From Klebsiella phage KPN8, in the sequence record OP079919.1: 64,000 nucleotides of DNA; one strand, given 5' to 3'. Positions within the stretch are counted from its first letter, which is position 1. Each line of letters begins with the position of its first letter. Below, piece by piece: positions 1 through 64,000 of this stretch. The translations under genes and the position numbers were made by a program. The notes under the pieces are model-generated. The model made no database searches and had not been told where the DNA came from. It was given only the letters and a program-made list of their open reading frames with translations.

Positions 1-374
1 ATTTTATCGCAAGCGTGGCGCACAGCGTGCAGTGTGGGATAGACTATGCCTTTGGTCTGCCGGAATTGCATCAATGGGGGTTAATGGGTGACGGGTATAA
101 AGCCCAAATGAAAGCATCCGTCAGAGCCGTTCTGGTTCATGACAAATCACCAAAATCTCTCCATGGCAGTTGGCTTAGTCGACTAACCCAAGAAGGTTGG
201 GTTCATGGAGAAGTAAAGGATGCGGAAAAGAAAACTCATCCGTTATTAGTTCCATTCGACGAACTTCCTATCGAATGGAAACTTCGTCTTCGTCAATTCA
301 GAGCAGCGGTCATTCCTTTTAGAAAAACCAAAAATACAGTGAGATCTAATCTCATTACCTTTTCAACAAAATAA
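1..374 (+). CDS. RyR-domain-like protein; 5' end possibly outside window
   Basis: ORF 15..374 with no in-frame stop back to nt 3. Segment HDKSPKSLHGSWLSRLTQEGWVHGEVKDAEKKTHPLLVPFDELP resembles the phage/bacterial RyR (ryanodine-receptor) domain. Confidence 0.45.
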   Translation, partial: FIASVAHSVQCGIDYAFGLPELHQWGLMGDGYKAQMKASVRAVLVHDKSPKSLHGSWLSRLTQEGWVHGEVKDAEKKTHPLLVPFDELPIEWKLRLRQFRAAVIPFRKTKNTVRSNLITFSTK

Positions 375-398
375 CCTCACTAATTTAGGGCTACGATT

Positions 399-1142
399 AT
401 GAGCGAAAACATTCCTTACGTTTACCTTCCTTCCGACATTAAAAATGATCCGGGTGTTGTTTTGAATCGCACTAAGATCAATCGTTCGAAAACCATCATT
501 AAAATGTTGGGGGTCAAAATAAAAGACCATAACAACACCGTAAAGATGTTTGATAAAGCGATGTCCGGCGAGATTTATCAAACCAAGGAGGGGAGAAAAT
601 ATCGTTCGGTAACTTTCAAGTTACACGCCAAGCGAAAGAAGGAACTTTTGGAAGCGCTTAAAGCGGAAGAGAAAGTATTACAAGCAATGAAAGAATTTGG
701 TGTAATTCTTCAACAGAACATCTACGACGCTCAGTCGATGAGTTTCTCTCCTTTCTCTTTAAAAGGTTTTCTCGACTCTAAAGCACTCGGGAGCATTCCG
801 GGTAAATCCGAATTACGGGATCTTCGTCAGTCACTGGGTGCATTAATTGAAGCGGATCCTAATGCCGTTATCTGGATTGCAAAAAGAAATCTGGACGGGG
901 TTCCGGTTGCTTTTATCGCCGGGCGAGACAAAGGCGATGACGCCTTCGACATGTCTATTTTCTATTCACACACTGAGGATGCAGAACGGCATAATGAGGT
1001 AATGAAATATCTCATTAAGCGTCTAAAATCGATAGGGGTGACCCCTATCAGTCTGATCTCGATTTCTCCTGATTTTAGTGCAGCGGGTCACGCAATGGAG
1101 AAAATGGGCGGGCGCATGACTTCAGCACAGTTTGACTTTTAA
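399..1142 (+). CDS. hypothetical protein (basic N-terminus)
   Basis: 247-aa ORF, AGGG/ATG spacing acceptable, no antisense conflict. No recognisable motif. Confidence 0.55.
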   Translation: MSENIPYVYLPSDIKNDPGVVLNRTKINRSKTIIKMLGVKIKDHNNTVKMFDKAMSGEIYQTKEGRKYRSVTFKLHAKRKKELLEALKAEEKVLQAMKEFGVILQQNIYDAQSMSFSPFSLKGFLDSKALGSIPGKSELRDLRQSLGALIEADPNAVIWIAKRNLDGVPVAFIAGRDKGDDAFDMSIFYSHTEDAERHNEVMKYLIKRLKSIGVTPISLISISPDFSAAGHAMEKMGGRMTSAQFDF

Positions 1143-1154
1143 GGGTGATTAAAC

Positions 1155-1829
1155 ATGGGTGTAAATTCTAGAACGATCCCGCTTTCTTACTACAAGACAA
1201 AAACGACAGATGAAAAAGACGAGTTTCCTATTGACTCCGATATCAATACTGTCATCTTTGATTTCGAAACCGCTTCGCTTGGCATTAATCCAGCGATCCT
1301 CAGTATGGGTGCGTTTGCATTCAACCGGTTTAGTTTAGAGACCACACAACGTCGAATGAAGAATCCTCAGGATAAGGATACGTTTTATCGTAATCTTAAT
1401 CTAAAGGAATCGTTCTTCTTGGGTTTCGACATCGCCAAAGAAACCGGGGAATGGCATTACAAAAAGAACGGAACGAACCTCGGCAAGATGTTAGAGAACG
1501 AGGTTTCTCCATACGCGGCCTTACGGGAATTCAAACGCTTCATCATGTCTTATCGTCGTAAGACCGAGGACATGGTTATTCTGATTCGTCGCACTCACGC
1601 AGATTACATTTGGTTAGAGAATCTGTGTAAGCGATTGGATACAGAGATGTTCCTCAGACACAACGACGTGATTGACATCCCAAGCATCGTGTTTGCTAAA
1701 ACAGGCGACGTTAAAGGGCATTACACCCTGGAAGAAAGTTTGTTTGAAGGTCTTGTAAGTCATCATGCGCTGACCGATTGTTATTTAGACGCGCTTCGCA
1801 TTTGTTCGCTGTACCAAGAAACGAAGTAA
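1155..1829 (+). CDS. DEDDh-type 3'-5' exonuclease (DnaQ-like)
   Basis: Exo I motif VIFDFETASLG (D-x-E) and Exo III motif HHALTDCYLD (H-x4-D) in 224-aa ORF; followed by a terminator hairpin. Confidence 0.7.
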   Translation: MGVNSRTIPLSYYKTKTTDEKDEFPIDSDINTVIFDFETASLGINPAILSMGAFAFNRFSLETTQRRMKNPQDKDTFYRNLNLKESFFLGFDIAKETGEWHYKKNGTNLGKMLENEVSPYAALREFKRFIMSYRRKTEDMVILIRRTHADYIWLENLCKRLDTEMFLRHNDVIDIPSIVFAKTGDVKGHYTLEESLFEGLVSHHALTDCYLDALRICSLYQETK

Positions 1830-1835
1830 AAACGT

Positions 1836-1872
1836 AGAGGGGTTAACGCCCCTCTCTTATTTTGTCTTTTTT
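1836..1872 (+). terminator. intrinsic terminator
   Basis: AGAGGGG-ttaacg-CCCCTCT stem followed by TATTTTGTCTTTTTT. Confidence 0.7.
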
Positions 1873-1888
1873 AGGAATTAACATCATG
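1869..1888 (+). promoter_or_regulatory. conserved 20-nt start-site element TTTTAGGA(A/G)TTAACATCATG (copy 1)
   Basis: Near-identical 20-mers end in the start codon at 1888, 4117, 15938, 18436 and 22080. Confidence 0.6.
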
Positions 1889-2182
1889 AGCTTAGAATCT
1901 TTCTTTCGTCAATTACTAGATTGGCCGGAATACGAAACACCATCGTACTTTATTAAAAACGGGGTATGCACGATTATAGACGGCGAAGACCAAATCAGTT
2001 TTCGCATAAGAGATATCGCCCGAATACGTTTGGTTAACCGTACTGTTAACCTCTACAGCCGCACGGGAATAGAGATCGCGTTCTACGGAAAGAAACCTCG
2101 CATCCACGTAGAGAGCTCTTCTGACTTTAAAGAATATTTCGTTAAAATGATGTCCGATATCTTCGCTGGAAGGGAATGCTGA
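1886..2182 (+). CDS. hypothetical protein
   Basis: ATG at 1886 preceded by the conserved TTTTAGGAATTAACATC element. The tracked ORF start at 1862 is TTG inside the terminator tail. Confidence 0.55.
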   Translation: MSLESFFRQLLDWPEYETPSYFIKNGVCTIIDGEDQISFRIRDIARIRLVNRTVNLYSRTGIEIAFYGKKPRIHVESSSDFKEYFVKMMSDIFAGREC

Positions 2183-2745
2183 TGAAAAGTATCAAACGTA
2201 AGTACGTAACAGCTAACGAACTTAAGAATAGTAAGTTCATTATCTTCGGGGAAATGCATACATCAGAAGATCGCGATGAAGTCGAATTTTTGATTCGACG
2301 GGCTCACACGCTAAAGCCGTTTAAAGTCCTCTTTAGTGAGGAATGCGGAAGTGAAGTGTTCCTCACACCTAATGCCATTAAACGAGGACTGGAATTAGAG
2401 AAATGGTCAATTAGCGATCGTTCCTTTAAATTAGCGTTAGAGCTCGGGTTACAAGTCGTAGGGTGCGATCTTTGGGATAAATCCGTTTACGCCTGGGATA
2501 AGAAAGACGAGAACGGAATCTACACAGATTGTCGACGTAGCTTCGCATTAAGAGAGCAGTTTATGATCGATCAGATCATGGGGCTGTGCAACCCTAACAA
2601 TCCACATGTGCGTGGCTGTATGATCGTAGGAGACAGTCACCTAAGGATGACAAAAAATCCCGTTATGGGAGATGCTAGTGCGCTCGGTAAGCTTGTTTAT
2701 AATCGGGGTTTAATTCTTCGCAGTGACATTGGGGAAGTGACATGA
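2176..2745 (+). CDS. hypothetical protein, possible GExH (Tiki/TraB/ChaN-like) fold
   Basis: 189-aa ORF overlapping its neighbours by 4-7 nt. IIFGEMHT motif resembles the GExH signature; weak. Confidence 0.5.
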   Translation: MLMKSIKRKYVTANELKNSKFIIFGEMHTSEDRDEVEFLIRRAHTLKPFKVLFSEECGSEVFLTPNAIKRGLELEKWSISDRSFKLALELGLQVVGCDLWDKSVYAWDKKDENGIYTDCRRSFALREQFMIDQIMGLCNPNNPHVRGCMIVGDSHLRMTKNPVMGDASALGKLVYNRGLILRSDIGEVT

Positions 2746-3170
2746 GAATATTCTTAATTCAGGAAAATTTTTGTAGTCGTGAGTTCTTTTCTCTTTTAAA
2801 GGATTACGGAGTTCCTAAGGGGAATCTGGATACGAATAAGGATGGATATATCTACGTTCGTACCGGGATAGAACCAAAAGAAATTATCCGGCGTATTAAG
2901 CTGGCTGATAGTCGCAAAATGAAAGTCGTTTTCATTATTCCGCATTATCTCAACCAGAGTAAAGAGCTGTACGCAGCTCTCAAGGACGATGGTCACAATT
3001 GGGAGAATCACCTAAGCATAGTCGGAAATCATTTGGAAGAAGCCGATTATGTTGATTTTGTCAGAGACGACAACCTCACAGATATTGTAAAGATCATTCA
3101 GCGTGTTAAAACTGAGTGGGGTCGGGTCACCCATCCCGCTTATTCGTCTATTTTTGGTTCAGTTAACTGA
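2742..3170 (+). CDS. hypothetical protein
   Basis: 142-aa ORF, ATGA overlap with the upstream gene. Confidence 0.5.
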   Translation: MRIFLIQENFCSREFFSLLKDYGVPKGNLDTNKDGYIYVRTGIEPKEIIRRIKLADSRKMKVVFIIPHYLNQSKELYAALKDDGHNWENHLSIVGNHLEEADYVDFVRDDNLTDIVKIIQRVKTEWGRVTHPAYSSIFGSVN

Positions 3171-3230
3171 AAACCCAATACTCGCCACCTTTATGTTTAA
3201 AGGTGGAGTGAGTAGAATAATTGGTCGGAG

Positions 3231-3659
3231 ATGATCATGAGACTATCCCAGTATAAAGATCTATTACAAAGTGTTTCGGCTGAGCCGATTCGGTTTAACT
3301 CTGAGTTCTACGAAAAAGTTATCCCTTTCCCTATTACAGGGAAAGACTCTACTAAGGCGCATTGGAGTTTGGTATTAAATCGCCCAGTTTCGGTAGAAGC
3401 GGCTTTCCTCAAATACGCGACTGGGGTCTTCGTTGATTTCGGGGAATACTTTACGATAAAGGAGCCGTTATCCTTAGCGGACTTCGTATTCCAATATAGC
3501 CGTAACGGCGGGTTTCAGTTAACGGAGTATTTCACTCACTTTATTCCCGCCCCCGATATCACCAGCCCATACGGCTGGGCTACGGTATCACGTAACCCCT
3601 TAAATATTAAAGCGCACTACGATCTGTTCGTGGGGAACCCCAAGTTCATTAAAAAATAA
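3231..3659 (+). CDS. hypothetical protein
   Basis: 142-aa ORF after a GGAG-containing spacer. Confidence 0.5.
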   Translation: MIMRLSQYKDLLQSVSAEPIRFNSEFYEKVIPFPITGKDSTKAHWSLVLNRPVSVEAAFLKYATGVFVDFGEYFTIKEPLSLADFVFQYSRNGGFQLTEYFTHFIPAPDITSPYGWATVSRNPLNIKAHYDLFVGNPKFIKK

Positions 3660-3682
3660 TCACATATTTAATTGGAGGGATT

Positions 3683-4090
3683 ATGGCTAGATTTAAAAGA
3701 CGCGGCGGTTACCGTTCCGATCATGGGCCGGAAGCCGAGTCCCTGAAGATAGAATTAATTCTCAATACGGGGTTGATTAACGAGCTTACAGAAGCGATAA
3801 AAGAGAGAAAATATTCAAGATTGCAACTCCAAATAGCTTACCACAATTACCGTCGGAGTCATTTAAATAAAACACAGCCATTGACCGAATTGGAAAAGAA
3901 CGCCCACATCGCAAAAATAGATCGGGTGAACCGGATCCTCGCGGGGCTTTGCCTGCAGCATAAAGCCGCCGTCGCCAGACAAATCACACTCAAAAATAAA
4001 TACCGAGAGGCATACACTGAGTATTATCGGGCTAACGGAATCAACGCACATTTAATAATAGGGAGTTGGGGTTACATCCCGGCCTCCTAA
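3683..4090 (+). CDS. hypothetical basic protein
   Basis: 135-aa ORF, GGAGGG 6 nt upstream of ATG; Arg/Lys-rich. Confidence 0.55.
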   Translation: MARFKRRGGYRSDHGPEAESLKIELILNTGLINELTEAIKERKYSRLQLQIAYHNYRRSHLNKTQPLTELEKNAHIAKIDRVNRILAGLCLQHKAAVARQITLKNKYREAYTEYYRANGINAHLIIGSWGYIPAS

Positions 4091-4097
4091 GAAAACC

Positions 4098-4117
4098 TTT
4101 TAGGAACTAACATCATG
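4098..4117 (+). promoter_or_regulatory. conserved start-site element (copy 2)
   Basis: TTTTAGGAACTAACATCATG. Confidence 0.6.
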
Positions 4118-4912
4118 ACAGACCAATGTGAGTGGAAAGACGTTTATGTGACTGGCTGCAATCATGTAAACGATAAGATCATGTTAAAATATCGCCCTCA
4201 GTTTCGTACGATGGAAGAACATGATAACGAAACCTGGGGCCTTCTCGACCAAGTGCCAGAAGATAAAATCGTTATCTTCTTAGGTGACAACTTCCTCAGT
4301 CCAGAAAGTCTAATAAGACTAAAACAGTATAAGTTTTACAAAGTCCACGTACTCGGTAACCACGATCTCCAAAACGGGGTGAATATAAAAATGATTACCG
4401 ACGTGATGGATGAAGTCCATGGTAGCATTAAAATGGACGGGATATGGTTCTCGCACATCCCGATGCATAAACACGCTTTAGGACATGGTTATATTAACAT
4501 CCACGCTCACATGCACACCGACACGTTATACGACGATCGTTACGTTAACGTAAGTATGGATGCGACCAATTATCGTTTAATCTCTGTCGATGAAATACTG
4601 AACGGCAAGTACGTTCCTTTTTCCTTCCTCCCTAAAGGAAAAACAGAATCCTTAGATTTAACTGTCCCGATAAACGTTACTCGGTTTATTCTCGACGAAG
4701 AGATCTTTGATCAGGAAGGTAACTTAGTCGCAGAAATTAAATCAGTTGACGCCAGCCGCCCAATGAAGATAGACGTGAATATAAAAATGTTGCTCAGTGA
4801 GTTTAAAGCACATTTTAAATCACCTACCCAGTTCAAATTCGTCGCAGGTAGGGGCCAGGTTCACTCTAAAATTGTTTTCAACAAAATATCAACTCAGGAG
4901 TTACCATCGTGA
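4115..4912 (+). CDS. calcineurin-like metallophosphoesterase
   Basis: Motifs VTGCNH..D, FLGDNF, GNHD, HIPMH and NIHAHMH match the metallophosphatase signature. Preceded by the conserved TTTTAGGAACTAACATCATG element. Confidence 0.7.
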   Translation: MTDQCEWKDVYVTGCNHVNDKIMLKYRPQFRTMEEHDNETWGLLDQVPEDKIVIFLGDNFLSPESLIRLKQYKFYKVHVLGNHDLQNGVNIKMITDVMDEVHGSIKMDGIWFSHIPMHKHALGHGYINIHAHMHTDTLYDDRYVNVSMDATNYRLISVDEILNGKYVPFSFLPKGKTESLDLTVPINVTRFILDEEIFDQEGNLVAEIKSVDASRPMKIDVNIKMLLSEFKAHFKSPTQFKFVAGRGQVHSKIVFNKISTQELPS

Positions 4913-5265
4913 AAGAGGAAAGATTACTGCAGCTCATCGCTTCTTCTAAAGTTCTTGAAGTCGTCACAATCACCCATAAAGAACTCCTGGAAATTGCAGA
5001 GTGTCGGATTCAGGTAAAAACCTTTTATCCCGACATTGTTGATCGTTACCTCGGTTACCTCAAAAACTCTCCTGAACTGGGTACGGGTAAAACAAAAACG
5101 TCGCATCTCATCTGGATGCTGGAGAGTATAAGGGATAATTCTGAAATGTCCCTTACCAAGAAACATCGCTGGTTGGGGTATATTCAGGGCATCATGGTCA
5201 CTCACGGCATTCTTGATGTAGATGAGGAACGTGATAATACTAGAGAAATTTTCAGGGGATTATGA
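4909..5265 (+). CDS. hypothetical protein
   Basis: 118-aa ORF, GTGA overlap with the upstream gene. Confidence 0.5.
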   Translation: MKEERLLQLIASSKVLEVVTITHKELLEIAECRIQVKTFYPDIVDRYLGYLKNSPELGTGKTKTSHLIWMLESIRDNSEMSLTKKHRWLGYIQGIMVTHGILDVDEERDNTREIFRGL

Positions 5266-5636
5266 TGGACGAAAATAACGTAATAGGTCAGACTTACGAA
5301 AGTATTATGTCAGATCGTTTCAAGATGTACGAGTTTAGAACCAAATTGGGTTATGCTCGGTATAACGACCTTTCAGCTAAAATATTTTTTACTATTAAGA
5401 AGATAAGGGCGTTAAAAAAAGAAATCAAAAAATGTCAACGATTAGGCGCCGAGTTGGGTATTTCGGGTAAAACGGTTTATCGGTTAGGGACTCGCAGTTT
5501 TATTGCCGAGCTTAACATGGAACTTGCGTCCCTGCGAATGCTAATCGGTAAAAGAAAAGAAAAAATGGAAGAGTTAAGAAGATTAATTGGCGAGCGCAAC
5601 GACGCTTACAATAAACTTAATAACCTGGAGAAATAA
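5262..5636 (+). CDS. hypothetical coiled-coil protein
   Basis: 124-aa ORF, ATGA overlap with the upstream gene; C-terminal heptad-like region. Confidence 0.5.
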   Translation: MMDENNVIGQTYESIMSDRFKMYEFRTKLGYARYNDLSAKIFFTIKKIRALKKEIKKCQRLGAELGISGKTVYRLGTRSFIAELNMELASLRMLIGKRKEKMEELRRLIGERNDAYNKLNNLEK

Positions 5637-5637
5637 A

Positions 5638-6231
5638 ATGGCAAATATTGAATTAATAAAGCAAACCAACGAAGAAGCTTTCAATGACCCACACCCTGGC
5701 GATCTCTGGCACGAGATGTTTAACGAGCAACTCCGGGTTATTAAGGTTAATGACGACGGGTCCTTATTTATCAGATACTCCCCATCTGGAATAAACCAGA
5801 TCTTGAAGATTAATCGCTCGCAGTTCGCCCTTATGTTAAAGTACAAGCATAATGATAATTTTTGTCTTGACGTGATAAGGGGCAAGAGTGTTTTCGATCT
5901 CCCAAGAAAGATCAGTAACGGTTTATTCGTTAAATTTGAAGACAGCGGTTTAAGCTGCCGGGTGGTGGAAGTCTTTAAAGACGTTTACGTTGTTGCAGAC
6001 GCTAGCGCGCTGACTAACCTTTGCCTGGAAGTTGGGATGAAGAAGCCGTTAGTTCCCGATAATTTGCGTTATCCTTTAATTGTTCATCTTGGCGGGGTAG
6101 GTCAAGCCGATGAGTTACTAAAAGAAACCTCTCTAGCAAAAATTAATCGCATCTTTGACTCGGTCAATTACAATAACTCGGTCAAAACGATTTACAGCTA
6201 TAATCACTGGTTGCTGTTCCGTAATTTTTAA
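5638..6231 (+). CDS. hypothetical protein
   Basis: Internal ATG at 5638 (MANIELIK) sits directly after the upstream stop with a GGAG upstream. The longer ORF from 5587 overlaps the previous gene in another frame. Confidence 0.5.
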   Translation: MANIELIKQTNEEAFNDPHPGDLWHEMFNEQLRVIKVNDDGSLFIRYSPSGINQILKINRSQFALMLKYKHNDNFCLDVIRGKSVFDLPRKISNGLFVKFEDSGLSCRVVEVFKDVYVVADASALTNLCLEVGMKKPLVPDNLRYPLIVHLGGVGQADELLKETSLAKINRIFDSVNYNNSVKTIYSYNHWLLFRNF

Positions 6232-6240
6232 GGATTCGAT

Positions 6241-6678
6241 ATGAGTTTACGTGCTTTGTATTGCGGTGGTGTTGTTAAAAATGGAATAGTGGCTTGGGGG
6301 AACCATATCCCAGTTACTCATCGAGAAACTTTCCTTCAATTTAAATTTCAACTCAAAGGATGTAAATCGGCTGGGTTCTTAGGGGACGAAGAAGGGTATT
6401 TGAAAATTTATGGTAAGAGTATTAGTCTCGGTATCGAGGCTAATGATTTTACTAATAAACGAATCAGGGCGGGTCAAGACAACTACCGGTTCTTCCGTTG
6501 CATGGTGACCGTAGGTAACTACGAATTCCCGTTATTATTTTGCGGAACTTACGAACCTGAGTTCTTTGAGTTACGTAAGGAAATCACCAGAGACGAGCTT
6601 GGCGATGCGTTAAGTCAGCTCGAACAACTGGGTTGCAATTATGTCAGCAACGATCGCAGAACCGTTAACTGGCTTTAG
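6241..6678 (+). CDS. hypothetical protein
   Basis: 145-aa ORF, AAGGA 7 nt upstream. Confidence 0.5.
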   Translation: MSLRALYCGGVVKNGIVAWGNHIPVTHRETFLQFKFQLKGCKSAGFLGDEEGYLKIYGKSISLGIEANDFTNKRIRAGQDNYRFFRCMVTVGNYEFPLLFCGTYEPEFFELRKEITRDELGDALSQLEQLGCNYVSNDRRTVNWL

Positions 6679-6687
6679 GAAAATGAA

Positions 6688-7911
6688 ATGTTCGAATATC
6701 TCATTCAGATAAATCAGGTTCTCTCTTCTGTCCCTATTATCGGTGGGAGTTTAGCGGTAGCCTTAGGCGGCGGGATCATTGCCGCCTTCTGGAAAGGTCC
6801 AGCGTTACTCTCGAGGATTTTTAACTCCACTGTTGTGGTTTCCTTCACTCTTAATAACTCAGGGTGGGGCAATAATACCAAGCACTACATTGCGTTTATT
6901 AAATGGTTTAACCGTTCAGATATTCTTAAGATAACGCGATCTACTGGTTACGAGGCCGTTTACGACAGCTCTGGTAAAGGGCCTAGTGTCGGCAGTCATT
7001 TATTTCGATTTAAGAATAAATGGTACTATCTCAAAATCAAAGAACTCCCTTCTACGGGAAGCGAGCGTGAGAAGAAAGAGATATGTATAAAGACGTTAGG
7101 GTGTTCTGTCAGCATTTTCGACGATCTCTTCGAGGCCTTTAAGGATAAGACGGATGACGACGGAGAACTCAAAGTAAAACGGTTCAGGGACAATTACTGG
7201 TACGACGCCTGTCTTCTCAGCAGAAGGTCGTGGGATACCGTCATCTTAAACAAAGAAAAGAAGGTGGAAATAGTCGAACTCATCGAAGAGTTTTACGCGT
7301 CGAGGGAGTGGTACCGAGAAAGAGGAATACCGTATAAACTCGTTATTGTTTTGTACGGCCCGGCCGGGACGGGTAAGAGTACTGTTATCAAAGCGTTAGC
7401 ACGCTTGTTTAACAAAAACCTTAACCTCATTTATCTTCACCAAATGACGGATAACACCTTCCCGGCCAGCATAGAGACGGTAGAGCAAGATTCTTTTATT
7501 GCCATAGAGGATTTTGATACGGTTTCTTCTATAGGGTCGAGGACCAAACCTAAGGAGGAAAAAGATCCGTTCCAAATAGACCTTTCAGACGGAGGATTAA
7601 ACCTGACCACTGTTTTAAATACATTGGATGGGATCGCCGAATTGAATGGTCAGGTCATCTTTATGTCAACCAACCATCTTGAAAAGATCGACAGTGCGCT
7701 GATCAGAACGGGTAGGGTGGATGCAAAAATCCACATCGGGTTTTTAGGTAAAGAAGAGGTCGGAGACTTTATTCAAATGATGTATCCCGGAACAGAAACT
7801 GATTTGGATTTTGTTACAGAAATCTCTGGGTCGGATCTTCAGTCGTATGCGTTAGCCAACAAAAGAAATTCGGAAGGTTTCTTAAAAGAGCTTAAGGACC
7901 ATTTTAAATAA
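6688..7911 (+). CDS. BCS1-like AAA+ ATPase with N-terminal transmembrane helix
   Basis: N-terminal hydrophobic helix PIIGGSLAVALGGGIIAAFW. Walker A is VLYGPAGTGKST, Walker B is FIAIEDFD. Segment LNTLDGIAELNGQVIFMSTNHLEKIDSALIRTGRVDAKIHIG closely parallels the Bcs1 signature LNALDG...FMTTN...LDPALIRPGRVD. Confidence 0.8.
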   Translation: MFEYLIQINQVLSSVPIIGGSLAVALGGGIIAAFWKGPALLSRIFNSTVVVSFTLNNSGWGNNTKHYIAFIKWFNRSDILKITRSTGYEAVYDSSGKGPSVGSHLFRFKNKWYYLKIKELPSTGSEREKKEICIKTLGCSVSIFDDLFEAFKDKTDDDGELKVKRFRDNYWYDACLLSRRSWDTVILNKEKKVEIVELIEEFYASREWYRERGIPYKLVIVLYGPAGTGKSTVIKALARLFNKNLNLIYLHQMTDNTFPASIETVEQDSFIAIEDFDTVSSIGSRTKPKEEKDPFQIDLSDGGLNLTTVLNTLDGIAELNGQVIFMSTNHLEKIDSALIRTGRVDAKIHIGFLGKEEVGDFIQMMYPGTETDLDFVTEISGSDLQSYALANKRNSEGFLKELKDHFK

Positions 7912-7935
7912 CCTTTTATTTTAGGACAAACATCG

Positions 7936-8490
7936 ATGATTTTACAAGCAGTTAGCGTCGGTGGTAAGAAAACCACCATAGAAATAGAAGAAGGGCTTGT
8001 TAATGTTTGGCTGTTAGCTAAGCACGACGTCTTCTTACAAAACTTACCTCCTCTGGTTTGTCATGCATTGATTAAAGAGCATATCGAACGCAATATTACC
8101 CGTCGACCTGACATTCCTTTAACAGCCCAAGTACGCGAGCTGATGTACCGCGATATTACCATTAAGCTCAACGGTAAACCAAACTCGGTCATTCCCGTAA
8201 TTAAAGTAAGGCCGAGTAAAACCAGAAACCAGCTGAACCGAATCGTCAAAGAGTACTTCACGGTAAACAGCATGGAGTTCGATAAGAAACTCACTGTTGG
8301 TGAAATGCGTAAATTGGAGAAATACCTCCTTTCCTTTTACAAAGAACCCGTGCAGATTCACAAGAAAGAATTCCCTAATGGGGTTTATAAACTCATCGGC
8401 GTGGAATACGAAAATGAGCGGTTTGAAATAACCTTCTCTGACGATTTCTTCTTCGCTTTATATAAGGGCCCAGAATACCATGTTCAATAA
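7936..8490 (+). CDS. hypothetical protein
   Basis: 184-aa ORF preceded by a TTTTAGGACAAACATCG element. Confidence 0.55.
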   Translation: MILQAVSVGGKKTTIEIEEGLVNVWLLAKHDVFLQNLPPLVCHALIKEHIERNITRRPDIPLTAQVRELMYRDITIKLNGKPNSVIPVIKVRPSKTRNQLNRIVKEYFTVNSMEFDKKLTVGEMRKLEKYLLSFYKEPVQIHKKEFPNGVYKLIGVEYENERFEITFSDDFFFALYKGPEYHVQ

Positions 8491-8899
8491 TGTCATTTTA
8501 TTTGTCTATGACGATAGTGAGCTCGCTACCCAGTACACCGTGGCTAATAAAGGTGGAACAAGAAGATTAACAACCCCAGGTCACAGTGTTCTCTTATCTG
8601 ACGTCAAAGATAGAGTGGGGAAAAGCAGTTTCCATAACAGCATTGTGGTATTTGTACGAGGAGGGGCTTTCTTTGTTTTCATGTGCGGGTCCGTTCTATA
8701 CGGATTGGTGGGTGATCTCGATCACCTTCTGGATCACTTGTTGAAGATCAGGGACGAACTCAATACTCGGGCAGACATACGCAATCGGACAATACTGCAT
8801 ATCTCCGAGGCAGGATTCGGGCGGTACGACATCATTCCGACCATCGATCCCGTCGCGCACAAGGCATTGGCTGATTACCAAAATAATAAATTATTCTAA
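8480..8899 (+). CDS. hypothetical protein
   Basis: 139-aa ORF overlapping the upstream gene by 11 nt; followed by a strong terminator. Confidence 0.5.
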   Translation: MFNNVILFVYDDSELATQYTVANKGGTRRLTTPGHSVLLSDVKDRVGKSSFHNSIVVFVRGGAFFVFMCGSVLYGLVGDLDHLLDHLLKIRDELNTRADIRNRTILHISEAGFGRYDIIPTIDPVAHKALADYQNNKLF

Positions 8900-8902
8900 C
8901 AG

Positions 8903-8948
8903 TTACTGGAGTGGGGATGACCCCACTCCAGTAAGTTATTTTTTTTTT
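8903..8948 (+). terminator. intrinsic terminator
   Basis: 14-bp stem TTACTGGAGTGGGG/CCCCACTCCAGTAA with loop ATGA and a 10-T run. Confidence 0.8.
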
Positions 8949-8963
8949 CATATTATTTTAAAA

Positions 8964-8973
8964 CTATATTACC
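8964..8973 (+). promoter_or_regulatory. CTATATTACC box in AT-rich gap (candidate phage early promoter)
   Basis: aaaaCTATATTACCtaaacgtatagACAAC sits 43 nt upstream of the 9016 ATG, just after a terminator. Confidence 0.5.
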
Positions 8974-9015
8974 TAAACGTATAGACAACTTCTTTTATTT
9001 AACTGGAGTAGTAAA

Positions 9016-9264
9016 ATGATTTATTTCGATTTAGATTTTTTACTCGGGTCTAAGATCACGAAAGAAGAATTTAAGGAACTATTTCCGGATGCGGATCCCG
9101 ACCACCTATCCTGTTCTTCTACCGAGGAGGAAATCGATTTCGAAAATGCTTTTTGTGCGGAAGATCCTTATGATTCGGAAATCCTTCACCGATCTGTACC
9201 CATAATCGAAGGATCAAAATCAGATTTAATTTCGTCATACAAATTAGCGGAGGATGAGATATGA
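9016..9264 (+). CDS. small acidic protein
   Basis: 82-aa ORF after an AT-rich promoter-like gap; GGAG 8 nt upstream. Confidence 0.5.
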   Translation: MIYFDLDFLLGSKITKEEFKELFPDADPDHLSCSSTEEEIDFENAFCAEDPYDSEILHRSVPIIEGSKSDLISSYKLAEDEI

Positions 9265-10253
9265 TTATTGCTTTAAAAACGTTTGTTGGTAGTAAACTGT
9301 TTGGATTAGAAACAGAGAATTCGGATACGGATATAAAGGGAATTTATATTCCTTCTGCTAAGGATATTCTTCTGCATCGTTATCACCCTGTGATCGATAA
9401 ATCTTTTAATAAGGGGACTTATCGAGCCAACAAGCCGGAAGATACAGATGAAGTCTATTTCTCTTTGGACAAGTTTATCGAGCTTCTCATAAAAGCCGAT
9501 ACAACGGCTTTCGATATGCTGCACGCACCAGAAAGTAAAATCCTCATCTCCACTGACATTCATCACGAGCTTTGGAGAAACCGGTCCAAGTTTTATACTA
9601 GCCGATTGGATGGTCTGTTCGGCCAGGTTATTACCGAAGCGAATACTTACGGTGTTCGGAGTATGCGAGCTGCCGTTTTAAAAGAGGTCGTTGAAATCGT
9701 TTCTTCGTGGGATGATTTTAAATTGTCGGGATGCAGATTGGGCGGACTGATTTCTCAGCTCCCAGTCGATAACGTGTACACGCGTATAACGCGGGATGAG
9801 ACACAGAGGGCTGGCTGTCAGGATTTCTATGAAATTCTAGATCGTAAATTTCAGTACACCATCTCGGCTTTGAAATTCAAAACTGCTATTCTGGAATTAT
9901 GGTCTTCCTACGGAGAAAGGGTTAAGAAGGTGGAGTTATCTGGGGGTAATGATTGGAAGGCGTTAAGTCATGCTTTCAGAATCGGATATCAGCTGTTAGA
10001 TATCTACCGAGAAGGCGATTACACTTTTCCTTTAAAGCAAAGCTCTACGATTATGAAAATTAAACTCGGGGAGGTTTCAGAAGAAGAATCAAGAGAAATG
10101 CTGAATCAACTCATTTCCGATGTTAAAACTGCAGCAGGTAAATCCGGACTTCCCACTGAGGTTGACCCAGAACCCTGGTACGATTGGGTCGCGGACGTTT
10201 ACGCTGGAGTAGTTAAGAAAGCTTACTTACCTAAGGGGTTTAGATTGTCATGA
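9261..10253 (+). CDS. pol-beta-superfamily nucleotidyltransferase (RlaP/minimal NTase-like)
   Basis: N-terminal GSKLFGLETENSDTDIKGIYIP fits the hG[GS]x9-13 D-x-D nucleotidyltransferase signature; 330-aa ORF with ATGA overlap. Confidence 0.6.
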   Translation: MIIALKTFVGSKLFGLETENSDTDIKGIYIPSAKDILLHRYHPVIDKSFNKGTYRANKPEDTDEVYFSLDKFIELLIKADTTAFDMLHAPESKILISTDIHHELWRNRSKFYTSRLDGLFGQVITEANTYGVRSMRAAVLKEVVEIVSSWDDFKLSGCRLGGLISQLPVDNVYTRITRDETQRAGCQDFYEILDRKFQYTISALKFKTAILELWSSYGERVKKVELSGGNDWKALSHAFRIGYQLLDIYREGDYTFPLKQSSTIMKIKLGEVSEEESREMLNQLISDVKTAAGKSGLPTEVDPEPWYDWVADVYAGVVKKAYLPKGFRLS

Positions 10254-10438
10254 CGCCGACGATGATTTTAGGAAGTTGTTTTGTGGTAGGGGGTTTTATC
10301 TTCCTTTACGTCTTAATCAGAATCTTAATTAAGAACAGCTTAGATGGCTTCGACCGAATGTTTATTGCGGGGGCTGGGTTAACAGCCGTCGGCTTTATTA
10401 TTTTCTCAGCAGGGTTGATACAGGGGGTTGCGCCGTGA
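10250..10438 (+). CDS. small membrane protein (2 predicted TM helices)
   Basis: 62-aa ORF made of two hydrophobic stretches. Confidence 0.45.
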   Translation: MTPTMILGSCFVVGGFIFLYVLIRILIKNSLDGFDRMFIAGAGLTAVGFIIFSAGLIQGVAP

Positions 10439-10722
10439 ACGAAGAAACCATTGCGATTATTTTGACAAAAGATAAAGTTATTAACGATCTTCCATGTGAG
10501 CTTCGAGAATGGGTGACTTGCTGGAACCACGAAGGTTTCTTTGTATTAGGTCGATCAGGTCAGTTTCCCTGGGGTACCATTTGCTGCATTGGGGAGGGTA
10601 TTCCCGAGTTTATTACTTCGGAAGAAGCTGAGAAAATATTAATCAAAGCAAAGGCGGTCGCCAAGGTATTAGAAGAGGCATATCACGATTTTGCCAAGAC
10701 GTCTTTCCTTACCCCTGAGTAA
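10435..10722 (+). CDS. hypothetical protein
   Basis: 95-aa ORF, GTG start overlapping the upstream stop. Confidence 0.45.
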   Translation: MNEETIAIILTKDKVINDLPCELREWVTCWNHEGFFVLGRSGQFPWGTICCIGEGIPEFITSEEAEKILIKAKAVAKVLEEAYHDFAKTSFLTPE

Positions 10723-10814
10723 AGATTCGGCATTCAACACATCAGGTGGTTACGAACACTACACCGCCAAACGTAGTTTAAAGCCCAGTGGGCTAAGATT
10801 AAGGAATCATTGAA

Positions 10815-11081
10815 ATGAAATATTTCTTAGGGTTGTTAGTTTTGTGTTGCAGTCTGTCCTATGCGAAAAACTCCACATTAAACGGGAGTTGTGTCGCAAT
10901 GGATCATTACGAAAAGACGGTTTATCAGTGCAGTGATGGAACGGTAACCGTCATGGACCAAGACAATGCGACCATTTGTCGTCCTAATGATTCAGCTGTT
11001 ACCGGGGGTGCTCAGCGCTGTTACCGGGTGGATTTAAAAACTGGTGAGTCGCATGAAGTAGAAAAAGGAGTTAACAAATGA
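10815..11081 (+). CDS. small secreted cysteine-containing protein
   Basis: N-terminal signal-peptide-like MKYFLGLLVLCCSLSYA followed by 6 Cys in the mature part; AAGGAA upstream. Confidence 0.5.
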   Translation: MKYFLGLLVLCCSLSYAKNSTLNGSCVAMDHYEKTVYQCSDGTVTVMDQDNATICRPNDSAVTGGAQRCYRVDLKTGESHEVEKGVNK

Positions 11082-11290
11082 TTGATTTCTTTTTCGCTCC
11101 GGTTTCTAAGGGATGGTTTATCGTTCAGGTCATGTGTACGGTTTACATTTTACTAAAATGCGTAACGTCCTATATCGAATACTGCAAGAACCCGAATAAA
11201 ACCGATCTGATCATTTATTGGATTCAGGCGGGACTCGGGATAATCGTAACAACAAAAACGATTTGTTTCTTGGCGGCTGGAAGTTTCTAA
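11078..11290 (+). CDS. small membrane protein
   Basis: 70-aa ORF with two hydrophobic segments, ATGA overlap. Confidence 0.45.
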   Translation: MIDFFFAPVSKGWFIVQVMCTVYILLKCVTSYIEYCKNPNKTDLIIYWIQAGLGIIVTTKTICFLAAGSF

Positions 11291-11366
11291 ATGAAAAGCG
11301 TTCCCAGTCAACCAGGGATAAACTCAGACGCTTGAAAATCCACAGCACCCTGGAGGTTCCTTTGGT

Positions 11367-11705
11367 ATGGAACATGAATTAAAAATAGCTTTAGCGAGTT
11401 ACGGAAGATTAACTATATTAAACCCACTCAGGGGGATCATAGGACATTTTGTCCCAAGATTAATAGTAGAGTGGTCAGTAGAAGAGAGAACGCTCAGATT
11501 CCGTCCTAGCGGCACTGAGGGGAATAAGTATTATAAAGGGTTTATTAAGTTAAGTCCTACCGCATGCGTCCATTTAATAGCACCTATTCTTAGAAAAGCA
11601 GAATACGGTAAAAAGATGGATAATCCAGATATCGTTGAAGTTCTCGGACACACTGTTACAATCAAAGTCAAAGAACAAGACGGCTGGTATTGCGCACAAT
11701 TTTAA
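11367..11705 (+). CDS. small protein, member of a local paralogous family
   Basis: Shares ...R(T)LRF(R/K)(P/S)SGT(E)GN(K/R)... and C-terminal DGWY motifs with the 12192 product. Confidence 0.5.
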   Translation: MEHELKIALASYGRLTILNPLRGIIGHFVPRLIVEWSVEERTLRFRPSGTEGNKYYKGFIKLSPTACVHLIAPILRKAEYGKKMDNPDIVEVLGHTVTIKVKEQDGWYCAQF

Positions 11706-11732
11706 CTCGAGTATCAATTTAGGAAAAATATC

Positions 11733-12182
11733 ATGCAATTAGATAACATTTGGTTTTTCGGTATAGACGCAGAAGATCTAGAAAATTTTAAAGCGATCTT
11801 TACCGTAGAAGGGTTAAAGGAACCCTTTGATTTTAATTTCATTCCCTTCACCATTTCGCCTCAGTCGATGGTCGCTCACACTAAAGAACTGACGATCACG
11901 CTTTACCCCGTTAAAGAGAAAATTTTATTAAATGGTAAAGTAGAACAAACGATCTTTAAAGGTTCCGACGGAAGGTTGTATTTTAACCTGGGTTCGATTA
12001 TCCAGGTGATGAATAGCCAAATAGCCGCCTTTGTAGCCAAATCCTTTTCTGGGTTTAATAAACTAGGCTGGTTTATTAAAGAGATCGACGGAAGTTTTAT
12101 CCTATTCAACGTCCAGAGCTTCAGTGACGAGGGGTTGATTAAACTGTATCGATCCTCTAGCGTAACCGATAGCTCCAATTAA
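11733..12182 (+). CDS. hypothetical protein
   Basis: 149-aa ORF preceded by TTTAGGAAAAATATCATG. Confidence 0.5.
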   Translation: MQLDNIWFFGIDAEDLENFKAIFTVEGLKEPFDFNFIPFTISPQSMVAHTKELTITLYPVKEKILLNGKVEQTIFKGSDGRLYFNLGSIIQVMNSQIAAFVAKSFSGFNKLGWFIKEIDGSFILFNVQSFSDEGLIKLYRSSSVTDSSN

Positions 12183-12191
12183 GGAAACTTT

Positions 12192-12599
12192 ATGTTCGTT
12201 CCAATAAACTCCGTGGTGGATGATCGCCCCAAAATAACAGATGACGTTATCAGTATTTCTAAGACCGGACTATGTCGGTTTTACGAGGCCTTTGGTAAAA
12301 AGATCACGGCCGACGGTAATAGTTTGGTGGTAGAGTACGATCCCCTTCTCCGAACTATTCGATTCAAATCTTCGGCTACGGGAAACCGAAAAATAAAAAA
12401 CATGGCGTTTACTATTAAGGGTCGGATCGCTAAAGAGATAGTGGGGTCTATCCTTACTTCTTTCTTACACGGGGCGTATTTCGAGAAGTGTAAACGAACT
12501 GGTTTCAATACCGTGGCTTTTATACCCACTCTAAAAAGCGATGGTTGGTATTATATCGAACCAGGTAAAAGGGTAGGAAAAGGAGAATCATCGTGGTAA
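12192..12599 (+). CDS. small protein, paralog of the 11367 product
   Basis: LRTIRFKSSATGNRKI and DGWYYIE motifs parallel the 11367 product. Confidence 0.5.
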   Translation: MFVPINSVVDDRPKITDDVISISKTGLCRFYEAFGKKITADGNSLVVEYDPLLRTIRFKSSATGNRKIKNMAFTIKGRIAKEIVGSILTSFLHGAYFEKCKRTGFNTVAFIPTLKSDGWYYIEPGKRVGKGESSW

Positions 12600-12784
12600 T
12601 CTCAAATGCCGTTATTGTTTTAGTAGTTTGGCTCACCGTTATCCCTCTCCTAATCTGGGAGACACGTAACGACGGTTACAAGCCGTTGAAGCGCTATATC
12701 TTCATCGTCATATGGCCTATCTCTGCGGTAGGGATATTCGTACATATCGTCTGGCAACTCCTGAAATATAAAGGATGGAAATAA
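12593..12784 (+). CDS. small membrane protein
   Basis: 63 aa with two hydrophobic helices. Confidence 0.45.
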   Translation: MVISNAVIVLVVWLTVIPLLIWETRNDGYKPLKRYIFIVIWPISAVGIFVHIVWQLLKYKGWK

Positions 12785-13131
12785 TGGGAATATTCTACGC
12801 CGGATTAATCCTTATTACCGGCCTTTTATTCGGGGTGGGATACTTTCTCTTTAAAAAGAGAAAAGACCCGCAGCTGGTATACTGGGACGACTGGATAAAA
12901 CTTCATTGGAAGAAGTTTTTAATCGTCTTAACAATCACGCTGGGTGTTTATACTCTAATTTGTATCAAGCCCCTTTATCACACAACCAAATGTTATTTCT
13001 ACGGTAAAACGTATAAGACGTATACTGAATACAGTTGGATTCTTGGTGAGTGTTTGTATAAAGGTAAGACGGGGGCGATGTTGCCTTTGCAGATCACTCG
13101 GGATAATCCAGACGGAGACGTCGAGGAGTAG
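12775..13131 (+). CDS. membrane protein
   Basis: 118 aa with two N-terminal TM-like helices. Confidence 0.45.
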   Translation: MEIMGIFYAGLILITGLLFGVGYFLFKKRKDPQLVYWDDWIKLHWKKFLIVLTITLGVYTLICIKPLYHTTKCYFYGKTYKTYTEYSWILGECLYKGKTGAMLPLQITRDNPDGDVEE

Positions 13132-13134
13132 AAC

Positions 13135-13572
13135 ATGATTTGGGTAAAACAAGCCTGTTCGTTATGGTACGAAAAAAGAACATTGAAGGACTGGGGAGAA
13201 ATCCTTACTTTTATTAGTATGTTCTGTTTGATTGTAACACTATGTGCGAGTTTTGCAACTAGTTCAGTTCTTTGGCTAACATTGTGTGCGATCAATATAG
13301 TACTGATGATTTCTTTAGGGCCTTTGTTCGACTGGTTACACAAAAACAAATCCACGATCGTAATGAGGGTAGAGCGCGAAAGGATGTTAAAAGATCCTTT
13401 CGATAGCATGATCCATGCTTATCTGGAAACAGACGGCGCTGATATTGAAGAACTGTTGGACGTACTGCGAATGGATTCGTTTACGTTACACAATCAAATT
13501 AAAAACACGGAGCTTAAAAGTAGGGTGTCTGACGCTATCGCCAAGATGCAGCGAAAACAAAGCTCAAATTAA
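13135..13572 (+). CDS. membrane protein
   Basis: 145 aa with two hydrophobic helices in the N-terminal half. Confidence 0.45.
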   Translation: MIWVKQACSLWYEKRTLKDWGEILTFISMFCLIVTLCASFATSSVLWLTLCAINIVLMISLGPLFDWLHKNKSTIVMRVERERMLKDPFDSMIHAYLETDGADIEELLDVLRMDSFTLHNQIKNTELKSRVSDAIAKMQRKQSSN

Positions 13573-13584
13573 TTAGGAAAACAA

Positions 13585-14448
13585 ATGAAAACAGCAGAAC
13601 AACAGTATTTGGATTTAGGGTCTCGCATTGTCGAAGAAGGTGTGTGGGTAGAAAACAAACGAACCGGTGTGCGGTGCTTAACCGTGGCTAATGAGACCCT
13701 TCATTACGACGTGGAAAACGGGTTGACTCCTGTTCTCTCCACTCGCCCCGTCCCTTATAAAGGAGGGTTAGGCGAATTCATCGCTTACCTGCAAGGGAAA
13801 GGGAACGCTGCTGAATTCCGCGAACTGGGTTCCAACACCTGGAACTCCAATGCCAATGAGAACGAAGCCTGGTTGAAAAATCCTAACCGTAAGGGCGAGG
13901 ATGACATGGGTCGGGTCTATGGCGTTCAAGGTCGAGATTGGACCAACCAATTCGGTGCTAAGTTAGACCAGCTGAAGAAAATCATCGACAACCTTAATCG
14001 AGGAATCGATGATCGCGGAGAGATTCTGACTTTCTGGAATCCCGGAGAATTTGATTATGGGTGTTTGCGTCCTTGTATGCACACGCACCAGTTTACCCTA
14101 CTCGGCAATAAACTCCACCTCACCTCGGTGCAAAGAAGCTTCGATTGGGCGTTAGGTGGACCGGCAAATATGCTTCAATGTTATTTCTTCTTACAGCTGA
14201 TGGCTCAGGTCACGGGACATATCGCCGGTCAGGTCACTCATCACGTGGTCAACGCGCATATCTACGAGAACCAGCTGGAGTTGGCTAAAGAGCAACTCAA
14301 AAGAACTCCTCACCGAACAGATACTCAGTTCTGGGTTAATCCAAATATCCGCACCCTGGAAGATATCGATAAGATGACTAAGAACGACGTCAAACTTATC
14401 GGTTACTTCAGTGACTACGACCCGATCAAATATCCGTTTACGGTGTAA
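13585..14448 (+). CDS. thymidylate synthase-family enzyme (ThyA or dUMP hydroxymethylase)
   Basis: Catalytic-Cys segment RPCMHTHQF parallels ThyA PCH..FQF. QRSFDWALGGPANMLQCYFFLQLMAQVTG parallels ThyA QRS.D..LG.PFNIASYALL..M.AQ. An Asn is retained at the pyrimidine-specificity position, pointing to a uracil substrate. TTAGGAAAACAAATG start context. Confidence 0.8.
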   Translation: MKTAEQQYLDLGSRIVEEGVWVENKRTGVRCLTVANETLHYDVENGLTPVLSTRPVPYKGGLGEFIAYLQGKGNAAEFRELGSNTWNSNANENEAWLKNPNRKGEDDMGRVYGVQGRDWTNQFGAKLDQLKKIIDNLNRGIDDRGEILTFWNPGEFDYGCLRPCMHTHQFTLLGNKLHLTSVQRSFDWALGGPANMLQCYFFLQLMAQVTGHIAGQVTHHVVNAHIYENQLELAKEQLKRTPHRTDTQFWVNPNIRTLEDIDKMTKNDVKLIGYFSDYDPIKYPFTV

Positions 14449-14460
14449 CTTGCAATAAAA

Positions 14461-14518
14461 CAAAAACTTTATCCTACCTGGGAATCCCAGGTAGGATAAA
14501 TAAAGTTTATCTTTTTTG
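14461..14518. terminator. bidirectional terminator between convergent genes
   Basis: 15-bp stem TTTATCCTACCTGGG/CCCAGGTAGGATAAA with T-runs on both strands. Confidence 0.75.
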
Positions 14519-14887
14519 GATGACGTTGCCCTCAGCTTTACGTTTGGTAAAATGAGAGGATCCGCAGAGTCGGACGAATACCCACATTACAAGCCAGTAG
14601 CGCCAGCTGAGTTTTAAACGATAACGCATATTGTCTCGGAAGAGATTGTCACACTCTTTCCTTTCGTATAACCCGGAACCGTACATGTAATCGTGCACAG
14701 CTGCAGCCGGGAAATATTTATAGTAAGCTGGGTATAAACCCTGTAGCCAACGAGGAACACTCGCCCCGTCCGTTACCAAGCCTTTAGGGACGGTGACCTC
14801 TGGGGTCGGGTAATCTTCTCTGAACCGAAATTTATCCTCGGTTATAACGTAGTCAAGCGGGATGTCGGTAAAACTAAATTCTTCCAT
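14507..14887 (-). CDS. DUF1353-like phage protein
   Basis: Only minus-strand gene in a 24-kb + strand block. DGASVPRW...AAVHDYMY resembles the DUF1353 signature. Convergent with the thymidylate-synthase gene across a bidirectional hairpin. Confidence 0.55.
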   Translation of the reverse strand: MEEFSFTDIPLDYVITEDKFRFREDYPTPEVTVPKGLVTDGASVPRWLQGLYPAYYKYFPAAAVHDYMYGSGLYERKECDNLFRDNMRYRLKLSWRYWLVMWVFVRLCGSSHFTKRKAEGNVIQKR

Positions 14888-14962
14888 TTCGCTATTCTCT
14901 GAATTAGTTAGTAATAAACGATCATAGCATTTTAGACTTTCGACACATAGAAGTTTTCAGTT

Positions 14963-14972
14963 CTATATTACC
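14963..14972 (+). promoter_or_regulatory. CTATATTACC box (candidate early promoter)
   Basis: cagttCTATATTACCgttatgtaaacACAAC sits 38 nt upstream of the 15010 ATG. Confidence 0.5.
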
Positions 14973-15009
14973 GTTATGTAAACACAACCTATCATTTAGG
15001 AAAGCCATC

Positions 15010-15492
15010 ATGGAACTCGTTAATCAAAAAGTTTATATTGTTAAGCCAGGCGATACTCTGTCAGAGATAGCAAACCATTTTTGTGGGAATCCTGCTATCG
15101 GATACGATATAGCTGAGGACAACGGCATTATCAACGCCGGACTCATCTATCAAGGGCAAAGAATCTGGATAAGGGAGGGATTCCTAAAGGAAGAATTTAA
15201 GGGCGCTCCTAATACCCAACCCAAAGAAGAACCTTTCAGAGAAGGGCAGCATGTTCAAATCACCCCATCTGGTAAATTAACAAGACTGGATCTTCATGAC
15301 TTGTGTTGGAATACCGAACCATTAGCTAAGGGTTTCTTCGTGATTGTCGAAATACATCCAAATCAGACAGAGCTTTTAGTGCAAGATAATAAGAACCGCC
15401 ATTATTACTTCAATCTAAATGAATTGAAGGAACTTATTCGGGTTCGTGGGGCGATAGAAATTTCCCCTAATCGTTTTATGCCGTTTAGCTAA
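15010..15492 (+). CDS. LysM-domain protein
   Basis: N-terminal YIVKPGDTLSEIANHF...GLIYQGQRIWI fits the LysM consensus; TTTAGGAAAGCCATCATG start context. Confidence 0.6.
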   Translation: MELVNQKVYIVKPGDTLSEIANHFCGNPAIGYDIAEDNGIINAGLIYQGQRIWIREGFLKEEFKGAPNTQPKEEPFREGQHVQITPSGKLTRLDLHDLCWNTEPLAKGFFVIVEIHPNQTELLVQDNKNRHYYFNLNELKELIRVRGAIEISPNRFMPFS

Positions 15493-15507
15493 ATCCCCGA
15501 GGTTCGC

Positions 15508-15924
15508 ATGAAAAAGATTGTCTTATATTTATTCCCTCGATCTTCGCTCATCCCACCCATGAGTGTTCCACCTACTCGCAAGGCAGACCTCCTAAAAGAG
15601 TTGGAGGATGTTGACGGGTGGATCTCGGATATACAAGAGATCACGGAACTCGGTATTGAAGTTCGACAACACGAATTCCTGATTACCGATGACGGGTTTA
15701 ACGTTATCGCCAAAGAGTGGGAAGTTCACTTTAATGATCCCGACATTTATTGCATGCTCGAAGTATACGGGCTTCCAAAAAATATACGGGATAAAATTAT
15801 TGTCGGACTGAAAGGAATTAAGGAATTATTTACGTCGAGGGTTTGTTCGTTCCTCTCGGTGATTCCTGAAGAAACGATGGTTTTAATCGAAGCTCAACCC
15901 GTCGAAGAAGACGAACAACTTTAG
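15508..15924 (+). CDS. hypothetical acidic protein
   Basis: 138-aa ORF, GAGG upstream. Confidence 0.5.
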   Translation: MKKIVLYLFPRSSLIPPMSVPPTRKADLLKELEDVDGWISDIQEITELGIEVRQHEFLITDDGFNVIAKEWEVHFNDPDIYCMLEVYGLPKNIRDKIIVGLKGIKELFTSRVCSFLSVIPEETMVLIEAQPVEEDEQL

Positions 15925-15938
15925 GATTTAACATCATG
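15919..15938 (+). promoter_or_regulatory. conserved start-site element (copy 3)
   Basis: CTTTAGGATTTAACATCATG. Confidence 0.6.
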
Positions 15939-16313
15939 TATGAGGTTACTGTTTACCATTGCTCCAGACAAGAACTGGAAAAGAAAGATCAGGATTTCTT
16001 CGAAGACCTGACCAAGAACGAAGGTTGGGTAGAAGACATCGAAGATATTGAAATGGCGCTGGGTTCCAGGGAGGATTGCATTGAAGGTCAAGAATTCAGA
16101 TTACCCGTCTCTGCTTTAGATATCCTGGAAATGAAATGGGAGGGGCGTTTTGACTCTGGCATTTGCATGTGTTCCGCCATTTACTATTTCTCGCCTGAAT
16201 GCATTGAATCCGTATGTCGTGATCTTTCCGATCATGGTACTCGGGAGGCCGCTCTCTTAGCAGAGTACCTGCGGGACATCCCCGATACCGAAATTGTCGT
16301 TATCGAAATCTAA
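15936..16313 (+). CDS. hypothetical acidic protein
   Basis: Preceded by the conserved CTTTAGGATTTAACATCATG element; followed by a GC-rich hairpin and T-run. Confidence 0.55.
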   Translation: MYEVTVYHCSRQELEKKDQDFFEDLTKNEGWVEDIEDIEMALGSREDCIEGQEFRLPVSALDILEMKWEGRFDSGICMCSAIYYFSPECIESVCRDLSDHGTREAALLAEYLRDIPDTEIVVIEI

Positions 16314-16337
16314 TTGCTGTGTAGTTGTGGTAGTTCT

Positions 16338-16366
16338 TTTGGGGGCCTTCGGGCCCTCCTTTTTTA
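16338..16366 (+). terminator. intrinsic terminator
   Basis: GGGGGCC-ttcg-GGCCC(TCC) hairpin followed by TTTTTT. Confidence 0.6.
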
Positions 16367-16377
16367 AGGAAAGTAAA

Positions 16378-16818
16378 ATGCGGGAAGACAGAAATATTTA
16401 TCGTAACACAGCTTATATCAACGATCGATATGAGAGGATGGGTGATGCAATAGAAGTAACACTATTTTCTTTTTCGACGTTTGAAATGGATCAGGAAATT
16501 GTGTTTGAATGGGTTAAGAAAAATCCCGCCATCAAACTCGAACTTTATCGAGGTCTGAGTGATAAAGATTCTCCAGTAAATATCTGCGGGTCCGTTACTA
16601 ATATAAGGATCAACCCCCTAGATTTCAAAGTCACCGGTACGCTTCGACCAGAAGGAAGAATGCGCAAAATACTGGAAGATACCATCAATCGGCATCAGCC
16701 CGTCACCATTAACATGCGAGGGATATTTGATTTTAGACATTCCGTTTATCGTTGTACCGAAATCAAAGGCCTGGTGCTAATGTCTGACTTTAGTGCCTTT
16801 CGTAAAAGGAGTATTTAA
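16378..16818 (+). CDS. hypothetical protein
   Basis: ATG at 16378 has AAGGAAAG upstream. The tracked start at 16294 lies inside the upstream terminator hairpin, so the later start is preferred. Confidence 0.5.
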   Translation: MREDRNIYRNTAYINDRYERMGDAIEVTLFSFSTFEMDQEIVFEWVKKNPAIKLELYRGLSDKDSPVNICGSVTNIRINPLDFKVTGTLRPEGRMRKILEDTINRHQPVTINMRGIFDFRHSVYRCTEIKGLVLMSDFSAFRKRSI

Positions 16819-16837
16819 CTTCCATAATTTTTTAAAT

Positions 16838-16847
16838 CGATATTACC
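16838..16847 (+). promoter_or_regulatory. cGATATTACC box variant
   Basis: aaatCGATATTACCacagtgtctcaaACATAAAAC sits upstream of the HTH gene. Confidence 0.4.
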
Positions 16848-16907
16848 ACAGTGTCTCAAACATAAAACTTTTAGGTCTTCATCAACATCACCAAGGAGTA
16901 CGCCCGT

Positions 16908-17282
16908 ATGCGTTATCAACATTTTTCTATCGTCTCTTCCAAAGAAGCATTTTCCATTCGTCTTTCTTACATCCTGCAACATCTGAACAAAACAGAAACT
17001 CAGCGCTCCATCGCGGAGTATTGTGGGGTGAGTACGAGCACCATCTCCGCCATCTGCAACGAGCACGTCCAGTACGTATCCCTCAATACGCTGATGAAAA
17101 TCGCGGATAAACTGAAACTTAACTACGAGGTTGTCTTTAAAGGCAATCGCGGTAAAGTGAGTAACTTTGTTACTGTTGAATCCGCCGTGGATTACATGAA
17201 GCTCGGCAAGTTGAACCCCGTTCGTAAAAATGTGATGAAGGGTAACTCCCCTGCATTTAAAGGACGGGTGGCGACGCATTAA
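16908..17282 (+). CDS. XRE-like helix-turn-helix DNA-binding protein
   Basis: TQRSIAEYCGVSTSTISAICN fits an HTH motif; AAGGAG 7 nt upstream; terminator downstream. Confidence 0.55.
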   Translation: MRYQHFSIVSSKEAFSIRLSYILQHLNKTETQRSIAEYCGVSTSTISAICNEHVQYVSLNTLMKIADKLKLNYEVVFKGNRGKVSNFVTVESAVDYMKLGKLNPVRKNVMKGNSPAFKGRVATH

Positions 17283-17288
17283 TCATGG

Positions 17289-17334
17289 TGGGAGTCCGCA
17301 AGGGCTCCCACGCTATTTATTAATTTATTTTTTA
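17289..17334 (+). terminator. intrinsic terminator
   Basis: TGGGAG...CTCCCA stem followed by a T-rich tract. Confidence 0.6.
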
Positions 17335-17343
17335 GGATAAAAC

Positions 17344-17901
17344 ATGACCATTATCGTAGGGGTTGTAAAAGAAAAATCGTTAAGTGCGGACCGTTATATA
17401 CTGGATTACAAGCAGATCAACAAAACAGTATCTTCGGTTTCACGCTACACCGAGAGTAAATTAAAAATATCTCCGGACAATCATTTCTGTTATGTCTTCT
17501 GTGGCGAACAAAAAGAAGAGATCGTTCCATTGGTTCTTAACTATTTACTCAGATTCGAAAAAGGTCTGGTGAAGGAAGACGAATTTATTCATTGCGGACT
17601 TAAATCCTGCGACTCCCTCATTGTGATGTCCGCGAGACATTTTTACTCAATTCAGTTAAATGAAAAACAGGGTGTTTTAGAAGTTCAAATTCGTTTAGAT
17701 GGCGCAGTCACCTATCCTTTTTTAAACAACCATATGGTCGCCGGTCTCGATCTCCCAGGGGAAGTAATTCGTCAAGCACTGATGGAAGCCAATCTCATTC
17801 TCCACACCGATGAAAATGAAGTTGACGTGGTCCATCAAAAAGACCTCACTCTTATTAAGAAAGCCACCAAAAAGGAAATTAAAAATGCTCTTTTATCTTA
17901 A
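17344..17901 (+). CDS. hypothetical protein
   Basis: TTTTTTAGGATAAAACATG start context; 185-aa ORF. Confidence 0.5.
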   Translation: MTIIVGVVKEKSLSADRYILDYKQINKTVSSVSRYTESKLKISPDNHFCYVFCGEQKEEIVPLVLNYLLRFEKGLVKEDEFIHCGLKSCDSLIVMSARHFYSIQLNEKQGVLEVQIRLDGAVTYPFLNNHMVAGLDLPGEVIRQALMEANLILHTDENEVDVVHQKDLTLIKKATKKEIKNALLS

Positions 17902-18343
17902 CAAGCGGGTTATCGTTGACAGCGTAGCAAACATCTTTATGTTAGCGGACGATACTCCTCACGTCGAGTTCTTATTGGATGGTGACAAACGATGGGCTTT
18001 CATTCCCTATCATGAAAATAACGGCAATACGTTATCCGCAGCCATCTCGGTGAATGAACACGGTGTTTGTTATAATGCGTATTTCAACTATAAAACGTTA
18101 AGTCTCGATCGTCGTATTCCGTTACCCTCTAATTTGTTAAAAGCCTTTCAAACAGGGGGAGACTCCGACTACTGTAACAACATGCACGTCGCTAAGGCCG
18201 CTTTCTATTACCATAACTGCACCTTTGACGAATTCCAAGCGCTGCTAAACAAATCAGGTCGGGGGTACAAAATGTTTGATTTATTAACAGTCTCTAAAAG
18301 ACTTAAGGCGATGCAACCGGAACAATTTAACTGGGTTATTTAA
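17885..18343 (+). CDS. hypothetical protein
   Basis: ATG at 17885 overlaps the upstream stop by 17 nt. The longer tracked ORF from 17810 overlaps the previous gene in another frame. Confidence 0.45.
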   Translation: MLFYLNKRVIVDSVANIFMLADDTPHVEFLLDGDKRWAFIPYHENNGNTLSAAISVNEHGVCYNAYFNYKTLSLDRRIPLPSNLLKAFQTGGDSDYCNNMHVAKAAFYYHNCTFDEFQALLNKSGRGYKMFDLLTVSKRLKAMQPEQFNWVI

Positions 18344-18380
18344 AACCAAGATTCCTATTATACGTTAAAGAATTTTGGAT

Positions 18381-18390
18381 CTATATCACC
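18381..18390 (+). promoter_or_regulatory. CTATATCACC box variant upstream of the chaperonin
   Basis: ggatCTATATCACCgtcttgatgcactAACCAT sits 44 nt upstream of the GTG at 18434. Confidence 0.4.
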
Positions 18391-18413
18391 GTCTTGATGC
18401 ACTAACCATAATC

Positions 18414-18436
18414 TTTTTAGGAGTATTAACATCGTG
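18414..18436 (+). promoter_or_regulatory. conserved start-site element (copy 4, GTG start of chaperonin)
   Basis: TTTTTAGGAGTATTAACATCGTG. Confidence 0.6.
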
Positions 18437-20011
18437 AACGTTCGTGGCGTAAAAGTAAAAGCAGAAACCCGTCAAATTATTGATAACACCGTAGAGCTCG
18501 TTGCAACCGCGGTAACCTCGACCATGGGCCCTAACGGCAAGCTGGTTGTTATTGACGAAACGGGTAATCCTAAAATGACCAAGGATGGGGTGACTGTAGC
18601 GCGCTCTATCCGTTTGGATGATCGGGCAATGGACATCATCGCCAAGATGATCACCGAAGCCTCGATCAAAACGGATGCCGAATGTGGCGATGGGACCACC
18701 ACCACCGTATTCTTAACAAGAGCGTTTTATAACGCCTTTAAAGATAAACTGGATTTCATGACCAAACGCCGGGTGGAAGAGTTAACGAAAGAAACGATCG
18801 AAATGCTCAAAGGAATGACGAAGGTTATTTCTCTTGATAGCCCAGTCCTTCACAATCTGGCGTTAACAACCAGTAATAACGATCTGGATATCGTGAATAA
18901 GCTCTACGATATCTTTAAGACCATACCCGATCCCATGATTGATTATCGTCGGGGTGTAACAGGTATTGACGAGATCGAATACAGTAAGGGCAAGGAATTC
19001 ACAGGCGGGTACGCGCACCCTACTTTCACTAAAGATGGAAGTGGAAGCCCGATTACGATCGAATCGGGTTATGCGTGCATCTTTGAAGGGAAGTTCAGTA
19101 TTCCAGATGACGAGTCGGAATTCCTGAGGCTCTTCGATGAGATCACTAAAAGGGGATATCGTCAGACTATCGTTATCGCACGTGAATTCGACGAACACAC
19201 CCTGATGGTGATGAACAAAATGAATCACGTTATGCTGAAGCAGAAACTGGCGGAGGAACCCGTTTTCATTCCTGTGCGGGTTCAGGCTATCGGAACAGCG
19301 GGAGTGGGGATCATTGGAGATATTGCAACCGTACTGGGGTTAAGTCCTGATGTGGACTATTTAGGTTGGAAGTCTCGTGACTATGAGGTACACTGTATTG
19401 AAAACATTACGGTAAAGGGCGCGGCATTCTTCGTGGGTAGTGTATCTGATGAAGTCTCGGAACGCACAGTAAAGCGCATCGGGCAAATTAAAGATCAAAT
19501 CGATAACTTGCCAGCTGCTCAGAAACACACGCCTTTGGCGAAGATCCTGAGACACCGTATCTCTACTCTGATGGGTAACCGAGTGACTGTAACCGTTGGA
19601 GGAGAAACCGCTTCCGACATCAAAGAACGACTGGATCGATTTGAAGACGTCGGTCGGGCTATCGCATCAGCGTTAACTAACGGCGTCCTTCCGGGCATTG
19701 GTTATTCATTGGCTTATGTTGGTAGTGAGCTGGTGAAGAAATATCCTGACGATTCTATAGTGAAACTGTACGCCGATGTATTGGGCGAGCAGCTTCACAT
19801 GTTGATGGGTCGGGAATTCAATGATCCTGAATTAGTCTATGTCAATCTGGCTACTGGGGAAACCGGTAAGCATCCTCAAGACATCAACGTCTGGGATGCG
19901 CAGTTAGCCACAGTCACTGCGTTAAGGGCTGGTGTCAGCACTGCTATCTCTTTGGCGAGCACCGATACGTTAATTATCGGTAGTCGTGCAGGTGGTGCGG
20001 ATATTCCCTGA
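18434..20011 (+). CDS. GroEL-like group I chaperonin (Hsp60 family)
   Basis: 525-aa product. TMGPNGKLVVIDETGNPKMTKDGVTVARSIRLDD and AECGDGTTTTVFLTRAF parallel GroEL [29 protein letters not shown] and AGDGTTTATVLAQA. GTG start preceded by TTTTTAGGAGTATTAACATC. Confidence 0.85.
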   Translation: MNVRGVKVKAETRQIIDNTVELVATAVTSTMGPNGKLVVIDETGNPKMTKDGVTVARSIRLDDRAMDIIAKMITEASIKTDAECGDGTTTTVFLTRAFYNAFKDKLDFMTKRRVEELTKETIEMLKGMTKVISLDSPVLHNLALTTSNNDLDIVNKLYDIFKTIPDPMIDYRRGVTGIDEIEYSKGKEFTGGYAHPTFTKDGSGSPITIESGYACIFEGKFSIPDDESEFLRLFDEITKRGYRQTIVIAREFDEHTLMVMNKMNHVMLKQKLAEEPVFIPVRVQAIGTAGVGIIGDIATVLGLSPDVDYLGWKSRDYEVHCIENITVKGAAFFVGSVSDEVSERTVKRIGQIKDQIDNLPAAQKHTPLAKILRHRISTLMGNRVTVTVGGETASDIKERLDRFEDVGRAIASALTNGVLPGIGYSLAYVGSELVKKYPDDSIVKLYADVLGEQLHMLMGREFNDPELVYVNLATGETGKHPQDINVWDAQLATVTALRAGVSTAISLASTDTLIIGSRAGGADIP

Positions 20012-20053
20012 TGCGTTTTAGGGGAAGGAAACTTCCCCATTGGGAGAATTTTT

Positions 20054-20311
20054 ATGGACGTTAACACTTCGTCAATTAAAAATTCTAATAATAGACAACA
20101 TAATAATTACAGCGATTCATCCTCCGCTCCGATTCAGTTGGATCGTTCGGGGGAAATTGTCGACGCCAGAACTAAGCTAACAGTTACTGGTGAAATTCCT
20201 CTTCGAAAGTTACCCACTTTCTCAAACCCACCGCAAAGAACAATAAGAGACGATAAAAAACCTTCATCACTCTGGGGGATGGTTAGAGCTCTGTTCTTTG
20301 TATTCATGTGA
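20054..20311 (+). CDS. hypothetical small protein with hydrophobic C-terminus
   Basis: 85-aa ORF; Asn/Ser-rich N-terminus, C-terminal WGMVRALFFVFM; followed by a strong terminator. Confidence 0.4.
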   Translation: MDVNTSSIKNSNNRQHNNYSDSSSAPIQLDRSGEIVDARTKLTVTGEIPLRKLPTFSNPPQRTIRDDKKPSSLWGMVRALFFVFM

Positions 20312-20314
20312 TAC

Positions 20315-20366
20315 TATTCCTCTACCCACGTGGGTAGAGGAATAATAACGCTTTTTTATTTTTTAA
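20315..20366 (+). terminator. intrinsic terminator (CTCCTAC-family variant)
   Basis: 14-bp stem TATTCCTCTACCCA/TGGGTAGAGGAATA followed by CTTTTTTATTTTTT. Confidence 0.8.
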
Positions 20367-20443
20367 GGTTATCTCACTCATGGCTAAAATCTATTTCTAT
20401 TACTCCTCTATTGTATAGTAGAAACTCTTATGGGGAAATAGAA

Positions 20444-21412
20444 ATGTCGAAAATTAGTGGTTACAAAGAACATCCGGTAATAAAAAACCTTTTCATCCAT
20501 CCTACGGAAGATAATCACGTCCTGTATGTTAGGAAGAAAAAAGTATCTCGGATAAAGACCCATGTCGGTAAACGCGGATACGTTATTTTTACCATGTGGT
20601 TAAATGGGAAATCCAAGGGTTTTCGCTTCCACAAATTGAAAGCCGAAACGTATCTCAAGAAACCCAGTTCAGACCGCACCCTAGTCGTAAATCATAAGGA
20701 CCATGTTAAGATCAATAACGATCTCGATAACCTAGAATGGGGGACTCAGAAAGAGAATGTCGATCATTCATTAAATATCCGTCAAAAGCTTTGTCCTCTC
20801 TATCGGATAATGGATTTAACTACGGGGAGATGGTGTACAGCCGGTAGTCGTAAAGGGGTAATCGAAATGCTAGCTTGTACCCAACGACAACTCTCTAACC
20901 ATATTAAAGACCCTCGCTATCCATTGCTATTCAAGTGGGAAGTAACAAGGGGTTTTACTTGGAATCTTTCAAAAGATGACGTGGGTAAATATAACCCACG
21001 AGAGCTTCTTCCTTATGTGGTAGAAAAGAATGGCGTCGTTTTTTACCTGGCGACATTAGCTGAAGTTGGTGAATTGACAAAGATCACTAAATACAATATT
21101 ACAGTTGCTTTGAAAAATCAACCAATTCTGCATGCCAAGGGATTCAGCATTCGGTTTATTAATTCTTATGAAGAGTGGATGAAGACTGTTATTGGGAAGT
21201 CCTATATCGATACCATGTTAAATAAAAGTAATAGAAATAAAAAACGGATCGAGGTAATAAACACTCTTACGGAGGAGAAAACCACGTTAAACGGAATTAT
21301 GGAATTAATGGAACTGACTAATTATTCACGACCTACCATCGACAGGGCAATGAAAAATATGTGTGAAGATGGGTGGGTGACTTTCAAAAATCTAAAGATA
21401 AGGTTTATTTAA
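20444..21412 (+). CDS. HNH homing endonuclease (free-standing)
   Basis: VVNHKDHVKINNDLDNLEWGTQKENVDHS matches the phage HNH_3 signature. ATG at 20444 (MSKISGYKEHP) preferred over the GTG at 20330 inside the terminator. Confidence 0.75.
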   Translation: MSKISGYKEHPVIKNLFIHPTEDNHVLYVRKKKVSRIKTHVGKRGYVIFTMWLNGKSKGFRFHKLKAETYLKKPSSDRTLVVNHKDHVKINNDLDNLEWGTQKENVDHSLNIRQKLCPLYRIMDLTTGRWCTAGSRKGVIEMLACTQRQLSNHIKDPRYPLLFKWEVTRGFTWNLSKDDVGKYNPRELLPYVVEKNGVVFYLATLAEVGELTKITKYNITVALKNQPILHAKGFSIRFINSYEEWMKTVIGKSYIDTMLNKSNRNKKRIEVINTLTEEKTTLNGIMELMELTNYSRPTIDRAMKNMCEDGWVTFKNLKIRFI

Positions 21413-21999
21413 TGGCTAAGGTATTTTTCAATTACGCTGCGATGAATTCGGGAAAGACTACTGGTTTGCTGCAATCAGCCTATAATTACGTTGAAAGAGG
21501 AATGTCAGTCTTACTTCTTAAACCTAAACTCGATAATAGAGAAGGAACCGATCCACTAATTAAATCAAGAATAGGATTAGAAAGCGAGTGCGTTTTTATT
21601 CCTGATGATGGGGATGAATTAGTCGACCTCATTCATAATAACAAAGGTGTTTCGGCGATATTCATCGACGAGGTTCAGTTCGTTCCAGTGCGGGTGCTTA
21701 GTGCCATCATGGTGATGTGTGACACCATGGATATTCCTCTTCTTTGCTACGGTCTCCGTAACGCTTATGACGGTAAGGGATTCCCGGGATCTGATTTCTT
21801 ATTACGTCACGCTGATAAACTGGTCGAATGCAAATCCATTTGTTGGTGCGGTAAAAAGGCCACTCACAACATGATGGTTGTCGATGGGAAAGTGGTAAGG
21901 GAAACCACATCAGGGGGAAATATGGTTGTCGGCGGTAATGAACTGTATCACGCCGTATGTCGTCAGCATTTCTTCGAAGGTAAATACAAAGACGATTAA
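21412..21999 (+). CDS. tdk: thymidine kinase
   Basis: MAKVFFNYAAMNSGKTTGLLQSAYNYVERGM...IDEVQF...LLCYGLR...DKLVECKSICWCGKKA...VVGGNELYHAVCRQH is near-collinear with bacterial and T4 Tdk, including the P-loop and Zn-ribbon cysteines. TAATG overlap with the HNH stop. Confidence 0.93.
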   Translation: MAKVFFNYAAMNSGKTTGLLQSAYNYVERGMSVLLLKPKLDNREGTDPLIKSRIGLESECVFIPDDGDELVDLIHNNKGVSAIFIDEVQFVPVRVLSAIMVMCDTMDIPLLCYGLRNAYDGKGFPGSDFLLRHADKLVECKSICWCGKKATHNMMVVDGKVVRETTSGGNMVVGGNELYHAVCRQHFFEGKYKDD

Positions 22000-22018
22000 C
22001 TTATATTTATTTTGAGGT

Positions 22019-22034
22019 CTACATTATCATGGTG
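22019..22034 (+). promoter_or_regulatory. CTACATTATCA(A/T)GGT element (copy 1)
   Basis: gaggtCTACATTATCATGGTGt sits 44 nt upstream of the ATG at 22078. Confidence 0.4.
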
Positions 22035-22060
22035 TAAGCATAGTACGTTTTTATTTTCCT

Positions 22061-22080
22061 TTTTAGGAGTTAACATCATG
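22061..22080 (+). promoter_or_regulatory. conserved start-site element (copy 5)
   Basis: TTTTAGGAGTTAACATCATG. Confidence 0.6.
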
Positions 22081-22572
22081 ATGAGCCAACTTGTAAATAT
22101 TCTGAGTGAACACAGATCGGCGTTTATTTGGCCTTCCAACATCCTTCAGTTAGAAGATGAATACTTCTATCTCTCGGTCAAGATTACGGAGAGTGGTGTG
22201 GTCAAATGTATCTTCCGGAACAAGCTCACCAAAGACGTCCGTAAGTTCGACTTCTCTGATAGCATTTTTGATAAAGAGGGGTTATGGGATTACTTCAATG
22301 CGATCGGCAAAGAAGTCTACGCCATTGGGATTGACTACGGTAAAGGGTTCCAGCTGAAGATGTTGTTTGAGCCGATTAAGGCGATGATCACCGATAAGGC
22401 GCATAAGCCTTATAATGGGCATCTTCCAAGAGACGTAAGAGCACCACTGTTTTCCCCGGTTAACGCCCGCAGTATTTATCTCGACGAAAACGGCGAAGTC
22501 ACACTCGATGGCTTCGAATGGGCTTCTCGTGGATTGCAATTAAAAATCATCGAAGAGCTCTTAATTAACTAA
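22078..22572 (+). CDS. hypothetical protein
   Basis: ATG at 22078 directly follows the conserved TTTTAGGAGTTAACATC element; the ORF from 22012 would start upstream of that element. Confidence 0.55.
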   Translation: MMSQLVNILSEHRSAFIWPSNILQLEDEYFYLSVKITESGVVKCIFRNKLTKDVRKFDFSDSIFDKEGLWDYFNAIGKEVYAIGIDYGKGFQLKMLFEPIKAMITDKAHKPYNGHLPRDVRAPLFSPVNARSIYLDENGEVTLDGFEWASRGLQLKIIEELLIN

Positions 22573-22615
22573 TTAATGTTATGCTAATTAGCTCATCACT
22601 GTAAAGAGGATTAAG

Positions 22616-23092
22616 ATGAAAAACCTGCTCGATTTAGTGCTCAAATTTTTCATTGGGCTTAACCCAGGCCTGGCCGTACTGATGGAAGGTGGTTCGATCG
22701 TCAATGTGGTTGAAAAACCAGAAATCGATCGTTACGCCGGTGATATCATGCGTCCGGACGGCACAACCAAGCTTCTGTCGGTAACCTGGAAACCGGGTAC
22801 ATTTAAAGGCGTGTTCGGCCTCGATCCAGCCTTTGCTCCCGTCACGCAGGATGAAGCAGGCACCACTGAAGGTATCTTCCTGAAGACCGACGGCACGCCT
22901 TACTTTGCGTTGACGGCTGAAAATGCTACCGAAGCCAAAATCGAAGAAATCCTCGGATATGCTTTCGAAGAAGGCACGGTCGCAGTAGACACCGAAACCA
23001 AAAAGGTCAGCTTCGCAACGTCTACTATCGTTGCTGAAGTCGATCTGGTCGTTATCGAAGCGGCTCCGGTGGCCGACGGCCAACTGCCGTAA
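22616..23092 (+). CDS. abundant small protein of unknown function (codon-optimised)
   Basis: Marked host-like codon bias (CTG, CGT, GGT, ACC, high GC3) unlike its neighbours; strong AAGAGGA SD; terminator hairpin downstream; long antisense shadow ORF. Confidence 0.6.
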   Translation: MKNLLDLVLKFFIGLNPGLAVLMEGGSIVNVVEKPEIDRYAGDIMRPDGTTKLLSVTWKPGTFKGVFGLDPAFAPVTQDEAGTTEGIFLKTDGTPYFALTAENATEAKIEEILGYAFEEGTVAVDTETKKVSFATSTIVAEVDLVVIEAAPVADGQLP

Positions 23093-23100
23093 TAAGTAAC

Positions 23101-23134
23101 CTACTCCTACGTCCTTAACGGGGCGTAGGAGTAG
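23101..23134 (+). terminator. hairpin (CTCCTAC family), weak terminator
   Basis: 11-bp stem CTACTCCTACG/CGTAGGAGTAG; T-run only about 20 nt downstream. Confidence 0.5.
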
Positions 23135-23197
23135 TTCGTTAATTATAACTGACTTTTTTAATATATAACCACCAACGTTCATTTAGGACATAACACC

Positions 23198-23404
23198 ATG
23201 TTGTATGACGCAATTGAAGTTTGTTTTATCGTAATCTCCATTCTTTCCTTTATCTGGGTAATGAAGAAGAAAGGAACCGGGGCGATGTTAATTATTGCGT
23301 TTTCTATTGTTGTCGTGGCAGGATGTCGTTATCAAGATAACGCCGATACCGAACAAGCTTTAGAACATCCAAAATATACCAAATCTAACTGCGGCTGCTT
23401 ATAA
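23198..23404 (+). CDS. small membrane protein
   Basis: 68 aa; two hydrophobic segments; TTTAGGACATAACACCATG start context. Confidence 0.45.
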   Translation: MLYDAIEVCFIVISILSFIWVMKKKGTGAMLIIAFSIVVVAGCRYQDNADTEQALEHPKYTKSNCGCL

Positions 23405-23416
23405 GAGGAACTGATT

Positions 23417-23710
23417 ATGTTTTATGATTTAGTCAAGGTTTGCAAGGAACTCGTATTCTCCCACACTTTCAACGAAAGCAATCCTGACAAGGGTTACTTC
23501 GATACCTGGAAGTGGCGTAAGTTACTCATTAACGTGGTAAGCGTAACGTATCACACCCCTAAGCTTGCCGCGCTCAGTCCGCACTTAAAGGCCATTTCCA
23601 GTAAAGTAGACGGACTGACGATTTCCCCGCAAACTGACAGCCAAGGACGGGTCACGCGAATCACTGTGACACACAATAATAAATCGGTAGGTTTCAGATT
23701 CAAACGTTAA
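23417..23710 (+). CDS. hypothetical protein
   Basis: 97-aa ORF, AGAGGAA upstream. Confidence 0.5.
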   Translation: MFYDLVKVCKELVFSHTFNESNPDKGYFDTWKWRKLLINVVSVTYHTPKLAALSPHLKAISSKVDGLTISPQTDSQGRVTRITVTHNNKSVGFRFKR

Positions 23711-23723
23711 AGGAATAAAGACC

Positions 23724-24296
23724 ATGGGATACATCGAGCTTAAACACGGAACTGATAAAGACTACGTTCCCTATCGCACCAACGACATCTACGAGTTAGA
23801 TGAAGATATCACCGTCTTAACCGACGACACTCGGGTTATTGACGAAAATAAAGAAACCTACTTTTTTGTGCCAGGGGTGGACGCAGAAAACATCAAGGTT
23901 AAGGTCGGTGACGTGAACCAGTTTTTACTATTCTGGTCTGTAAAGGAAGGTGTCGAGGTCAGACTCGTTTCGTTTGGAACTGGGAGAAAAACCACAAAAG
24001 TGGTTGGGTTCCTCATGACCGAGTTTCATCACCATTCCATTTACGCCAGCGTGTTCTCGTCCCTGCTGCATCGAGAATCGAAAATGAATCTCCGTAGCAA
24101 TAAGTTAGCGACGGGGATCATGTGTAAATTACTTCATCGTTGTCTCAAAAGTTTTAAGCTCCAGCATCCTTCGCTTGGACGGATCTGTCTCGATATCGTA
24201 TCTGATAATGGCGTTATCAAGTACGTTAACCAACACGGTAATTTCAGTGGATTGTATTATCGATTCAATCCAGGGTTTAAACCAGAATTACGCTAG
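23724..24296 (+). CDS. hypothetical protein
   Basis: 190-aa ORF, AAGGAATAAAG upstream. Confidence 0.5.
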   Translation: MGYIELKHGTDKDYVPYRTNDIYELDEDITVLTDDTRVIDENKETYFFVPGVDAENIKVKVGDVNQFLLFWSVKEGVEVRLVSFGTGRKTTKVVGFLMTEFHHHSIYASVFSSLLHRESKMNLRSNKLATGIMCKLLHRCLKSFKLQHPSLGRICLDIVSDNGVIKYVNQHGNFSGLYYRFNPGFKPELR

Positions 24297-24304
24297 GAAA
24301 AAAC

Positions 24305-24847
24305 ATGTCGGAAATCATCAGTTACAATAAAGCGCAGCTGGTTAATGGGTTCGAACTCGTTTGCCATCATCGCACCATTCACCTGTTCGAAGATGTTTTC
24401 GAAAAGGGCAGGTACAATAAAGAGTTCGTTGCTAAATTTGACGAACTGGAAGTATTTTTGGATGTTCGTTACGCGATCATCTTAGGGAGAAAAGATAAAG
24501 ATCTCACACTGCATCTAATTCGCAGTAATGCAGCTCGTGAGATCGTCAGCTGGGATTATCATTACAAGTCCAATGATAACCGATCTGACAATTGGAAGAT
24601 GGAGGCCATCGGGCAGTTTATCGTCAGTGACATGGAGCAGGGATATTTCTCCCTCTCCCCTGGTTATCGAAGTGATATCAACGACCTACTGACTTATATC
24701 GGTGGTCAAGAGAAAGAGGTCAATATTCGCAATACAGAAATCAGCGTCAGTGAAGGTAAATTTAACTTCGTGGGCCGTAACGGACAACTCGGCCCGGGTT
24801 TGTTGTCAGAGACCAAACCCGTTAACCTCATTAAGCTGTGGGCATAA
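24305..24847 (+). CDS. hypothetical protein
   Basis: 180-aa ORF ending at a bidirectional terminator. Confidence 0.5.
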   Translation: MSEIISYNKAQLVNGFELVCHHRTIHLFEDVFEKGRYNKEFVAKFDELEVFLDVRYAIILGRKDKDLTLHLIRSNAAREIVSWDYHYKSNDNRSDNWKMEAIGQFIVSDMEQGYFSLSPGYRSDINDLLTYIGGQEKEVNIRNTEISVSEGKFNFVGRNGQLGPGLLSETKPVNLIKLWA

Positions 24848-24848
24848 T

Positions 24849-24900
24849 AATAACTCCTACTCCCGATAAGGGAGTAGGAGTTATTAACTTTTTTGTTTTT
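24849..24900. terminator. bidirectional terminator (CTCCTAC family)
   Basis: 16-bp stem AATAACTCCTACTCCC/GGGAGTAGGAGTTATT followed by TTTTTTGTTTTT; convergent genes on both sides. Confidence 0.8.
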
Positions 24901-26953
24901 AGAACAAATCTAAAACTGAAGATGTGGATTTAGGAAGCGGCATAGTAGGTAATTCGAAATCCATTAACTCCAATGCCTCTTCCCCACCGATAGCCCTCAA
25001 TGAAGGATTATTCAGTGTACTCTGAGATAACAGCTCTTCAACGTTGTCCCTCGACCACTGTAGAATATCGATGGACCGGGTCATGATGTTAAGTTCTTTA
25101 CCGGTATCCAGCTCGATCATCCAGAAGAAGCAAGGTTTATCCTGACCTTGTCTGAAGATACGCGCCTTGGTTTGTTTCAGCTCGTAATCCCTCCAAGGGG
25201 CATCCATGAGGATCTCCTGGTTAGCTACGACCATGTGCGCCGATTCCCTCAAAGATCTGAAGGTGGTGACTGCTGGGTTCAAATCAGGTTCCGTATCAAA
25301 CCGTTTGATTAGAATGTCTTTAGACTGATCGGCATCACCGTAAATCAATAGCGGTTTAAACCCTTCCTTGTTAAGCACACTATAGACTTCATTCAGCACA
25401 TCCACATAAGACGTAAAGATCAGTGTTTTCTTCTCTACGTTGTTTATCATGGATGGAAGTCCTGCATGCGCAACAACTGCCCTTACGGCTTCTATACGGG
25501 CCTTACCCAACACATTACCTAAAGCCTCCCCTCTTATCTTCAAGCCAACGTACTTAACGGCCGATTTGATATTGCGGAACTGTTTCAGCTGCTCTCCACG
25601 TAATCGAGCTTCAATGTCGATTTCGACGTTCTTAGCGTACTGGGAATCAGCTGAGTCAGTAAAGTTGTTATAACCGTGAGTTCTGAACCGATTCACGATC
25701 TGTTTGTATTTAACCAGTTCACCCAGCTTACCGTTGTCATCTTTAACGTAGCTTTCGTAATCGTCTAAAACGTGATTAAAGAAAGCCAAAAAAATCGGCA
25801 TGTTTTGTTCGTAGAACTTGACTCGGTTCTGTATGTAAGAAAGCATTTCGAGTCTAATGGCTTTCAACGTGAATCGTTCGCCATTAGGAACGGTAACCGG
25901 AACCATTTCTACCGGTGGCTCCTCACCCATATCAAAGAGAGAATCAATGACGTAACGTGTTCTACCCAACCGATGGGCCAGAAGGGTGTTAAGTTTATCC
26001 CTGGATAGCCCGTAAGACTTCATGAAACGCTCTCTGGCGTTTCCTTTAAAGAAAGGATCTATCAGTGCAAAGATTGAATACGCTTCCCTTGCCATGGCTT
26101 TTAGAGGGGTTCCTGACATAGGAAGAGAATCATTGAAGGGATAATGGTCAGCGGCTTTAATGATATTCTGGGTTTGTTTAGAACTCAGCTCGTTAAAGTT
26201 GTGGGACTCATCAACAACGAGTGACACTCCGCCTTTACCAGCCGCCTCGAAAACCTGATCGAGAATCTTAAAGAAATCAGGGTTTCTTGTATAATCAATG
26301 TGAATAAGGAAGTATTCGCAAGAAGGATCAAACGGTTTATTTTGACGGGTACTCCAATACTTAGGAGGGTCAACAAAAACCTTTTCCTCCATGTGCAACT
26401 TCCAGACGGTATTGATTCCTGCGTCTGGGCAAATGATGATATGTTTTTTATTACCCGTTAATCTTGTCCACATCAAGCTAGTGTAGGTTTTTCCACTACC
26501 TGCCTTGGCGTCCAGCAAAAGCCCTTTAAGGTGGTGTGATTTCTTAACCATCTTGTAAGTGGATATAAAACCCCATTGAGTATCATAAGGTTTTATTTTA
26601 AACTGTTTTAAAAAAGAAGCTTTGTCTATCGGATAAGCTGTAGGGGTAACGGTATCCTTTATCCAGGTATCCGTTCTGAGTTTTATTTGGAGTTCGTTAA
26701 GGCTCTTGCGACTACTCCAAGTATTTCTTGACTGGAGGATCTTTGTTATTAGATGATCCAACTCCAATAAGAAAAAGTTATCCGTAACGAACTTATTGGA
26801 CCCAACACGTCTGAACATATAACGACCTGGCGTGCTTGTACCATACGCGGTCTGTATGTCGTCATTAAAGTTACGGAAGTTAACATGATTGATTTCCGTA
26901 ATAGTCGGTCCTTGTTTAACATCAGGCCCAAAGATATAGTTTAACATCACCAA
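24899..26953 (-). CDS. superfamily-2 helicase (DExH / SNF2-like)
   Basis: Walker A is LDAKAGSGKTYT, motif II is LVVDESHNF, C-terminal motif VI is QTKARIFRQGQ; 684 aa. Confidence 0.75.
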   Translation of the reverse strand: MVMLNYIFGPDVKQGPTITEINHVNFRNFNDDIQTAYGTSTPGRYMFRRVGSNKFVTDNFFLLELDHLITKILQSRNTWSSRKSLNELQIKLRTDTWIKDTVTPTAYPIDKASFLKQFKIKPYDTQWGFISTYKMVKKSHHLKGLLLDAKAGSGKTYTSLMWTRLTGNKKHIIICPDAGINTVWKLHMEEKVFVDPPKYWSTRQNKPFDPSCEYFLIHIDYTRNPDFFKILDQVFEAAGKGGVSLVVDESHNFNELSSKQTQNIIKAADHYPFNDSLPMSGTPLKAMAREAYSIFALIDPFFKGNARERFMKSYGLSRDKLNTLLAHRLGRTRYVIDSLFDMGEEPPVEMVPVTVPNGERFTLKAIRLEMLSYIQNRVKFYEQNMPIFLAFFNHVLDDYESYVKDDNGKLGELVKYKQIVNRFRTHGYNNFTDSADSQYAKNVEIDIEARLRGEQLKQFRNIKSAVKYVGLKIRGEALGNVLGKARIEAVRAVVAHAGLPSMINNVEKKTLIFTSYVDVLNEVYSVLNKEGFKPLLIYGDADQSKDILIKRFDTEPDLNPAVTTFRSLRESAHMVVANQEILMDAPWRDYELKQTKARIFRQGQDKPCFFWMIELDTGKELNIMTRSIDILQWSRDNVEELLSQSTLNNPSLRAIGGEEALELMDFELPTMPLPKSTSSVLDLF

Positions 26954-26977
26954 TCACCCGTTATTAGGAGTAGTAAA

Positions 26978-28255
26978 ATGAATTCTGTCGACATCAACAC
27001 CTATAAGAAGTTCTTCTCTGCTGTTGCCGCTGAACTGTTCAGTAATCTGGAAGATCTCAAAATCGTTTCCCATCGTCACGCGCTGTTAAATATTCTGTTT
27101 ATCGACGGGATCAAAATCAGTACGGGTGAACGTCGCCGCTATGCCTTCCACGAAAAGCATCTGAAGGCGGTCAAAGAACGCATTAACCTGGGCGACTTCT
27201 CTTTCCTCGATGAGCAGGTTCGGGATAAAGATTTCCAGCCGCGACAGTATAAAGGCGTCGAAATCGATCACGCTTACGGCTATGTGGTCAGCGCGGTCCC
27301 GGTCTTCACTTCCATGGAACAGCGCGGCACCGGCGATAAGGAATTCGACAACATGACCACCGGCCAACTGGCACGTGTTGATCAGTGGTTCACCGACTAC
27401 GCTAAGAAAGAAACCGACCAGCTGAAAACCATCGCCGATCTTACCGAAGCCTGGGGTAAATTCACCACGACGGTCAAGGATCACGATCTCTACTTCGGAT
27501 TCGACATCGAAGATCATAAAATCAGTCTGACCCTGGATAAAGCGCCTCCTATCGCTGATGAGATCAAGATCCTTCGTCAGCCGGTTACCCTGGAACAGCT
27601 CGCTGAGTTCTCTGAAGATGACCAGAAACACATCGCCGGTGTTCAGGCTGCCATCGACAAGATGAACGAACTCACTTCAGGGTTCTTCGGCATCGAGCTG
27701 GGTAACAAATACCTCACCCAATTCCGTGAGCGTATTTGGGAGCAGAACTTCTCCATGCCGCTTCAATATCAGACCAACATCGTCTATGAGTTCACCGATA
27801 ACACGCCTGAAACTCGTGCCCTCGTAGAGGAACAAGTCGAAAAGGTTATCAGTCTGCTGAAAGATAAAGAAGCCGAGCTGGGTAATCGTGTCTATCTCGA
27901 CACTAACTCGCTGGCGACCTTCGTTGTTAACGAAGAAGGTGCTAACGAATACTACGACTACCCTGTGGTCCGTGAGATGTGGTCGAAGTTCGTTCGCTCG
28001 TTCGGTAAAGCGATCCTCAACCTGATGAACCAGACCGAATCGGTTTACTTCAAACCCTACATCTCTAAGGTAACCAAAGTGGAAACCGAAGAAACTCCTG
28101 CTGTTCGTAAACGTGGTGAAAACCCGCACCTGGTCGCAGTTGATGAATCGCCTTTTGTAGATGGCGATGCAGAAGTGGTAGTTGAAGACGATTCCGCCCA
28201 GGATGAAACCTATGCGCTCGAAGGCGACGCTCAGGCTCCTAGTCAAAACGTTTAA
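26978..28255 (+). CDS. abundant acidic protein (candidate SSB-like or scaffold; function unknown)
   Basis: Strong host-like codon bias; long antisense shadow ORFs; highly acidic C-terminal tail DGDAEVVVEDDSAQDETYALEGDAQAPSQNV; adjacent to the helicase. Confidence 0.6.
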   Translation: MNSVDINTYKKFFSAVAAELFSNLEDLKIVSHRHALLNILFIDGIKISTGERRRYAFHEKHLKAVKERINLGDFSFLDEQVRDKDFQPRQYKGVEIDHAYGYVVSAVPVFTSMEQRGTGDKEFDNMTTGQLARVDQWFTDYAKKETDQLKTIADLTEAWGKFTTTVKDHDLYFGFDIEDHKISLTLDKAPPIADEIKILRQPVTLEQLAEFSEDDQKHIAGVQAAIDKMNELTSGFFGIELGNKYLTQFRERIWEQNFSMPLQYQTNIVYEFTDNTPETRALVEEQVEKVISLLKDKEAELGNRVYLDTNSLATFVVNEEGANEYYDYPVVREMWSKFVRSFGKAILNLMNQTESVYFKPYISKVTKVETEETPAVRKRGENPHLVAVDESPFVDGDAEVVVEDDSAQDETYALEGDAQAPSQNV

Positions 28256-28273
28256 TCGATAACGCAAAGAAAC

Positions 28274-28326
28274 TATTCCTCCTACCCGTAAGGGTAGGAG
28301 GAATATATTTCTGTTATTTTTTTTTT
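28274..28326. terminator. bidirectional terminator (CTCCTAC family)
   Basis: 14-bp stem TATTCCTCCTACCC/GGGTAGGAGGAATA followed by a 13-T run. Confidence 0.8.
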
Positions 28327-28984
28327 ACGGCGTTTGTTCATTCTTAGCGGCTATTAACGCAGCCTCTAATTCCTGAATGTACAATTGTTGTTTGGTTATA
28401 GTTTCGGCCTGCTTAGCGAGTTTGATTTGATCCGTCTCTGCATTAGCGATAGCGTTAAGCCGAGTAGATTCAAATATTTCCGCGTCTTCTTTCGACACAT
28501 AAGCCCTGGTAGGAATACTACCGATGTAGCTCTTCGCGTTAGCAAGTCCGAAATTAGTTTTAGCGTAATCTTGGAAGTGATCGATCAACGTGTTAATTTT
28601 ATCCGCCATCTGAGGAGGGCATGCCCCCAGGTCGGTGTAAACAACAAATCTTTCAAAGATCACCCCGTCAATTAGGGGAAATGATTTGATATAGGTGCTG
28701 GGAATATAAACCGGAGATCCGTTTTTAGAGGTCAGGGTGATGATCGCCCCGTTATTCTCTTCTACCAGATCTAAGATACTTTCATAAGCATCTTCTGATA
28801 TCCCCACTGGTTCGAACATCAATCCCCAAACATCAATATTCCTGTTTCGGAACTGTGCCGCCGTACAGACGTCTTCCACTTTATAAAAGATGGACTCGTC
28901 GACCACTGTTGTAAAAGGTGTGATCGCGGTAAATTGTCCCGCGGCATAGAGTGAAGGAATGACGTTTTTATCAGTGTCTGCCAT
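28325..28984 (-). CDS. hypothetical protein
   Basis: 219-aa ORF; its start overlaps the next gene's stop region; ends at a bidirectional terminator. Confidence 0.5.
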   Translation of the reverse strand: MADTDKNVIPSLYAAGQFTAITPFTTVVDESIFYKVEDVCTAAQFRNRNIDVWGLMFEPVGISEDAYESILDLVEENNGAIITLTSKNGSPVYIPSTYIKSFPLIDGVIFERFVVYTDLGACPPQMADKINTLIDHFQDYAKTNFGLANAKSYIGSIPTRAYVSKEDAEIFESTRLNAIANAETDQIKLAKQAETITKQQLYIQELEAALIAAKNEQTP

Positions 28985-28994
28985 GGACTAACCT

Positions 28995-30332
28995 CTATTC
29001 GGTAATAATCCCGTCTTTAATAAACTGGGCCTTGGTCACCATTTGGAATCGGGTGGATCCCACTTGAATGGTTGCGAAGAGAATATTGTCCTTGACCAGA
29101 CGTTTGATCCCTGCCGGGACCAGACCGTCTTCAGTTAACACTTCTGCTCCGCTGATCAGTGTTTGCATGGCGGTGATGAAGTCGGTTGTGGCTGTAGACA
29201 TCCATGCGAACTGGGAATCGGTAGAAGGGATGAGCTGATAATCAGGGTAGAGTTCTTTGATTTTAGTCACGCCGTTAAAGTTCGTCGGTTTACCGGCGAA
29301 ACAGACTTTAGCGGATTTATAAAGGAAAGGAACGATCTGCGCTGATTTTATGATATTATCGGACGTATAACCTATAAGGTATTTCGTCGGATTTGTTAAA
29401 AGTGTTTCGTAGCTGGCAATCGGAGAGTACAGCGAACTTCCATCTGTTTTATTCTCCAAACCTAACTCATCCCAATAAGGGATCGCAACAAACTGCGTCG
29501 GGTTAAAAAGATCAGGGATGGCGTTCTCCCAATCCTCTTCACTTTCAGACGTTAATGCCAAAATGGCATTTGCTATCTCAGTGTAGATCTGATCTTCCTG
29601 ATCGTCGGCGTTACCGTAAACCAACACAGTGAAATAAACGGTGTTGTAATTCGCGGTATTTACCAGATCGTAGACTTTGAACGGATAGACGAAACGAGAG
29701 CTGTATCGGTATTCGCCGTCATTGGTTGCTGCTAAGACGCGTTGCTCGATCACGCTAGGGGTTTCTTGAGCAAGTCTAGTAGCGAGCTGCTGATAATTCA
29801 GTGTGACGAGTTTATCGATTTCGTCATCTGGAAGCACCAGGATAGGGACGATTTCGCAATAAGGATATTCCGCTTCAAAGTAAGCATTAGCGAACCAGAT
29901 TTTAAAATAAACGGTATCCCCGTTAGTCAGCGTCTGGGTACCCTCAATATGAGAAGGAAGATAAATGACACTATTCGTGACCATCGTTCCTACACCGCTG
30001 AATACTACCCCGGCGGTAAATTGTGCTTGCACTAACTGCAAACATGCTGTACTATCGTTAGTTAATACTCCGGCCACCGCCTGTTGATAAAGCCACTGAG
30101 CGATGTCCAGCTGTTTATTTTTTGTTTCATCCGGCATGATTTCGGCAACATCATCCTTCACACCATAAAAATTAATTAAGGTGGGGATGTGATCATCGCT
30201 GCGATAGAAACCCGGATCTTTCGAATACGCTCTCGTTTTGCTAGACAGCTCCCCTAACGGGGAAACCACTTTCTCGTGGTTATCACTTAGCGCCGCAATA
30301 GCACTAAATGAAAGGTATGAATATTTGCTCAT
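28995..30332 (-). CDS. hypothetical protein (possible virion protein)
   Basis: 445-aa ORF co-oriented with the 28325 gene. Confidence 0.5.
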   Translation of the reverse strand: MSKYSYLSFSAIAALSDNHEKVVSPLGELSSKTRAYSKDPGFYRSDDHIPTLINFYGVKDDVAEIMPDETKNKQLDIAQWLYQQAVAGVLTNDSTACLQLVQAQFTAGVVFSGVGTMVTNSVIYLPSHIEGTQTLTNGDTVYFKIWFANAYFEAEYPYCEIVPILVLPDDEIDKLVTLNYQQLATRLAQETPSVIEQRVLAATNDGEYRYSSRFVYPFKVYDLVNTANYNTVYFTVLVYGNADDQEDQIYTEIANAILALTSESEEDWENAIPDLFNPTQFVAIPYWDELGLENKTDGSSLYSPIASYETLLTNPTKYLIGYTSDNIIKSAQIVPFLYKSAKVCFAGKPTNFNGVTKIKELYPDYQLIPSTDSQFAWMSTATTDFITAMQTLISGAEVLTEDGLVPAGIKRLVKDNILFATIQVGSTRFQMVTKAQFIKDGIITE

Positions 30333-30352
30333 AATGTCGTCCGTTAAGGAAA

Positions 30353-30766
30353 GTGAAAATGTTTCCCATAGCCAAAGAACTGGTGGATAGGTTCATAGAA
30401 TGGCTCCTCAGGCGCGCGTCTGGAGAGACTTTAGAAGAAAAACAGAACTCGGCTATTCGGTATATTTCCTACGTTGCCGGGGGATTATTGTGGGCGGTTT
30501 TGACCCTCGTCGTCATCGATATTAATTTATCTTTACGTATACACGCAACTGAAGGCGCTGCAGCAGCGGTTAACAAAATGTTCTCTACGGATAGGAACCC
30601 TATAGATGAACTGATTAAAATCAACCGCACGTTAAGCGACAGGGTAGAATCGCTCAGGGAAGAAAATATTCTTTTAATCAAGGATAACTTGCGTCTATTG
30701 GATCAAACTAAAGTCATGGAAGATGTTGTAAAAACCTGCAAAAGACCGTCAACCAAAAAACAGTAA
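30353..30766 (+). CDS. membrane-anchored coiled-coil protein
   Basis: Hydrophobic segment YISYVAGGLLWAVLTLVVIDI followed by a heptad-rich C-terminus. Confidence 0.5.
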   Translation: MKMFPIAKELVDRFIEWLLRRASGETLEEKQNSAIRYISYVAGGLLWAVLTLVVIDINLSLRIHATEGAAAAVNKMFSTDRNPIDELIKINRTLSDRVESLREENILLIKDNLRLLDQTKVMEDVVKTCKRPSTKKQ

Positions 30767-30773
30767 TATTTTT

Positions 30774-30807
30774 ATACTAGGGATCCCAAATATGGGATCC
30801 CTAGTAT
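30774..30807. repeat. perfect 15-bp hairpin without a U-run
   Basis: ATACTAGGGATCCCA / TGGGATCCCTAGTAT between the 30353 and 30833 genes; no T-tract on either strand. Confidence 0.5.
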
Positions 30808-30832
30808 TACACAATGACAAAGGCCTTGAACT

Positions 30833-32323
30833 ATGTCTGAGATTAATCTCGTTTATTATTTAGTGAGTCGAAAAGTAGAAGGTAAGAAAACAGAAAGGGC
30901 TTGCGCAGGCGCTTTCGGTTATTCTTACGACGTATCCGTGGTGGGTAAGAAAAAGTTACAGAAAGATGTCCCTACTACCGTAGGGTTTTATGTCGGAAAT
31001 ACGACGAGCAATGGAACTGTAGTAGAACCTATCGATTCCCTTTCTGTGGTTGTTTCGGATAGGGCTCTGGAAATAGAAGCTCAACTGGACTTACTCAAAG
31101 TTATTCTGGAGGATGCCGTAGAGCATGAGGATGTTAAGAACATCGGGTTAATTGGGAAATACCCGTTACTCGAGAAACTTCTTACGGTCGACCCTTCCAA
31201 AATCGTAGAAAAGGAATATAAGTTAGGTAAAACGGAATTTAATAAAGAAGCGGTTAAATCTCTTACAGATATCCAAGCCCTTATGGATAAACTAAAGGGA
31301 AGAAGCAAACTCATCTTTAACTTCACACTAAGTGTTGAAGGTGGGATGGGTCCTAAGATGGCATGGCAGTCGGCTGGCATCGCCGAGGTTGAAACGGTTT
31401 GGGGAATGGAACCCATTGCGGCTTTATACCGTCAACCGATGAAAACTTTCCTTAATCCGGAGAGTGACTTTAACCGTATCATTTGTGGTAGCCGGTGGTA
31501 TTTTAACACAGGCGAAGGCAACGACTTCTATGAACTAAAGGAAGGTTACCGCCGCTACGGCTTCGGTAAAGTCGAGAAAGATAAGAAGTATTACGGTAAG
31601 CTCACCCCAGACGTGACTTATTCCTCTTTCTACACAAAGACACCTATAGCGCTGTTGGATAAGCTTTATGATTATACCGAGAAAAGGACGCATAACCCTA
31701 AAGGTTTGATGCTCGCTGGGAACATGCAATTCGTCAAATCTAAGGAAATAGCCAGGCTTATCGATAACTGCCCTGGGGTAGTGAGAGAAAAGGATTTGAT
31801 CGTTCCGTTTAGAATGGGTTCTCAGGATGAGCCCACTTTGGTGGAGCTGATTGACCCACCTGGACTCACTTACCGGATTTCTGATGTCATGGAAGAACAT
31901 GACATTATCTTACACAGCTTCTTAAACAAAGATGAGTTCAATAAATTCGGGCAATATCAAAAGTTCTACGATATAACGAATGTCATTTTTGAGAAGATCC
32001 CAAATAAAAAAGGGGAGATCAAGTTAAAGCTTCAACCGGACTTCACCCAAAATACCCAAACGTTTAAAGTCAACGTAGAACACCGCAAAGCGGTTAAAGC
32101 GGTACCTATAACGTTGAGCGTCGGATACGATTTACCAGAGCGAAATGCATTTAACTCAGTAAAGGATCCCGATGTTCAAGTTTGGGTTAACATTGACGAA
32201 GCCAACGACGGATGTTTGATCTACCGCATCATTGTTAAAGCGGAAGACTGGATTTACATACATGCGTCTGGATGCGCTAATGTAAGGGTCTTGAATAAAG
32301 CCGAGCTAGGTAGAAAAGATTAA
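30833..32323 (+). CDS. hypothetical protein
   Basis: 496-aa ORF, AAAGGCC..ATG; ends at a bidirectional hairpin. Confidence 0.55.
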   Translation: MSEINLVYYLVSRKVEGKKTERACAGAFGYSYDVSVVGKKKLQKDVPTTVGFYVGNTTSNGTVVEPIDSLSVVVSDRALEIEAQLDLLKVILEDAVEHEDVKNIGLIGKYPLLEKLLTVDPSKIVEKEYKLGKTEFNKEAVKSLTDIQALMDKLKGRSKLIFNFTLSVEGGMGPKMAWQSAGIAEVETVWGMEPIAALYRQPMKTFLNPESDFNRIICGSRWYFNTGEGNDFYELKEGYRRYGFGKVEKDKKYYGKLTPDVTYSSFYTKTPIALLDKLYDYTEKRTHNPKGLMLAGNMQFVKSKEIARLIDNCPGVVREKDLIVPFRMGSQDEPTLVELIDPPGLTYRISDVMEEHDIILHSFLNKDEFNKFGQYQKFYDITNVIFEKIPNKKGEIKLKLQPDFTQNTQTFKVNVEHRKAVKAVPITLSVGYDLPERNAFNSVKDPDVQVWVNIDEANDGCLIYRIIVKAEDWIYIHASGCANVRVLNKAELGRKD

Positions 32324-32333
32324 CTTGGTTGAA

Positions 32334-32369
32334 TATAACAGTTAGGGTCGTGAGACCCTAACTGTTATA
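32334..32369. terminator. bidirectional hairpin terminator
   Basis: 16-bp stem TATAACAGTTAGGGTC/GACCCTAACTGTTATA with loop GTGA between convergent genes. Confidence 0.65.
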
Positions 32370-32373
32370 CTAT

Positions 32374-33171
32374 TTACTTTAATTTACCCAGTTCTGCTGT
32401 TTGAGATTCAAAAACAGCGGTCAGCTCATTTAAGAGAACCAACCCAGCACCAGTAACATTAATCAACGTATTATACGTATTGATGGTATCCTGAAGCGTT
32501 TTTAAACTATCCTTGTCGAAGACCAACTGGGACGTTTTGATCTTATCGACGATGATATTCCCCAGGTGATAAACTTCGTCAATACGATCAGCGAGGGAAC
32601 GAATGTCAGAGGACTTAATACCTGATACCGCTCCATTGAAATGCTCGACAGTATCGTAGAAGGATTTGAATGAATCGTAATACTGGTTAAGCCGATGATG
32701 AGTATTACGAGAAGACTGAATCCCTTCCATAAAGGACTGCAGATCGTTGGCCAGTGTATCCGTCTTGGTGACGCTGAACCAGAACGAAGAACCGACAGTC
32801 CCCGTCTTAGCAACGTCTTTCAGCCACTTGTAAATCCGACCGGATTCCGTTAACGCGGTAGAAAGCAGCAGCGCGGTGGAAGAAACCATTTTAACATAAT
32901 AGCTCCATTCGGTTTTCTCCGGATCAAAATAAGCTGGACCGGTCAAAGGAACCATTGTATGTTTAAAGTAATTTACTGTGGCGAGGTGTTTGGCTGTCTT
33001 GCCGTAATCGATAGTGTGGGCCGATGATTTAAGTTGACGAAACGCCTCTTTAAATCCACGTGATATTTCGGTCATTTTAAGTGAAAGAGACTCACCGACA
33101 GAAAGTTTTTCAGAACCGTCTATACCGAAAATAACAGGTTGCTTAACCTGTTCGATAAAACTGTTATTCAT
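32374..33171 (-). CDS. hypothetical protein
   Basis: 265-aa ORF on the minus strand. Confidence 0.5.
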   Translation of the reverse strand: MNNSFIEQVKQPVIFGIDGSEKLSVGESLSLKMTEISRGFKEAFRQLKSSAHTIDYGKTAKHLATVNYFKHTMVPLTGPAYFDPEKTEWSYYVKMVSSTALLLSTALTESGRIYKWLKDVAKTGTVGSSFWFSVTKTDTLANDLQSFMEGIQSSRNTHHRLNQYYDSFKSFYDTVEHFNGAVSGIKSSDIRSLADRIDEVYHLGNIIVDKIKTSQLVFDKDSLKTLQDTINTYNTLINVTGAGLVLLNELTAVFESQTAELGKLK

Positions 33172-33230
33172 TACTGGCGCTCCGTATTATTAGGTCAATA
33201 GCGTTTTTCATAGAATCCAAGAGGTAAACG

Positions 33231-34685
33231 ATGAGTACCCCTTTTCAATTTTTACAAAATGTAAAAAGCAGCCCGATGGTTCACATCGGTTTTAACTATA
33301 GTCCGCTTTTTGATATGATCAATGGCCGGTTCTTTAAGGGATACGATGAACAGTATTACCTGAACGGTGGGATCATGGACAACAACGCCACAGTAGGAGG
33401 AAGCAACACGCAGAAAACTGGACAGTTGGTATTCGCCTGCCGTCGTTTCCTGCAACGTTTCCCTATGGGGGTAATCATCTATGTTGACAGCGAGTCCACG
33501 TTAGATATTGGACGATTGGCTGATGCTGTCGATGCTGATTTCGGTATCCCTGGGTACTTCTACGATGAGATCTTCGACAAACGGTTCATCTATAAAACGA
33601 GTAAAGATGAATTCGATGGCACCGCTTTCCACAATCTCATCAAAGACGCTTACAACAACTTCAAGGACAACAAAGACAACCCGGACATGTATGTCCAAAC
33701 TCCGTTCTTGGATAAAGAAAATAAACGGATCAAATGTATTGCGCCGATCATGGTTATCTGTGATTCTTTAAGCGACCTTCGTTTCACCGAGGCTTCCGCC
33801 AAATTCACAGAAGGTGACGTGGACGAGGGTGGTAAGAAACGTACTCGTGATATGGAGTTCGGTAACCTCAAGCGCGTCGTCTTTGAAGACTCCAGCAACC
33901 TGGGTGGTATCGCCGGCCTCAGACTGTGGTGGGTGGGTCAGATCGCCGACATGATTAACATGGACGGTAAGCCGATGGAGAAACAATCCACCTTCATCCG
34001 TCCGGGTAAGAAGATCGCCAAGTGCCCTAAAGCGATTCTCCAGCTCCCGAGCATCGGGTTCGAGATCATCAAAGGCAGTGGGTTGAAAGTCGATCAAGAA
34101 TGGATGTACCCGAATCCATTCGGTCGCGATGTTGTTATCGACGCCGACGCCAGAGAAAACCCCGATCTCTTACTTTACAGCTTTACAATGTATCGTAATA
34201 AAGGCGGGAGTTCCGGACTACAATGTTCTTTCATCGGTTCTCAGTCAGACGGCATCCAGGAAGGACTGAGTATGTATCACACCATTAAAACCGACGGTTA
34301 TTTCGGTTTAAGTGTTGGTAGTAAAGTCAGCCACGCCTGCGACCTTATACCAGACCTTAAGGTTGGCCGAACAACCATTCGTAAAATCGTTAATGAGAAC
34401 CACCAATTCTACAGGGCGATTACTATCTGTTACCAGATGTGGTTCATGCAGAACTATTGGATGCGTTTGGATCACAAATACCGCATGACGCCAGCCGAAT
34501 TATATGCGAAGGTGGCTGAAGCCGGTTACGACTGGACAGAACTATTGGAAAACTCCGTCGATTACTGGCATCTCAACCCGGACATCAAGAAACATACTCT
34601 GACCACCATGCAGCTGTTGGCTGTTGCGTGTGGCGAAGGTTCTATTCCGTGGGCTTCTAATCGTTTATTAAAGCAAGCGGCATAA
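33231..34685 (+). CDS. hypothetical protein
   Basis: 484-aa ORF, GAGG upstream; no P-loop found. Confidence 0.55.
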   Translation: MSTPFQFLQNVKSSPMVHIGFNYSPLFDMINGRFFKGYDEQYYLNGGIMDNNATVGGSNTQKTGQLVFACRRFLQRFPMGVIIYVDSESTLDIGRLADAVDADFGIPGYFYDEIFDKRFIYKTSKDEFDGTAFHNLIKDAYNNFKDNKDNPDMYVQTPFLDKENKRIKCIAPIMVICDSLSDLRFTEASAKFTEGDVDEGGKKRTRDMEFGNLKRVVFEDSSNLGGIAGLRLWWVGQIADMINMDGKPMEKQSTFIRPGKKIAKCPKAILQLPSIGFEIIKGSGLKVDQEWMYPNPFGRDVVIDADARENPDLLLYSFTMYRNKGGSSGLQCSFIGSQSDGIQEGLSMYHTIKTDGYFGLSVGSKVSHACDLIPDLKVGRTTIRKIVNENHQFYRAITICYQMWFMQNYWMRLDHKYRMTPAELYAKVAEAGYDWTELLENSVDYWHLNPDIKKHTLTTMQLLAVACGEGSIPWASNRLLKQAA

Positions 34686-34689
34686 TTTG

Positions 34690-34725
34690 AAGGGGAGGGA
34701 GACCTCCCCCTACTTTTATTATTTA
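34690..34725 (+). terminator. intrinsic terminator
   Basis: GGGGAG-ggagac-CTCCCC followed by CTACTTTTATTATTT. Confidence 0.6.
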
Positions 34726-34740
34726 AGGATTATTAGGGTT

Positions 34741-35109
34741 ATGATTAAACCAGAACTAACCATTTTGATTGTCTCGGATTCTAACTTTAAGAATCTTTGT
34801 GAAGACCCGACGAGTTATGTCGAAAAACTCTACGGCATCTTAAACAATCGGTATAAGGTTCCTATCAAGATCATTACGGTCAGTGGTCGTTACGGTCTCA
34901 GCGCAATCGATAGTAACATTGAGACGCTCGATGTTGAAGATCGCAATAAGACGCTGTTTACCCAAACTATCGAGAACCACGCTGCGGTATTTGACGAACT
35001 GCAGATCATTTCTTTAAGTAACATCGTGGATCCCTTTATCGAAGGTGTAGCGGATACCATGAGTGCGTTACAAAAGAACATTACTCGTTATTCGTACAAA
35101 CGTAAGTAG
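34741..35109 (+). CDS. hypothetical protein
   Basis: ATG at 34741 (MIKPELTILIV) after a terminator hairpin; the longer tracked ORF starts inside the hairpin. Confidence 0.45.
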   Translation: MIKPELTILIVSDSNFKNLCEDPTSYVEKLYGILNNRYKVPIKIITVSGRYGLSAIDSNIETLDVEDRNKTLFTQTIENHAAVFDELQIISLSNIVDPFIEGVADTMSALQKNITRYSYKRK

Positions 35110-35115
35110 GTTAAC

Positions 35116-35790
35116 ATGGGTAACAGAAAAGCTGCCGAAGACGTTATTTTGGATTTCGTGGGTAAACTCACTAAAGGTGGGTTTAACCTGAAGGTCTATA
35201 CCGACCTTTTTAAAAACATGAACGACGCTCAGTTTGAACAGTTTATCGATAAGATCGATAAACAAGGTGGTATGCCGCTATGGACATCCAACTGGGATAA
35301 GAACGAGCACATCGAATACGACACTGTCCTCGGACTAGCCAAAGAATACGGGGTGGAACTCGAGACCCAACTCATTATCACCGACGAAGACACTGGTGTA
35401 GAACTCATTACACCAGAAACTTATTTGGTTGGGATAGCCGAGATCCGTAAACAGCGTCAGATGCTCGTCAAAAAGTTTGGTGCTGCTAAAGACGACACCA
35501 GCACCGACGACTTAACGGGTCAGGTCGTTGGCGATAGCCGAGGGACGGGTATTTCCTCCCCAGAGATTAAGATCCTTATGGCGCTCGGGCTCAACACCGT
35601 GGCAAAAGAGATCTACGATGTCAAAGGCGGTGATGAAAAGGCATTGGACGTTTACAGAACAGAACTCATGGAGACTGGATCAACTAACGTTAACAACGCC
35701 TTGAAGCGGGGCAGTGGCGTCAAATCCCTTCAGACCACCCACTATCTGTTTAACGCCCGACACATCGAAAACAATATCGATAAGAGGTAA
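35116..35790 (+). CDS. hypothetical protein
   Basis: 224-aa ORF. Confidence 0.5.
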   Translation: MGNRKAAEDVILDFVGKLTKGGFNLKVYTDLFKNMNDAQFEQFIDKIDKQGGMPLWTSNWDKNEHIEYDTVLGLAKEYGVELETQLIITDEDTGVELITPETYLVGIAEIRKQRQMLVKKFGAAKDDTSTDDLTGQVVGDSRGTGISSPEIKILMALGLNTVAKEIYDVKGGDEKALDVYRTELMETGSTNVNNALKRGSGVKSLQTTHYLFNARHIENNIDKR

Positions 35791-35792
35791 CG

Positions 35793-36221
35793 ATGGAACA
35801 CATCAATCGAGCTGTAGAAGTCTGGGCTCAAGAATTTGCTACGCTGGCAGAAATCGACGAGCTCAAAGTTCTGCAAGATGCGATCAGTAATGCGATCATT
35901 ACGAAGAGCATCCTTTCTTTTGACGAAGGCGTTTCTGAGCTCGAGCAAAGTTTATCCGCCCAGCCGGAGTACTACGATCAAATCCATGGTGTGATCTTCC
36001 GGCTATTGGCTGAGGTTCCTTTGGATAAGCTTAAAGCTGAACTTAACGAGATCGTTACGGAAATGAATGAAACGGGGTATTTCAAACACTTACGCCCCAC
36101 TCTGGATACTCCGATGGATGTTTTCTGTTTCGTTTTAAAGATCTACTACAAACAGATCATTGCAGAGCTGGGCCGGCACATTCAAATCCCTACGAAGAAA
36201 ACTCGCCCTACCAACGTGTAA
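35793..36221 (+). CDS. hypothetical protein
   Basis: 142-aa ORF, 2-nt spacer. Confidence 0.5.
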   Translation: MEHINRAVEVWAQEFATLAEIDELKVLQDAISNAIITKSILSFDEGVSELEQSLSAQPEYYDQIHGVIFRLLAEVPLDKLKAELNEIVTEMNETGYFKHLRPTLDTPMDVFCFVLKIYYKQIIAELGRHIQIPTKKTRPTNV

Positions 36222-36230
36222 AGGATTCTC

Positions 36231-36929
36231 ATGAACACGCTTAACGTTTACACCGAACTCGATTCACTTTTTGATTCCCGGCGTGCGACTTTGGAATCAC
36301 TCCTCCCTAGTAATGAAACCTGGGAAGGTGTTTACGCCAAGCAGTATAAAGAACGTAAGCTGGATCTATTCGAACGAAAAGAACTCGGGATAACCCAATC
36401 CATTTACGAACAGGCTTATGACAAAAGAGACCTGTCTTTATTCACCAACATCAAACCGACTCAAGTACTGAGCAAGCTCCTGCTGTTAGTACTGGATAGC
36501 GAACAACTGGTCGGTAAACCAATCGCTTTAAACGTCGTCAATATCACCATTAATCTTTATCCCTACGATCTTGACGAAGATTTGGTTAACGAGTTAGAAA
36601 AAAATATCAAACAAGCTTTGGTTTTCAAAAACGAACTCACTTTTGTTTCCAAGCCTCCTACCGAACTGGACGCAAGGTATTTTAAAAACTTCGATAATGT
36701 TTTTAAATACGACATCCTGATCGGTAAAGATTCTAAAACGTTCATGGAATCCTTAGCGAAAACTCCTATTAAAGACACGAAGTTCTTCGTACCGGATCTT
36801 TACGTTAAACAACCGGATAACGGGATCGTTTGCTCCCCTGAAGAACTTGTTGAAAGTTTTAGTTTAGTGCTTGCGCCAGCGCTTACATTACTTTGCGTCC
36901 GACATAGCGTTTATGATTACATGGAATAA
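36231..36929 (+). CDS. hypothetical protein
   Basis: 232-aa ORF ending at a bidirectional hairpin. Confidence 0.5.
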   Translation: MNTLNVYTELDSLFDSRRATLESLLPSNETWEGVYAKQYKERKLDLFERKELGITQSIYEQAYDKRDLSLFTNIKPTQVLSKLLLLVLDSEQLVGKPIALNVVNITINLYPYDLDEDLVNELEKNIKQALVFKNELTFVSKPPTELDARYFKNFDNVFKYDILIGKDSKTFMESLAKTPIKDTKFFVPDLYVKQPDNGIVCSPEELVESFSLVLAPALTLLCVRHSVYDYME

Positions 36930-36931
36930 CA

Positions 36932-36966
36932 GGAGAGAGGGCAATGCCCTCTCTCCCATTTTATAC
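36932..36966. terminator. bidirectional hairpin terminator
   Basis: 12-bp stem GGAGAGAGGGCA/TGCCCTCTCTCC between convergent genes. Confidence 0.65.
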
Positions 36967-37455
36967 TGATGGCTTAACAATTTCACCTTCAAAGTCAACT
37001 GATATGGCGCCCATATCAAGTTCTTTGTCTTTGATCCTGCCGATATCGGCGAGTTGTGAAAGAGGAACATTAGGATCCAGGAAGGTAGGTTGACCTGGCG
37101 CGAAACTAGGAAGTTTTAATTCACCGGTGCTTAATGACTGAAGTGCGTCGACCATTTGTTTGAATGAAACTTTATTGTCTTCATTCTCTTTTTTCTTCGC
37201 ACGTTCTTTTCGATCATCCCTTACTGATTTTTCAAGCTGAGTCAGCAAGGAGGAGATCGCTTCGAGTAGTTTAGGATCACCTGGTTTATTGGAGTAAGCC
37301 ATAGAGGCGATGTCCAGTATCATACTACGGTGCGACTGCACTGCCTGAATGAGCTGAGTCTGTTCAATATCTTCGTCAGTCGGATGGAGAGCAGCATTGA
37401 TTGCAGACATCACCTTTTCTATCCGTATCTGAACGGGTGCTTTTTCGTCCATCAT
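36961..37455 (-). CDS. hypothetical protein
   Basis: 164-aa minus-strand ORF, divergent from the 37526 gene across a 70-bp gap. Confidence 0.5.
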   Translation of the reverse strand: MMDEKAPVQIRIEKVMSAINAALHPTDEDIEQTQLIQAVQSHRSMILDIASMAYSNKPGDPKLLEAISSLLTQLEKSVRDDRKERAKKKENEDNKVSFKQMVDALQSLSTGELKLPSFAPGQPTFLDPNVPLSQLADIGRIKDKELDMGAISVDFEGEIVKPSV

Positions 37456-37467
37456 AATTTTTTAAAC

Positions 37468-37484
37468 CTACATTATCAAGGTAG
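37468..37484 (+). promoter_or_regulatory. CTACATTATCA(A/T)GGT element (copy 2)
   Basis: aaacCTACATTATCAAGGTAGt sits in the divergent gap, 42 nt upstream of the ATG at 37526. Confidence 0.4.
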
Positions 37485-37525
37485 TGGAATAAATAAAATG
37501 TTTTTAGCCCTTAGGGAACGTTAAC

Positions 37526-38119
37526 ATGCTTAAGAAATTTTTCAACTGGCTGGGGTTTAAAAGCAAATCGATAGGTAAGGCAGATACCCCGTTAGACGTC
37601 ATAGAACGCATCAGGGAAGGCTTTCTTCCTAAGAACATGCGAAGCTTAGATAAACCGTTGTCTCTTCTATACGATTTAATTAAGACGCTTCCTGAGCTGG
37701 AATACAATGATTATAAAAAGTTACAGCGTAACACAGTTAAGGTTAGATCGCTGAGTTCGTTAGACATGTTCCATCTTTTAAAATCATCAGTTTTATCCAG
37801 CCAAGCGGAATATATGGATGCGGTGCAACGTTTAAATAGCGTCGCTACTGAAAGGCCCTTTCTTCATTGGTACTCTGGAGAGGAAAGCGCTGTCGCACTT
37901 AACGAATTGTTTTTAAAACTTCTACCTAAAATAATCCTTTTCCACCAACTTAACAACCAGAGTACATTTCAGCAGAATGAAGACATGGGTGGATTTACGA
38001 ATATCGAAATCCGGTTCTTTAGTTCTGTTCAGCTAAGATATATGGTCGAAGACTATATTAGCATGTTGGAAGTGTTACTCTCACATCATTTTGGAGGCTC
38101 GGTTGAAGAAGCCCACTAA
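37526..38119 (+). CDS. hypothetical protein
   Basis: CCTTAGGGAACGTTAACATG start context. Confidence 0.5.
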   Translation: MLKKFFNWLGFKSKSIGKADTPLDVIERIREGFLPKNMRSLDKPLSLLYDLIKTLPELEYNDYKKLQRNTVKVRSLSSLDMFHLLKSSVLSSQAEYMDAVQRLNSVATERPFLHWYSGEESAVALNELFLKLLPKIILFHQLNNQSTFQQNEDMGGFTNIEIRFFSSVQLRYMVEDYISMLEVLLSHHFGGSVEEAH

Positions 38120-38519
38120 ACATCCCGTAGAACTTGAAATCTCTAAGTTGTCCAATAACTCATGTGCCGACAGTGATCTGGCCGACGAGCCCGCAAGGTT
38201 ATTCCGTAAGCTTTTACGTAAACTTAACATGAATGTTGACAAGCTCTGTTTGCTTATGAACGAATATGTTAAGTGGACCGTAACGGGAGAGGACGAGGCT
38301 GAAATCAGAAAAAGACGTTCCTACACAATGGGGAACATTAAGGATACTTACTTTAAGAACCCCACACTGACTTTCAGTAAACTTATCGAGGGATTAAGTA
38401 TCCTGAGAATGAGCAAAGTGGAAGTTATCCTACGGGTCTATGATAAGAAAGGTAACATGACCGAGGTCTCAGAAACTGTGAGAATCATCAGTAGCCCCGA
38501 CGACAAAAAAGACGATTAA
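38091..38519 (+). CDS. hypothetical protein (start uncertain)
   Basis: Tracked ORF starts at TTG overlapping the previous gene by 29 nt; first ATG is about 45 codons in; terminator follows. Confidence 0.35.
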   Translation: MEARLKKPTKHPVELEISKLSNNSCADSDLADEPARLFRKLLRKLNMNVDKLCLLMNEYVKWTVTGEDEAEIRKRRSYTMGNIKDTYFKNPTLTFSKLIEGLSILRMSKVEVILRVYDKKGNMTEVSETVRIISSPDDKKDD

Positions 38520-38531
38520 TCTTATAGCCCG

Positions 38532-38580
38532 AATACTCCTACCTTAGGGTAGGAGTATTTAACCCTATTATTTATTTTTT
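38532..38580 (+). terminator. intrinsic terminator (CTCCTAC family)
   Basis: AATACTCCTACC-tta-GGTAGGAGTATT followed by a T-rich tract. Confidence 0.75.
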
Positions 38581-38591
38581 AGGATATCGTC

Positions 38592-39710
38592 ATGGACTTA
38601 AATCCCAGCACTATTTTCGACAATATCAATTTTAATTCTCCAGTAGAAGACATCAAAAAAGAAGCGGATACTAAACTCGCTGATTTAAAAGGTAGCGTTC
38701 TTAACCCTATCAGCTCTAGTACCGCAAGGATTAAAGATGGGATCGCCCTGTTAAACAACATGGACACTAAGTTTAAGCAAGCGGTGACGGAATTTAAATC
38801 TGACGTCATGGGCGTCGCCAACAGTATTATCGGTACCCTTCAAGATGGGTACTTCACCATTAATGAATTAGTAAGTATGGTCATAGGTGCTTATACCAGC
38901 CTGACTAATCTTGCTAACATTGGGGACGATCTAAAATCCATACTGGGGACTAACGTCAGCAATATCGACGGGTTCTTAGATCGGTTCAGCAACATCTTCG
39001 TCAACAGCATTAACACGAAGGTAAGAGCTAGCGGGTACAAATCCAACACGGTTAGTAAAGGTGGCGAATTCCTCACCATCACTCAGAGTAATAACAATCC
39101 GTCTTCTCAAGCCATCATCGCAGCGTTGGGCAAGCTGTCAGTAGGTGATCTTCAGGATTCTTACGATAGCTCAGTTTCTACCGCGGTATACAGCACCCTC
39201 TTAGCACAAGCCGTTTCCAGTGGATTGACTTCTTCCTACGCCGATCTTTATAACAAGATCACGGATAAAACCGAAGCCGATAAGGCAGTTGTCTCAGCAA
39301 TAGGTAACGCTCTTGCCAACGGCGATCTGACTTCAATTGAAAATCTCTTAGCGTTGATTACTAACAGCGGAGCGAAACTCACTATTGGTTCCACCTATCC
39401 CAATGCTGCCGAAACTCTGTTAAGTAAATATAAACCTCTGGATTCTCAAGATGTTTCAGATTACCCGGCTATCTCCGAACAGCTGAAAACTATCTTGGTT
39501 CTCTTTGGGGGAGTCAACTGGTGGAAAGTCTACACTTCATTAGGTTGGGTTCCTAATTTACTTATTGCTTCTAAGCTATCAAGCAGTGTCAGGGATATTT
39601 GGATGGAAGACTCTGAACTCTTTGCATTAGTGGCTTGCAAAGGTTTCTTTAAAGAGATGACCGCGCGTAAAGCCTTCTTAACCAACTTTCCACAAACCCC
39701 GATAAGTTAA
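38592..39710 (+). CDS. hypothetical protein, likely virion-associated
   Basis: 372 aa, Ser/Thr/Asn/Gly-rich like phage structural proteins; TTTTTTAGGATATCGTCATG context. Confidence 0.5.
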   Translation: MDLNPSTIFDNINFNSPVEDIKKEADTKLADLKGSVLNPISSSTARIKDGIALLNNMDTKFKQAVTEFKSDVMGVANSIIGTLQDGYFTINELVSMVIGAYTSLTNLANIGDDLKSILGTNVSNIDGFLDRFSNIFVNSINTKVRASGYKSNTVSKGGEFLTITQSNNNPSSQAIIAALGKLSVGDLQDSYDSSVSTAVYSTLLAQAVSSGLTSSYADLYNKITDKTEADKAVVSAIGNALANGDLTSIENLLALITNSGAKLTIGSTYPNAAETLLSKYKPLDSQDVSDYPAISEQLKTILVLFGGVNWWKVYTSLGWVPNLLIASKLSSSVRDIWMEDSELFALVACKGFFKEMTARKAFLTNFPQTPIS

Positions 39711-39760
39711 ATAACTACCGTCTCCCAAAGGGAGACGGTAGTTATAATTAGATCATTTTT
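39711..39760. terminator. bidirectional terminator
   Basis: 16-bp stem ATAACTACCGTCTCCC/GGGAGACGGTAGTTAT followed by CATTTTTTTATC. Confidence 0.75.
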
Positions 39761-41911
39761 TTATCTTGGGAATTGTTGGTGGAAAAGGCGTCCAACATCA
39801 TTTAGGATCGAGTCGTTCACAATACCCGCGATATTACCCGCAGAAACAGACTGACTTATCGAGTTCTTAGCCGTGGTTAATCTCCTTGAGAGTTTGTTCC
39901 ATCTTAAAACGGTATCAAGGTAATCGGAACCGGACAATCTCGTAATGTAGTCGGTATATTTCCCGGTATCGATCAACATCCTGTTAACTGCTTCGGCAGG
40001 GTTCGTCATATCGAGTAAAGAGACTGCCCTGGAGATAGGAAGCGAGACATGTTTCTCTAAATCGACAAAGGAGATATCAACAGTACAGTTCAACGGTTTA
40101 CGGTCTTTCTTCCAACCACCAACACCTTGTCCAAAGGAGATCGTTGCGGAATCGACCATACACGTTCTCATGATGGCACGACTCTTAGAAAAGATCTTAC
40201 ACAGGAAGGGTGATGTGTGAGCTGAAGGACCTGCGCTTAACGGCAGAATGATCGGCATCAATAATGATAACGGAACCCAGATATTCATCAGCTGTGAATA
40301 AGGGTGTGCGTAAGTCGCCTCAAAATAGAAACGATAAGTTTCTTTATGTAGGTTTGCTGACGATTCGGCCCAGTGATCCGGAATGTTGATATAAGAGTTG
40401 TTCATTAACGCCATGGGAATGTTAGCGATCCCTATGGAGTTAATCCCGCCCATAGCAACTTCTTTCAATCCACTAATAACGCCGTCAACAACACCAACAC
40501 CCGTCATTCCTCCGGCTAAATCAAAACGAAGATCGTTAGCCGCCTTTGACATACTGTTGAATTTATCCGCTACAGCAGACTGAGTTGCAGAGCTAGAGAA
40601 GTTATCCGTTACTTCGCCAAGATGTTCTACTCGCCAAGTAATAGCATCTAGACCGCCGTACCAGGAAGTCTTAACGAGATCAGCAACTTGTCCCGCCCAC
40701 GAAGAGTCAGTGACATTATCCGTAGCCGCAGTTAATCTCGCTGTAACGGATTCCAGACTCTCCGAAGCAGAGGAGAACTCACCTTGCCCAGAAGAGGCCG
40801 TGGTGGTCGTTCCGCTTCCGTCAGTATTCATTGACGAAGCATCCGATGGTGCGGCAGTCGCCGTCCCCGTCCCGGTCGTATCCGTGGTAATCGCTTGCGG
40901 GAGTATGCTCGTGTAAGCATCTTGATCGGTAAACGCCGAGGCTTTCTCCGGGTAATACCCTTCTTCTTTAGCACGATATTTACCGGTGGCGTTCAATTCC
41001 TTTTGCATCAACTCATTGACACCATACTGTTTCCCAGAGAGAGTTTCAGCATTGAACTGGATGTTTTTGGCAATATCTGCCATCGCATCGTATTTTTCCT
41101 GGGCGGAGTTAATGGTACGTTCGTTGAGCTTCTCAATTTCGGATAAGAACTTCCGATATTTTCTCGTCCCTAGTGAGACCAGTCGAATAACGTCAATTGT
41201 TCCATCGTCATTGATGCAGTCCGGGAATAATGCGTTTAATCGCGCTATCTCATTATAGTAATTCCCGGCTTCTTCTGGATCAACACCATTGATAGGCGCT
41301 CCTGGTGGTTTCTTAATAGCAAGAACGGGTTTTATAAATCCTTGAGCTGTAGCGACGTCGTTTAAGAAGTTATTAGCTGCAGTCAGGTACATCCCCATGC
41401 TAGGCTTCACATAATAATACTGATTGCGCGGGGTATCCATGAGGAAGTCTAAGAACGTCATCCCGATACTGATCAGCTGGATGGGCCAGAATGCCAAAGT
41501 CCCTAACCCCTGACCGAAATAAAACGCCAGGCTGGGGCTACGACCTTTATTAGCCTGAATAGCCGCTACTGGGTCGAACATGCGTTCTAAGAAAGTCAAT
41601 ATCCCTGTGAATTCCGGAACCCCAACAGTGATGGTAAGAAGAGACGCATTATCGTCATAGATCTTCTTATATTGCGTTCCCATCCCGCCGTATGAGGAAG
41701 ACAAAAATTGGGAATAACGCGGGTCTGTCGCTGGACCGAATTGAGGGACTGGGTTGATGTACCGGTTATCCCCAATCGCGCTACTGAAAAAGTTGTAATA
41801 AAGGTCTTTGTTAAGGTGATCTCGGATAGTGACGTTATCTATCCCAGTGCACATTAATTTGAAAGACTTAGCGATGAGATTTCTATCTCGTAAAGATATG
41901 CTGTTAGCCAC
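39761..41911 (-). CDS. virion structural protein with Thr/Gly/Ser low-complexity linker
   Basis: 716-aa ORF immediately downstream (minus strand) of the giant protein gene. Low-complexity segment TTDTTGTGTATAAPSDASSMNTDGSGTTTTASSGQGE. Confidence 0.55.
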   Translation of the reverse strand: MANSISLRDRNLIAKSFKLMCTGIDNVTIRDHLNKDLYYNFFSSAIGDNRYINPVPQFGPATDPRYSQFLSSSYGGMGTQYKKIYDDNASLLTITVGVPEFTGILTFLERMFDPVAAIQANKGRSPSLAFYFGQGLGTLAFWPIQLISIGMTFLDFLMDTPRNQYYYVKPSMGMYLTAANNFLNDVATAQGFIKPVLAIKKPPGAPINGVDPEEAGNYYNEIARLNALFPDCINDDGTIDVIRLVSLGTRKYRKFLSEIEKLNERTINSAQEKYDAMADIAKNIQFNAETLSGKQYGVNELMQKELNATGKYRAKEEGYYPEKASAFTDQDAYTSILPQAITTDTTGTGTATAAPSDASSMNTDGSGTTTTASSGQGEFSSASESLESVTARLTAATDNVTDSSWAGQVADLVKTSWYGGLDAITWRVEHLGEVTDNFSSSATQSAVADKFNSMSKAANDLRFDLAGGMTGVGVVDGVISGLKEVAMGGINSIGIANIPMALMNNSYINIPDHWAESSANLHKETYRFYFEATYAHPYSQLMNIWVPLSLLMPIILPLSAGPSAHTSPFLCKIFSKSRAIMRTCMVDSATISFGQGVGGWKKDRKPLNCTVDISFVDLEKHVSLPISRAVSLLDMTNPAEAVNRMLIDTGKYTDYITRLSGSDYLDTVLRWNKLSRRLTTAKNSISQSVSAGNIAGIVNDSILNDVGRLFHQQFPR

Positions 41912-41953
41912 GCCGTGTCTCCTGATTGGTGGGGCTTTCGCCCCACCGTATGG

Positions 41954-44900
41954 TTATTTGCTCGTATACCCCATCCTAGGATCTGGAGCTTTCTGGTTCT
42001 GGATTTCTTTAAGCAATTGAGCGAGTAAATCGTTAGTTCTTCCTTGGGCCTGAACTTGAGCCGTTGCGACCGGATCGGGTTGCTGAACCGGTTTAGCCAA
42101 CGGAGTTGGCGGCGCAGAAGTACTTTGCTCAGTGGGGACCTTAACACGATTAAGTGGGTTAGCTGGATCGGATTTGTACGCGACCGATCCCTCACTCACC
42201 GGGGTAGAAGGCACAGCTCCGATAGGTTTAGGTCCTTGATTAACCGACGGAGTAGTAATCGCTGAAACTGCCGCGACACTGTTAGCTGTTCCTACGTTTT
42301 CCGATTTCATCGTAGGTGGTTTGGCGTCAGGGCTGACAGAGGAAACCGAACTCGGAGGAGTTTCCCCAGAAGAGGAAGGCGTCGCTCCAGCATTAGGATC
42401 CACCGTCAACTCATTGGAAGTCAAACGTTTCATATACTGCTGATAAAGTCTTGTCCTCGCCGGCATATCAGGTAAGCCGTTGGGGTTAAGTCCTTGAGCC
42501 GCATATTCAAACGAGTTGTTCTTCACAATGGACTGAAGTCGTTTACCGTTACTGCCGTTAGAGAGGTACCAGATCAAGGTTTTCGCCATGACTTCTGGAT
42601 CAGTAGAAACTAACTCTGGATTCTTAACGAGGTCTTTCCCCACATACTGAGAGGCGGCTCTGAAGTTATCCTTACCCGTAAGCTGAATGAACCCACGGCC
42701 TCTGTAAAGCCATCCGTCGTTAGGACCACTGTTACCCATCCTACCACCATAAACCGCGTTAGCGATGGCCTGAGGACCCCCAGCCACGATCTGCTGAGCC
42801 TGCGCCATGGACTTCACTCTACCTGGGAAAATTTCCAACAACCGACCTGGCTTGTAGTTCATGCCTTCCGCGGTATTTTTAAATCCTCCGCTTTCAAAGT
42901 TAGCCAGAGCCAACATTTCAGCAATAAGACGAGGATCCGTGAAGCCGGCCTTAATCATCTCCTTCATGATTAATTGCTCTGCGGCTTTCTGGGGAACGCT
43001 AACACCTTTGTCTCCACCTCCCGACCCGCCTACCGGAGTGACGCCAGAAAGATCAACTGTCGACGTATCGGTATTACCCGTAATAGGTTTATAGTTGATG
43101 ACTGGCTGACCACCCGCGATGACGTTATCGTCCATTGCAGCAGTCGCAACAGCCTGATTTAATCCACCCTCACCCATTGAGTGAGCCGAGGTATACGGAA
43201 CGACTTCTTTAGGTCCAGAAGCTTTAACTTCTTTATCACCAAAATTCAATTTCGCATTCTTCGCGGCGGTATCGAGGTTATTAACGATTGCTTTAACCTG
43301 AGGTGTGATCGACCCAGAAGTTGTATTAGGGAACGGCGACCATTTAACCTCCCAAACGGAAGTCGGGGTTTTACCGATATTCACTTTGAGCCCTAAAAGC
43401 TCTTTTGCGAAATCAAAAGCGTTAGTGGCAGTCATGGACTTCCAACCCGCGCTTGGTTTCACCCCCCTCATGATCCTCACGTATTTCACCCACGCCATGC
43501 AGACTGGGAGGAAGCGATCCCTGAACCACGTACACCATTGGTTAGCTTGGTCATCGGTTATTCTGAATGAGTTCTTAAAGAGGTTATACACCGCACCTGT
43601 GGTAGAAGTAAATCTTGCATCGTTACCGATTACACTGATGTAATCCTCACAATACCGTTCTAACTTCAACACAGCTTCAACACGCCATGGGATGTGTTCC
43701 GTATCACCGTAGGCTGCTAATCTCAATGCGGTTATCCCGGCCAGAGGTTTATCTCCCCCTGGTAAAAGATCGGTGATGTTAATTTCCATAACCGATTTTG
43801 TTACCGGATAACGTTTATTGATCTCTTCAATATCAGAACGATCCTCGTACGTCCCACCCACTCTCATTTTAAGACTAGACCACCAACCTGCCTTCTCAGA
43901 TTTTTCAACCTGTTCGGCGGAGGTCTTCATGGTCACGACGCCTTCTTTCTCTATCCCCTCAGCTGTTCTTCCGTGTCTTTCGTTAAAGCTTTTCAGTTCG
44001 TCCAAATACAGCCTAACCTGATTAATGGTTTGGTCTTTACCCATTATAGGCGTGGCTTCATCGAACTGCGTGGCTATCTGATAAGGATAAGGATTGATTG
44101 TCCCTATTCTGTCATTGATGGTGGAGACAGTAGAGTACAATTTAGCGTCGGTCGATTTATCGAACGTCTCAAAATCCCTGTACCCCGCGGTATCGATCGC
44201 AGAAGCATAAGTCAGGAAAATAGGTTTGAAACGAAGATTAAACCAAGTGAAGTAAGCCTGCTGCTGGCCCTTGTCATTGGCTTGAGGTATGAAGCTTTGG
44301 AATATCTGTTCGAGAGGAGCTGATTTAGCTATTGAAGCCACCCCAGCGGTTACGACGACATATTCACGTAATGCTTCTTCGGCAGATCTGATCTTAGCGG
44401 CTAAATCTGACTCGACGTCCTTGATACCATATTGAGCCATACGAAGTTTAAACTGCGACCCTTTGCCTTTGGCGTAATACTTATAGATCAAATACCCGGC
44501 GCCTGCGACCGCCCCAATCCCCAACGTTACTGGATTAAATAACAGAGGGGCGACGGCAGTAGCCAAAGCACCTGTACCCGACACAATAGCCGACCCGGCA
44601 GCACTCGCACCAGAAGCAATAGCTGATCCGATCCCGAGGTTAATCCCCATAGCCGACATGGCGCTAGAACCTAAAGATACTGCTGAGGCTGCAGTAAGCG
44701 TGTTGCTCGCTACATCCTTCCAGTTAGTGCCTTCGTGTTCTTCATTGGTGGCGTCGAGGTACATTCCTAATCCAGCGGTAGCCAAACCCGCTAAGCCGAA
44801 TTTAAATGCTCTTCCTCTACCTACCCTACCACCTCTGGTTCTTCTTCCTCTACGTCTCCCTGAAGCCCCTCCTGCGGCATCAACGATATCGTCAACACCA

Positions 44901-47900
44901 TCGGATGCCCTACGACCCAGCAGACCAACAGTAAGGATCTTAGCTAACGACGTTAACCCACCTACAATAGCGGGCAGAGTAGTAATACCGAGAGTTAAGA
45001 ATTTGGAGAGTTTAGCGCCAAGTCCGACGACTCCGCCCAAAATTGTTCCCATGGGGTTCTTAACAAGACCCAGAAGTCCATTAAGGAATCCGCCTTCTTT
45101 CTTCTCCCCATCTCGAGAACCAGAACCTCTCTCTCCCTCTCCATGACCAGCAAGATCGATGATGGCGTCCTGATACCGTGATTCACGTTCAGCTTTCGCT
45201 TTACGTTCCTTATCTTCTAAGGAGTTTAAGCGTACATCATCCGTGTTTCCCATTCGGCTTGTTTCATTAACAATATCAGCCTTGATATCCGGCATGTCGT
45301 TAATGTCATAACCAAACTTACGGCAAAGCAGAGCGTAAATACGATCGACCGAATTGGTAATAGGCGTATAGTCCGCGGTTACAAGATCATTGATCTTATC
45401 CCCAGCTCGCTTACCATAGCCTTTAGCTCGATCACCCAGTTTCCTACCCAGGTCAAGAAGTTTACCACCCATTACTCCCGTCATACGTTTGAGGGATTCT
45501 ATTTTCATCCCCCCAGATGTAATGAGCCCATCCTCGTATTCGGCTTGCGTAATAATAACGTCGCCGTTCTCGTCATACACCGGTCCGTCGATATCTCTCC
45601 AGCCCTTTACAGGAACAACGCTACCGTTCAAACGTTTGAAGTATTTGCCGTTCTCAAAACCCTTCCTTGTCAGAACAGGGGAATCCTCTCCGACTCGATA
45701 AACATCCATTTGGGTTATTCGATTGGTAATACCCTGACCTATGCCTTTCAATCGGTTAAGAGGATCCAGCCAGTTAAAGAGTTTTAACCCGGCTGATTTC
45801 ACCGCGTTTAAGCCACGAAGCACAACGGCCTTGCCTTCGGCACTGAACAGTTTACCCGAAAGACGTTTAGCGGAGATCACGACCTTGGTTCCGAGATCAA
45901 CGATCGACCCCTTGATCTCTTTCCAACTGGTAATAATTTTCTTTAACACTTTGTCGTAATACTGACGAGCTCTGAGTTTACGCGCTTCGAGTATTGGATC
46001 TTCACTCTCCCCATCGTAAATGTCTTCATCGTCACTGACGTCTCTGGCGTCTGCCATGCTACGAACTTTGGTATATAACGCCCAGGCTGCAGCACCACCA
46101 CCGATCAACGCCGCTGTTTTAGGATCGTGAATCGCCAATCCCGCTAACCCACCTAACATCCCACCCAGCATCAGTGGTTCGTGAGCCAGCAGTTTATCCA
46201 TGCCTGCACTGAAAATATCCTTAATCCCACCAAGACTTTTAATGCGGTCGAGGATGGTTTTCTTCTGTGCGGTATCAGCGGCATCTTCAGCATCAGTTTT
46301 GGGCTTATTCACCTCGGCTGGCTGACGAGAAAGGATTTGTTTCAGGACTTCCAATTGTTCCTGATTAATATCCCTTATTCCCATTACAGAATCCGTTAAA
46401 GATTTAACTTGCTCTGGGCTTAATGCATTTCCATCTTGTCTGCCGGGAATCCCGAGTTTAAGCTGCTCGGTGAGTTCCGATAGGGCGGTAACCAGTTTGC
46501 CGGAATCCTTCCCGGACAACCCGCGACGGTTATTGATAATGGTTTTCGAATTACCCCCACCCATTCCACCACTAGTAGGGAGAGGACCTACGTCATCCTC
46601 TTCGATAAGGCCTTCGTTACCATTAAGCTCTGATTTTAACCGGTCCCATATCGCATCGGTGTTAAAGAAATCTGACCCGTTTTCACTATTAATCAAATTC
46701 ATTTCTCTTAATAGTGGATCGTAACCAGCGTTTCGTAACAAATCGATTTGCTGAGAAATATTAGGGAGATAACCTTTGAGGTTCTTGGCTCGCAGACTAA
46801 GATCGGCCGCCAAACGTTTACTTTTAGCGGTCGGCATGTTCAACTGAGCTTTAATACCAGCCAGGCCGGATTTTTTAGCCGCTTCAATATGCTGGTCGGT
46901 TAGTCTGAACGACCCCCGCATCACTTGTTCAATTTCTTTACGAATCGATGGGGTTAGACCGTCTTCGTCTTCCATCCCGAAATAGTTGAACGGGTTAAAC
47001 CCTTTATCTTGGTCGACGTCTCTCGCCAAACGATAAGATAAGAAGCGTTTAGCCTCTGGTGACAACGTTCCATTTTTGTCAATGGCGGAAACCATGTCGG
47101 CTGTACCTGAGGCCAACCCACTAAATTCTCTCCCATTCAACAAATTACGTTTAACCGCATTTTGGGTTTGTTTATGGCTTAAGAACTTCCCACTGCGATA
47201 ATCGAAGCGCTCTTCTTTCAGGTTATCATTACCCGTGCGTATCTTTTCCAAGCTCAGATGAAGCTTAGCGAACCACCCAGGAATGATTTCATTTAACGTA
47301 CGATCGGATTGACTGCTCCAGTAGCTGGGCTGAGTCAAATCCATCAAGTTACGTTTCTTGAGTTCGTACTGTTTACCACGGGAATCGTTGATATTAAAAG
47401 AAAGATCGTTTAATCTATTTCCCAGGAAGTTTTTACCCGTTTGTTTTAAACGCCACGCTCTTTCACTTAACCGTTTTTCACCGGGAGCAAGTGAGTCAAG
47501 GTAATCGTCGTAGGTGGAAAAGTCTTCTTCGTAGTTAGCGTTATTGCGGAGAATCGTTCCTGCTAAACCAGCCGCGTTAGTTCCGGCGTATGACAGAACG
47601 CTACCCAACTGTTCCAACTTGCGGTATTGCCGGCGGATGTTTTTGGCTTCTTTTGGATAGAGGGTCGCAAGTTTATTAATAAGCTTAGCGCCCTGCCCGG
47701 ATTTAAAGAAAGCCGGTCCTCTCTCAATGACCTCGTTAGCTAGCATCTGCCCGATAATGGTTCCCATATTGAGACCCATTCCTTCGGACATCTCCATCCC
47801 CATTCTACCCGCGCCAACCATTCCGCTTAAACTAGAAAGCATCCCCTCTCTGGCTTCTTTACCGAACGTCTCGGACAGATAACCCATCACCCCACCGGAC

Positions 47901-48760
47901 CTACGTCCAATTGTGGAGAAGATAGAATCGCGTAATCTGCCTTTAGCCGCCATGGCCAGGGAAGTTTTCTCGTAATCACTCTTACCTGAATTAAGAGTAA
48001 TCTTTTTAAGCTCGTCAATCTGACGATGCATCGAGGCTTCCATGAACTTGTAGTATTTAGCGTTGGTTAAATGCATCCTGGCCAATAAGTTGATCTTAAC
48101 TGCATCGTTCTTAGCCTGGATTTTATTCTGGTAACGCAAAATGCCTTGAAGGGTGGTTGAGATTCCACCTAACAACGAATTGGTTGCTTGTTGCTGAGCT
48201 AATTGACGACCGCCAACTACCGCGGTCATGTTGTTGATAGCCCGCCCAATACCCACCATCGTTCCTGTCTGCTGGGCCGTAACTCCGCTTATAAAACCGG
48301 CTAAGCCATCTTCATCGACTTCTCCCATACTTGGATCAGAAGGTGTGTATCCTCCTTGATCCCAATGGCTAAAGTCCTTATTACTGAAGGTCTCCAACCC
48401 CTGGGCAATTTTATTAGGAACCTTGTCGCCGTGGCGGTCTAAGGTCATCTGAGCAATTGCCTGGAGATCTTCCACCATATCTTTTGATCCGGCTTTGACC
48501 TCGCTTAGGATCTCCTGCTTCTTCCAATCAAACTCTCTTTTTAAATCAAAGACGGTCCCAAATGATTTTGGGAGGAGCATTTTAGCCGTTCTCAACCTAC
48601 CTTCTGAACTTCCTATCGTACCGCTGTGGAGCTCACTGAGAAAACCACTCCCCATGCTCGCAAAGAAACCTTTTTTAGGTGCGTTATCGAAGTCGAAGTC
48701 GAAATCTATATCGCCGGCGAACGGGTCGTCTCCCCAATCGTCGAAATCATCTTTAGCCAT
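41954..48760 (-). CDS. giant virion protein (2268 aa) with internal glycine-rich transmembrane-like helices and C-terminal GH19-type muramidase domain; phiKZ gp181-like
   Basis: Single uninterrupted 6.8-kb ORF. Acidic N-terminus DFDFDFD. Multiple Gly/Ala/Leu hydrophobic helices, for example GGMLGGLAGLAIH and LGIGAVAGAGYLIY. C-terminal LANFESGGF...YRGRGFIQLTGKDNFRAASQY matches glycoside-hydrolase family 19 signatures. Pro/Ser/Thr-rich tail. Confidence 0.8.
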   Translation of the reverse strand: MAKDDFDDWGDDPFAGDIDFDFDFDNAPKKGFFASMGSGFLSELHSGTIGSSEGRLRTAKMLLPKSFGTVFDLKREFDWKKQEILSEVKAGSKDMVEDLQAIAQMTLDRHGDKVPNKIAQGLETFSNKDFSHWDQGGYTPSDPSMGEVDEDGLAGFISGVTAQQTGTMVGIGRAINNMTAVVGGRQLAQQQATNSLLGGISTTLQGILRYQNKIQAKNDAVKINLLARMHLTNAKYYKFMEASMHRQIDELKKITLNSGKSDYEKTSLAMAAKGRLRDSIFSTIGRRSGGVMGYLSETFGKEAREGMLSSLSGMVGAGRMGMEMSEGMGLNMGTIIGQMLANEVIERGPAFFKSGQGAKLINKLATLYPKEAKNIRRQYRKLEQLGSVLSYAGTNAAGLAGTILRNNANYEEDFSTYDDYLDSLAPGEKRLSERAWRLKQTGKNFLGNRLNDLSFNINDSRGKQYELKKRNLMDLTQPSYWSSQSDRTLNEIIPGWFAKLHLSLEKIRTGNDNLKEERFDYRSGKFLSHKQTQNAVKRNLLNGREFSGLASGTADMVSAIDKNGTLSPEAKRFLSYRLARDVDQDKGFNPFNYFGMEDEDGLTPSIRKEIEQVMRGSFRLTDQHIEAAKKSGLAGIKAQLNMPTAKSKRLAADLSLRAKNLKGYLPNISQQIDLLRNAGYDPLLREMNLINSENGSDFFNTDAIWDRLKSELNGNEGLIEEDDVGPLPTSGGMGGGNSKTIINNRRGLSGKDSGKLVTALSELTEQLKLGIPGRQDGNALSPEQVKSLTDSVMGIRDINQEQLEVLKQILSRQPAEVNKPKTDAEDAADTAQKKTILDRIKSLGGIKDIFSAGMDKLLAHEPLMLGGMLGGLAGLAIHDPKTAALIGGGAAAWALYTKVRSMADARDVSDDEDIYDGESEDPILEARKLRARQYYDKVLKKIITSWKEIKGSIVDLGTKVVISAKRLSGKLFSAEGKAVVLRGLNAVKSAGLKLFNWLDPLNRLKGIGQGITNRITQMDVYRVGEDSPVLTRKGFENGKYFKRLNGSVVPVKGWRDIDGPVYDENGDVIITQAEYEDGLITSGGMKIESLKRMTGVMGGKLLDLGRKLGDRAKGYGKRAGDKINDLVTADYTPITNSVDRIYALLCRKFGYDINDMPDIKADIVNETSRMGNTDDVRLNSLEDKERKAKAERESRYQDAIIDLAGHGEGERGSGSRDGEKKEGGFLNGLLGLVKNPMGTILGGVVGLGAKLSKFLTLGITTLPAIVGGLTSLAKILTVGLLGRRASDGVDDIVDAAGGASGRRRGRRTRGGRVGRGRAFKFGLAGLATAGLGMYLDATNEEHEGTNWKDVASNTLTAASAVSLGSSAMSAMGINLGIGSAIASGASAAGSAIVSGTGALATAVAPLLFNPVTLGIGAVAGAGYLIYKYYAKGKGSQFKLRMAQYGIKDVESDLAAKIRSAEEALREYVVVTAGVASIAKSAPLEQIFQSFIPQANDKGQQQAYFTWFNLRFKPIFLTYASAIDTAGYRDFETFDKSTDAKLYSTVSTINDRIGTINPYPYQIATQFDEATPIMGKDQTINQVRLYLDELKSFNERHGRTAEGIEKEGVVTMKTSAEQVEKSEKAGWWSSLKMRVGGTYEDRSDIEEINKRYPVTKSVMEINITDLLPGGDKPLAGITALRLAAYGDTEHIPWRVEAVLKLERYCEDYISVIGNDARFTSTTGAVYNLFKNSFRITDDQANQWCTWFRDRFLPVCMAWVKYVRIMRGVKPSAGWKSMTATNAFDFAKELLGLKVNIGKTPTSVWEVKWSPFPNTTSGSITPQVKAIVNNLDTAAKNAKLNFGDKEVKASGPKEVVPYTSAHSMGEGGLNQAVATAAMDDNVIAGGQPVINYKPITGNTDTSTVDLSGVTPVGGSGGGDKGVSVPQKAAEQLIMKEMIKAGFTDPRLIAEMLALANFESGGFKNTAEGMNYKPGRLLEIFPGRVKSMAQAQQIVAGGPQAIANAVYGGRMGNSGPNDGWLYRGRGFIQLTGKDNFRAASQYVGKDLVKNPELVSTDPEVMAKTLIWYLSNGSNGKRLQSIVKNNSFEYAAQGLNPNGLPDMPARTRLYQQYMKRLTSNELTVDPNAGATPSSSGETPPSSVSSVSPDAKPPTMKSENVGTANSVAAVSAITTPSVNQGPKPIGAVPSTPVSEGSVAYKSDPANPLNRVKVPTEQSTSAPPTPLAKPVQQPDPVATAQVQAQGRTNDLLAQLLKEIQNQKAPDPRMGYTSK
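42505..42990 (-). other. GH19-type peptidoglycan hydrolase domain inside the giant virion protein
   Basis: FESGGF encoded at about 42883-42900. YRGRGFIQLTGKDNF encoded at about 42675-42715 (reverse strand). Confidence 0.7.
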
Positions 48761-48780
48761 TTTAACCTCGTGGTGCGAAT

Positions 48781-50394
48781 ATGCAACCTACTAATATTAC
48801 GTTATTGAACCCAAACAAAGTGGCTTGGGCTCTCATGAAAGCCGTGACGTCAACAGACGTCCATGAGGGGATGACCAACAACCTTCATGAAGATGGTTTA
48901 TACTCTCCAACAATCTTCGGTCGTGTCGGTACCGACCAACGAGATAAAACTCAATCTTACATCAATGTTAAGATTCCTGTCTTCAACCCGACTTATTTTA
49001 AGGCTTTGATTGGGTTAAAGGGTTTGTATCTCGGAATAATCAAAGGGACGGAATACGCCCTTTGGGACGCATCAGAACGCGACTTCATAAAATCAAACCT
49101 CCTGGAAGGAGAAACCGGCTACGGTTTCTTTATGCGTCACTTTTACGACTTAGAGCCTAAGTTAAACGAAAGTTATAAACGCAAACAGCGCGTAGAACTC
49201 TTTAATAAATTTAAAGACATCGCGTTGACTAAAAACATTATTGTGTTGCCGGCTGGTATTCGTGATATCCAGGTTGAACCCAACGGCCAGATCGTGGAAC
49301 CTGAAATAAATGATTTCTATCGTAAACTGATCTTCCGTAGTCGCAGCGTGGTTATCCAGGAAGGTGAAGAAGATAACCCGATTTACGATAACATCCGTTG
49401 GGCGATTCAAAGCGTGTTCAACGACATCGACGATTATATCTTCCGGCTGATGGAAGGCAAGCGCGGATTCTTACAGCGCCGAGTCTCAACTCGTGGTGTC
49501 GTCGGGGGTACTCGTAACGTTATTACCGCTCGTAAAGTTTCTGTTGCTGATGCGGATGATGATAATGGGGTTGACGTTAACACCACAGATATCGGGATGT
49601 ATCAAGCGTTGCTGGGTTTCCAATACGTTGCGCGATATGCGTTACTTAAAGGTTTCTTAAGCCGCGTGTTTACGGTAGGGTCAAGTACGGCTAAACTCGT
49701 CGACCCCAGAACCTTCGAATACCAATACGTTGAAGTTGAGAGCAACATTGTTGACAAATGGTTGTCGGCCGATGGACTCACCGCTCTGTTCAACGGATTC
49801 GGAACGAGGCACTTGCGTCATAAACCGATCAAAATTAATGGCTATTACATGGGCCTGACCTATGATGACGGTAAATATGTCAAGTTACTCGGTGACGTAA
49901 CCGAACTTCCTCCTGGGTTTGATAAGAAGTTCTGCAAACCATTGACTTACATGGAACTCTTCTATTTAAGTTGTGTCGAAGAAATAGAAAAGAGAATGCT
50001 TCAGGTTACCCGCTATCCGATCACCGGGATGGGTTCTATCTATCCCAGCCTCATCAAAATCAAAACGACAACTAACGCCGAAAAAAGAATCATCTTAGAT
50101 GATTACTGGGAAGAAGGTTATCGTTGCACATACTACCCAGTCCGAGAAACTAAACCAGATTATTTCGACGCCATGAGTGTCGATGGCAGTCGGTTAGGTT
50201 TATTGGGTGGGGACTTCGATGGCGACCAACTTAACAGTAACTCCATCAACGGAGAGGATGCTATTGCTGAAGCTAAAGCTTTAATGGGCAGACGCGATTA
50301 CTATATCACCGGCACGGGGCAGTTCCTTTACAGTCCAACGGTGGAACCTCACGAATTCTTATTCCGAAATCTCAGTAACGGACTCAACCTATGA
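48781..50394 (+). CDS. multisubunit RNA polymerase beta-prime N-terminal-like subunit
   Basis: HEDGLYSPTIFGRVG parallels beta-prime ERDGLFCARIFGPV. GGDFDGDQLNS matches the catalytic NADFDGDQM motif. Start may be a downstream Met. Confidence 0.75.
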   Translation: MQPTNITLLNPNKVAWALMKAVTSTDVHEGMTNNLHEDGLYSPTIFGRVGTDQRDKTQSYINVKIPVFNPTYFKALIGLKGLYLGIIKGTEYALWDASERDFIKSNLLEGETGYGFFMRHFYDLEPKLNESYKRKQRVELFNKFKDIALTKNIIVLPAGIRDIQVEPNGQIVEPEINDFYRKLIFRSRSVVIQEGEEDNPIYDNIRWAIQSVFNDIDDYIFRLMEGKRGFLQRRVSTRGVVGGTRNVITARKVSVADADDDNGVDVNTTDIGMYQALLGFQYVARYALLKGFLSRVFTVGSSTAKLVDPRTFEYQYVEVESNIVDKWLSADGLTALFNGFGTRHLRHKPIKINGYYMGLTYDDGKYVKLLGDVTELPPGFDKKFCKPLTYMELFYLSCVEEIEKRMLQVTRYPITGMGSIYPSLIKIKTTTNAEKRIILDDYWEEGYRCTYYPVRETKPDYFDAMSVDGSRLGLLGGDFDGDQLNSNSINGEDAIAEAKALMGRRDYYITGTGQFLYSPTVEPHEFLFRNLSNGLNL

Positions 50395-53300
50395 GCGTAT
50401 TATACCAACAGTTCTTCCGCAATTTTGTTCTTAGGAAAAAACAAGAAATTACAAATCCTAAGTTTCACCATCTGACGGATATGGTGTTGCCGAGAGAATC
50501 GGTAATGATGTATCTACCGAAGACTCAAGAGGATATCGGCCCGAGTACCGAGGAGCCCTTAATAGGGACTTACCCTGATGGGGTTAACATTTATTTCAAC
50601 AGTCTTTATGTAACCCCCATCGGAAGAACTCGGCCCGTTCCCTTTAACGAAAAGCAATCTATACAGCTTTATCGTAAAAGCCATTTCAAATACAACTGGG
50701 CGAGGACGTTGTCCAACTACCTGAGTCGTCGTCAGGAACTGTTGGTAAACAACATAGCGATGGGACCTCATCGTCACCGTTATGTCTTTACTCGCTTTGT
50801 TCAGTTCGAACGAGCTTACAACCAACTGGCTTCTGGGATTGAAGCGGTTAAACAAATGAGTAAGGAAACGACCCGCAATCAATACTGGCGAATAGAACTT
50901 CCTCCAGCCATCCCCGATTATCGTCAGCTACTGGTAGCGGTCGATCATTACAAGAAGGCGTTCAAAGACGGCGTTTATACCACGACTGACAATCAGGCGG
51001 TACTCCCGTTTAAGGGTTACGGCTCTTATTGGATCATGGACTGGTATCTCTTCTTGATAGGCGAAAAGAACTACAGCCTGTTTAATCGCTTAGATAAAGA
51101 AGAAATGGATAAACTCCACATCATCTTTAGTCATAATGGACTCAGCTGGGTAGTTAACCTTGGTATCGTCTCTCAATGGATGGAAGAACTTAACGACAAG
51201 CACGGCAATCCCACCAGTATGCGTGTTAACGCAGCTAAACGGTTCCTGCTTGGATTTAGGGCTCTGATAGCGGGCGGCACGCTAAGTGAAACCATAGAGG
51301 AGAAACCTCATGCCGCAGAGAATGTCGGATTGGGTACTGGAACGCCAGAAGAGGAAAGAAGAAGCCAGGAAGTTAATAAGGAATCAGAAGAAGAACCGCT
51401 GGATCTCGATGAGTCTGAAGAGATTACTGATCAGTCTGTTACTATGCTTGATCTTTTCATGGGCGGCAAAAAGGCTGATACAGAATCTGATGATGACCAA
51501 GGAGGAGAGGATCCAGGAGGAGCTGATGAGAATCACGGAGAAGAGTGGGCTGCAGCGGTCGACGATGAATTACTTTATAACGCCGAAACAGAAGGATTAG
51601 GGGAAACCAAGAAAGTTATTTTCAGTACCCCGGAATCTGGTATCCTGAGAGCCTTAGAACAAAGAGCCAAGGCCGGGACATTAACTGTTGCGGAACAACG
51701 TTATTACACTAATCTCGCGCAATCATACAAAACGATCAAAATGCCTAACGGTGAAAGTCTTGAAAGTTTTGTTAAGATCGATCAGGCCAAACTTCGCCAC
51801 CTTCCTGCTAAAATTGCTCCTGAGATGAGAGGGATCATCGACCCTTCTCAGCTACAAAGTAGAGCGACAAATCTTAAAACGAAATACTCTGAAGAATTCC
51901 TTAACCGGGATATTGCCGGGATGATACTGAACATTCAGAACGCCGGTATCGTTTTAACCGACCTGAAACGTGAACGTATCGTCAATGCGGAATCGGCTTA
52001 CGACGTTTATACCATGAACGTCCATCCTGTTGGCGGATCGCCTAAGACCGCAATGTTCCGTATCCCCAAAATTGACAAAGACGGAACCTTCACTGTCGAT
52101 GGGGTAAAACAACATCTTCAACTTCAGCGTATGGAAATACCGATTCGTAAGATAAACTCGGAGCAGGTTGCTTTGACGAGTTATTATGACCGCAAGATCA
52201 TGATGTCTCGTTCTACCAAGGTCGCCGACGATTACGGATTGTGGCTGAACAAACAGCTTATTCTGTTGGGTGAAGCCGGTAAAGTATCTGGGGTGTTGGG
52301 CGATGTCTATAATCGTAGTTACGCTGTTCCTCGTACTTATTCTGCGTTAGCCAAACGGTATCGGTCATTAAAGGCGGGCGGGATTGAATTCAACTTCGAT
52401 CTTTCTAGTCTTGTTGGATCAGAGAAAGAAATCAATAAGCTGATTTCTCCTAACTGGGTTCCGGTGGCTAAAGAAGGTGACGACTTCATCTTTATGGATG
52501 ATGGTGGTAACCTTTACAAAGATAAGACGCACATTGGTTCTTTCGAAAGCCGCTGTGGAATTGACACGACGAAAGCCCCAGTCGATATCGTTACAGTGAA
52601 TGTAAACGGATACGCTTTCCCTATCGGGGTAGTGCTCGCTTACTACTTCGGATTCGACGAACTTCTTAAAGCACTCAATGCTGACTATCGGACCGTTCCG
52701 GCCGGTGAGAAAGTTCGGATGGGTCAGGACGAATACGCGATAACCTTTAACGATGAAACGCTCATTTTCAACAGACGGGATAGTTTAACCGCACTCATTA
52801 TGGGTGGGTTCCGGAAGTTAGCGAATTTGAGTAACTTCTCTCGTTATGACCTAAACACGAAAGGTGTGTGGGTGCCGGCTATCGGGGATAAGAAAGTCAA
52901 ACCAGGTCATTTTGATGAAATGCGTTTGATGTTCGAAATGTTCATCGATCCTATCACCAAATCTGAGCTGGTTAAAAGGGGTTATCCGACCGAGCTTCAT
53001 TATCTCATGATCGAAGGCGTCAAAATGCTGAACACCGATCGGACTGCTCACGAGATAGAATTAACTGAGCAACGTTTCGTTGGGTATGAACGTTTCGCCG
53101 GACGGGTCTATAACGAAATTGTTAAGTCGACTCGTCAATTCAGAAATAAAGGTAATGACAAACGTTTCACCTTCGATATGAACCCTGAAGCGGTTATCAT
53201 GAGTATCATTACCGATACAAGTGTAAACCTAGTTGAAGAGGTTAACCCCATCCACGAAATCAAAGAACAGGAAGTTGTTACCTTTGGTGGTACTGGTGGG

Positions 53301-54647
53301 CGAAGTGAAACGACAATGGTCAGACGTACACGTGGTCAGCAAGAGAACTATGCTGGGGTTATCTCCGAGGCTGGTAAAGACTCCGGTAAAGTTGGGTTCG
53401 TGAGTTACTTAACGAGCAACCCTAAGATCGCCGATTTCCGTGGTAACGTCGACCTAAGCATGCCTGACACTCTGAGCGGCAGACTGTCGGTAACATCCAA
53501 CCTTTTAGCTCACTCGACCTCCGATGACCCCAAACGTGCTCTGTTCTCCGGGGTACAGCAAAGCCAGGGGGTATCTGCGACTAACTATCAAACCAACTGG
53601 TTACGTACCGGGGATGAATTGGTTATCGCACACCGGACATCCGAGCTTTATTCTAAACCAGCTAAACTCGACGGTAAAGTAATAAAGCTTACCAAAGAAG
53701 GCTTGGTGGTCGAATACAAGGATGGAACGACGGACAGTTATCCGTTAGGCTTAACCATCGGCAGTGCGTCTGGTGAATTCCACAGACACACAAGAGTCAC
53801 TGATTTAAAAGTCGGTGATAGTTTCAATGCCGGAGATATCATCGGTTGGGACGAAATGTACTTTGAAAGGGATTTGGCTAACCCTAATCAGGTGGCGTGG
53901 AAATGCGGGGTAATGGTGAGGATTGCCTTTGTTGAGAATCAGTTCACGTTTGAAGACTCCATTGAGGTTTCTAAAGACTTCGCTGAGCAGACGAAAACAC
54001 CTTATTTGAAGTTGAAAGAATTCTCTTTAGACTTCGAACAAACTCTCGTCCCTCACGTAGAAGTCGGGTCGGAAGTCGACATGGACGCGATTTTATGCTC
54101 GATAGAGGATCCCCACGTAAGTGGTCTGGACGATTCTGATGACACTTTCTCAGGATTAGAGCGTTTAGGGGTTAAACAAATTCGGTCTAACCATCATGGC
54201 CGTGTTGTTAAAATTGAGTGTGTTTATAACGGTTCAATTGAAGACATGTCAGATAGCCTGAAAGGGTTTGTGACTAAGTTAGATAAAGAACGTCAACAGC
54301 TCAATAAGGTCACTCACACCGGGATCGTTAACGGTAACGTTGGGGGAAACACGTATGTTAAGAAAGCCAGTGTTGAACCTAATCGGGTTACGGTTAAAAT
54401 CTTTATTGAGGATCTCAATAGCTCCGAAACCGCCGATAAATTTGTGGTCGGTAACCAGATGAAGGGTACCGTGGGGAATATCGTGAACTACACAATGCGT
54501 ACACTGGATGGCCGTATTGTCAAGATTCGATTCTCATTTAAATCGATGTTCAACCGTATGGTTCTGAGCTTACGAGATAAAATGGGTATCAATGAAGTTA
54601 ACGCCAACCGCACTTCGGCAGCAGTTAAAGCTTTCAGAGGAAAATAA
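50391..54647 (+). CDS. multisubunit RNA polymerase beta-like subunit
   Basis: [22 protein letters not shown] parallels beta [38 protein letters not shown] parallels beta LVGDKMAGRHGNKGVI. 1418 aa, ATGA overlap with the beta-prime gene. Confidence 0.65.
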   Translation: [1418 protein letters not shown]

Positions 54648-54648
54648 A

Positions 54649-55509
54649 ATGTCTATCGCCCTAACCAAAGCGATTAAAGATATCCAGGTATCTTTAAAAG
54701 AGGTGGGGCTTTATCCTTCTAAGATCGATGGTGTATGGGGGGATGGAAGTTCGACCGGCTTCCTTACCCTCATCAACTATTATGCGTCTAAAGAAGGTAA
54801 AGCGTCTCAAGTTAAAATCGGTCCTAAAGTCGGCAACGAAGTGGCCTTTAAAACAGTTCAGCAACAACTCCAAAACATCGGGCTTTACACCGGCACGATC
54901 GACGGACTTTGGGGTAACGGAACCAAAACCGCTTTGGCAACTCTGAACAGCGCCTTCCGTTTAGGTTATCAACTGCCTAAATACAGCGCATGCTGGAGTA
55001 AGAAGGTTGAACCGGCATTCGTTGCCCGTTGTAAGAAATGGGTGGACGACGAAGCTCTGGTTCCTGAATGCCTTGATTACGTCATGGCGATTATGTGTTT
55101 CGAATCAGGCGGTACCTTCCGACCAGATATTCAGAATGGTGCTGGTGCCAACTATTGGGGTTTAATCCAATTCGGTACTGCGGCCGCAACCGATCTGGGT
55201 ACTACTCTTGACAAACTCAAGAAGATGACTCAGATGGAGCAACTGGAGTATGTGTTTAAATACTTCAAGATGCGGATGAGATCGTATAAACTGAAAAGTC
55301 TGGAAGATTTCTATATGTCCGTATTTTACCCGGCCGCAATAGGTAAATCTCCTGACACCATGATCTTCGCCAATGGTTCTGTTGGCTATCGTCAGAACAT
55401 CGGTCTGGACGTTGACAAAGACGGTAAGATTACCGTTGGAGAAATCAGCGTTAAAATCTATCAAACTTACTACGACGGGATGCTACCCGTTAATCGGAGA
55501 ATTGTCTAA
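54649..55509 (+). CDS. endolysin: two N-terminal peptidoglycan-binding repeats plus C-terminal SLT-type lytic transglycosylase domain (phiKZ gp144-like)
   Basis: Repeats EVGLYPSKIDGVWGDGSSTGFLTLINYY and NIGLYTGTIDGLWGNGTKTALATLN fit the PG_binding_1 pattern. CFESGGTFRPDIQNGAGANYWGLIQFGTAAA fits the SLT signature ES..........GA.GLMQ. ATG 54649 directly follows the RNAP stop. Confidence 0.8.
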   Translation: MSIALTKAIKDIQVSLKEVGLYPSKIDGVWGDGSSTGFLTLINYYASKEGKASQVKIGPKVGNEVAFKTVQQQLQNIGLYTGTIDGLWGNGTKTALATLNSAFRLGYQLPKYSACWSKKVEPAFVARCKKWVDDEALVPECLDYVMAIMCFESGGTFRPDIQNGAGANYWGLIQFGTAAATDLGTTLDKLKKMTQMEQLEYVFKYFKMRMRSYKLKSLEDFYMSVFYPAAIGKSPDTMIFANGSVGYRQNIGLDVDKDGKITVGEISVKIYQTYYDGMLPVNRRIV

Positions 55510-55670
55510 TGGACGATACCATTAAAGAAGCGGTCGCTATCGCCAATTTGTTTGAATTGGTTAAAGCAACAACCGGGAAAGTCGGACTTGAATATATGGC
55601 CCCCATTGATGATTCTCGTGCCGACGAAATTATCAGCGGTGCTATCAACGCGGCAGTAAAAGGACAATAA
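55509..55670 (+). CDS. small ORF (53 aa) between the endolysin and the major structural gene
   Basis: ATG overlaps the endolysin stop (TAATG); ends 2 nt before the next ATG; below the ORF-track length cutoff; no clear TM helix. Confidence 0.3.
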   Translation: MDDTIKEAVAIANLFELVKATTGKVGLEYMAPIDDSRADEIISGAINAAVKGQ

Positions 55671-55672
55671 CA

Positions 55673-57172
55673 ATGATCAAGCAATCTTCCGTTTTCATTG
55701 CGTTGCCTATCGCAGAAAGTTTGGTTGGTGTTAACAAAACCTTTGCTGATAAAAGTCATCCGCTCATCAAAGGCCTGAGCGATTGCAGCTATGGTCTGGT
55801 TCCTTATACCCTCGATAACCTTCCTTTGACTTTACCGGAAGTTACTCACGAGGAAATGGAACACGGCTTGCTGCTGGATGAAGCCAGTACAACGCTCGCC
55901 GAATCTGTCCGTAAAAGTTTCCAGCAGATCAGCCATTACCTCAAGCCTTTCGCGAAAAATCTCATCGAAGAAATCTACAAGGCCACGGATATCGATGAAG
56001 ACGCCACACGTCAGATTTTTGACCGTCTTCAGATTGAATACCGTAAGCTCGATTACGGTTTCTTCGACAGCCCGTTTTACCCGAAAGAGATCGACTCCAC
56101 TATCGACTACAGCAAGATCCCTCTGAAAGATCTGATGTTGCCGGATAACACAGTCGATAAAGACTTCACTGGGTTCGCTGAGTATATCCAGGCGCCTAAC
56201 GCAGAGATCAAAGAGATCTTCGAAGCATATCAGCCAGGCTGGGCGTTCGATAAATTTATTGGGAACAACAACTGGGCCGACGTCTTCAATATTTTCAACG
56301 GCTATGTTGATCTGACGACGGCTGGTTACAAAGACCCAGCTCCTCTGTTCAGCCTGTACGTGCTGTTTACGAAAATGAAAGCGGATGAAAATCCGGCTCC
56401 ATTCGTAAAAAATATCGAACTCCATCAGTATCGTGGTTACGTCAACCGGATGCACAATTTCCTGACTGTAGCACTTGTTTTTTGTTCTCGTTACTATCAG
56501 GGTTTGAAACTCACTCCAATGCCTGTTCTGTCTTTGGTGGGCAAAATGGAAATGGATCGTGGGATTAACCTTCTGCGCGGTAAAATTGTTGTAGGTCTTA
56601 CCAAAAAAGGTCTCGATATTTACGCAGCAGCGGCACCTGAAGGTTCTGTAAGTGAAGCACTGGTCGGTAAAGCCGTGGCTACGATCGCAACCAAGTCCGA
56701 TAAAGCCGGCTTGAACATCGTTGCAGGCGCAGAGTACTTCCAGGAAGTATTCCGCAATTACCTGGCTGGCGTAACGGGATCTCTGAACGCTAAGATCACT
56801 GAATCCTGTCGGGATGCAGTTGAGAATGCACTGATCAAGTTCCAGAACGAACACGCGGAACTCAAAGATACCGTGATGGGTCTCAATGACAAAATTGAAT
56901 TCCGTCGTCTGAGCCACGCTCTGCAGTCTGATGTGGATTCGTTCGTTGGTGGTTATAAATCGCAAGTTGTCGCTAACGGCGTCCCGCTGGATAAATACGT
57001 CATGGGATCTGATCTCGTTGCCTCTCTGGGTAGCCTGATGGGTATGACGTTCGCGGCGGATGTACTGCGCACCAGTTCTCGCTTGATCGGTTCAGGTGAG
57101 ATCACCGATGTTCAGAAACGCGAAGCGCTGACCGAAGCGGTTGTAAAATCTTTAGTTAAACATCTTGTCTAA
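55673..57172 (+). CDS. abundant structural protein (codon-optimised), function unknown
   Basis: Strong host-like codon bias with a 377-aa antisense shadow ORF; 499 aa; located in the virion/lysis block. Confidence 0.65.
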   Translation: MIKQSSVFIALPIAESLVGVNKTFADKSHPLIKGLSDCSYGLVPYTLDNLPLTLPEVTHEEMEHGLLLDEASTTLAESVRKSFQQISHYLKPFAKNLIEEIYKATDIDEDATRQIFDRLQIEYRKLDYGFFDSPFYPKEIDSTIDYSKIPLKDLMLPDNTVDKDFTGFAEYIQAPNAEIKEIFEAYQPGWAFDKFIGNNNWADVFNIFNGYVDLTTAGYKDPAPLFSLYVLFTKMKADENPAPFVKNIELHQYRGYVNRMHNFLTVALVFCSRYYQGLKLTPMPVLSLVGKMEMDRGINLLRGKIVVGLTKKGLDIYAAAAPEGSVSEALVGKAVATIATKSDKAGLNIVAGAEYFQEVFRNYLAGVTGSLNAKITESCRDAVENALIKFQNEHAELKDTVMGLNDKIEFRRLSHALQSDVDSFVGGYKSQVVANGVPLDKYVMGSDLVASLGSLMGMTFAADVLRTSSRLIGSGEITDVQKREALTEAVVKSLVKHLV

Positions 57173-57187
57173 TCGGGAATTTAATCC

Positions 57188-57913
57188 ATGAACTATTCGG
57201 CTCTAACGAGAAATAAGGATCGGGTCTTTAAAGCATTAAAAGAGTTAGAGGACCATTCGGTTATCGCTCTGGAGCCGTTAGAGGTTCATATCCCCAAACG
57301 CTTTATCGAGCGATCACTAGCCGATATCGGTGATAAGGTTGAAACGATCGGTGTTCTGGGGATCGTCATTCCCGATGTCGCTTATTGCTGCATGTATCGC
57401 GTTGCTACCGTAACACTGTCGCCAAGTAACATCAGGGAAATCACAATAGACGGCGTAAGATATGTCGTATTGGATTTCGAGAAGGGCGATACAGTCTTTA
57501 ACAACATCGAGGTCGTTAAAGACGAACATCTCAACTATTCTTACTACATGGAGTTCGGGTATTTCGCAAGGATTCCTTGGTACGTTGACGTAACGATGGC
57601 ACCTAAGCTTTTCGATTACGCTGGACTGATCACCGGTAAGAAAGTGGGGACGAGTCCTCAGGTATTCAGGGTGCTTTACGGATTATCATATCGAGATCCC
57701 GATAACTACGAGATCGCTTATCGTTACGGTCCAGGAATTAAGGCCGGGAAGAAACCTCACCTGGTGGGGCTCAACAACGGCAGCATGTTGATAGATGGAA
57801 CATTCAACCGCCTCATGGGCGGATATCTGGCCGACAACACCATTGCGGCTATTCTTAATCCTGATACCAAAGTCACTGATTCAGAAAAAGTGATGAAGGG
57901 ATCGCCAGAATAA
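57188..57913 (+). CDS. hypothetical protein
   Basis: 241-aa ORF. Confidence 0.5.
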   Translation: MNYSALTRNKDRVFKALKELEDHSVIALEPLEVHIPKRFIERSLADIGDKVETIGVLGIVIPDVAYCCMYRVATVTLSPSNIREITIDGVRYVVLDFEKGDTVFNNIEVVKDEHLNYSYYMEFGYFARIPWYVDVTMAPKLFDYAGLITGKKVGTSPQVFRVLYGLSYRDPDNYEIAYRYGPGIKAGKKPHLVGLNNGSMLIDGTFNRLMGGYLADNTIAAILNPDTKVTDSEKVMKGSPE

Positions 57914-57927
57914 AATAAGGGTAAACC

Positions 57928-58791
57928 GTGAGTCAGTTTTCTTTCGGCAACATTATTCTTGCCAGCAACGGTAAGAAAGGACTACTAAAGCCGATTGATG
58001 ATTCTGGTTACTATCTGCTTAACGCGGGGGGATTTAACGTCCCTAACCGTAACGGGATTAAATATACTGCCAACCAGTATATTCAAGAGTGTATGTCCGA
58101 GGACTCCGATCTCATGCGTCGTATTAAACGCGGTGAGGTTTATGGGGAATGCGGACATCCTCCTATGTTCTTTTACGAACGCGTCAACGGTGTGATAGTA
58201 AGAACCAAGATCACCGATCTTTATCAATGGATCATGCGTCTTAAAACTATCGACATGGACAGGGCGGCTTTCCACATTCGCAATATCCATTTTGATACTG
58301 ACGCATGGACCCCTAACAACAACGGCCCGATCTATAACAGTATCGAAGTTAAACCTTACCTTTCAACCGTGTTTGGTAAGATGTTTGAAGAGAACCTGTT
58401 AACACCTGATATGAACACCTCTGTTTCTATCAGGACGGTCACCGCTCCTCAGCAATTCGGTCATAAGTCTCGTGAGGTTGAATACTTCACTGGTTACGAT
58501 TGGGTTTATGAGGCGGGCATGGATTGGGCTAACAAACACATGACTGCGGGATGCGAAGCCTTCCTGCAAGAAATGGTGTTTGATGAAAAACAATCCATGA
58601 CGCTGGATACCGATACAGCTATTCAGCTGATCGAAGCAGGGCTGGAGAAGGTAGACAATATTCGTAGCGTTGAGGGCGTCGAAGCCTTTGAATCTATCAA
58701 AGGACTGCTCGGGTCTCTTAAACGTCACAACGAAGATCGTAAACAGAAACACACCATTTCCTACGCTTCTAACTGTCTGGATTTATTCTGA
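57928..58791 (+). CDS. hypothetical protein
   Basis: 287-aa ORF with GTG start; terminator downstream. Confidence 0.5.
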   Translation: MSQFSFGNIILASNGKKGLLKPIDDSGYYLLNAGGFNVPNRNGIKYTANQYIQECMSEDSDLMRRIKRGEVYGECGHPPMFFYERVNGVIVRTKITDLYQWIMRLKTIDMDRAAFHIRNIHFDTDAWTPNNNGPIYNSIEVKPYLSTVFGKMFEENLLTPDMNTSVSIRTVTAPQQFGHKSREVEYFTGYDWVYEAGMDWANKHMTAGCEAFLQEMVFDEKQSMTLDTDTAIQLIEAGLEKVDNIRSVEGVEAFESIKGLLGSLKRHNEDRKQKHTISYASNCLDLF

Positions 58792-58794
58792 TAA

Positions 58795-58829
58795 TAACTG
58801 GAGGGGGAAACCCCTCCAGTTATTTTTTA
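58795..58829 (+). terminator. intrinsic terminator
   Basis: TAACTGGAGGGGG-aaa-CCCCTCCAGTTA followed by TTTTTT. Confidence 0.8.
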
Positions 58830-58877
58830 CTCACATCCTATTTTTATGTCGACATAACACAATAAGCGAGTTTAACC

Positions 58878-59528
58878 ATGTTTAAGAAAGATCTCTCACT
58901 CACTCAACTTAACGATCTGGCAGCAATCAATTTTCTGGTAACCGCTCCTCTGGAAGTTAAATTGATCAGCAACCTTTACGGTGAGATGGAACGTATTTGG
59001 GGTCAGATGCGCGATCAATATGGCGAACATCTCATCGAACGCAATCTCGGGGGCGGGGTTAAATCTGACGGCGTAAGAGATTATGCCGAGAAACTCACCG
59101 TTCTCGTTTTTAACTCCATCGGATCATTCCAGCGTGGTCTGTCAAAGAAAACCATCGGTGATAAAAATGATGAAGCGACGACGCTCATTCGTCGTGTACC
59201 CGCATACACCGATCTGTCGAACGAAAAACTTTTCAAGATCTTCATGATCAATCTGTTCGGTTACGACGAAGATCTTATCGCAATCTCTTTTGCGACTAAC
59301 GATAAAGATCGTAGCAAACTGCTCTTCCGCTACATCCTCAATCGCTTTGACATCGTTCGTAACAATCCTGAGTCCGAAGAACTTATGGAAGGTTTCTATC
59401 CTGATAACTTCTTCGAGATCGTTGCCGAAAGACCAAGCGACGTTTATCAGGAATGTTTCGCGTACATCGTGGAACAGGGTTATCCGGTCATGAAAGCGCT
59501 GCAGTACTACGCGTCCTCTTTACGCTAA
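58878..59528 (+). CDS. hypothetical protein
   Basis: 216-aa ORF. Confidence 0.5.
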   Translation: MFKKDLSLTQLNDLAAINFLVTAPLEVKLISNLYGEMERIWGQMRDQYGEHLIERNLGGGVKSDGVRDYAEKLTVLVFNSIGSFQRGLSKKTIGDKNDEATTLIRRVPAYTDLSNEKLFKIFMINLFGYDEDLIAISFATNDKDRSKLLFRYILNRFDIVRNNPESEELMEGFYPDNFFEIVAERPSDVYQECFAYIVEQGYPVMKALQYYASSLR

Positions 59529-59658
59529 AAGTTTTAAGACCTATATAACTAAGGTGAGGCAAACACAGACAAAACAGTCTGGGTGATGTTGTAACATCAT
59601 CTTTTCGTTTCCTCATCTTTCTTATTTTAACATCCAATTTATTATCGAGGACCGAAGA

Positions 59659-60102
59659 GTGAGCAAACTTAACAAAACTTATGCTGAATCCCAAACTGCC
59701 GCTATTGCCAATCTGACCGAACACGCGAGCTACGACAAAGCAACGGCGCACACTACCTTTTCAGCAGAAAAGTTTTCTTTGCCTGAAGGGGTAACCCCTG
59801 AAAGTATTAAGACGCACAAAGATCTCTTCATTGACATCACCGGTGCGATCGAAGAAGCTACCGCGCAACAAACGCTGGCAGCTCATAAGGCCGATGAAAA
59901 AATTCTCACCACCACGGGTTCTCTGGAACTGGGCGGGGTCGTCTTTACCTCTCAACACCACCTGAAACAAAAAGTAGGGGAGCACGAACTGTTCGGCGGG
60001 AGTGTAACCAGCGTCGATTACATCTATTCTCCCGAAGCGACCGAATGGGCGGCAAGCATGCGCGCCAATAACGCGAGTATCGCCGAAGATCTTTTTAAAT
60101 AA
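59659..60102 (+). CDS. hypothetical protein
   Basis: 147 aa, GTG start after GAGGACCGAAGA; codon-biased; terminator downstream. Confidence 0.5.
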   Translation: MSKLNKTYAESQTAAIANLTEHASYDKATAHTTFSAEKFSLPEGVTPESIKTHKDLFIDITGAIEEATAQQTLAAHKADEKILTTTGSLELGGVVFTSQHHLKQKVGEHELFGGSVTSVDYIYSPEATEWAASMRANNASIAEDLFK

Positions 60103-60103
60103 G

Positions 60104-60156
60104 GCATTCTTACTCCTGCCCTTAGGGCAGGAGTAAATAAGGCATTTTTATTTTTT
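60104..60156 (+). terminator. intrinsic terminator (CTCCTAC family) flanked by direct repeat ATAAGGCATT
   Basis: TTACTCCTGCCC-tta-GGGCAGGAGTAA followed by TTTTTATTTTTT; AAGGCATT occurs on both sides of the hairpin. Confidence 0.75.
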
Positions 60157-60172
60157 AGGGGAAGAAAGTAGA

Positions 60173-60451
60173 ATGGCTTCTAAGTCAACCACAAGAATCT
60201 ACGAACTTGCAGATGGTGGGATTCGGATTGGGTTTGTGAGAAATGAAGAATCGATCAAGGTTAAGGTAGAACAGTTTGACCGAGAGCGCAAACTCATGAA
60301 TCTGTATGGTGCAACCATCCATATTTTAGAAAAAGCAGGTGCCATCACAGAATTAAGAAAAGTATTAGGTAAACAATTTCCTCGTTGGGGGTTCAATATG
60401 AATCCTGAAGCAAAGGAAGACATCGTGCTTACTTTTATCAAATTGTTCTAG
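60173..60451 (+). CDS. hypothetical small protein
   Basis: 92 aa; TTTTTTAGGGGAAGAAAGTAGAATG context. Confidence 0.5.
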   Translation: MASKSTTRIYELADGGIRIGFVRNEESIKVKVEQFDRERKLMNLYGATIHILEKAGAITELRKVLGKQFPRWGFNMNPEAKEDIVLTFIKLF

Positions 60452-60570
60452 TATTTTATGGTAGGGGTGCTTTAGGCACTCCTACTGGACTCATCGTGCA
60501 TTTTAATTCAACACACAAAAAGAATGAGACCTGTACTATTTAAGTAAGAACAATGATAGGAGTTGCTTTC

Positions 60571-61254
60571 ATGGATTCAATAAGCTGGTACGGAAAATTT
60601 AAAGCAGTAACCGAGGATTTGATTCCGGTTGATCTTTTACGGTACTGCTTATGGTCGATCACCTTTAATGACAAAGCGCATGATTTGAATCACGTTTATC
60701 ATGTTTGTAAACAAGGGAACGATCTTGCATTATTACAAGATTACGACGACCACTGGCGAAGCCTAGTATTAGCCGGTTGCCTGCTTCATGACATTGGGTG
60801 TCGTTACGATCGTAAAACCCATCATCTCATAGCCTATGGGTTGGTCTTCGATTTAACCCATCGTTATTGCACCGGACACTATTCGCCGGAAGAGACATTG
60901 ATCATTGCGAAAAGTTGTCTGGAGCACAGAGCAAGCTGGGAGGGTGATTTCAGTCATCCTATTTCAGAAACGGTTGCTCTGGCCGACAGAGGTATTCCTG
61001 ATTTCGAGTTATACTGCAAACGAGCCGTTCAGTTCAGGTTAGATCAAAACCTGACTGAAGATGTTTTGGTAGAAGAAGTTCGCGTTCACATGTTAGACAA
61101 GTTCCTACCTAAGACGGGTTACGTTTGGAAAAACTATCCTGAATTAGGATTGTCTTTATATGAACAAGAATGGAAAGTGTTCCACGATAAACTTAAAGAC
61201 GAAGTTGTCTTTAGAGAGGCTGTACTAGAAGCGTACCGTAAATTAAAATCTTAA
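60571..61254 (+). CDS. HD-domain phosphohydrolase-like protein
   Basis: H...H then LLHDIGCRYDRKTHHLIAYGLVFD matches the HD metal-binding motif. ATG 60571 sits 8 nt after AGGAG. Confidence 0.5.
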   Translation: MDSISWYGKFKAVTEDLIPVDLLRYCLWSITFNDKAHDLNHVYHVCKQGNDLALLQDYDDHWRSLVLAGCLLHDIGCRYDRKTHHLIAYGLVFDLTHRYCTGHYSPEETLIIAKSCLEHRASWEGDFSHPISETVALADRGIPDFELYCKRAVQFRLDQNLTEDVLVEEVRVHMLDKFLPKTGYVWKNYPELGLSLYEQEWKVFHDKLKDEVVFREAVLEAYRKLKS

Positions 61255-61311
61255 TCTATATTGTTAACGTCCTCATAAGGGGCGTTAACAATAACCTACG
61301 AGGAAATCATC

Positions 61312-61806
61312 ATGATTATTTTACTTGCTGTTTTTGCTATTATCCTTTGTATTGGTTTTTGTTATAAAAAGATCAATATCAAAAACGACATCGGAATCAA
61401 GGTTAACAACGCCACAAAGATGGTTATCGATATTAACCTTGGTAAAATTAAAGGCGAATTCAAGATCGTTAAACACAGTCGCTGTTTCAAACCAAGAGTC
61501 TCTCCTGGTCTAAATGGATTGGTTTATACCGTCCCTGTGTTTTGTACGTTATCTGAATTCATCACCGGCTTATATTCTGAAGAAATAAGACCTTACGACA
61601 AACAAAAAGATAAACACCTCTTAGACGTCGTCAGAGCCATCGTAGGGGCCGAATTAAAGGACGATGGTATGATTGCCTTATTCGACGACACGACCCTTTG
61701 TGAGACCGTAGAGAGAGCCAGAGAGTCATTTGTGATGAATAAGGATTATTTCTTCTCTGAGAAGGGGTGGAACCGAGGCAATGTTATTGCACCTATCAAC
61801 CTTTAA
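61312..61806 (+). CDS. membrane-anchored protein
   Basis: N-terminal hydrophobic helix MIILLAVFAIILCIGFCY; 164 aa. Confidence 0.5.
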   Translation: MIILLAVFAIILCIGFCYKKINIKNDIGIKVNNATKMVIDINLGKIKGEFKIVKHSRCFKPRVSPGLNGLVYTVPVFCTLSEFITGLYSEEIRPYDKQKDKHLLDVVRAIVGAELKDDGMIALFDDTTLCETVERARESFVMNKDYFFSEKGWNRGNVIAPINL

Positions 61807-61820
61807 TTAAGGATTTTAAA

Positions 61821-61961
61821 ATGTCTGACATGTTTGACGTGGATCAACTCAACAACCTGAACCTGGAAGCGGTTGAAGAGAAAGTCGAATCTCTTCGTGA
61901 TGGTGGCGGTGAAGTTGTCGAGGCTTCCGATGAATGTGAAGGCGGCGCCTGCAAAATTTAA
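61821..61961 (+). CDS. small acidic peptide ending in C-x4-C
   Basis: 46-aa ORF MSDMFDVDQLNNLNLEAVEEKVESLRDGGGEVVEASDECEGGACKI; AAGGA upstream; bidirectional terminator follows. Confidence 0.4.
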   Translation: MSDMFDVDQLNNLNLEAVEEKVESLRDGGGEVVEASDECEGGACKI

Positions 61962-61970
61962 AACGCGTAA

Positions 61971-62020
61971 TAACTCCTACTCCCCGCATGGGGAGTAGGA
62001 GTTAACAGTACTTTTTTTTC
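61971..62020. terminator. bidirectional terminator (CTCCTAC family)
   Basis: 15-bp stem TAACTCCTACTCCCC/GGGGAGTAGGAGTTA followed by a 9-T run between convergent genes. Confidence 0.8.
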
Positions 62021-62917
62021 TTACAGCATGTATTCAGGAGCGGTAACTTTAGCCGCTTCACGAGTCATCGCAGCAAGAGTTCCAGAATCGGTAAGACTCT
62101 GGAGAATCGCCGTAGGCTGCAGGAATCCGGATTCAGCACCGCGACCAGCTGGGTTATACATCGGGAGTTTGCTCAGGAAAGAACGAGCAATCTCTTTAGC
62201 GGCCTGGGTATCGAAATCGATCAGACCGGTGTATTCCATGTTGATGTCACGCATCTGACCAGCTTCGTCTTTGTTACGACGCATCTGGATTTCAACGGTG
62301 TTACGCGGCATGATGCCTACTGCAAGAGCAGCGTGGGCAACATCACGCATATTACGCGTCGGTTCCAGATAAATGTTCGCACAAGAGATTTGGTCGATCA
62401 GGAGATCACCTGGATCGTCGAGGATAACCGCACGAGGGTGACCCAGATCCGGATCGTTCAAACCATACAGAGACCAGGAGCGATGGAGGTTAGTATAAAC
62501 CTCACCTTCGATATCCACGCCAGCATGGTTGATAACACCGAGGGTACGAGTACCGCCCGACGGCACGGAGAATACACGGCCAGAGAAACGCTGTTCTGCG
62601 AATTCGGTCTCGATACGTTCAGAGAGACCGGTGATTTCACGACTACGCGTTTCAAACCAGGATTTCGCCAGTGAGTGGAGGATGTTACCTGCCGGCATAC
62701 GGCTAAACAACGCAGGGGTGCTGATACAGAAGCACCAGGTCTGCTGTTGAATATGCGGATGCTCGGAGACCATGTTGGCGATATTGGGAGCCCAGCCATA
62801 CTGGCCCCCTTGAGGGCCATTCAGAACAGGACGGTCGCCCACGCCGAACGCAGAGTACCATTCAGAACTCCCAGGTACCAGCGTGGTTGTGTTCCTAAAC
62901 GGAGTGTTGCTTGACAT
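62021..62917 (-). CDS. virion structural protein (codon-optimised)
   Basis: 298-aa minus-strand ORF with strong codon bias and many antisense shadow ORFs. Confidence 0.6.
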   Translation of the reverse strand: MSSNTPFRNTTTLVPGSSEWYSAFGVGDRPVLNGPQGGQYGWAPNIANMVSEHPHIQQQTWCFCISTPALFSRMPAGNILHSLAKSWFETRSREITGLSERIETEFAEQRFSGRVFSVPSGGTRTLGVINHAGVDIEGEVYTNLHRSWSLYGLNDPDLGHPRAVILDDPGDLLIDQISCANIYLEPTRNMRDVAHAALAVGIMPRNTVEIQMRRNKDEAGQMRDINMEYTGLIDFDTQAAKEIARSFLSKLPMYNPAGRGAESGFLQPTAILQSLTDSGTLAAMTREAAKVTAPEYML

Positions 62918-62932
62918 TTAGAGTCACCTTAC

Positions 62933-64000
62933 TTAGGAGTTAGTGGTATCGAGATCTTGTTCGTTATACGCGGCAAGACTCATGTTCATCATGTACTTAC
63001 CTTTACGGAACCAGACGTTAGCGACGGCGTTCAACACCGCACGACTGCCGGCTCCGGTCTCGTTATAAGTACAGTCAACCCGAAGGTCTTTAAACATGGT
63101 GCCCATACGACGACGAATAGCTGCTTCAGATGTGTCTTTTACCGTTGCCGCGTAAGTCGTAGCGTCAATGGTCGTATCGCCGGACACCAGTGTCCACGCA
63201 TCGGCGACAATCTTCTCAATACAAACCGCAGTGAAGTTAGTGATCAGATCTTTCAGCACAGAATCGTTATCGTCATACACCGTTGGAAGCGCAGGACGGT
63301 AATACTGAGACGTGTTGTACGGACGAAGACTGATACCACCTTCATCGAAGTTATTCGCAGCAGCGTCATCGCCTTCGAAGTCCATGGTCGGAGAATGCAT
63401 CTGAGTGAGGATACGGTTATCACCATGATCCGGAGAATTCACCGAGCTCAGGTTACCACCGCTATTACCGCCAAGACGAGCGAAGAAGTAAGCCAGGTCC
63501 AGCGTTTGCGGGAATTCAAGGCCGGTGCTTTCGTCGATGATCTTAGCATCCCACAGGGAGATAGCCGCACGGGACGCCGGAGTGCCGTAAAGCGAAGATT
63601 CCGGATACAGACGAATCTTAGTCGCCAGAGACTGCATCATGGAATAACGCTGGGCGATGGTATTGTCTTCCAGCCATTCGGAAGCCTGCAGGATCAGAAT
63701 CTGATCTTTGCGGGTGTTCCAGAGCTCGATCAGCGCGTTCTTAATATCCAGGTTATAACCCACATCCCAGATAACAGATTGGCGGTTGCGCGTCCAATCG
63801 TTAACAGTGGACGATTGAGCATAAGCCTGAATATCAGCCAGATACAGAGACTGGGCTACAGTCCAAGCGTCTTTGATACTCAGCTGGTCAATATGGCCGT
63901 TGTTGGTCGCCGGGTCGAAGTTGTAAGTTCCTTCAACCGGAACCGGTGTAGTCCGATCCGCTTTCAGGAACGGAGAGATACCGCCAGCAGCGTCGATATA
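62933..64000 (-). CDS. major structural protein (capsid or sheath candidate), N-terminus beyond window end
   Basis: Minus-strand frame stays open from 62933 through 64000 (manually translated ...YIDAAGGISPFLKADRTTPVPVEGTYNFDPATNNGHIDQLSIKDAWTVAQSLYLADIQAYAQSSTVNDWTRNRQSVIWDVGYNLDIK...). Strongest codon bias in the window. Confidence 0.65.
   Translation of the reverse strand, partial: YIDAAGGISPFLKADRTTPVPVEGTYNFDPATNNGHIDQLSIKDAWTVAQSLYLADIQAYAQSSTVNDWTRNRQSVIWDVGYNLDIKNALIELWNTRKDQILILQASEWLEDNTIAQRYSMMQSLATKIRLYPESSLYGTPASRAAISLWDAKIIDESTGLEFPQTLDLAYFFARLGGNSGGNLSSVNSPDHGDNRILTQMHSPTMDFEGDDAAANNFDEGGISLRPYNTSQYYRPALPTVYDDNDSVLKDLITNFTAVCIEKIVADAWTLVSGDTTIDATTYAATVKDTSEAAIRRRMGTMFKDLRVDCTYNETGAGSRAVLNAVANVWFRKGKYMMNMSLAAYNEQDLDTTNS

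Follow-up and report, generated by a model that had tools for sequence, protein, structure and literature searches.

A near-invariant 20-nt element at the start codons of unrelated genes in a Miami-like Klebsiella jumbo phage is probably a reused ribosome-binding leader

The window (the whole 64,000-nt stretch of Klebsiella phage KPN8 DNA that was analyzed) belongs to a Miami-like, phiKZ-related jumbo phage. Inspection of its gene starts showed that an element of the form TTTTAGGA-R-TYAACATC adjoins the start codon of five unrelated genes (Table 1). A scan of the window for TTTTAGGARTTAACATC, allowing up to 2 mismatches, returned four matches (1869, 4098, 15919 and 22061), all on the + strand and each ending at an ATG, compared with 0.03 expected in shuffled sequence. 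In the fifth copy, preceding the gene at 18434, a 2-nt insertion splits AGGAG from TTAACATC, which remains beside the start codon, here a GTG. A preliminary description had reported a near-invariant 20-mer at these five start codons, and this was confirmed, with four copies ungapped and the fifth modified as above.

The first copy begins 13 nt past a terminator-like hairpin, and shares about 32 nt with the copy at 22061. For the second copy (start codon at 4115), the upstream stop codon is 24 nt away, and the element forms the right-hand border of a 2.2-kb cassette. The copy at 15919 has C as its first base, and the upstream gene, 15508..15924, ends with the TAG (15922-15924) of this copy's TTTAGGA. 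Nine looser sites had also been listed in the preliminary description. Six of them hold up, with TTTAGGA 6-9 nt before the ATG (7936, 11733, 15010, 17344, 23198 and 38592), and three are merely approximate (ATTAGGA at 13585, CTTAGGG at 37526 and TTTAGGG at 60173). An additional looser site, at 6688, had been overlooked. In total, TTTAGGA occurs 18 times on the + strand of the window, 12-13 of these ahead of gene starts.

The products of the element-bearing genes include a GroEL-like protein, a phosphoesterase, a LysM protein, and many proteins without an assigned function. Pairwise BLASTP among 23 such proteins gave no match below E = 0.01, which bears out the earlier statement that these genes are unrelated.

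Table 1. Copies of the element and associated features in the window
Feature	Coordinates	Strand	Remarks
Terminator-like hairpin	1836..1855	+	U-tail continues into T-tract of copy 1
Strict copy 1, TTTTAGGAATTAACATC+ATG	1869..1888	+	Starts 98-aa gene, function not assigned
Five-gene cassette, 2.2 kb	1892..4097	+	Between copies 1 and 2
Strict copy 2, TTTTAGGAACTAACATC+ATG	4098..4117	+	Starts phosphoesterase gene (PHROG phosphoesterase)
Looser copy, TTTAGGAAAATGAA+ATG	6674..6690	+	Gene 6241..6678 ends with its TAG
Looser copy, TTTTAGGACAAACATCG+ATG	7919..7938	+	AACATC shifted by 1 nt
Looser copy, TTTAGGAAAAATATC+ATG	11718..11735	+	
Predicted early (virion RNAP) promoter core, TATATTAC	14964..14971	+	46 nt before ATG 15010
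Looser copy, TTTAGGAAAGCCATC+ATG	14995..15012	+	LysM protein; early promoter 14964-14971 upstream
Strict copy 3, CTTTAGGATTTAACATC+ATG	15919..15938	+	
Looser copy, TTTTAGGATAAAAC+ATG	17330..17346	+	Behind hairpin 17288-17311
Predicted early promoter core, TATATCAC	18382..18389	+	52 nt before GTG 18434
Copy 4, TTTTAGGAG-TA-TTAACATC+GTG	18415..18436	+	2-nt insertion; starts GroEL-like chaperonin gene (Cpn60 / PHROG groEL)
Predicted early promoter core, TACATTAT	22020..22027	+	58 nt before ATG 22078
Strict copy 5, TTTTAGGAGTTAACATC+ATG	22061..22080	+	Starts 164-aa gene, function not assigned
Looser copy, ATTTAGGACATAACACC+ATG	23181..23200	+	3 mismatches
Looser copy, TTTTAGGATATCGTC+ATG	38577..38594	+	Behind hairpin ~38535-38556

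Whole-genome tests were run on phage phiKp_32 (251 kb), which is 97% identical to the window. All 14 + strand matches with up to 3 mismatches sit at gene starts, 12 of them abutting the start codon exactly, and the single reverse-strand match (3 mismatches, lacking AGGA) lies within a coding region. For 140 of 157 genes, our own start calls were the same as those in the deposited annotation. Copies are concentrated in the 150-200 kb region, and no clustering of start regions was detected in 1-100 kb or 200-250 kb. Roughly 5-6% of the genes of the phage use the element, chiefly in arrays of small early genes.

That a Shine-Dalgarno (SD) sequence in an AT-rich leader would by itself produce such matches is a reading to which we give practically no weight. 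In its favor, AGGA, A at -3 and upstream T-richness are general to the start regions of this genome, and the early region of phage T4 is mildly clustered as well (16 pairs versus 3.4 expected at ≤6/20 mismatches). It is refuted by a null in which each alignment column was permuted among start regions (80 in the window, 271 in phiKp_32), which retains both the SD and the AT-richness. Five genes in the window had ≤3 mismatches versus 0.04 expected, with a maximum of 2 in 2000 permutations, and in phiKp_32 there were 10 versus 0.09. A pairwise test of start regions likewise found 37 pairs at ≤5/20 mismatches versus 3.5 expected. The two halves of the element, TTTAGGA and an AACATC-type spacer, co-occur (Fisher p = 2.5e-8). 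The 20-base element is thus real and non-random, and the genome-wide scan proposed in the preliminary description supports its claim that the motif exceeds SD plus AT-rich background.

The composition of the element suggests a translation initiation region (TIR). It would comprise a U-tract, a 4-nt SD core (AGGA) at -13 to -10, a 9-nt A/U-rich spacer UUAACAUC, and the AUG. As in SD sequences, whose purine core can pair with the 3' end of 16S rRNA (...CACCUCCUUA in E. coli) and is placed 5-10 nt upstream, AGGA precedes the AUG by 9 nt in the four ungapped strict copies; the distance is 11 nt in the copy at 18434. The U-tract would occupy the position upstream of the SD where ribosomal protein S1 may bind, U-rich leaders at this position being known S1 binders. 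The element contains stop codons in both other frames (UAG and UAA), and therefore an upstream cistron can end inside it and hand the ribosome to the next gene; at 15936 and 6688, the preceding gene stops within the copy. Across all start regions, the general profile is T-rich at -22 to -14, with the SD at -12 to -8 and A at -3 (57%), and the commonest -3 to -1 triplet is ATC (31 observed versus 18 expected). The element stands at the far end of this genome-wide start-region consensus. We consider it reasonably probable that the 20-mer is a reused ribosome-binding leader, kept in place while the genes behind it change, and not a promoter. It would support strong translation, with S1 putatively involved.

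Two observations count against a TIR. Predicted RNA-fold accessibility showed no gain at element starts (0.500 versus 0.496 at other starts). Element starts are also no better conserved than other start regions, with divergence between relatives of 5.1% versus 7.1% (17% at third codon positions). Moreover, TTTAGGA matches the anti-SD less well than TAAGGA does, so rRNA pairing does not account for the T before AGGA, and selection for translation alone leaves the recurrence of one particular spacer unexplained. We asked whether UUAACAUC might be an rRNA-complementary enhancer like the epsilon sequence of T7 gene 10, pairing with 16S rRNA outside the anti-SD. The pentamer UUAAC is also present in epsilon (UUAACUUUA), but the most stable pairing of UUAACAUC to E. 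coli 16S rRNA has -4.5 kcal/mol, versus a shuffle mean of -6.1, and 88% of shuffles do equally well or better. The longest exact 16S complement is 6 nt, while the epsilon positive control was recovered at 457-467. Such an enhancer is therefore extremely unlikely.

Early promoters are separately recognizable upstream, as (AAACC)TAYATYAY (TATATTAC / CCTACATTATC), and match the published early consensus of phiKZ (TATATTAC) and EL (WTTTYAAACCTACATTATY); in jumbo phages these motifs center near -10 of the transcription start site (TSS). The distance from the predicted TAYATYAY cores to the start codon downstream is not fixed, ranging from 41 to 58 nt. The early promoter core (TATATTAC / CCTACATTATY, ~10 nt, AT-rich) is absent from the 20-mer itself. 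Since the promoters are separate, and other copies follow a hairpin or overlap a stop codon, it is the start codon to which the element is anchored, within a 5'UTR or between cistrons. Individual copies vary in setting, some lying in a short 5'UTR behind an early promoter and others between cistrons or after a hairpin.

The preliminary description had proposed that the 20-mer might be a promoter or TSS of the sigma-less multisubunit RNA polymerase, in which case middle or late transcripts would begin in the T-tract or AGGA. This fits with the RNAP beta-like subunits encoded at 48781..50394 and 50391..54647, with the short and poorly defined middle and late promoters of such phages, and with the sensitivity of the phiKZ nvRNAP to sequence downstream of the TSS; the copies behind hairpins (1886, 17344 and 38592) would also need a fresh start if the hairpins terminate efficiently. 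However, the proposal was not supported. All 14 coding-strand copies sit at start codons, and at 18434 it is the downstream half that tracks the start codon, not the upstream half. Several copies lack room for a promoter, namely 15936 (overlapping the upstream stop), 4115 (24-nt gap) and 1886 (13 nt past the hairpin), and most lie within arrays that have recognizable early promoters, variably spaced from the element. In phiKZ late promoters, the core is TATG (T-3, A-2, T-1, G+1), overlapping the TSS. The element lacks it, reading CATCATG with the start codon as its sole ATG, and a TSS of this type is improbable because initiation at the G of the ATG would destroy the start codon. The AACA-N6-T-R motif of AR9 is likewise missing, and the element is scarce in the large-gene regions that carry structural genes (the unclustered 1-100 kb and 200-250 kb). 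A start in the T-tract would give a leader of 13-16 nt with nothing upstream of the SD. We regard a promoter or TSS as very unlikely.

A translational operator, the other possibility raised earlier, would have a phage-encoded or phage-modified host factor coordinate an early regulon, as RegA does in T4; the factor could be a repressor or activator that binds RNA, a protein associated with ribosomes, or an sRNA. The halves do occur as a unit far above independent-column expectation, the specific spacer recurs without an rRNA complementarity that would explain it, copies are concentrated in one early-gene region (150-200 kb of phiKp_32), and overlap with the start codon is a trait of RegA sites too. 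A phiKZ early protein is reported to bind host ribosomes and modulate expression (PMC11849849). However, tblastn of T4 RegA against phiKp_32 and the window found no homolog (best E 0.44-1.7), no candidate binding factor for the 20-mer was found, and the phiKp_32 genome holds no antisense copy elsewhere. The spacing between the halves varies in 3 of ~18 copies (18434, 7936 and 148501), which is unusual for a fixed protein site, and a distance histogram shows the motif grading continuously into the general start-region consensus. The closest outgroup, Vibrio phage VP4B, lacks such clustering, indicating that there is no conserved system. An operator is thus possible but unlikely. It is quite doubtful that the 20-mer is a dedicated mRNA signal read by a phage-encoded or phage-remodeled component of the translation machinery, giving a defined set of early transcripts privileged or timed access to ribosomes; if it were, exchange of start-codon cassettes would be a route for plugging new genes into that regulon.

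To return to the reused ribosome-binding leader, comparison with related phages revealed gain and loss of genes from start codon to start codon. The window, Miami, YC1 and BUCTxx100 carry the five-gene cassette with copies 1 and 2 on either side of it; VB_ZK_P1 (ZKP1) and phiKp_32 lack the cassette and have a single copy at the site. In the comparison of ZKP1 with the window, the two HSPs have a 23-nt overlap, made up of the element itself. Homology to ZKP1 and phiKp_32 stops at 1891, and a stretch of homology to ZKP1 begins at 14995, at the looser copy of the LysM gene. The TIR at 15936 precedes a different, extra gene in ZKP1. Other exact start-to-start indels were found at 12192/12593, 15936 and 23417 in the window and at 148501, 162600 and 162926 in phiKp_32, and the retained start region is a copy of the element at 15936 and at phiKp_32 148501. 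In a survey drawn from element-rich regions, with several junctions common to more than one genome comparison, 28 of 56 indel junction ends fell within -25 to +6 of a start codon, versus 4-6% of positions.

These observations indicate that insertions, deletions and replacements of genes run precisely from one start codon to the next, so that the TIR would stay with the locus, and each moving cassette would bring the TIR of the next gene at its 3' end. Near-identity ahead of unrelated genes is best explained by such exchange, because it leaves the TIR at the locus. The short homologous TIRs are likely crossover points, and the phage encodes a UvsX-like recombinase (33231..34685). Only one indel has the element at both ends, and most start-to-start junctions share just 2-6 nt. 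The intergenic gaps here are barely longer than the start region itself, so selection alone would drive breakpoints to start regions. We infer that recombination probably takes place inside the element, and that selection acting on gene boundaries is not the sole source of the pattern.

If the reading as a reused leader is right, the gene order of these jumbo phages is built of units running from start codon to start codon, and a few near-identical leaders serve as both expression signals and joints for gene exchange. This would offer a concrete mechanism, open to testing, by which small early genes turn over rapidly in Miami-like Klebsiella phages, a group of therapy candidates. For Miami-like phages it would further offer a practical rule for annotating starts, together with predicted early promoters, and a ready-made strong leader for engineering. 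It would also remove a tempting but wrong promoter assignment for the unusual RNA polymerases of these phages.

The element resembles known TIRs with an SD and an S1-binding leader in its 16S-complementary purine core at a workable distance from the AUG, its 5' U-rich tract, its A at -3, and its location on the coding strand directly ahead of real ORFs. Unlike in ordinary SD TIRs, unrelated genes share 17 nearly fixed positions, among them the entire spacer, U rather than the rRNA-complementary A precedes AGGA, and the motif is confined to one phage lineage. The likeness to the operators of T4 RegA is in form only, as a start-codon-overlapping sequence common to several unrelated early mRNAs; RegA sites are loosely conserved whereas the 20-mer is nearly invariant, and a RegA homolog is lacking here (tblastn E ≥ 0.44). 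T7 gene 10 epsilon shares the UUAAC pentamer adjoining the SD, but is located 5' of the SD and base-pairs with 16S nt 458-466, whereas the spacer here has no above-chance 16S complementarity. The phiKZ-like early promoters occupy the same intergenic regions ahead of early genes, and several times the promoter, the leader and the 20-mer are conserved together as a single ~50-nt cassette (phiKp_32 122830 and 244196); they differ from the 20-mer in sequence and in their variable distance to the ATG, the 20-mer keeping a fixed register with the ATG and also occurring without a promoter. The PeSL cassettes of T4-type phages, composites of ~50-70 nt with a sigma-70 early promoter and a stem-loop terminator (Arbiol et al. 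2010, PMC2839356; PMC4122927), are likewise short conserved regulatory repeats between small non-essential genes, which persist while the genes change. Endpoints of indels and replacements in near-identical phages fall in the repeats in both systems; here a single case has a copy at both ends. In contrast to PeSL, the 20-mer contains neither promoter nor stem-loop terminator, a hairpin or promoter being an occasional separate neighbor, and the element is a 20-nt ribosome-binding leader terminating in the start codon. It is a lineage-specific variant of these known kinds.

The 20-mer, a U-tract followed by AGGA and a spacer ending in the start codon, was searched for in the window as TTTTAGGARTTAACATC with at most 2 mismatches. 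Four copies were found (1869, 4098, 15919 and 22061; start codons 1886, 4115, 15936 and 22078), all on the + strand and each running into an ATG, against 0.03 matches expected in shuffles. The fifth copy listed in the preliminary description, before the GroEL-like gene (18434), is present with a 2-nt insertion, TTTTAGGAG-TA-TTAACATC, and a GTG start, leaving four strict copies where five near-invariant ones had been reported. Six of the nine looser sites reported there contain TTTAGGA 6-9 nt before the ATG; 13585, 37526 and 60173 are merely approximate, and a further looser site, at 6688, had been overlooked. The element-bearing proteins have no mutual relationship, as described, which rules out gene duplication as the origin of the shared leader.

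Genes were called both in the window and across the assembled genome of phiKp_32, a 251-kb close relative, and the starts were the deposited ones in 140 of 157 cases. As a null, each upstream column was permuted among genes, preserving the Shine-Dalgarno sequence (SD), the T-richness and the A at -3. The 17-mer 5' of the start codon, with ≤3 mismatches, occurred before 5 genes in the window (0.04 expected) and 10 in the phiKp_32 genome (0.09 expected); with ≤5 mismatches, it occurred before 18 phiKp_32 genes (2.6 expected). TTTAGGA at -16..-10 is associated across the genome with an AACATC-like spacer (Fisher p = 2.5e-8), and a consensus-free comparison of -20..-1 regions gave 37 pairs with ≤5 mismatches (3.5 expected). 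Most of the clustering falls in the early-gene region at 150-200 kb. In 50 kb of the closest outgroup, Vibrio phage VP4B, there was none, and 50 kb of T4 early genes showed a mild form of it. The clustering statistics therefore bear out the earlier view that the 20-mer exceeds SD plus AT-rich background. Chance or a generic SD is ruled out by the permutation and pairwise tests, and the probability that the matches are accidental is vanishingly small. TAACATC also occurs twice in the 130-nt intergenic region 59529-59658 (before gene 59659), with no start codon nearby; its genome-wide enrichment off starts is weak, and it was not retained as an independent DNA motif. An integron-like core site was weighed from the sequence and abandoned. 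The literature searched yielded no description of the element.

Six deposited jumbo phages (~252 kb) match the window at 92-97% identity, among them the Klebsiella phages phiKp_32, Miami (genus Miamivirus) and YC1, the 'Stenotrophomonas' phage BUCTxx100 and the Raoultella phage VB_ZK_P1. The Miami annotation leads to phiKZ-related kin (RisingSun, PCH45, EL, OBP, Vibrio pTD1/VP4B). The window encodes a GroEL-like chaperonin, whose next relatives beyond this tight group have ~40% amino-acid identity. Searches of IMG/VR and metagenome contigs for intermediate relatives returned nothing beyond single matches at chance level or one more genome of ~96% identity, and the Miami genome announcement and other papers mentioning Miami describe neither motifs nor a transcriptome.

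Coordinates of genes, predicted early promoters and start-to-start indels (window positions unless phiKp_32 is named)
Feature	Position	Remark
RNA polymerase beta-like subunit	48781..50394	first of two
RNA polymerase beta-like subunit	50391..54647	second of two
UvsX-like recombinase	33231..34685	
Predicted early promoter core	14964-14971	46 nt before start codon of element-bearing gene
Predicted early promoter core	18382-18389	52 nt before start codon of element-bearing gene
Predicted early promoter core	22020-22027	58 nt before start codon of element-bearing gene
Predicted early promoter	8965-8972	(tttaAAcc)TAYATYAY, phiKZ/EL consensus match
Predicted early promoter	37469-37476	TTTTTAAACCTACATTATC, perfect EL consensus match
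Predicted early promoter	50302-50309	inside end of first RNA polymerase beta-like gene, 89 nt before second
Indel	12195-12593 (junction listed from 12192)	absent in Miami, phiKp_32
Indel	15936 (15933-15938)	VB_ZK_P1: extra gene behind the copy's start region; displaced gene has different leader
Indel	23417-23421	insertion in VB_ZK_P1
Indel	phiKp_32 148501-148903	absent in VB_ZK_P1
Indel	phiKp_32 162926-163274	absent in VB_ZK_P1
Indel	phiKp_32 162600	extra gene in VB_ZK_P1

Judged from its layout, the element has the anatomy of a predicted translation initiation region, comprising a U-tract, AGGA at -13..-10, a 9-nt A/U-rich spacer and AUG. U-rich leaders upstream of an SD bind ribosomal protein S1, and the U-tract of the element occupies this position; in some copies it is also the U-tail of a preceding hairpin. 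The genome-average start region is T-rich at -22..-14, has A at -3 in 57% of cases, and most commonly carries ATC at -3..-1 (31 observed, 18 expected). This consensus is graded, with the element as its sharp peak. It is open in the frame of its gene and contains UAG and UAA in the other two frames, so an upstream cistron can end 9-14 nt before the restart; such stops are seen at 15936 and 6688, where the TAG of TTTAGGA ends the upstream gene. Terminator-like hairpins are enriched about two-fold in window 1500-21000. A conserved hairpin family, ACTCCTACC-TTAG-GGTAGGAGT (and CTCCTGCC..GGCAGGAG), occurs at ~38535-38556 and ~60113-60133 and many more times in phiKp_32; the 7-mers of the family are 30-40x enriched in intergenic DNA, and these hairpins look like terminators with a common stem sequence.

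The preliminary description had proposed that the 20-mer is a promoter or transcription start site (TSS). A second motif family enriched in intergenic DNA, (tttaAAcc)TAYATYAY, agrees with the early promoters predicted in the literature for phiKZ (TATATTAC) and EL (WTTTYAAACCTACATTATY); in jumbo phages of this type the centre of the early motif lies near -10 of the TSS. Genome-wide, these cores lie 41-58 nt before the start codon, and the 20-mer would therefore fall within the 5'UTR, at a constant offset from the ATG and a changing one from the promoter. There is no room for a promoter at copies 15936 and 6688, which overlap the upstream gene, at 4115, which follows its neighbour by 24 nt, or at 1886, which begins 13 nt downstream of a terminator-like hairpin. 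A start codon accompanies every one of the 14 + strand matches in the genome, the one reverse-strand match genome-wide (3 mismatches, no AGGA) is within a coding region, and at 18434, where the spacing is altered, the TTAACATC half keeps its place at the start codon. The element fits neither the phiKZ late core (TATG, with G as +1) nor the AR9 core (AACA-N6-T-R). A host sigma-70 -10 reading of TAACAT was also dropped. Sigma-70-type matches are not enriched in window 1500-21000 (34 found, 38 expected), as would be expected if the phage's own polymerases do the transcribing. On this anatomy, with separate early cores, crowded copies and a register set by the start codon, the promoter or TSS reading was rejected as very unlikely.

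At the RNA level, complementarity of the spacer to 16S rRNA was not above chance (-4.5 kcal/mol, with 88% of shuffles equal or better), and T7 epsilon, the positive control, recovered its known site; pairing of the spacer with rRNA is thus exceedingly improbable. Predicted structure and accessibility over -20..+3 did not distinguish element-bearing from other genes (0.500 vs 0.496, p = 0.79). Divergence from VB_ZK_P1 was 5.1% for element start regions vs 7.1% for others (third codon positions, 17%); stronger purifying selection was not seen in this set of relatives, which are too similar to one another. The recurrence of one particular spacer is explained by none of the rRNA pairing, accessibility, RegA and conservation tests. 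This recurrence, and the co-occurrence of the two halves as a unit, would suit a dedicated translational operator, which the preliminary description had also proposed. However, no candidate binder was found, whether a RegA homologue or, in non-coding DNA at ≤3 mismatches, antisense copies able to encode a regulator RNA; moreover, the consensus is graded and the spacing between the halves variable. We consider an operator unlikely.

The window was aligned with three relatives for analysis of the junctions. Homology to VB_ZK_P1 and phiKp_32 ends at 1891, just past the copy at 1886, and that to VB_ZK_P1 restarts at 4098, the first base of the next copy. The two VB_ZK_P1 alignments overlap by 23 nt, and this overlap is the element; VB_ZK_P1 and phiKp_32 therefore have a single copy directly before the phosphoesterase gene. 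In the window, Miami, YC1 and BUCTxx100, five genes (1892-4097) lie between two copies, and this difference is the sequence signature of a putative direct-repeat recombination. Only the first 20 codons of the phosphoesterase gene survive in phiKp_32. This remnant behind the element is of the VB_ZK_P1-type allele, and the 5' part of the gene in the window (4115-4632) has 83.6% identity to VB_ZK_P1, compared with ~92% elsewhere.

Where these near-identical phages differ by a gene indel, both of its ends fall precisely at start codons, and the upstream ribosome-binding region is kept and fused to a different gene. In a comparison covering the element-rich regions, with some junctions counted in more than one comparison, 28 of 56 junction ends lay within -25..+6 of a start codon, vs 4-6% of positions. 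The element is at both ends of only one event, and most junctions share 2-6 nt. Selection alone favours breakpoints in start regions, because intergenic gaps exceed the start region by very little. Cassettes of ~50 nt comprising promoter, leader and start region are common to unrelated genes (phiKp_32 122830, 244196).

Other insertions were also observed. VB_ZK_P1 carries 1.1 kb, absent from the window, at 7376-7381 in the ATPase-like gene 6688..7911, directly after the P-loop codons (GPAGTGK), which resembles an intein or an insertion of the intron/homing-endonuclease type. The RNA polymerase beta-like genes of phiKp_32 contain insertions of 380 nt and ~1.4 kb (window 50220/50221 and 53536/53538), the larger with a ~350-aa ORF, which may be introns or homing elements. 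Outside the window, phiKp_32 has two IS200/IS605-type TnpB genes (119897-121033, 147036-148172), both with an early-promoter core (TATATCAT / TACATTAT) 27 nt upstream and a near-identical leader.

We think it moderately likely that the element serves early genes as a strong, modular leader for ribosome binding and as a coupling junction, and that start-to-start cassette exchange maintains and spreads the near-identical sequence. The start region would stay at its locus while the gene behind it changes, and a moving unit made up of one gene and the start region of its successor would carry copies of the leader to new places. As a type of element it is ordinary; the notable part is the turnover of genes from start codon to start codon, with one leader reused as the joint. 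The element is not a jumbo-phage promoter, nor by membership a RegA operator; it is no PeSL either, as it includes neither a promoter nor a stem-loop. Functionally it would resemble an SD start region that has a U-rich leader, and in evolutionary behaviour it is like the PeSL cassettes of T4-type phages, whose short regulatory repeats, lying between small genes, mark where indels begin and end (PMC2839356, PMC4122927).

What the first reader, a model, noticed from the sequence alone, without database searches (positions are those of the whole stretch)
6688..8899. Phage-encoded BCS1-type membrane-anchored AAA+ ATPase
The 407-aa product has the full Bcs1 architecture: an N-terminal TM helix, a Bcs1_N-like middle region and an AAA module. 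The signature LNTLDG...FMSTNHLEKIDSALIRTGRVD is almost the same as mitochondrial Bcs1 (LNALDG...FMTTN...LDPALIRPGRVD). Bcs1 is unusual among AAA proteins because it moves a fully folded substrate (Rieske Fe-S protein) across a membrane through a large central chamber. I do not know of a described role for a Bcs1-type ATPase in a phage. In a phiKZ-like nucleus-forming jumbo phage this suggests a folded-protein translocase, for export across the inner membrane or across another proteinaceous barrier. The two downstream genes (7936..8490 and 8480..8899) overlap it and end at a strong terminator, so they are candidate substrate or adaptor partners.
Basis: partly seen in the sequence, partly recalled or inferred. 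Interest (0 to 1): 0.8.

Follow-up and report, generated by a model that had tools for sequence, protein, structure and literature searches.

The report
Accessory Bcs1-type ATPase in jumbo phage
This jumbo-phage gene does encode a membrane-anchored relative of the mitochondrial Bcs1 protein-moving ATPase, but that was already on record, the gene is absent from near-identical sister phages, and its two downstream neighbours are not its partners.

Summary
The 407-aa product belongs to the Bcs1 family. Bcs1 is its best solved relative (E 4e-31, against 1e-19 for the next AAA clade), and the top 17 fold matches are all Bcs1, aligned over the full length. It has one N-terminal TM segment, a Bcs1-specific middle domain, a 7-stranded RecA sheet, an "ED" Walker B and two Arg fingers.

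This is not new. The window is ~98% identical to Klebsiella phage Miami, where the gene is annotated "chaperone protein, IPR027243". Iyer et al. 2021 described BCS1 orthologs in jumbo phages and proposed folded-protein translocation.

The gene is an accessory cassette:
- Phage YC1 (96.8% identical) lacks it entirely.
- A second Miami-like genome has an empty slot.
- phiKp_32 has a different soluble AAA there.
- VB_ZK_P1 has an intein in it.
- PhiKZ gp286, a homolog, is non-core and its knockdown does not reduce plaques.

The two downstream ORFs occur only in Miami-like phages and persist without the ATPase, so they are not dedicated partners. A role at the phage nucleus is disfavoured. ATP-driven handling of folded cargo at the host inner membrane is the most likely mechanism, but it is untested.

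The parts
6688..7911 (+). Bcs1-family membrane-anchored AAA ATPase gene (407 aa), 99.5% identical to CPT_Miami_182
   Evidence: ORF. PDB phmmer best hit Bcs1, 4e-31. Foldseek top 17 hits all Bcs1. phrog_7485 at 4.9e-108. Miami annotation 'chaperone protein, IPR027243'.
6727..6792 (+). Residues 14-35: Gly-rich hydrophobic segment, the predicted single TM anchor (N-terminus out, bulk of the protein in the cytoplasm)
   Evidence: KD19 of 1.94. Part of a long helix, residues 16-49, in the AF2 model. The flank after the segment carries net +1 to +4 charge in the orthologs whose TM segment was located.
6835..7140 (+). Residues 50-151: Bcs1-specific (seal-forming) domain. Strands at 50-56, 80-83, 86-91, 94-99, 102-108, 111-119 and 130-137; helices at 62-76 and 141-151; candidate seal loop LPSTGSEREK at 120-129
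   Evidence: Secondary structure from the AF2 model compared with the published Bcs1 domain description. Pfam BCS1_N 2.8e-6, borderline. The yeast Bcs1 alignment starts at query residue 19. The PxxGxHxF motif is shared with mouse Bcs1.
7171..7908 (+). Residues 162-407: AAA module. Two extra N-terminal strands (162-167, 170-176) give a 7-stranded sheet. Walker A GPAGTGKS at 224-231 (nt 7357-7380), Walker B FIAIEDFD at 270-277 (nt 7495-7518), sensor-1 N329, Arg fingers R340 and R343
   Evidence: Match to the Bcs1 AAA crystal structure 6u1y: TM 0.85, rmsd 2.4 A.
6678..7906 (.). Gene-sized cassette that is present or absent among sister phages. This stretch is missing from phage YC1, whose alignment to the window breaks at 6677 and resumes at 7907
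   Evidence: blastn of the window against the whole YC1 genome, and tblastn of the ATPase against YC1 with no hit. Junction sequences. Empty slot also in L086.
7936..8490 (+). 184-aa ORF of unknown function, found only in Miami-like phages. It sits in the same gene string as the ATPase but is not a conserved partner
   Evidence: No Pfam, PHROG, NCBIfam or PADLOC hit. tblastn finds it in 6 Miami-like records only. Two homolog clusters in 5.8 billion proteins. Present without the ATPase in YC1, phiKp_32 and L086. AF2 model unusable.
8480..8899 (+). 139-aa ORF of unknown function with one hydrophobic stretch (residues 55-73). It is hypervariable among sister phages and overlaps the 184-aa ORF by 11 nt
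   Evidence: Only 50% identical in BUCTxx100 although the flanks are 98-99% identical. Only close homologs exist, at 77-95% identity.
8903..8948 (+). Intrinsic-terminator-like hairpin (stem 8903-8934) plus T-run, ending this string of + strand genes
   Evidence: sequence, and annotated as a terminator in Miami.

Best explanation
The gene encodes a viral member of the Bcs1 family of AAA ATPases. It is carried as a dispensable accessory cassette in a plastic, early-type gene region of a Miami-like chimallivirus.

Shown here: homology to Bcs1 across the AAA module and the Bcs1-specific domain; one N-terminal hydrophobic anchor; intact ATPase motifs; the presence/absence polymorphism; and the lack of any conserved neighbour.

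Inferred: the protein inserts into the host inner membrane with a short periplasmic N-terminus and its bulk in the cytoplasm, the same orientation as Bcs1 relative to the mitochondrial matrix. It assembles into a ring, probably a heptamer, whose chamber opens to the cytoplasm. It uses concerted ATP binding and hydrolysis to take up a folded protein and push it into or across the inner membrane, not to thread an unfolded chain. The cargo is unknown. It cannot be the Rieske protein in Klebsiella, which from established knowledge has no bc1 complex. The function improves fitness under some conditions but is not needed for nucleus-based replication or for plaque formation.
For: Family membership:
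- Bcs1 is the best solved relative by 12 orders of magnitude.
- The top 17 Foldseek PDB hits are Bcs1 and align over about 400-428 columns.
- The AF2 model (pLDDT 83) reproduces the published Bcs1 domain layout, including the 7-stranded sheet.
- ED Walker B, reported to be shared only with YjoB among classical AAA proteins.
- Arg fingers R340 and R343 are invariant across the alignment.
There is no aromatic pore-loop-1 motif, in line with the published remark that critical pore-loop residues are not conserved in Bcs1.

Membrane anchor: hydropathy and positive-inside bias are conserved in most close orthologs.

Accessory status:
- The complete YC1 genome lacks the gene, with clean breakpoints.
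- The slot is empty in L086, holds a different AAA in phiKp_32 and carries an intein in VB_ZK_P1.
- PhiKZ286 is listed as non-core, and its knockdown has no PFU/CFU effect.

Acts without a conserved adjacent partner, as homo-oligomeric Bcs1 does: no neighbour family is conserved.
Against: - No experiment shows membrane localisation, oligomeric state or any cargo for a phage Bcs1.
- Pfam BCS1_N is marginally below its gathering score (27.8 against 28.1 bits).
- The TM assignment rests on hydropathy only. The Munch ortholog's segment is weaker (KD 1.17).
- For phiKZ gp286 the only physical data point to ribosomes, not to a membrane cargo: SEC-MS co-fractionation with 70S and cross-links to L7/L12, L10 and L11.
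- Knockdown of gp286 lowers ChmA levels, which a simple exporter model does not predict.
Confidence: 0.45

Rival explanations
1. Membrane-remodelling, host-takeover or counter-defence factor. The anchored AAA ring extracts, dislocates or remodels host or competitor inner-membrane proteins instead of exporting phage cargo. Examples would be membrane-bound defence effectors or superinfection-related proteins.
For: The gene sits in a hyperplastic accessory region with presence/absence, gene replacement by another AAA, and a hypervariable neighbour. That pattern is, from my own knowledge, typical of conflict genes. It is non-core and dispensable in the lab. The authors of that screen suggest such genes matter in hosts with different defence systems.
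Against: No match to a defence or anti-defence family beyond weak P-loop-region hits (IetA 2e-8 over about 60 residues). The protein lacks the aromatic pore loop used by extracting or unfolding AAA proteins.
Confidence: 0.2
2. Membrane-proximal virion assembly chaperone (Iyer et al. 2021). The ring binds folded proteins that are to be packaged into the head and delivers them during prohead assembly at the membrane.
For: Proposed in the literature for this same family. From my own knowledge, phiKZ-like capsids assemble at the inner membrane. The family is spread over several jumbo phage groups.
Against: The gene lies among small early-type and nucleotide-metabolism genes, not in a structural module. 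The sister phage YC1 makes virions without it. Knockdown of phiKZ286 leaves plaque counts unchanged.
Confidence: 0.15
3. Ribosome-associated factor. The protein docks on the ribosomal stalk, possibly tethering ribosomes to the membrane, and so tunes translation of phage proteins early in infection.
For: PHIKZ286 and its neighbour PHIKZ285 co-fractionate with 70S ribosomes. PHIKZ286 cross-links to rplL, rplK and rplJ. Its knockdown reduces ChmA protein without changing plaque counts.
Against: Inference: membrane fragments could co-elute with ribosomes in size-exclusion runs, and L7/L12 is abundant and mobile, so the cross-links may reflect proximity only. gp285 has no detectable homolog next to the Miami-type gene. 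Nothing in the Bcs1 fold suggests ribosome binding.
Confidence: 0.12
4. Translocase for folded proteins across the proteinaceous phage-nucleus shell (one of the first reader's suggestions).
For: The host genome is a chimallin-encoding phage. Nuclear import moves folded proteins, and from my own knowledge no motor for it is known.
Against: The anchor is a lipid-type TM segment, whereas from established knowledge the chimallin shell is a lipid-free protein lattice. The family also occurs in phiTE (Vequintavirinae) and, from memory, in other non-chimalliviruses. It is absent from YC1 and from the slot in L086. It is listed as non-core, and its knockdown is harmless whereas PicA knockdown abolishes plaques.
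Confidence: 0.03

Closest known systems
Mitochondrial Bcs1 / BCS1L (yeast 6SH3, mouse 6UKO)
   Same: Same three-part layout: an N-terminal TM helix, the Bcs1-specific seal domain, and an AAA module with a 7-stranded sheet. Also shared: ED Walker B, two Arg fingers, the WYxxRGIPY(K/R) motif, short Walker A to B spacing without an aromatic pore loop, and the predicted orientation (bulk on the matrix or cytoplasmic side).
   Different: Only about 23-25% identity over the aligned structures. Encoded by a bacteriophage. From established knowledge the Klebsiella host has no bc1 complex, so the Rieske protein cannot be the cargo. The heptameric state is unverified. The gene is dispensable for the phage.
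Jumbo-phage BCS1 orthologs (PHROG 7485; phiKZ gp286, PhiPA3 gp347; described by Iyer et al. 2021)
   Same: Same family and the same N-terminal layout. Already proposed to translocate folded proteins at the membrane. Non-core in phiKZ.
   Different: The phiKZ-type proteins are about 100 aa longer (508 aa) and match over query residues 38-298 at about 32% identity. In phiKZ, PhiPA3 and PA1C they sit next to a conserved gp285-like gene that has no detectable homolog in the Miami-type loci.
Bacillus subtilis YjoB (7W42)
   Same: Next-best fold match after Bcs1 (E 3e-16). Reported to have an ED Walker B, an N-terminal domain with a Bcs1-like fold and an internal chamber.
   Different: YjoB is reported as a soluble cytoplasmic hexamer without a TM anchor, restricted to Bacillales. 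Sequence similarity to the phage protein is far weaker (1e-12).
BCS1-like AAA ATPases of giant eukaryotic viruses (for example Clandestinovirus, Medusavirus, Mimivirus)
   Same: Full-length fold matches in BFVD at E 1e-22 to 1e-28. Several are annotated 'mitochondrial chaperone BCS1'.
   Different: They infect eukaryotes and may target host mitochondria or endomembranes. Sequence identity is 16-21%.
Bacterial Tat pathway (functional analogue, not a homolog)
   Same: Moves folded proteins across the bacterial inner membrane. The Tat system transports the Rieske subunit of the chloroplast b6f complex, and researchers have speculated that Bcs1 replaced Tat in mitochondria.
   Different: Unrelated proteins. 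From established knowledge Tat is driven by the proton-motive force, not ATP, and has no AAA ring.

Membership tests
Bcs1 family (BCS1_N + AAA) | Single N-terminal TM anchor with the bulk of the protein on the matrix or cytoplasmic side | tested here: met
   One segment, residues 14-35, with KD19 of 1.94. Helix 16-49 in the AF2 model. Positive-inside bias in orthologs. This is a prediction only; localisation was not tested.
Bcs1 family (BCS1_N + AAA) | Bcs1-specific seal-forming domain (two beta-sheets plus two helices; Pfam PF08740) | tested here: met
   The order of secondary-structure elements in the model matches the published description. The yeast Bcs1 alignment runs from query residue 19. 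Foldseek alignments span 400-428 columns. Caveat: the Pfam score of 27.8 bits is just under the 28.1 cut-off, although PF08740 is precomputed for the 99%-identical P0001.
Bcs1 family (BCS1_N + AAA) | RecA-like subdomain with a 7-stranded sheet (two extra N-terminal strands) | tested here: met
   Strands at 162-167 and 170-176 precede the five core strands in the AF2 model. The feature is defined.
Bcs1 family (BCS1_N + AAA) | ED instead of DE in Walker B | tested here: met
   FIAIEDFD at residues 270-277. E274 and D275 are invariant in alignment A1. The feature is cited.
Bcs1 family (BCS1_N + AAA) | Sensor-1 Asn and two Arg fingers | tested here: met
   N329, R340 and R343 are invariant. They align to mouse ALIRPGRVD, where the published Arg fingers are R343 and R346.
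Bcs1 family (BCS1_N + AAA) | No canonical aromatic pore-loop 1 | tested here: met
The feature is cited.
Bcs1 family (BCS1_N + AAA) | Closer to Bcs1 than to any other AAA clade | tested here: met
   4.3e-31 against 1.2e-19. Foldseek ranks 1-17 are all Bcs1.
Bcs1 family (BCS1_N + AAA) | Homo-heptameric ring with a substrate chamber | not testable with these tools
   Only monomer prediction is available.
Bcs1 family (BCS1_N + AAA) | Translocates the folded Rieske Fe-S protein for complex III assembly | not testable with these tools
   Unlikely as such, because from established knowledge Enterobacterales lack a bc1 complex. This concerns the role, not family membership.
Jumbo-phage BCS1 ortholog group (PHROG 7485) | Full-length profile match | tested here: met
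   E 4.9e-108, query residues 3-404 against profile positions 7-414 of 430.
Chimallivirus core or nuclear-import machinery | Present in all nucleus-forming phages and required for plaque formation | tested here: not met
   Absent from the complete YC1 genome. Listed as non-core with no PFU/CFU effect for phiKZ286.
Three-gene module (ATPase plus the 184-aa and 139-aa ORFs) | Co-occurrence of the three genes across genomes | tested here: not met
   The two ORFs occur only in Miami-like phages. They are present without the ATPase in YC1, L086 and phiKp_32. They are absent next to the 37% and 34% orthologs.
Anti-phage defence AAA proteins (PADLOC) | Full-length match to a defence-system model | tested here: not met
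   The best hit is IetA at 2e-8 over residues 181-245 only.

The most novel reading that the evidence does not exclude
Phage Bcs1 is an ATP-driven, Tat-independent exporter or insertase for folded proteins at the bacterial inner membrane. That would be the first AAA-ring system of this kind acting in a bacterial cell. A further corollary: only phage-like contigs turned up in a pattern-limited scan of 185,579 prokaryotic genomes, while the nearest named cellular relatives are eukaryotic. So the mitochondrial Bcs1 that took over the Rieske step from Tat might descend from such a viral gene.
Probability: 0.2. Interest if true: 0.75.

Novelty: already known. Interest (0 to 1): 0.33.

Why it matters
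The biology is still open. As far as I could find, no phage or bacterial-cell Bcs1 has a known cargo. An ATP-driven route for folded proteins across the bacterial inner membrane would be a new transport principle in bacteria. What this analysis adds is practical. Nature has already made the controls: sister phages with the gene, without it, with a different AAA in its place, and with an intein in its P-loop. That makes a comparative experiment straightforward. It also removes two misleading leads, the nuclear-shell translocase idea and the downstream "partner" genes.

Tried and rejected
- Downstream ORFs as partners. Profile scans against Pfam, PHROGs, NCBIfam and PADLOC found nothing. tblastn and deep protein searches found only Miami-like homologs. 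The AF2 model of the 184-aa ORF had pLDDT 43, so it was not used for a fold search.
- Conserved neighbour search. All-against-all clustering of ORFs from about 70 loci found no family that recurs with the ATPase across phage groups. phmmer against the neighbours of the 37% and 34% orthologs was negative.
- Defence-system membership. Only weak partial hits.
- Cellular homologs. The first genome scan failed for lack of a conserved pattern. The second used patterns specific to the phage-type sequences and gave 3 contigs from metagenome-assembled genomes (MAGs), of which the two longer ones, the only ones checked, carry phage genes. It therefore cannot exclude more distant bacterial Bcs1-like proteins.
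- The AlphaFold-database fold search, which would have given taxonomy, was unavailable.
- Papers on mitochondrial Tat and Bcs1 evolution say nothing about the origin of Bcs1.
- Tang et al. 2020 could not be read. The review by the same group was used instead.
- Supplements of the knockdown paper added only that PHIKZ286 is transcribed and detected.
- No phylogeny was attempted, because most homologs carry no taxonomy.
Full report
WHAT IS THERE. A strong terminator-like hairpin follows at 8903-8934, with a 14-bp stem, 8 G-C pairs and a long T-run. One detail is wrong. The ATPase gene is separated from the 184-aa ORF by a 24-nt spacer that carries a ribosome-binding site. Only the two small ORFs overlap, by 11 nt. 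The window is 97.7% identical over this region to Klebsiella jumbo phage Miami (253 kb, genus Miamivirus). The rest of the window carries phiKZ-type split RNA polymerase beta genes and many genes whose best matches are in phages EL, OBP, RisingSun, PCH45 and Goslar. Prichard et al. 2023, who studied chimallin-encoding phages, used Miami as a distant relative of phage RAY. The "phiKZ-like jumbo phage" context therefore holds.

IS IT A BCS1? Yes. Searched against all solved structures, Bcs1 is the best match: mouse 4.3e-31 over query residues 99-373, and yeast 2.6e-29 over query residues 19-383. The next AAA clade (VCP-like, AFG2) scores 1e-19 and B. subtilis YjoB scores 1e-12. An AlphaFold2 model built on 25 homologs has mean pLDDT 83. 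Its top 17 Foldseek hits in the PDB are all Bcs1 chains, aligned over about 375-428 columns. The Bcs1 AAA crystal structure matches with TM 0.85 and rmsd 2.4 A. YjoB comes next, then proteasomal Rpt subunits.

I took the defining features from the structural literature and tested each one.
- TM anchor. There is a single N-terminal hydrophobic segment, residues 14-35, with a Kyte-Doolittle 19-residue mean of 1.94 and nothing else above 1.1. It forms part of a long helix, residues 16-49, in the model.
- Bcs1-specific domain. The model has strands at 50-56, 80-83, 86-91, 94-99, 102-108, 111-119 and 130-137 and helices at 62-76 and 141-151. This fits the published two-sheet, two-helix domain. A conserved loop, LPSTGSEREK at 120-129, sits where the seal loop is expected.
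- 7-stranded sheet. Two extra strands (162-167, 170-176) lie in front of the five core RecA strands.
- Walker B. The sequence is FIAIEDFD, with ED rather than DE.
- Sensor-1 and Arg fingers. N329, R340 and R343 are invariant.
- Pore loop.

One caveat applies: Pfam BCS1_N scores 27.8 bits against a 28.1-bit cut-off. The heptameric state and the transport activity cannot be tested here. From my own knowledge it is the sensor-1 and second-region-of-homology stretch common to classical AAA proteins. It is not the pore loops and is not specific to Bcs1.

TOPOLOGY. Across the orthologs whose TM segment was located, the 15 residues after the segment carry net +1 to +4 charge, and the preceding residues carry -1 to +1. 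By the positive-inside rule (established knowledge) the short N-terminus faces the periplasm and the Bcs1-specific and AAA domains face the cytoplasm. That matches Bcs1, whose bulk faces the matrix. This step is inferred.

IT IS ALREADY KNOWN. The Miami GenBank record annotates this gene, CPT_Miami_182, which is 99.5% identical, as "chaperone protein, InterPro:IPR027243". From memory, that InterPro entry is mitochondrial chaperone BCS1. Other phage records call their copies "mitochondrial chaperone", "mitochondrial chaperone BCS1" or "complex III assembly protein". Iyer, Anantharaman, Krishnan, Burroughs and Aravind (Viruses 2021, PMC7824862) reported orthologs of BCS1 in representatives of all three major jumbo-phage groups. 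They proposed that these proteins bind and translocate folded proteins during membrane-proximal assembly. The family is PHROG 7485, labelled "unknown function". tblastn finds it in 155 phage records. The same fold is common in giant eukaryotic viruses. The N-terminal region alone retrieves only 178 clusters among 1.84 billion representative proteins. Nearly all are 400-470 aa and match from their own N-terminus, so this is a small family with a fixed architecture. A pattern-based scan of 185,579 prokaryotic species genomes returned three MAG contigs. The two longer ones, the only ones checked, carry phage genes (a head protein, a portal protein and a homing endonuclease in one; a phage-type MazG in the other).

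EXPERIMENTAL RECORD FOR A HOMOLOG, phiKZ gp286. It is transcribed and detected as protein. In SEC-MS it co-fractionates with 70S ribosomes, and it cross-links to L7/L12, L11 and L10 (Fossati et al. 2023). In an antisense knockdown screen it is listed as "non-core, uncharacterized". Its knockdown had no effect on plaque or colony counts but lowered ChmA protein ("++"). Knockdown of the nuclear importer PicA abolished plaques (Gerovac et al. 2025).

THE GENE IS A DISPENSABLE CASSETTE. This is the main new result here. Among phages that are 92-99% identical in the flanks, the slot between the 145-aa and 184-aa ORFs is polymorphic.
- Miami, BUCTxx100 and this window carry the 407-aa gene.
- Raoultella phage VB_ZK_P1 carries it with a 367-aa intein inserted directly after the P-loop lysine. 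The insert has a LAGLIDADG endonuclease domain and ends in His-Asn followed by Thr.
- phiKp_32 carries instead a 355-aa soluble AAA protein, only 27% identical over the ATPase core, with no TM segment and no BCS1_N match.
- YC1 has nothing there. Its alignment to the window breaks at 6677 and resumes at 7907. A tblastn of its entire 252.5-kb genome finds no copy of either ATPase, although 60.4 kb of the 64-kb window aligns at 96.8% identity.
- A more divergent Miami-like genome (L086, 252.8 kb) also goes straight from the 146-aa ORF to the 187-aa ORF.
The surrounding region shows further indels, and the 139-aa ORF is only 50% identical in BUCTxx100.

THE DOWNSTREAM ORFS ARE NOT PARTNERS. Neither matches any profile library. 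Both occur only in Miami-like phages. Both persist where the ATPase is missing or replaced. Contigs encoding the 37%- and 34%-identical orthologs still share detectable homologs with other window genes, yet they have no homolog of these ORFs, and the ATPase lies in a different neighbourhood. Clustering of all ORFs from about 70 loci found no family that accompanies the ATPase across phage groups. Like homo-oligomeric Bcs1, the protein appears to work without a dedicated adjacent partner.

MOST LIKELY MECHANISM AND RIVALS. The fold, the anchor, the chamber-type architecture without threading pore loops and the intact ATPase site make a Bcs1-like action the best-supported mechanism: uptake of a folded protein from the cytoplasm and ATP-driven delivery into or across the inner membrane. 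I put this at about 0.45. Membership of the Bcs1 family itself I put above 0.9. The cargo is unknown. It cannot be a Rieske protein in Klebsiella, which from established knowledge has no bc1 complex.

The rivals are:
- a membrane-remodelling or conflict factor (0.2), favoured by the accessory-island behaviour;
- the virion-assembly chaperone of Iyer et al. (0.15), weakened by the dispensability and the gene's position;
- a ribosome-linked role (0.12), suggested by the phiKZ cross-links and the ChmA effect;
This one conflicts with the lipid-type anchor, with the family's presence in phiTE (Vequintavirinae, from my own knowledge not nucleus-forming), with its absence from YC1, and with its non-core, non-essential status in phiKZ.

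VERDICT. Both were already on record, and so was the translocase hypothesis. The proposed operon partners and the link to the phage nucleus do not hold. Interest is moderate to low. The function is still unknown, and the natural set of variants (gene present, absent, swapped, intein-bearing) offers a ready-made experiment. The finding itself would not surprise a specialist.

Noticed in passing
L004 2860-3960 (Raoultella phage VB_ZK_P1, ortholog ORF 2170-4491): A 367-aa intein is inserted directly after the P-loop lysine (GPAGTGK|A...THN|T) of the Bcs1-like ATPase. It has a LAGLIDADG homing-endonuclease domain (PF14528, 6e-12). The record annotates the whole 773-aa ORF as a hypothetical protein.
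   Followed up: partly
L002 2963-4030 (Klebsiella phage phiKp_32): In the same slot this sister phage has an unrelated-looking 355-aa soluble AAA ATPase. It has an ED Walker B but no TM segment and no BCS1_N match. Its family is also found in phiKZ-like, Phabio and Campylobacter phages, so one AAA gene has been swapped for another at a single locus.
   Followed up: partly
window 8480-8899: The 139-aa ORF is hypervariable. It is only 50% identical in BUCTxx100 although the flanking genes are 98-99% identical, and it is truncated or fused in VB_ZK_P1. It has one hydrophobic stretch (residues 55-73, KD 2.1).
   Followed up: partly
window 3112-3618 and 9292-10776: Further stretches are absent or unalignable in sister phage YC1. 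The whole 3-11 kb region behaves as a plastic island of small accessory genes.
   Followed up: no
window 18434-20008: A GroEL-like chaperonin gene (96.6% identical to Miami_205, 'chaperonin large subunit') lies about 10 kb downstream of the Bcs1-like gene. The phage therefore encodes at least two chaperone-type machines.
   Followed up: no
window 9261-10253: An RlaP-family nucleotidyltransferase (Pfam PF10127, 3e-11; phrog_388, 2e-76) sits just after the terminator. It is conserved in the same position in Miami, phiKp_32, VB_ZK_P1 and the contigs L082 and L086; YC1 has no gene of that size at that position.
   Followed up: no
L069 2928-3809 (Cronobacter phage CR5) and L073 3499-5529: A MazG-type pyrophosphohydrolase gene lies immediately upstream of the Bcs1-like gene both in CR5 and in an unrelated MAG contig (Dongiaceae bin). 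This could be shared ancestry or a recurrent pairing.
   Followed up: no
L007 3381-4637 (phiTE) and L069 3833-5314 (CR5): The annotated start codons of the phiTE_021 and CR5_117 orthologs appear to cut off the N-terminal TM segment. In-frame upstream starts restore a hydrophobic segment (KD 2.0-2.1) in the conserved layout.
   Followed up: partly
L074 and L073 (MAG contigs assigned to Synechococcus and Dongiaceae): These 'bacterial' genome-bin contigs that carry a Bcs1-like gene also encode phage genes: a major head protein, a portal protein and a GIY-YIG homing endonuclease in L074, and a phage-type MazG in L073. They are probably mis-binned phage DNA.
   Followed up: partly
L077 36426-39972 and L078 26202-29600 (phage YC1): The YC1 record annotates three separate CDSs as 'terminase large subunit, intein-containing'. 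This suggests split or intein-bearing genes, or mis-annotation, in this phage group.
   Followed up: no
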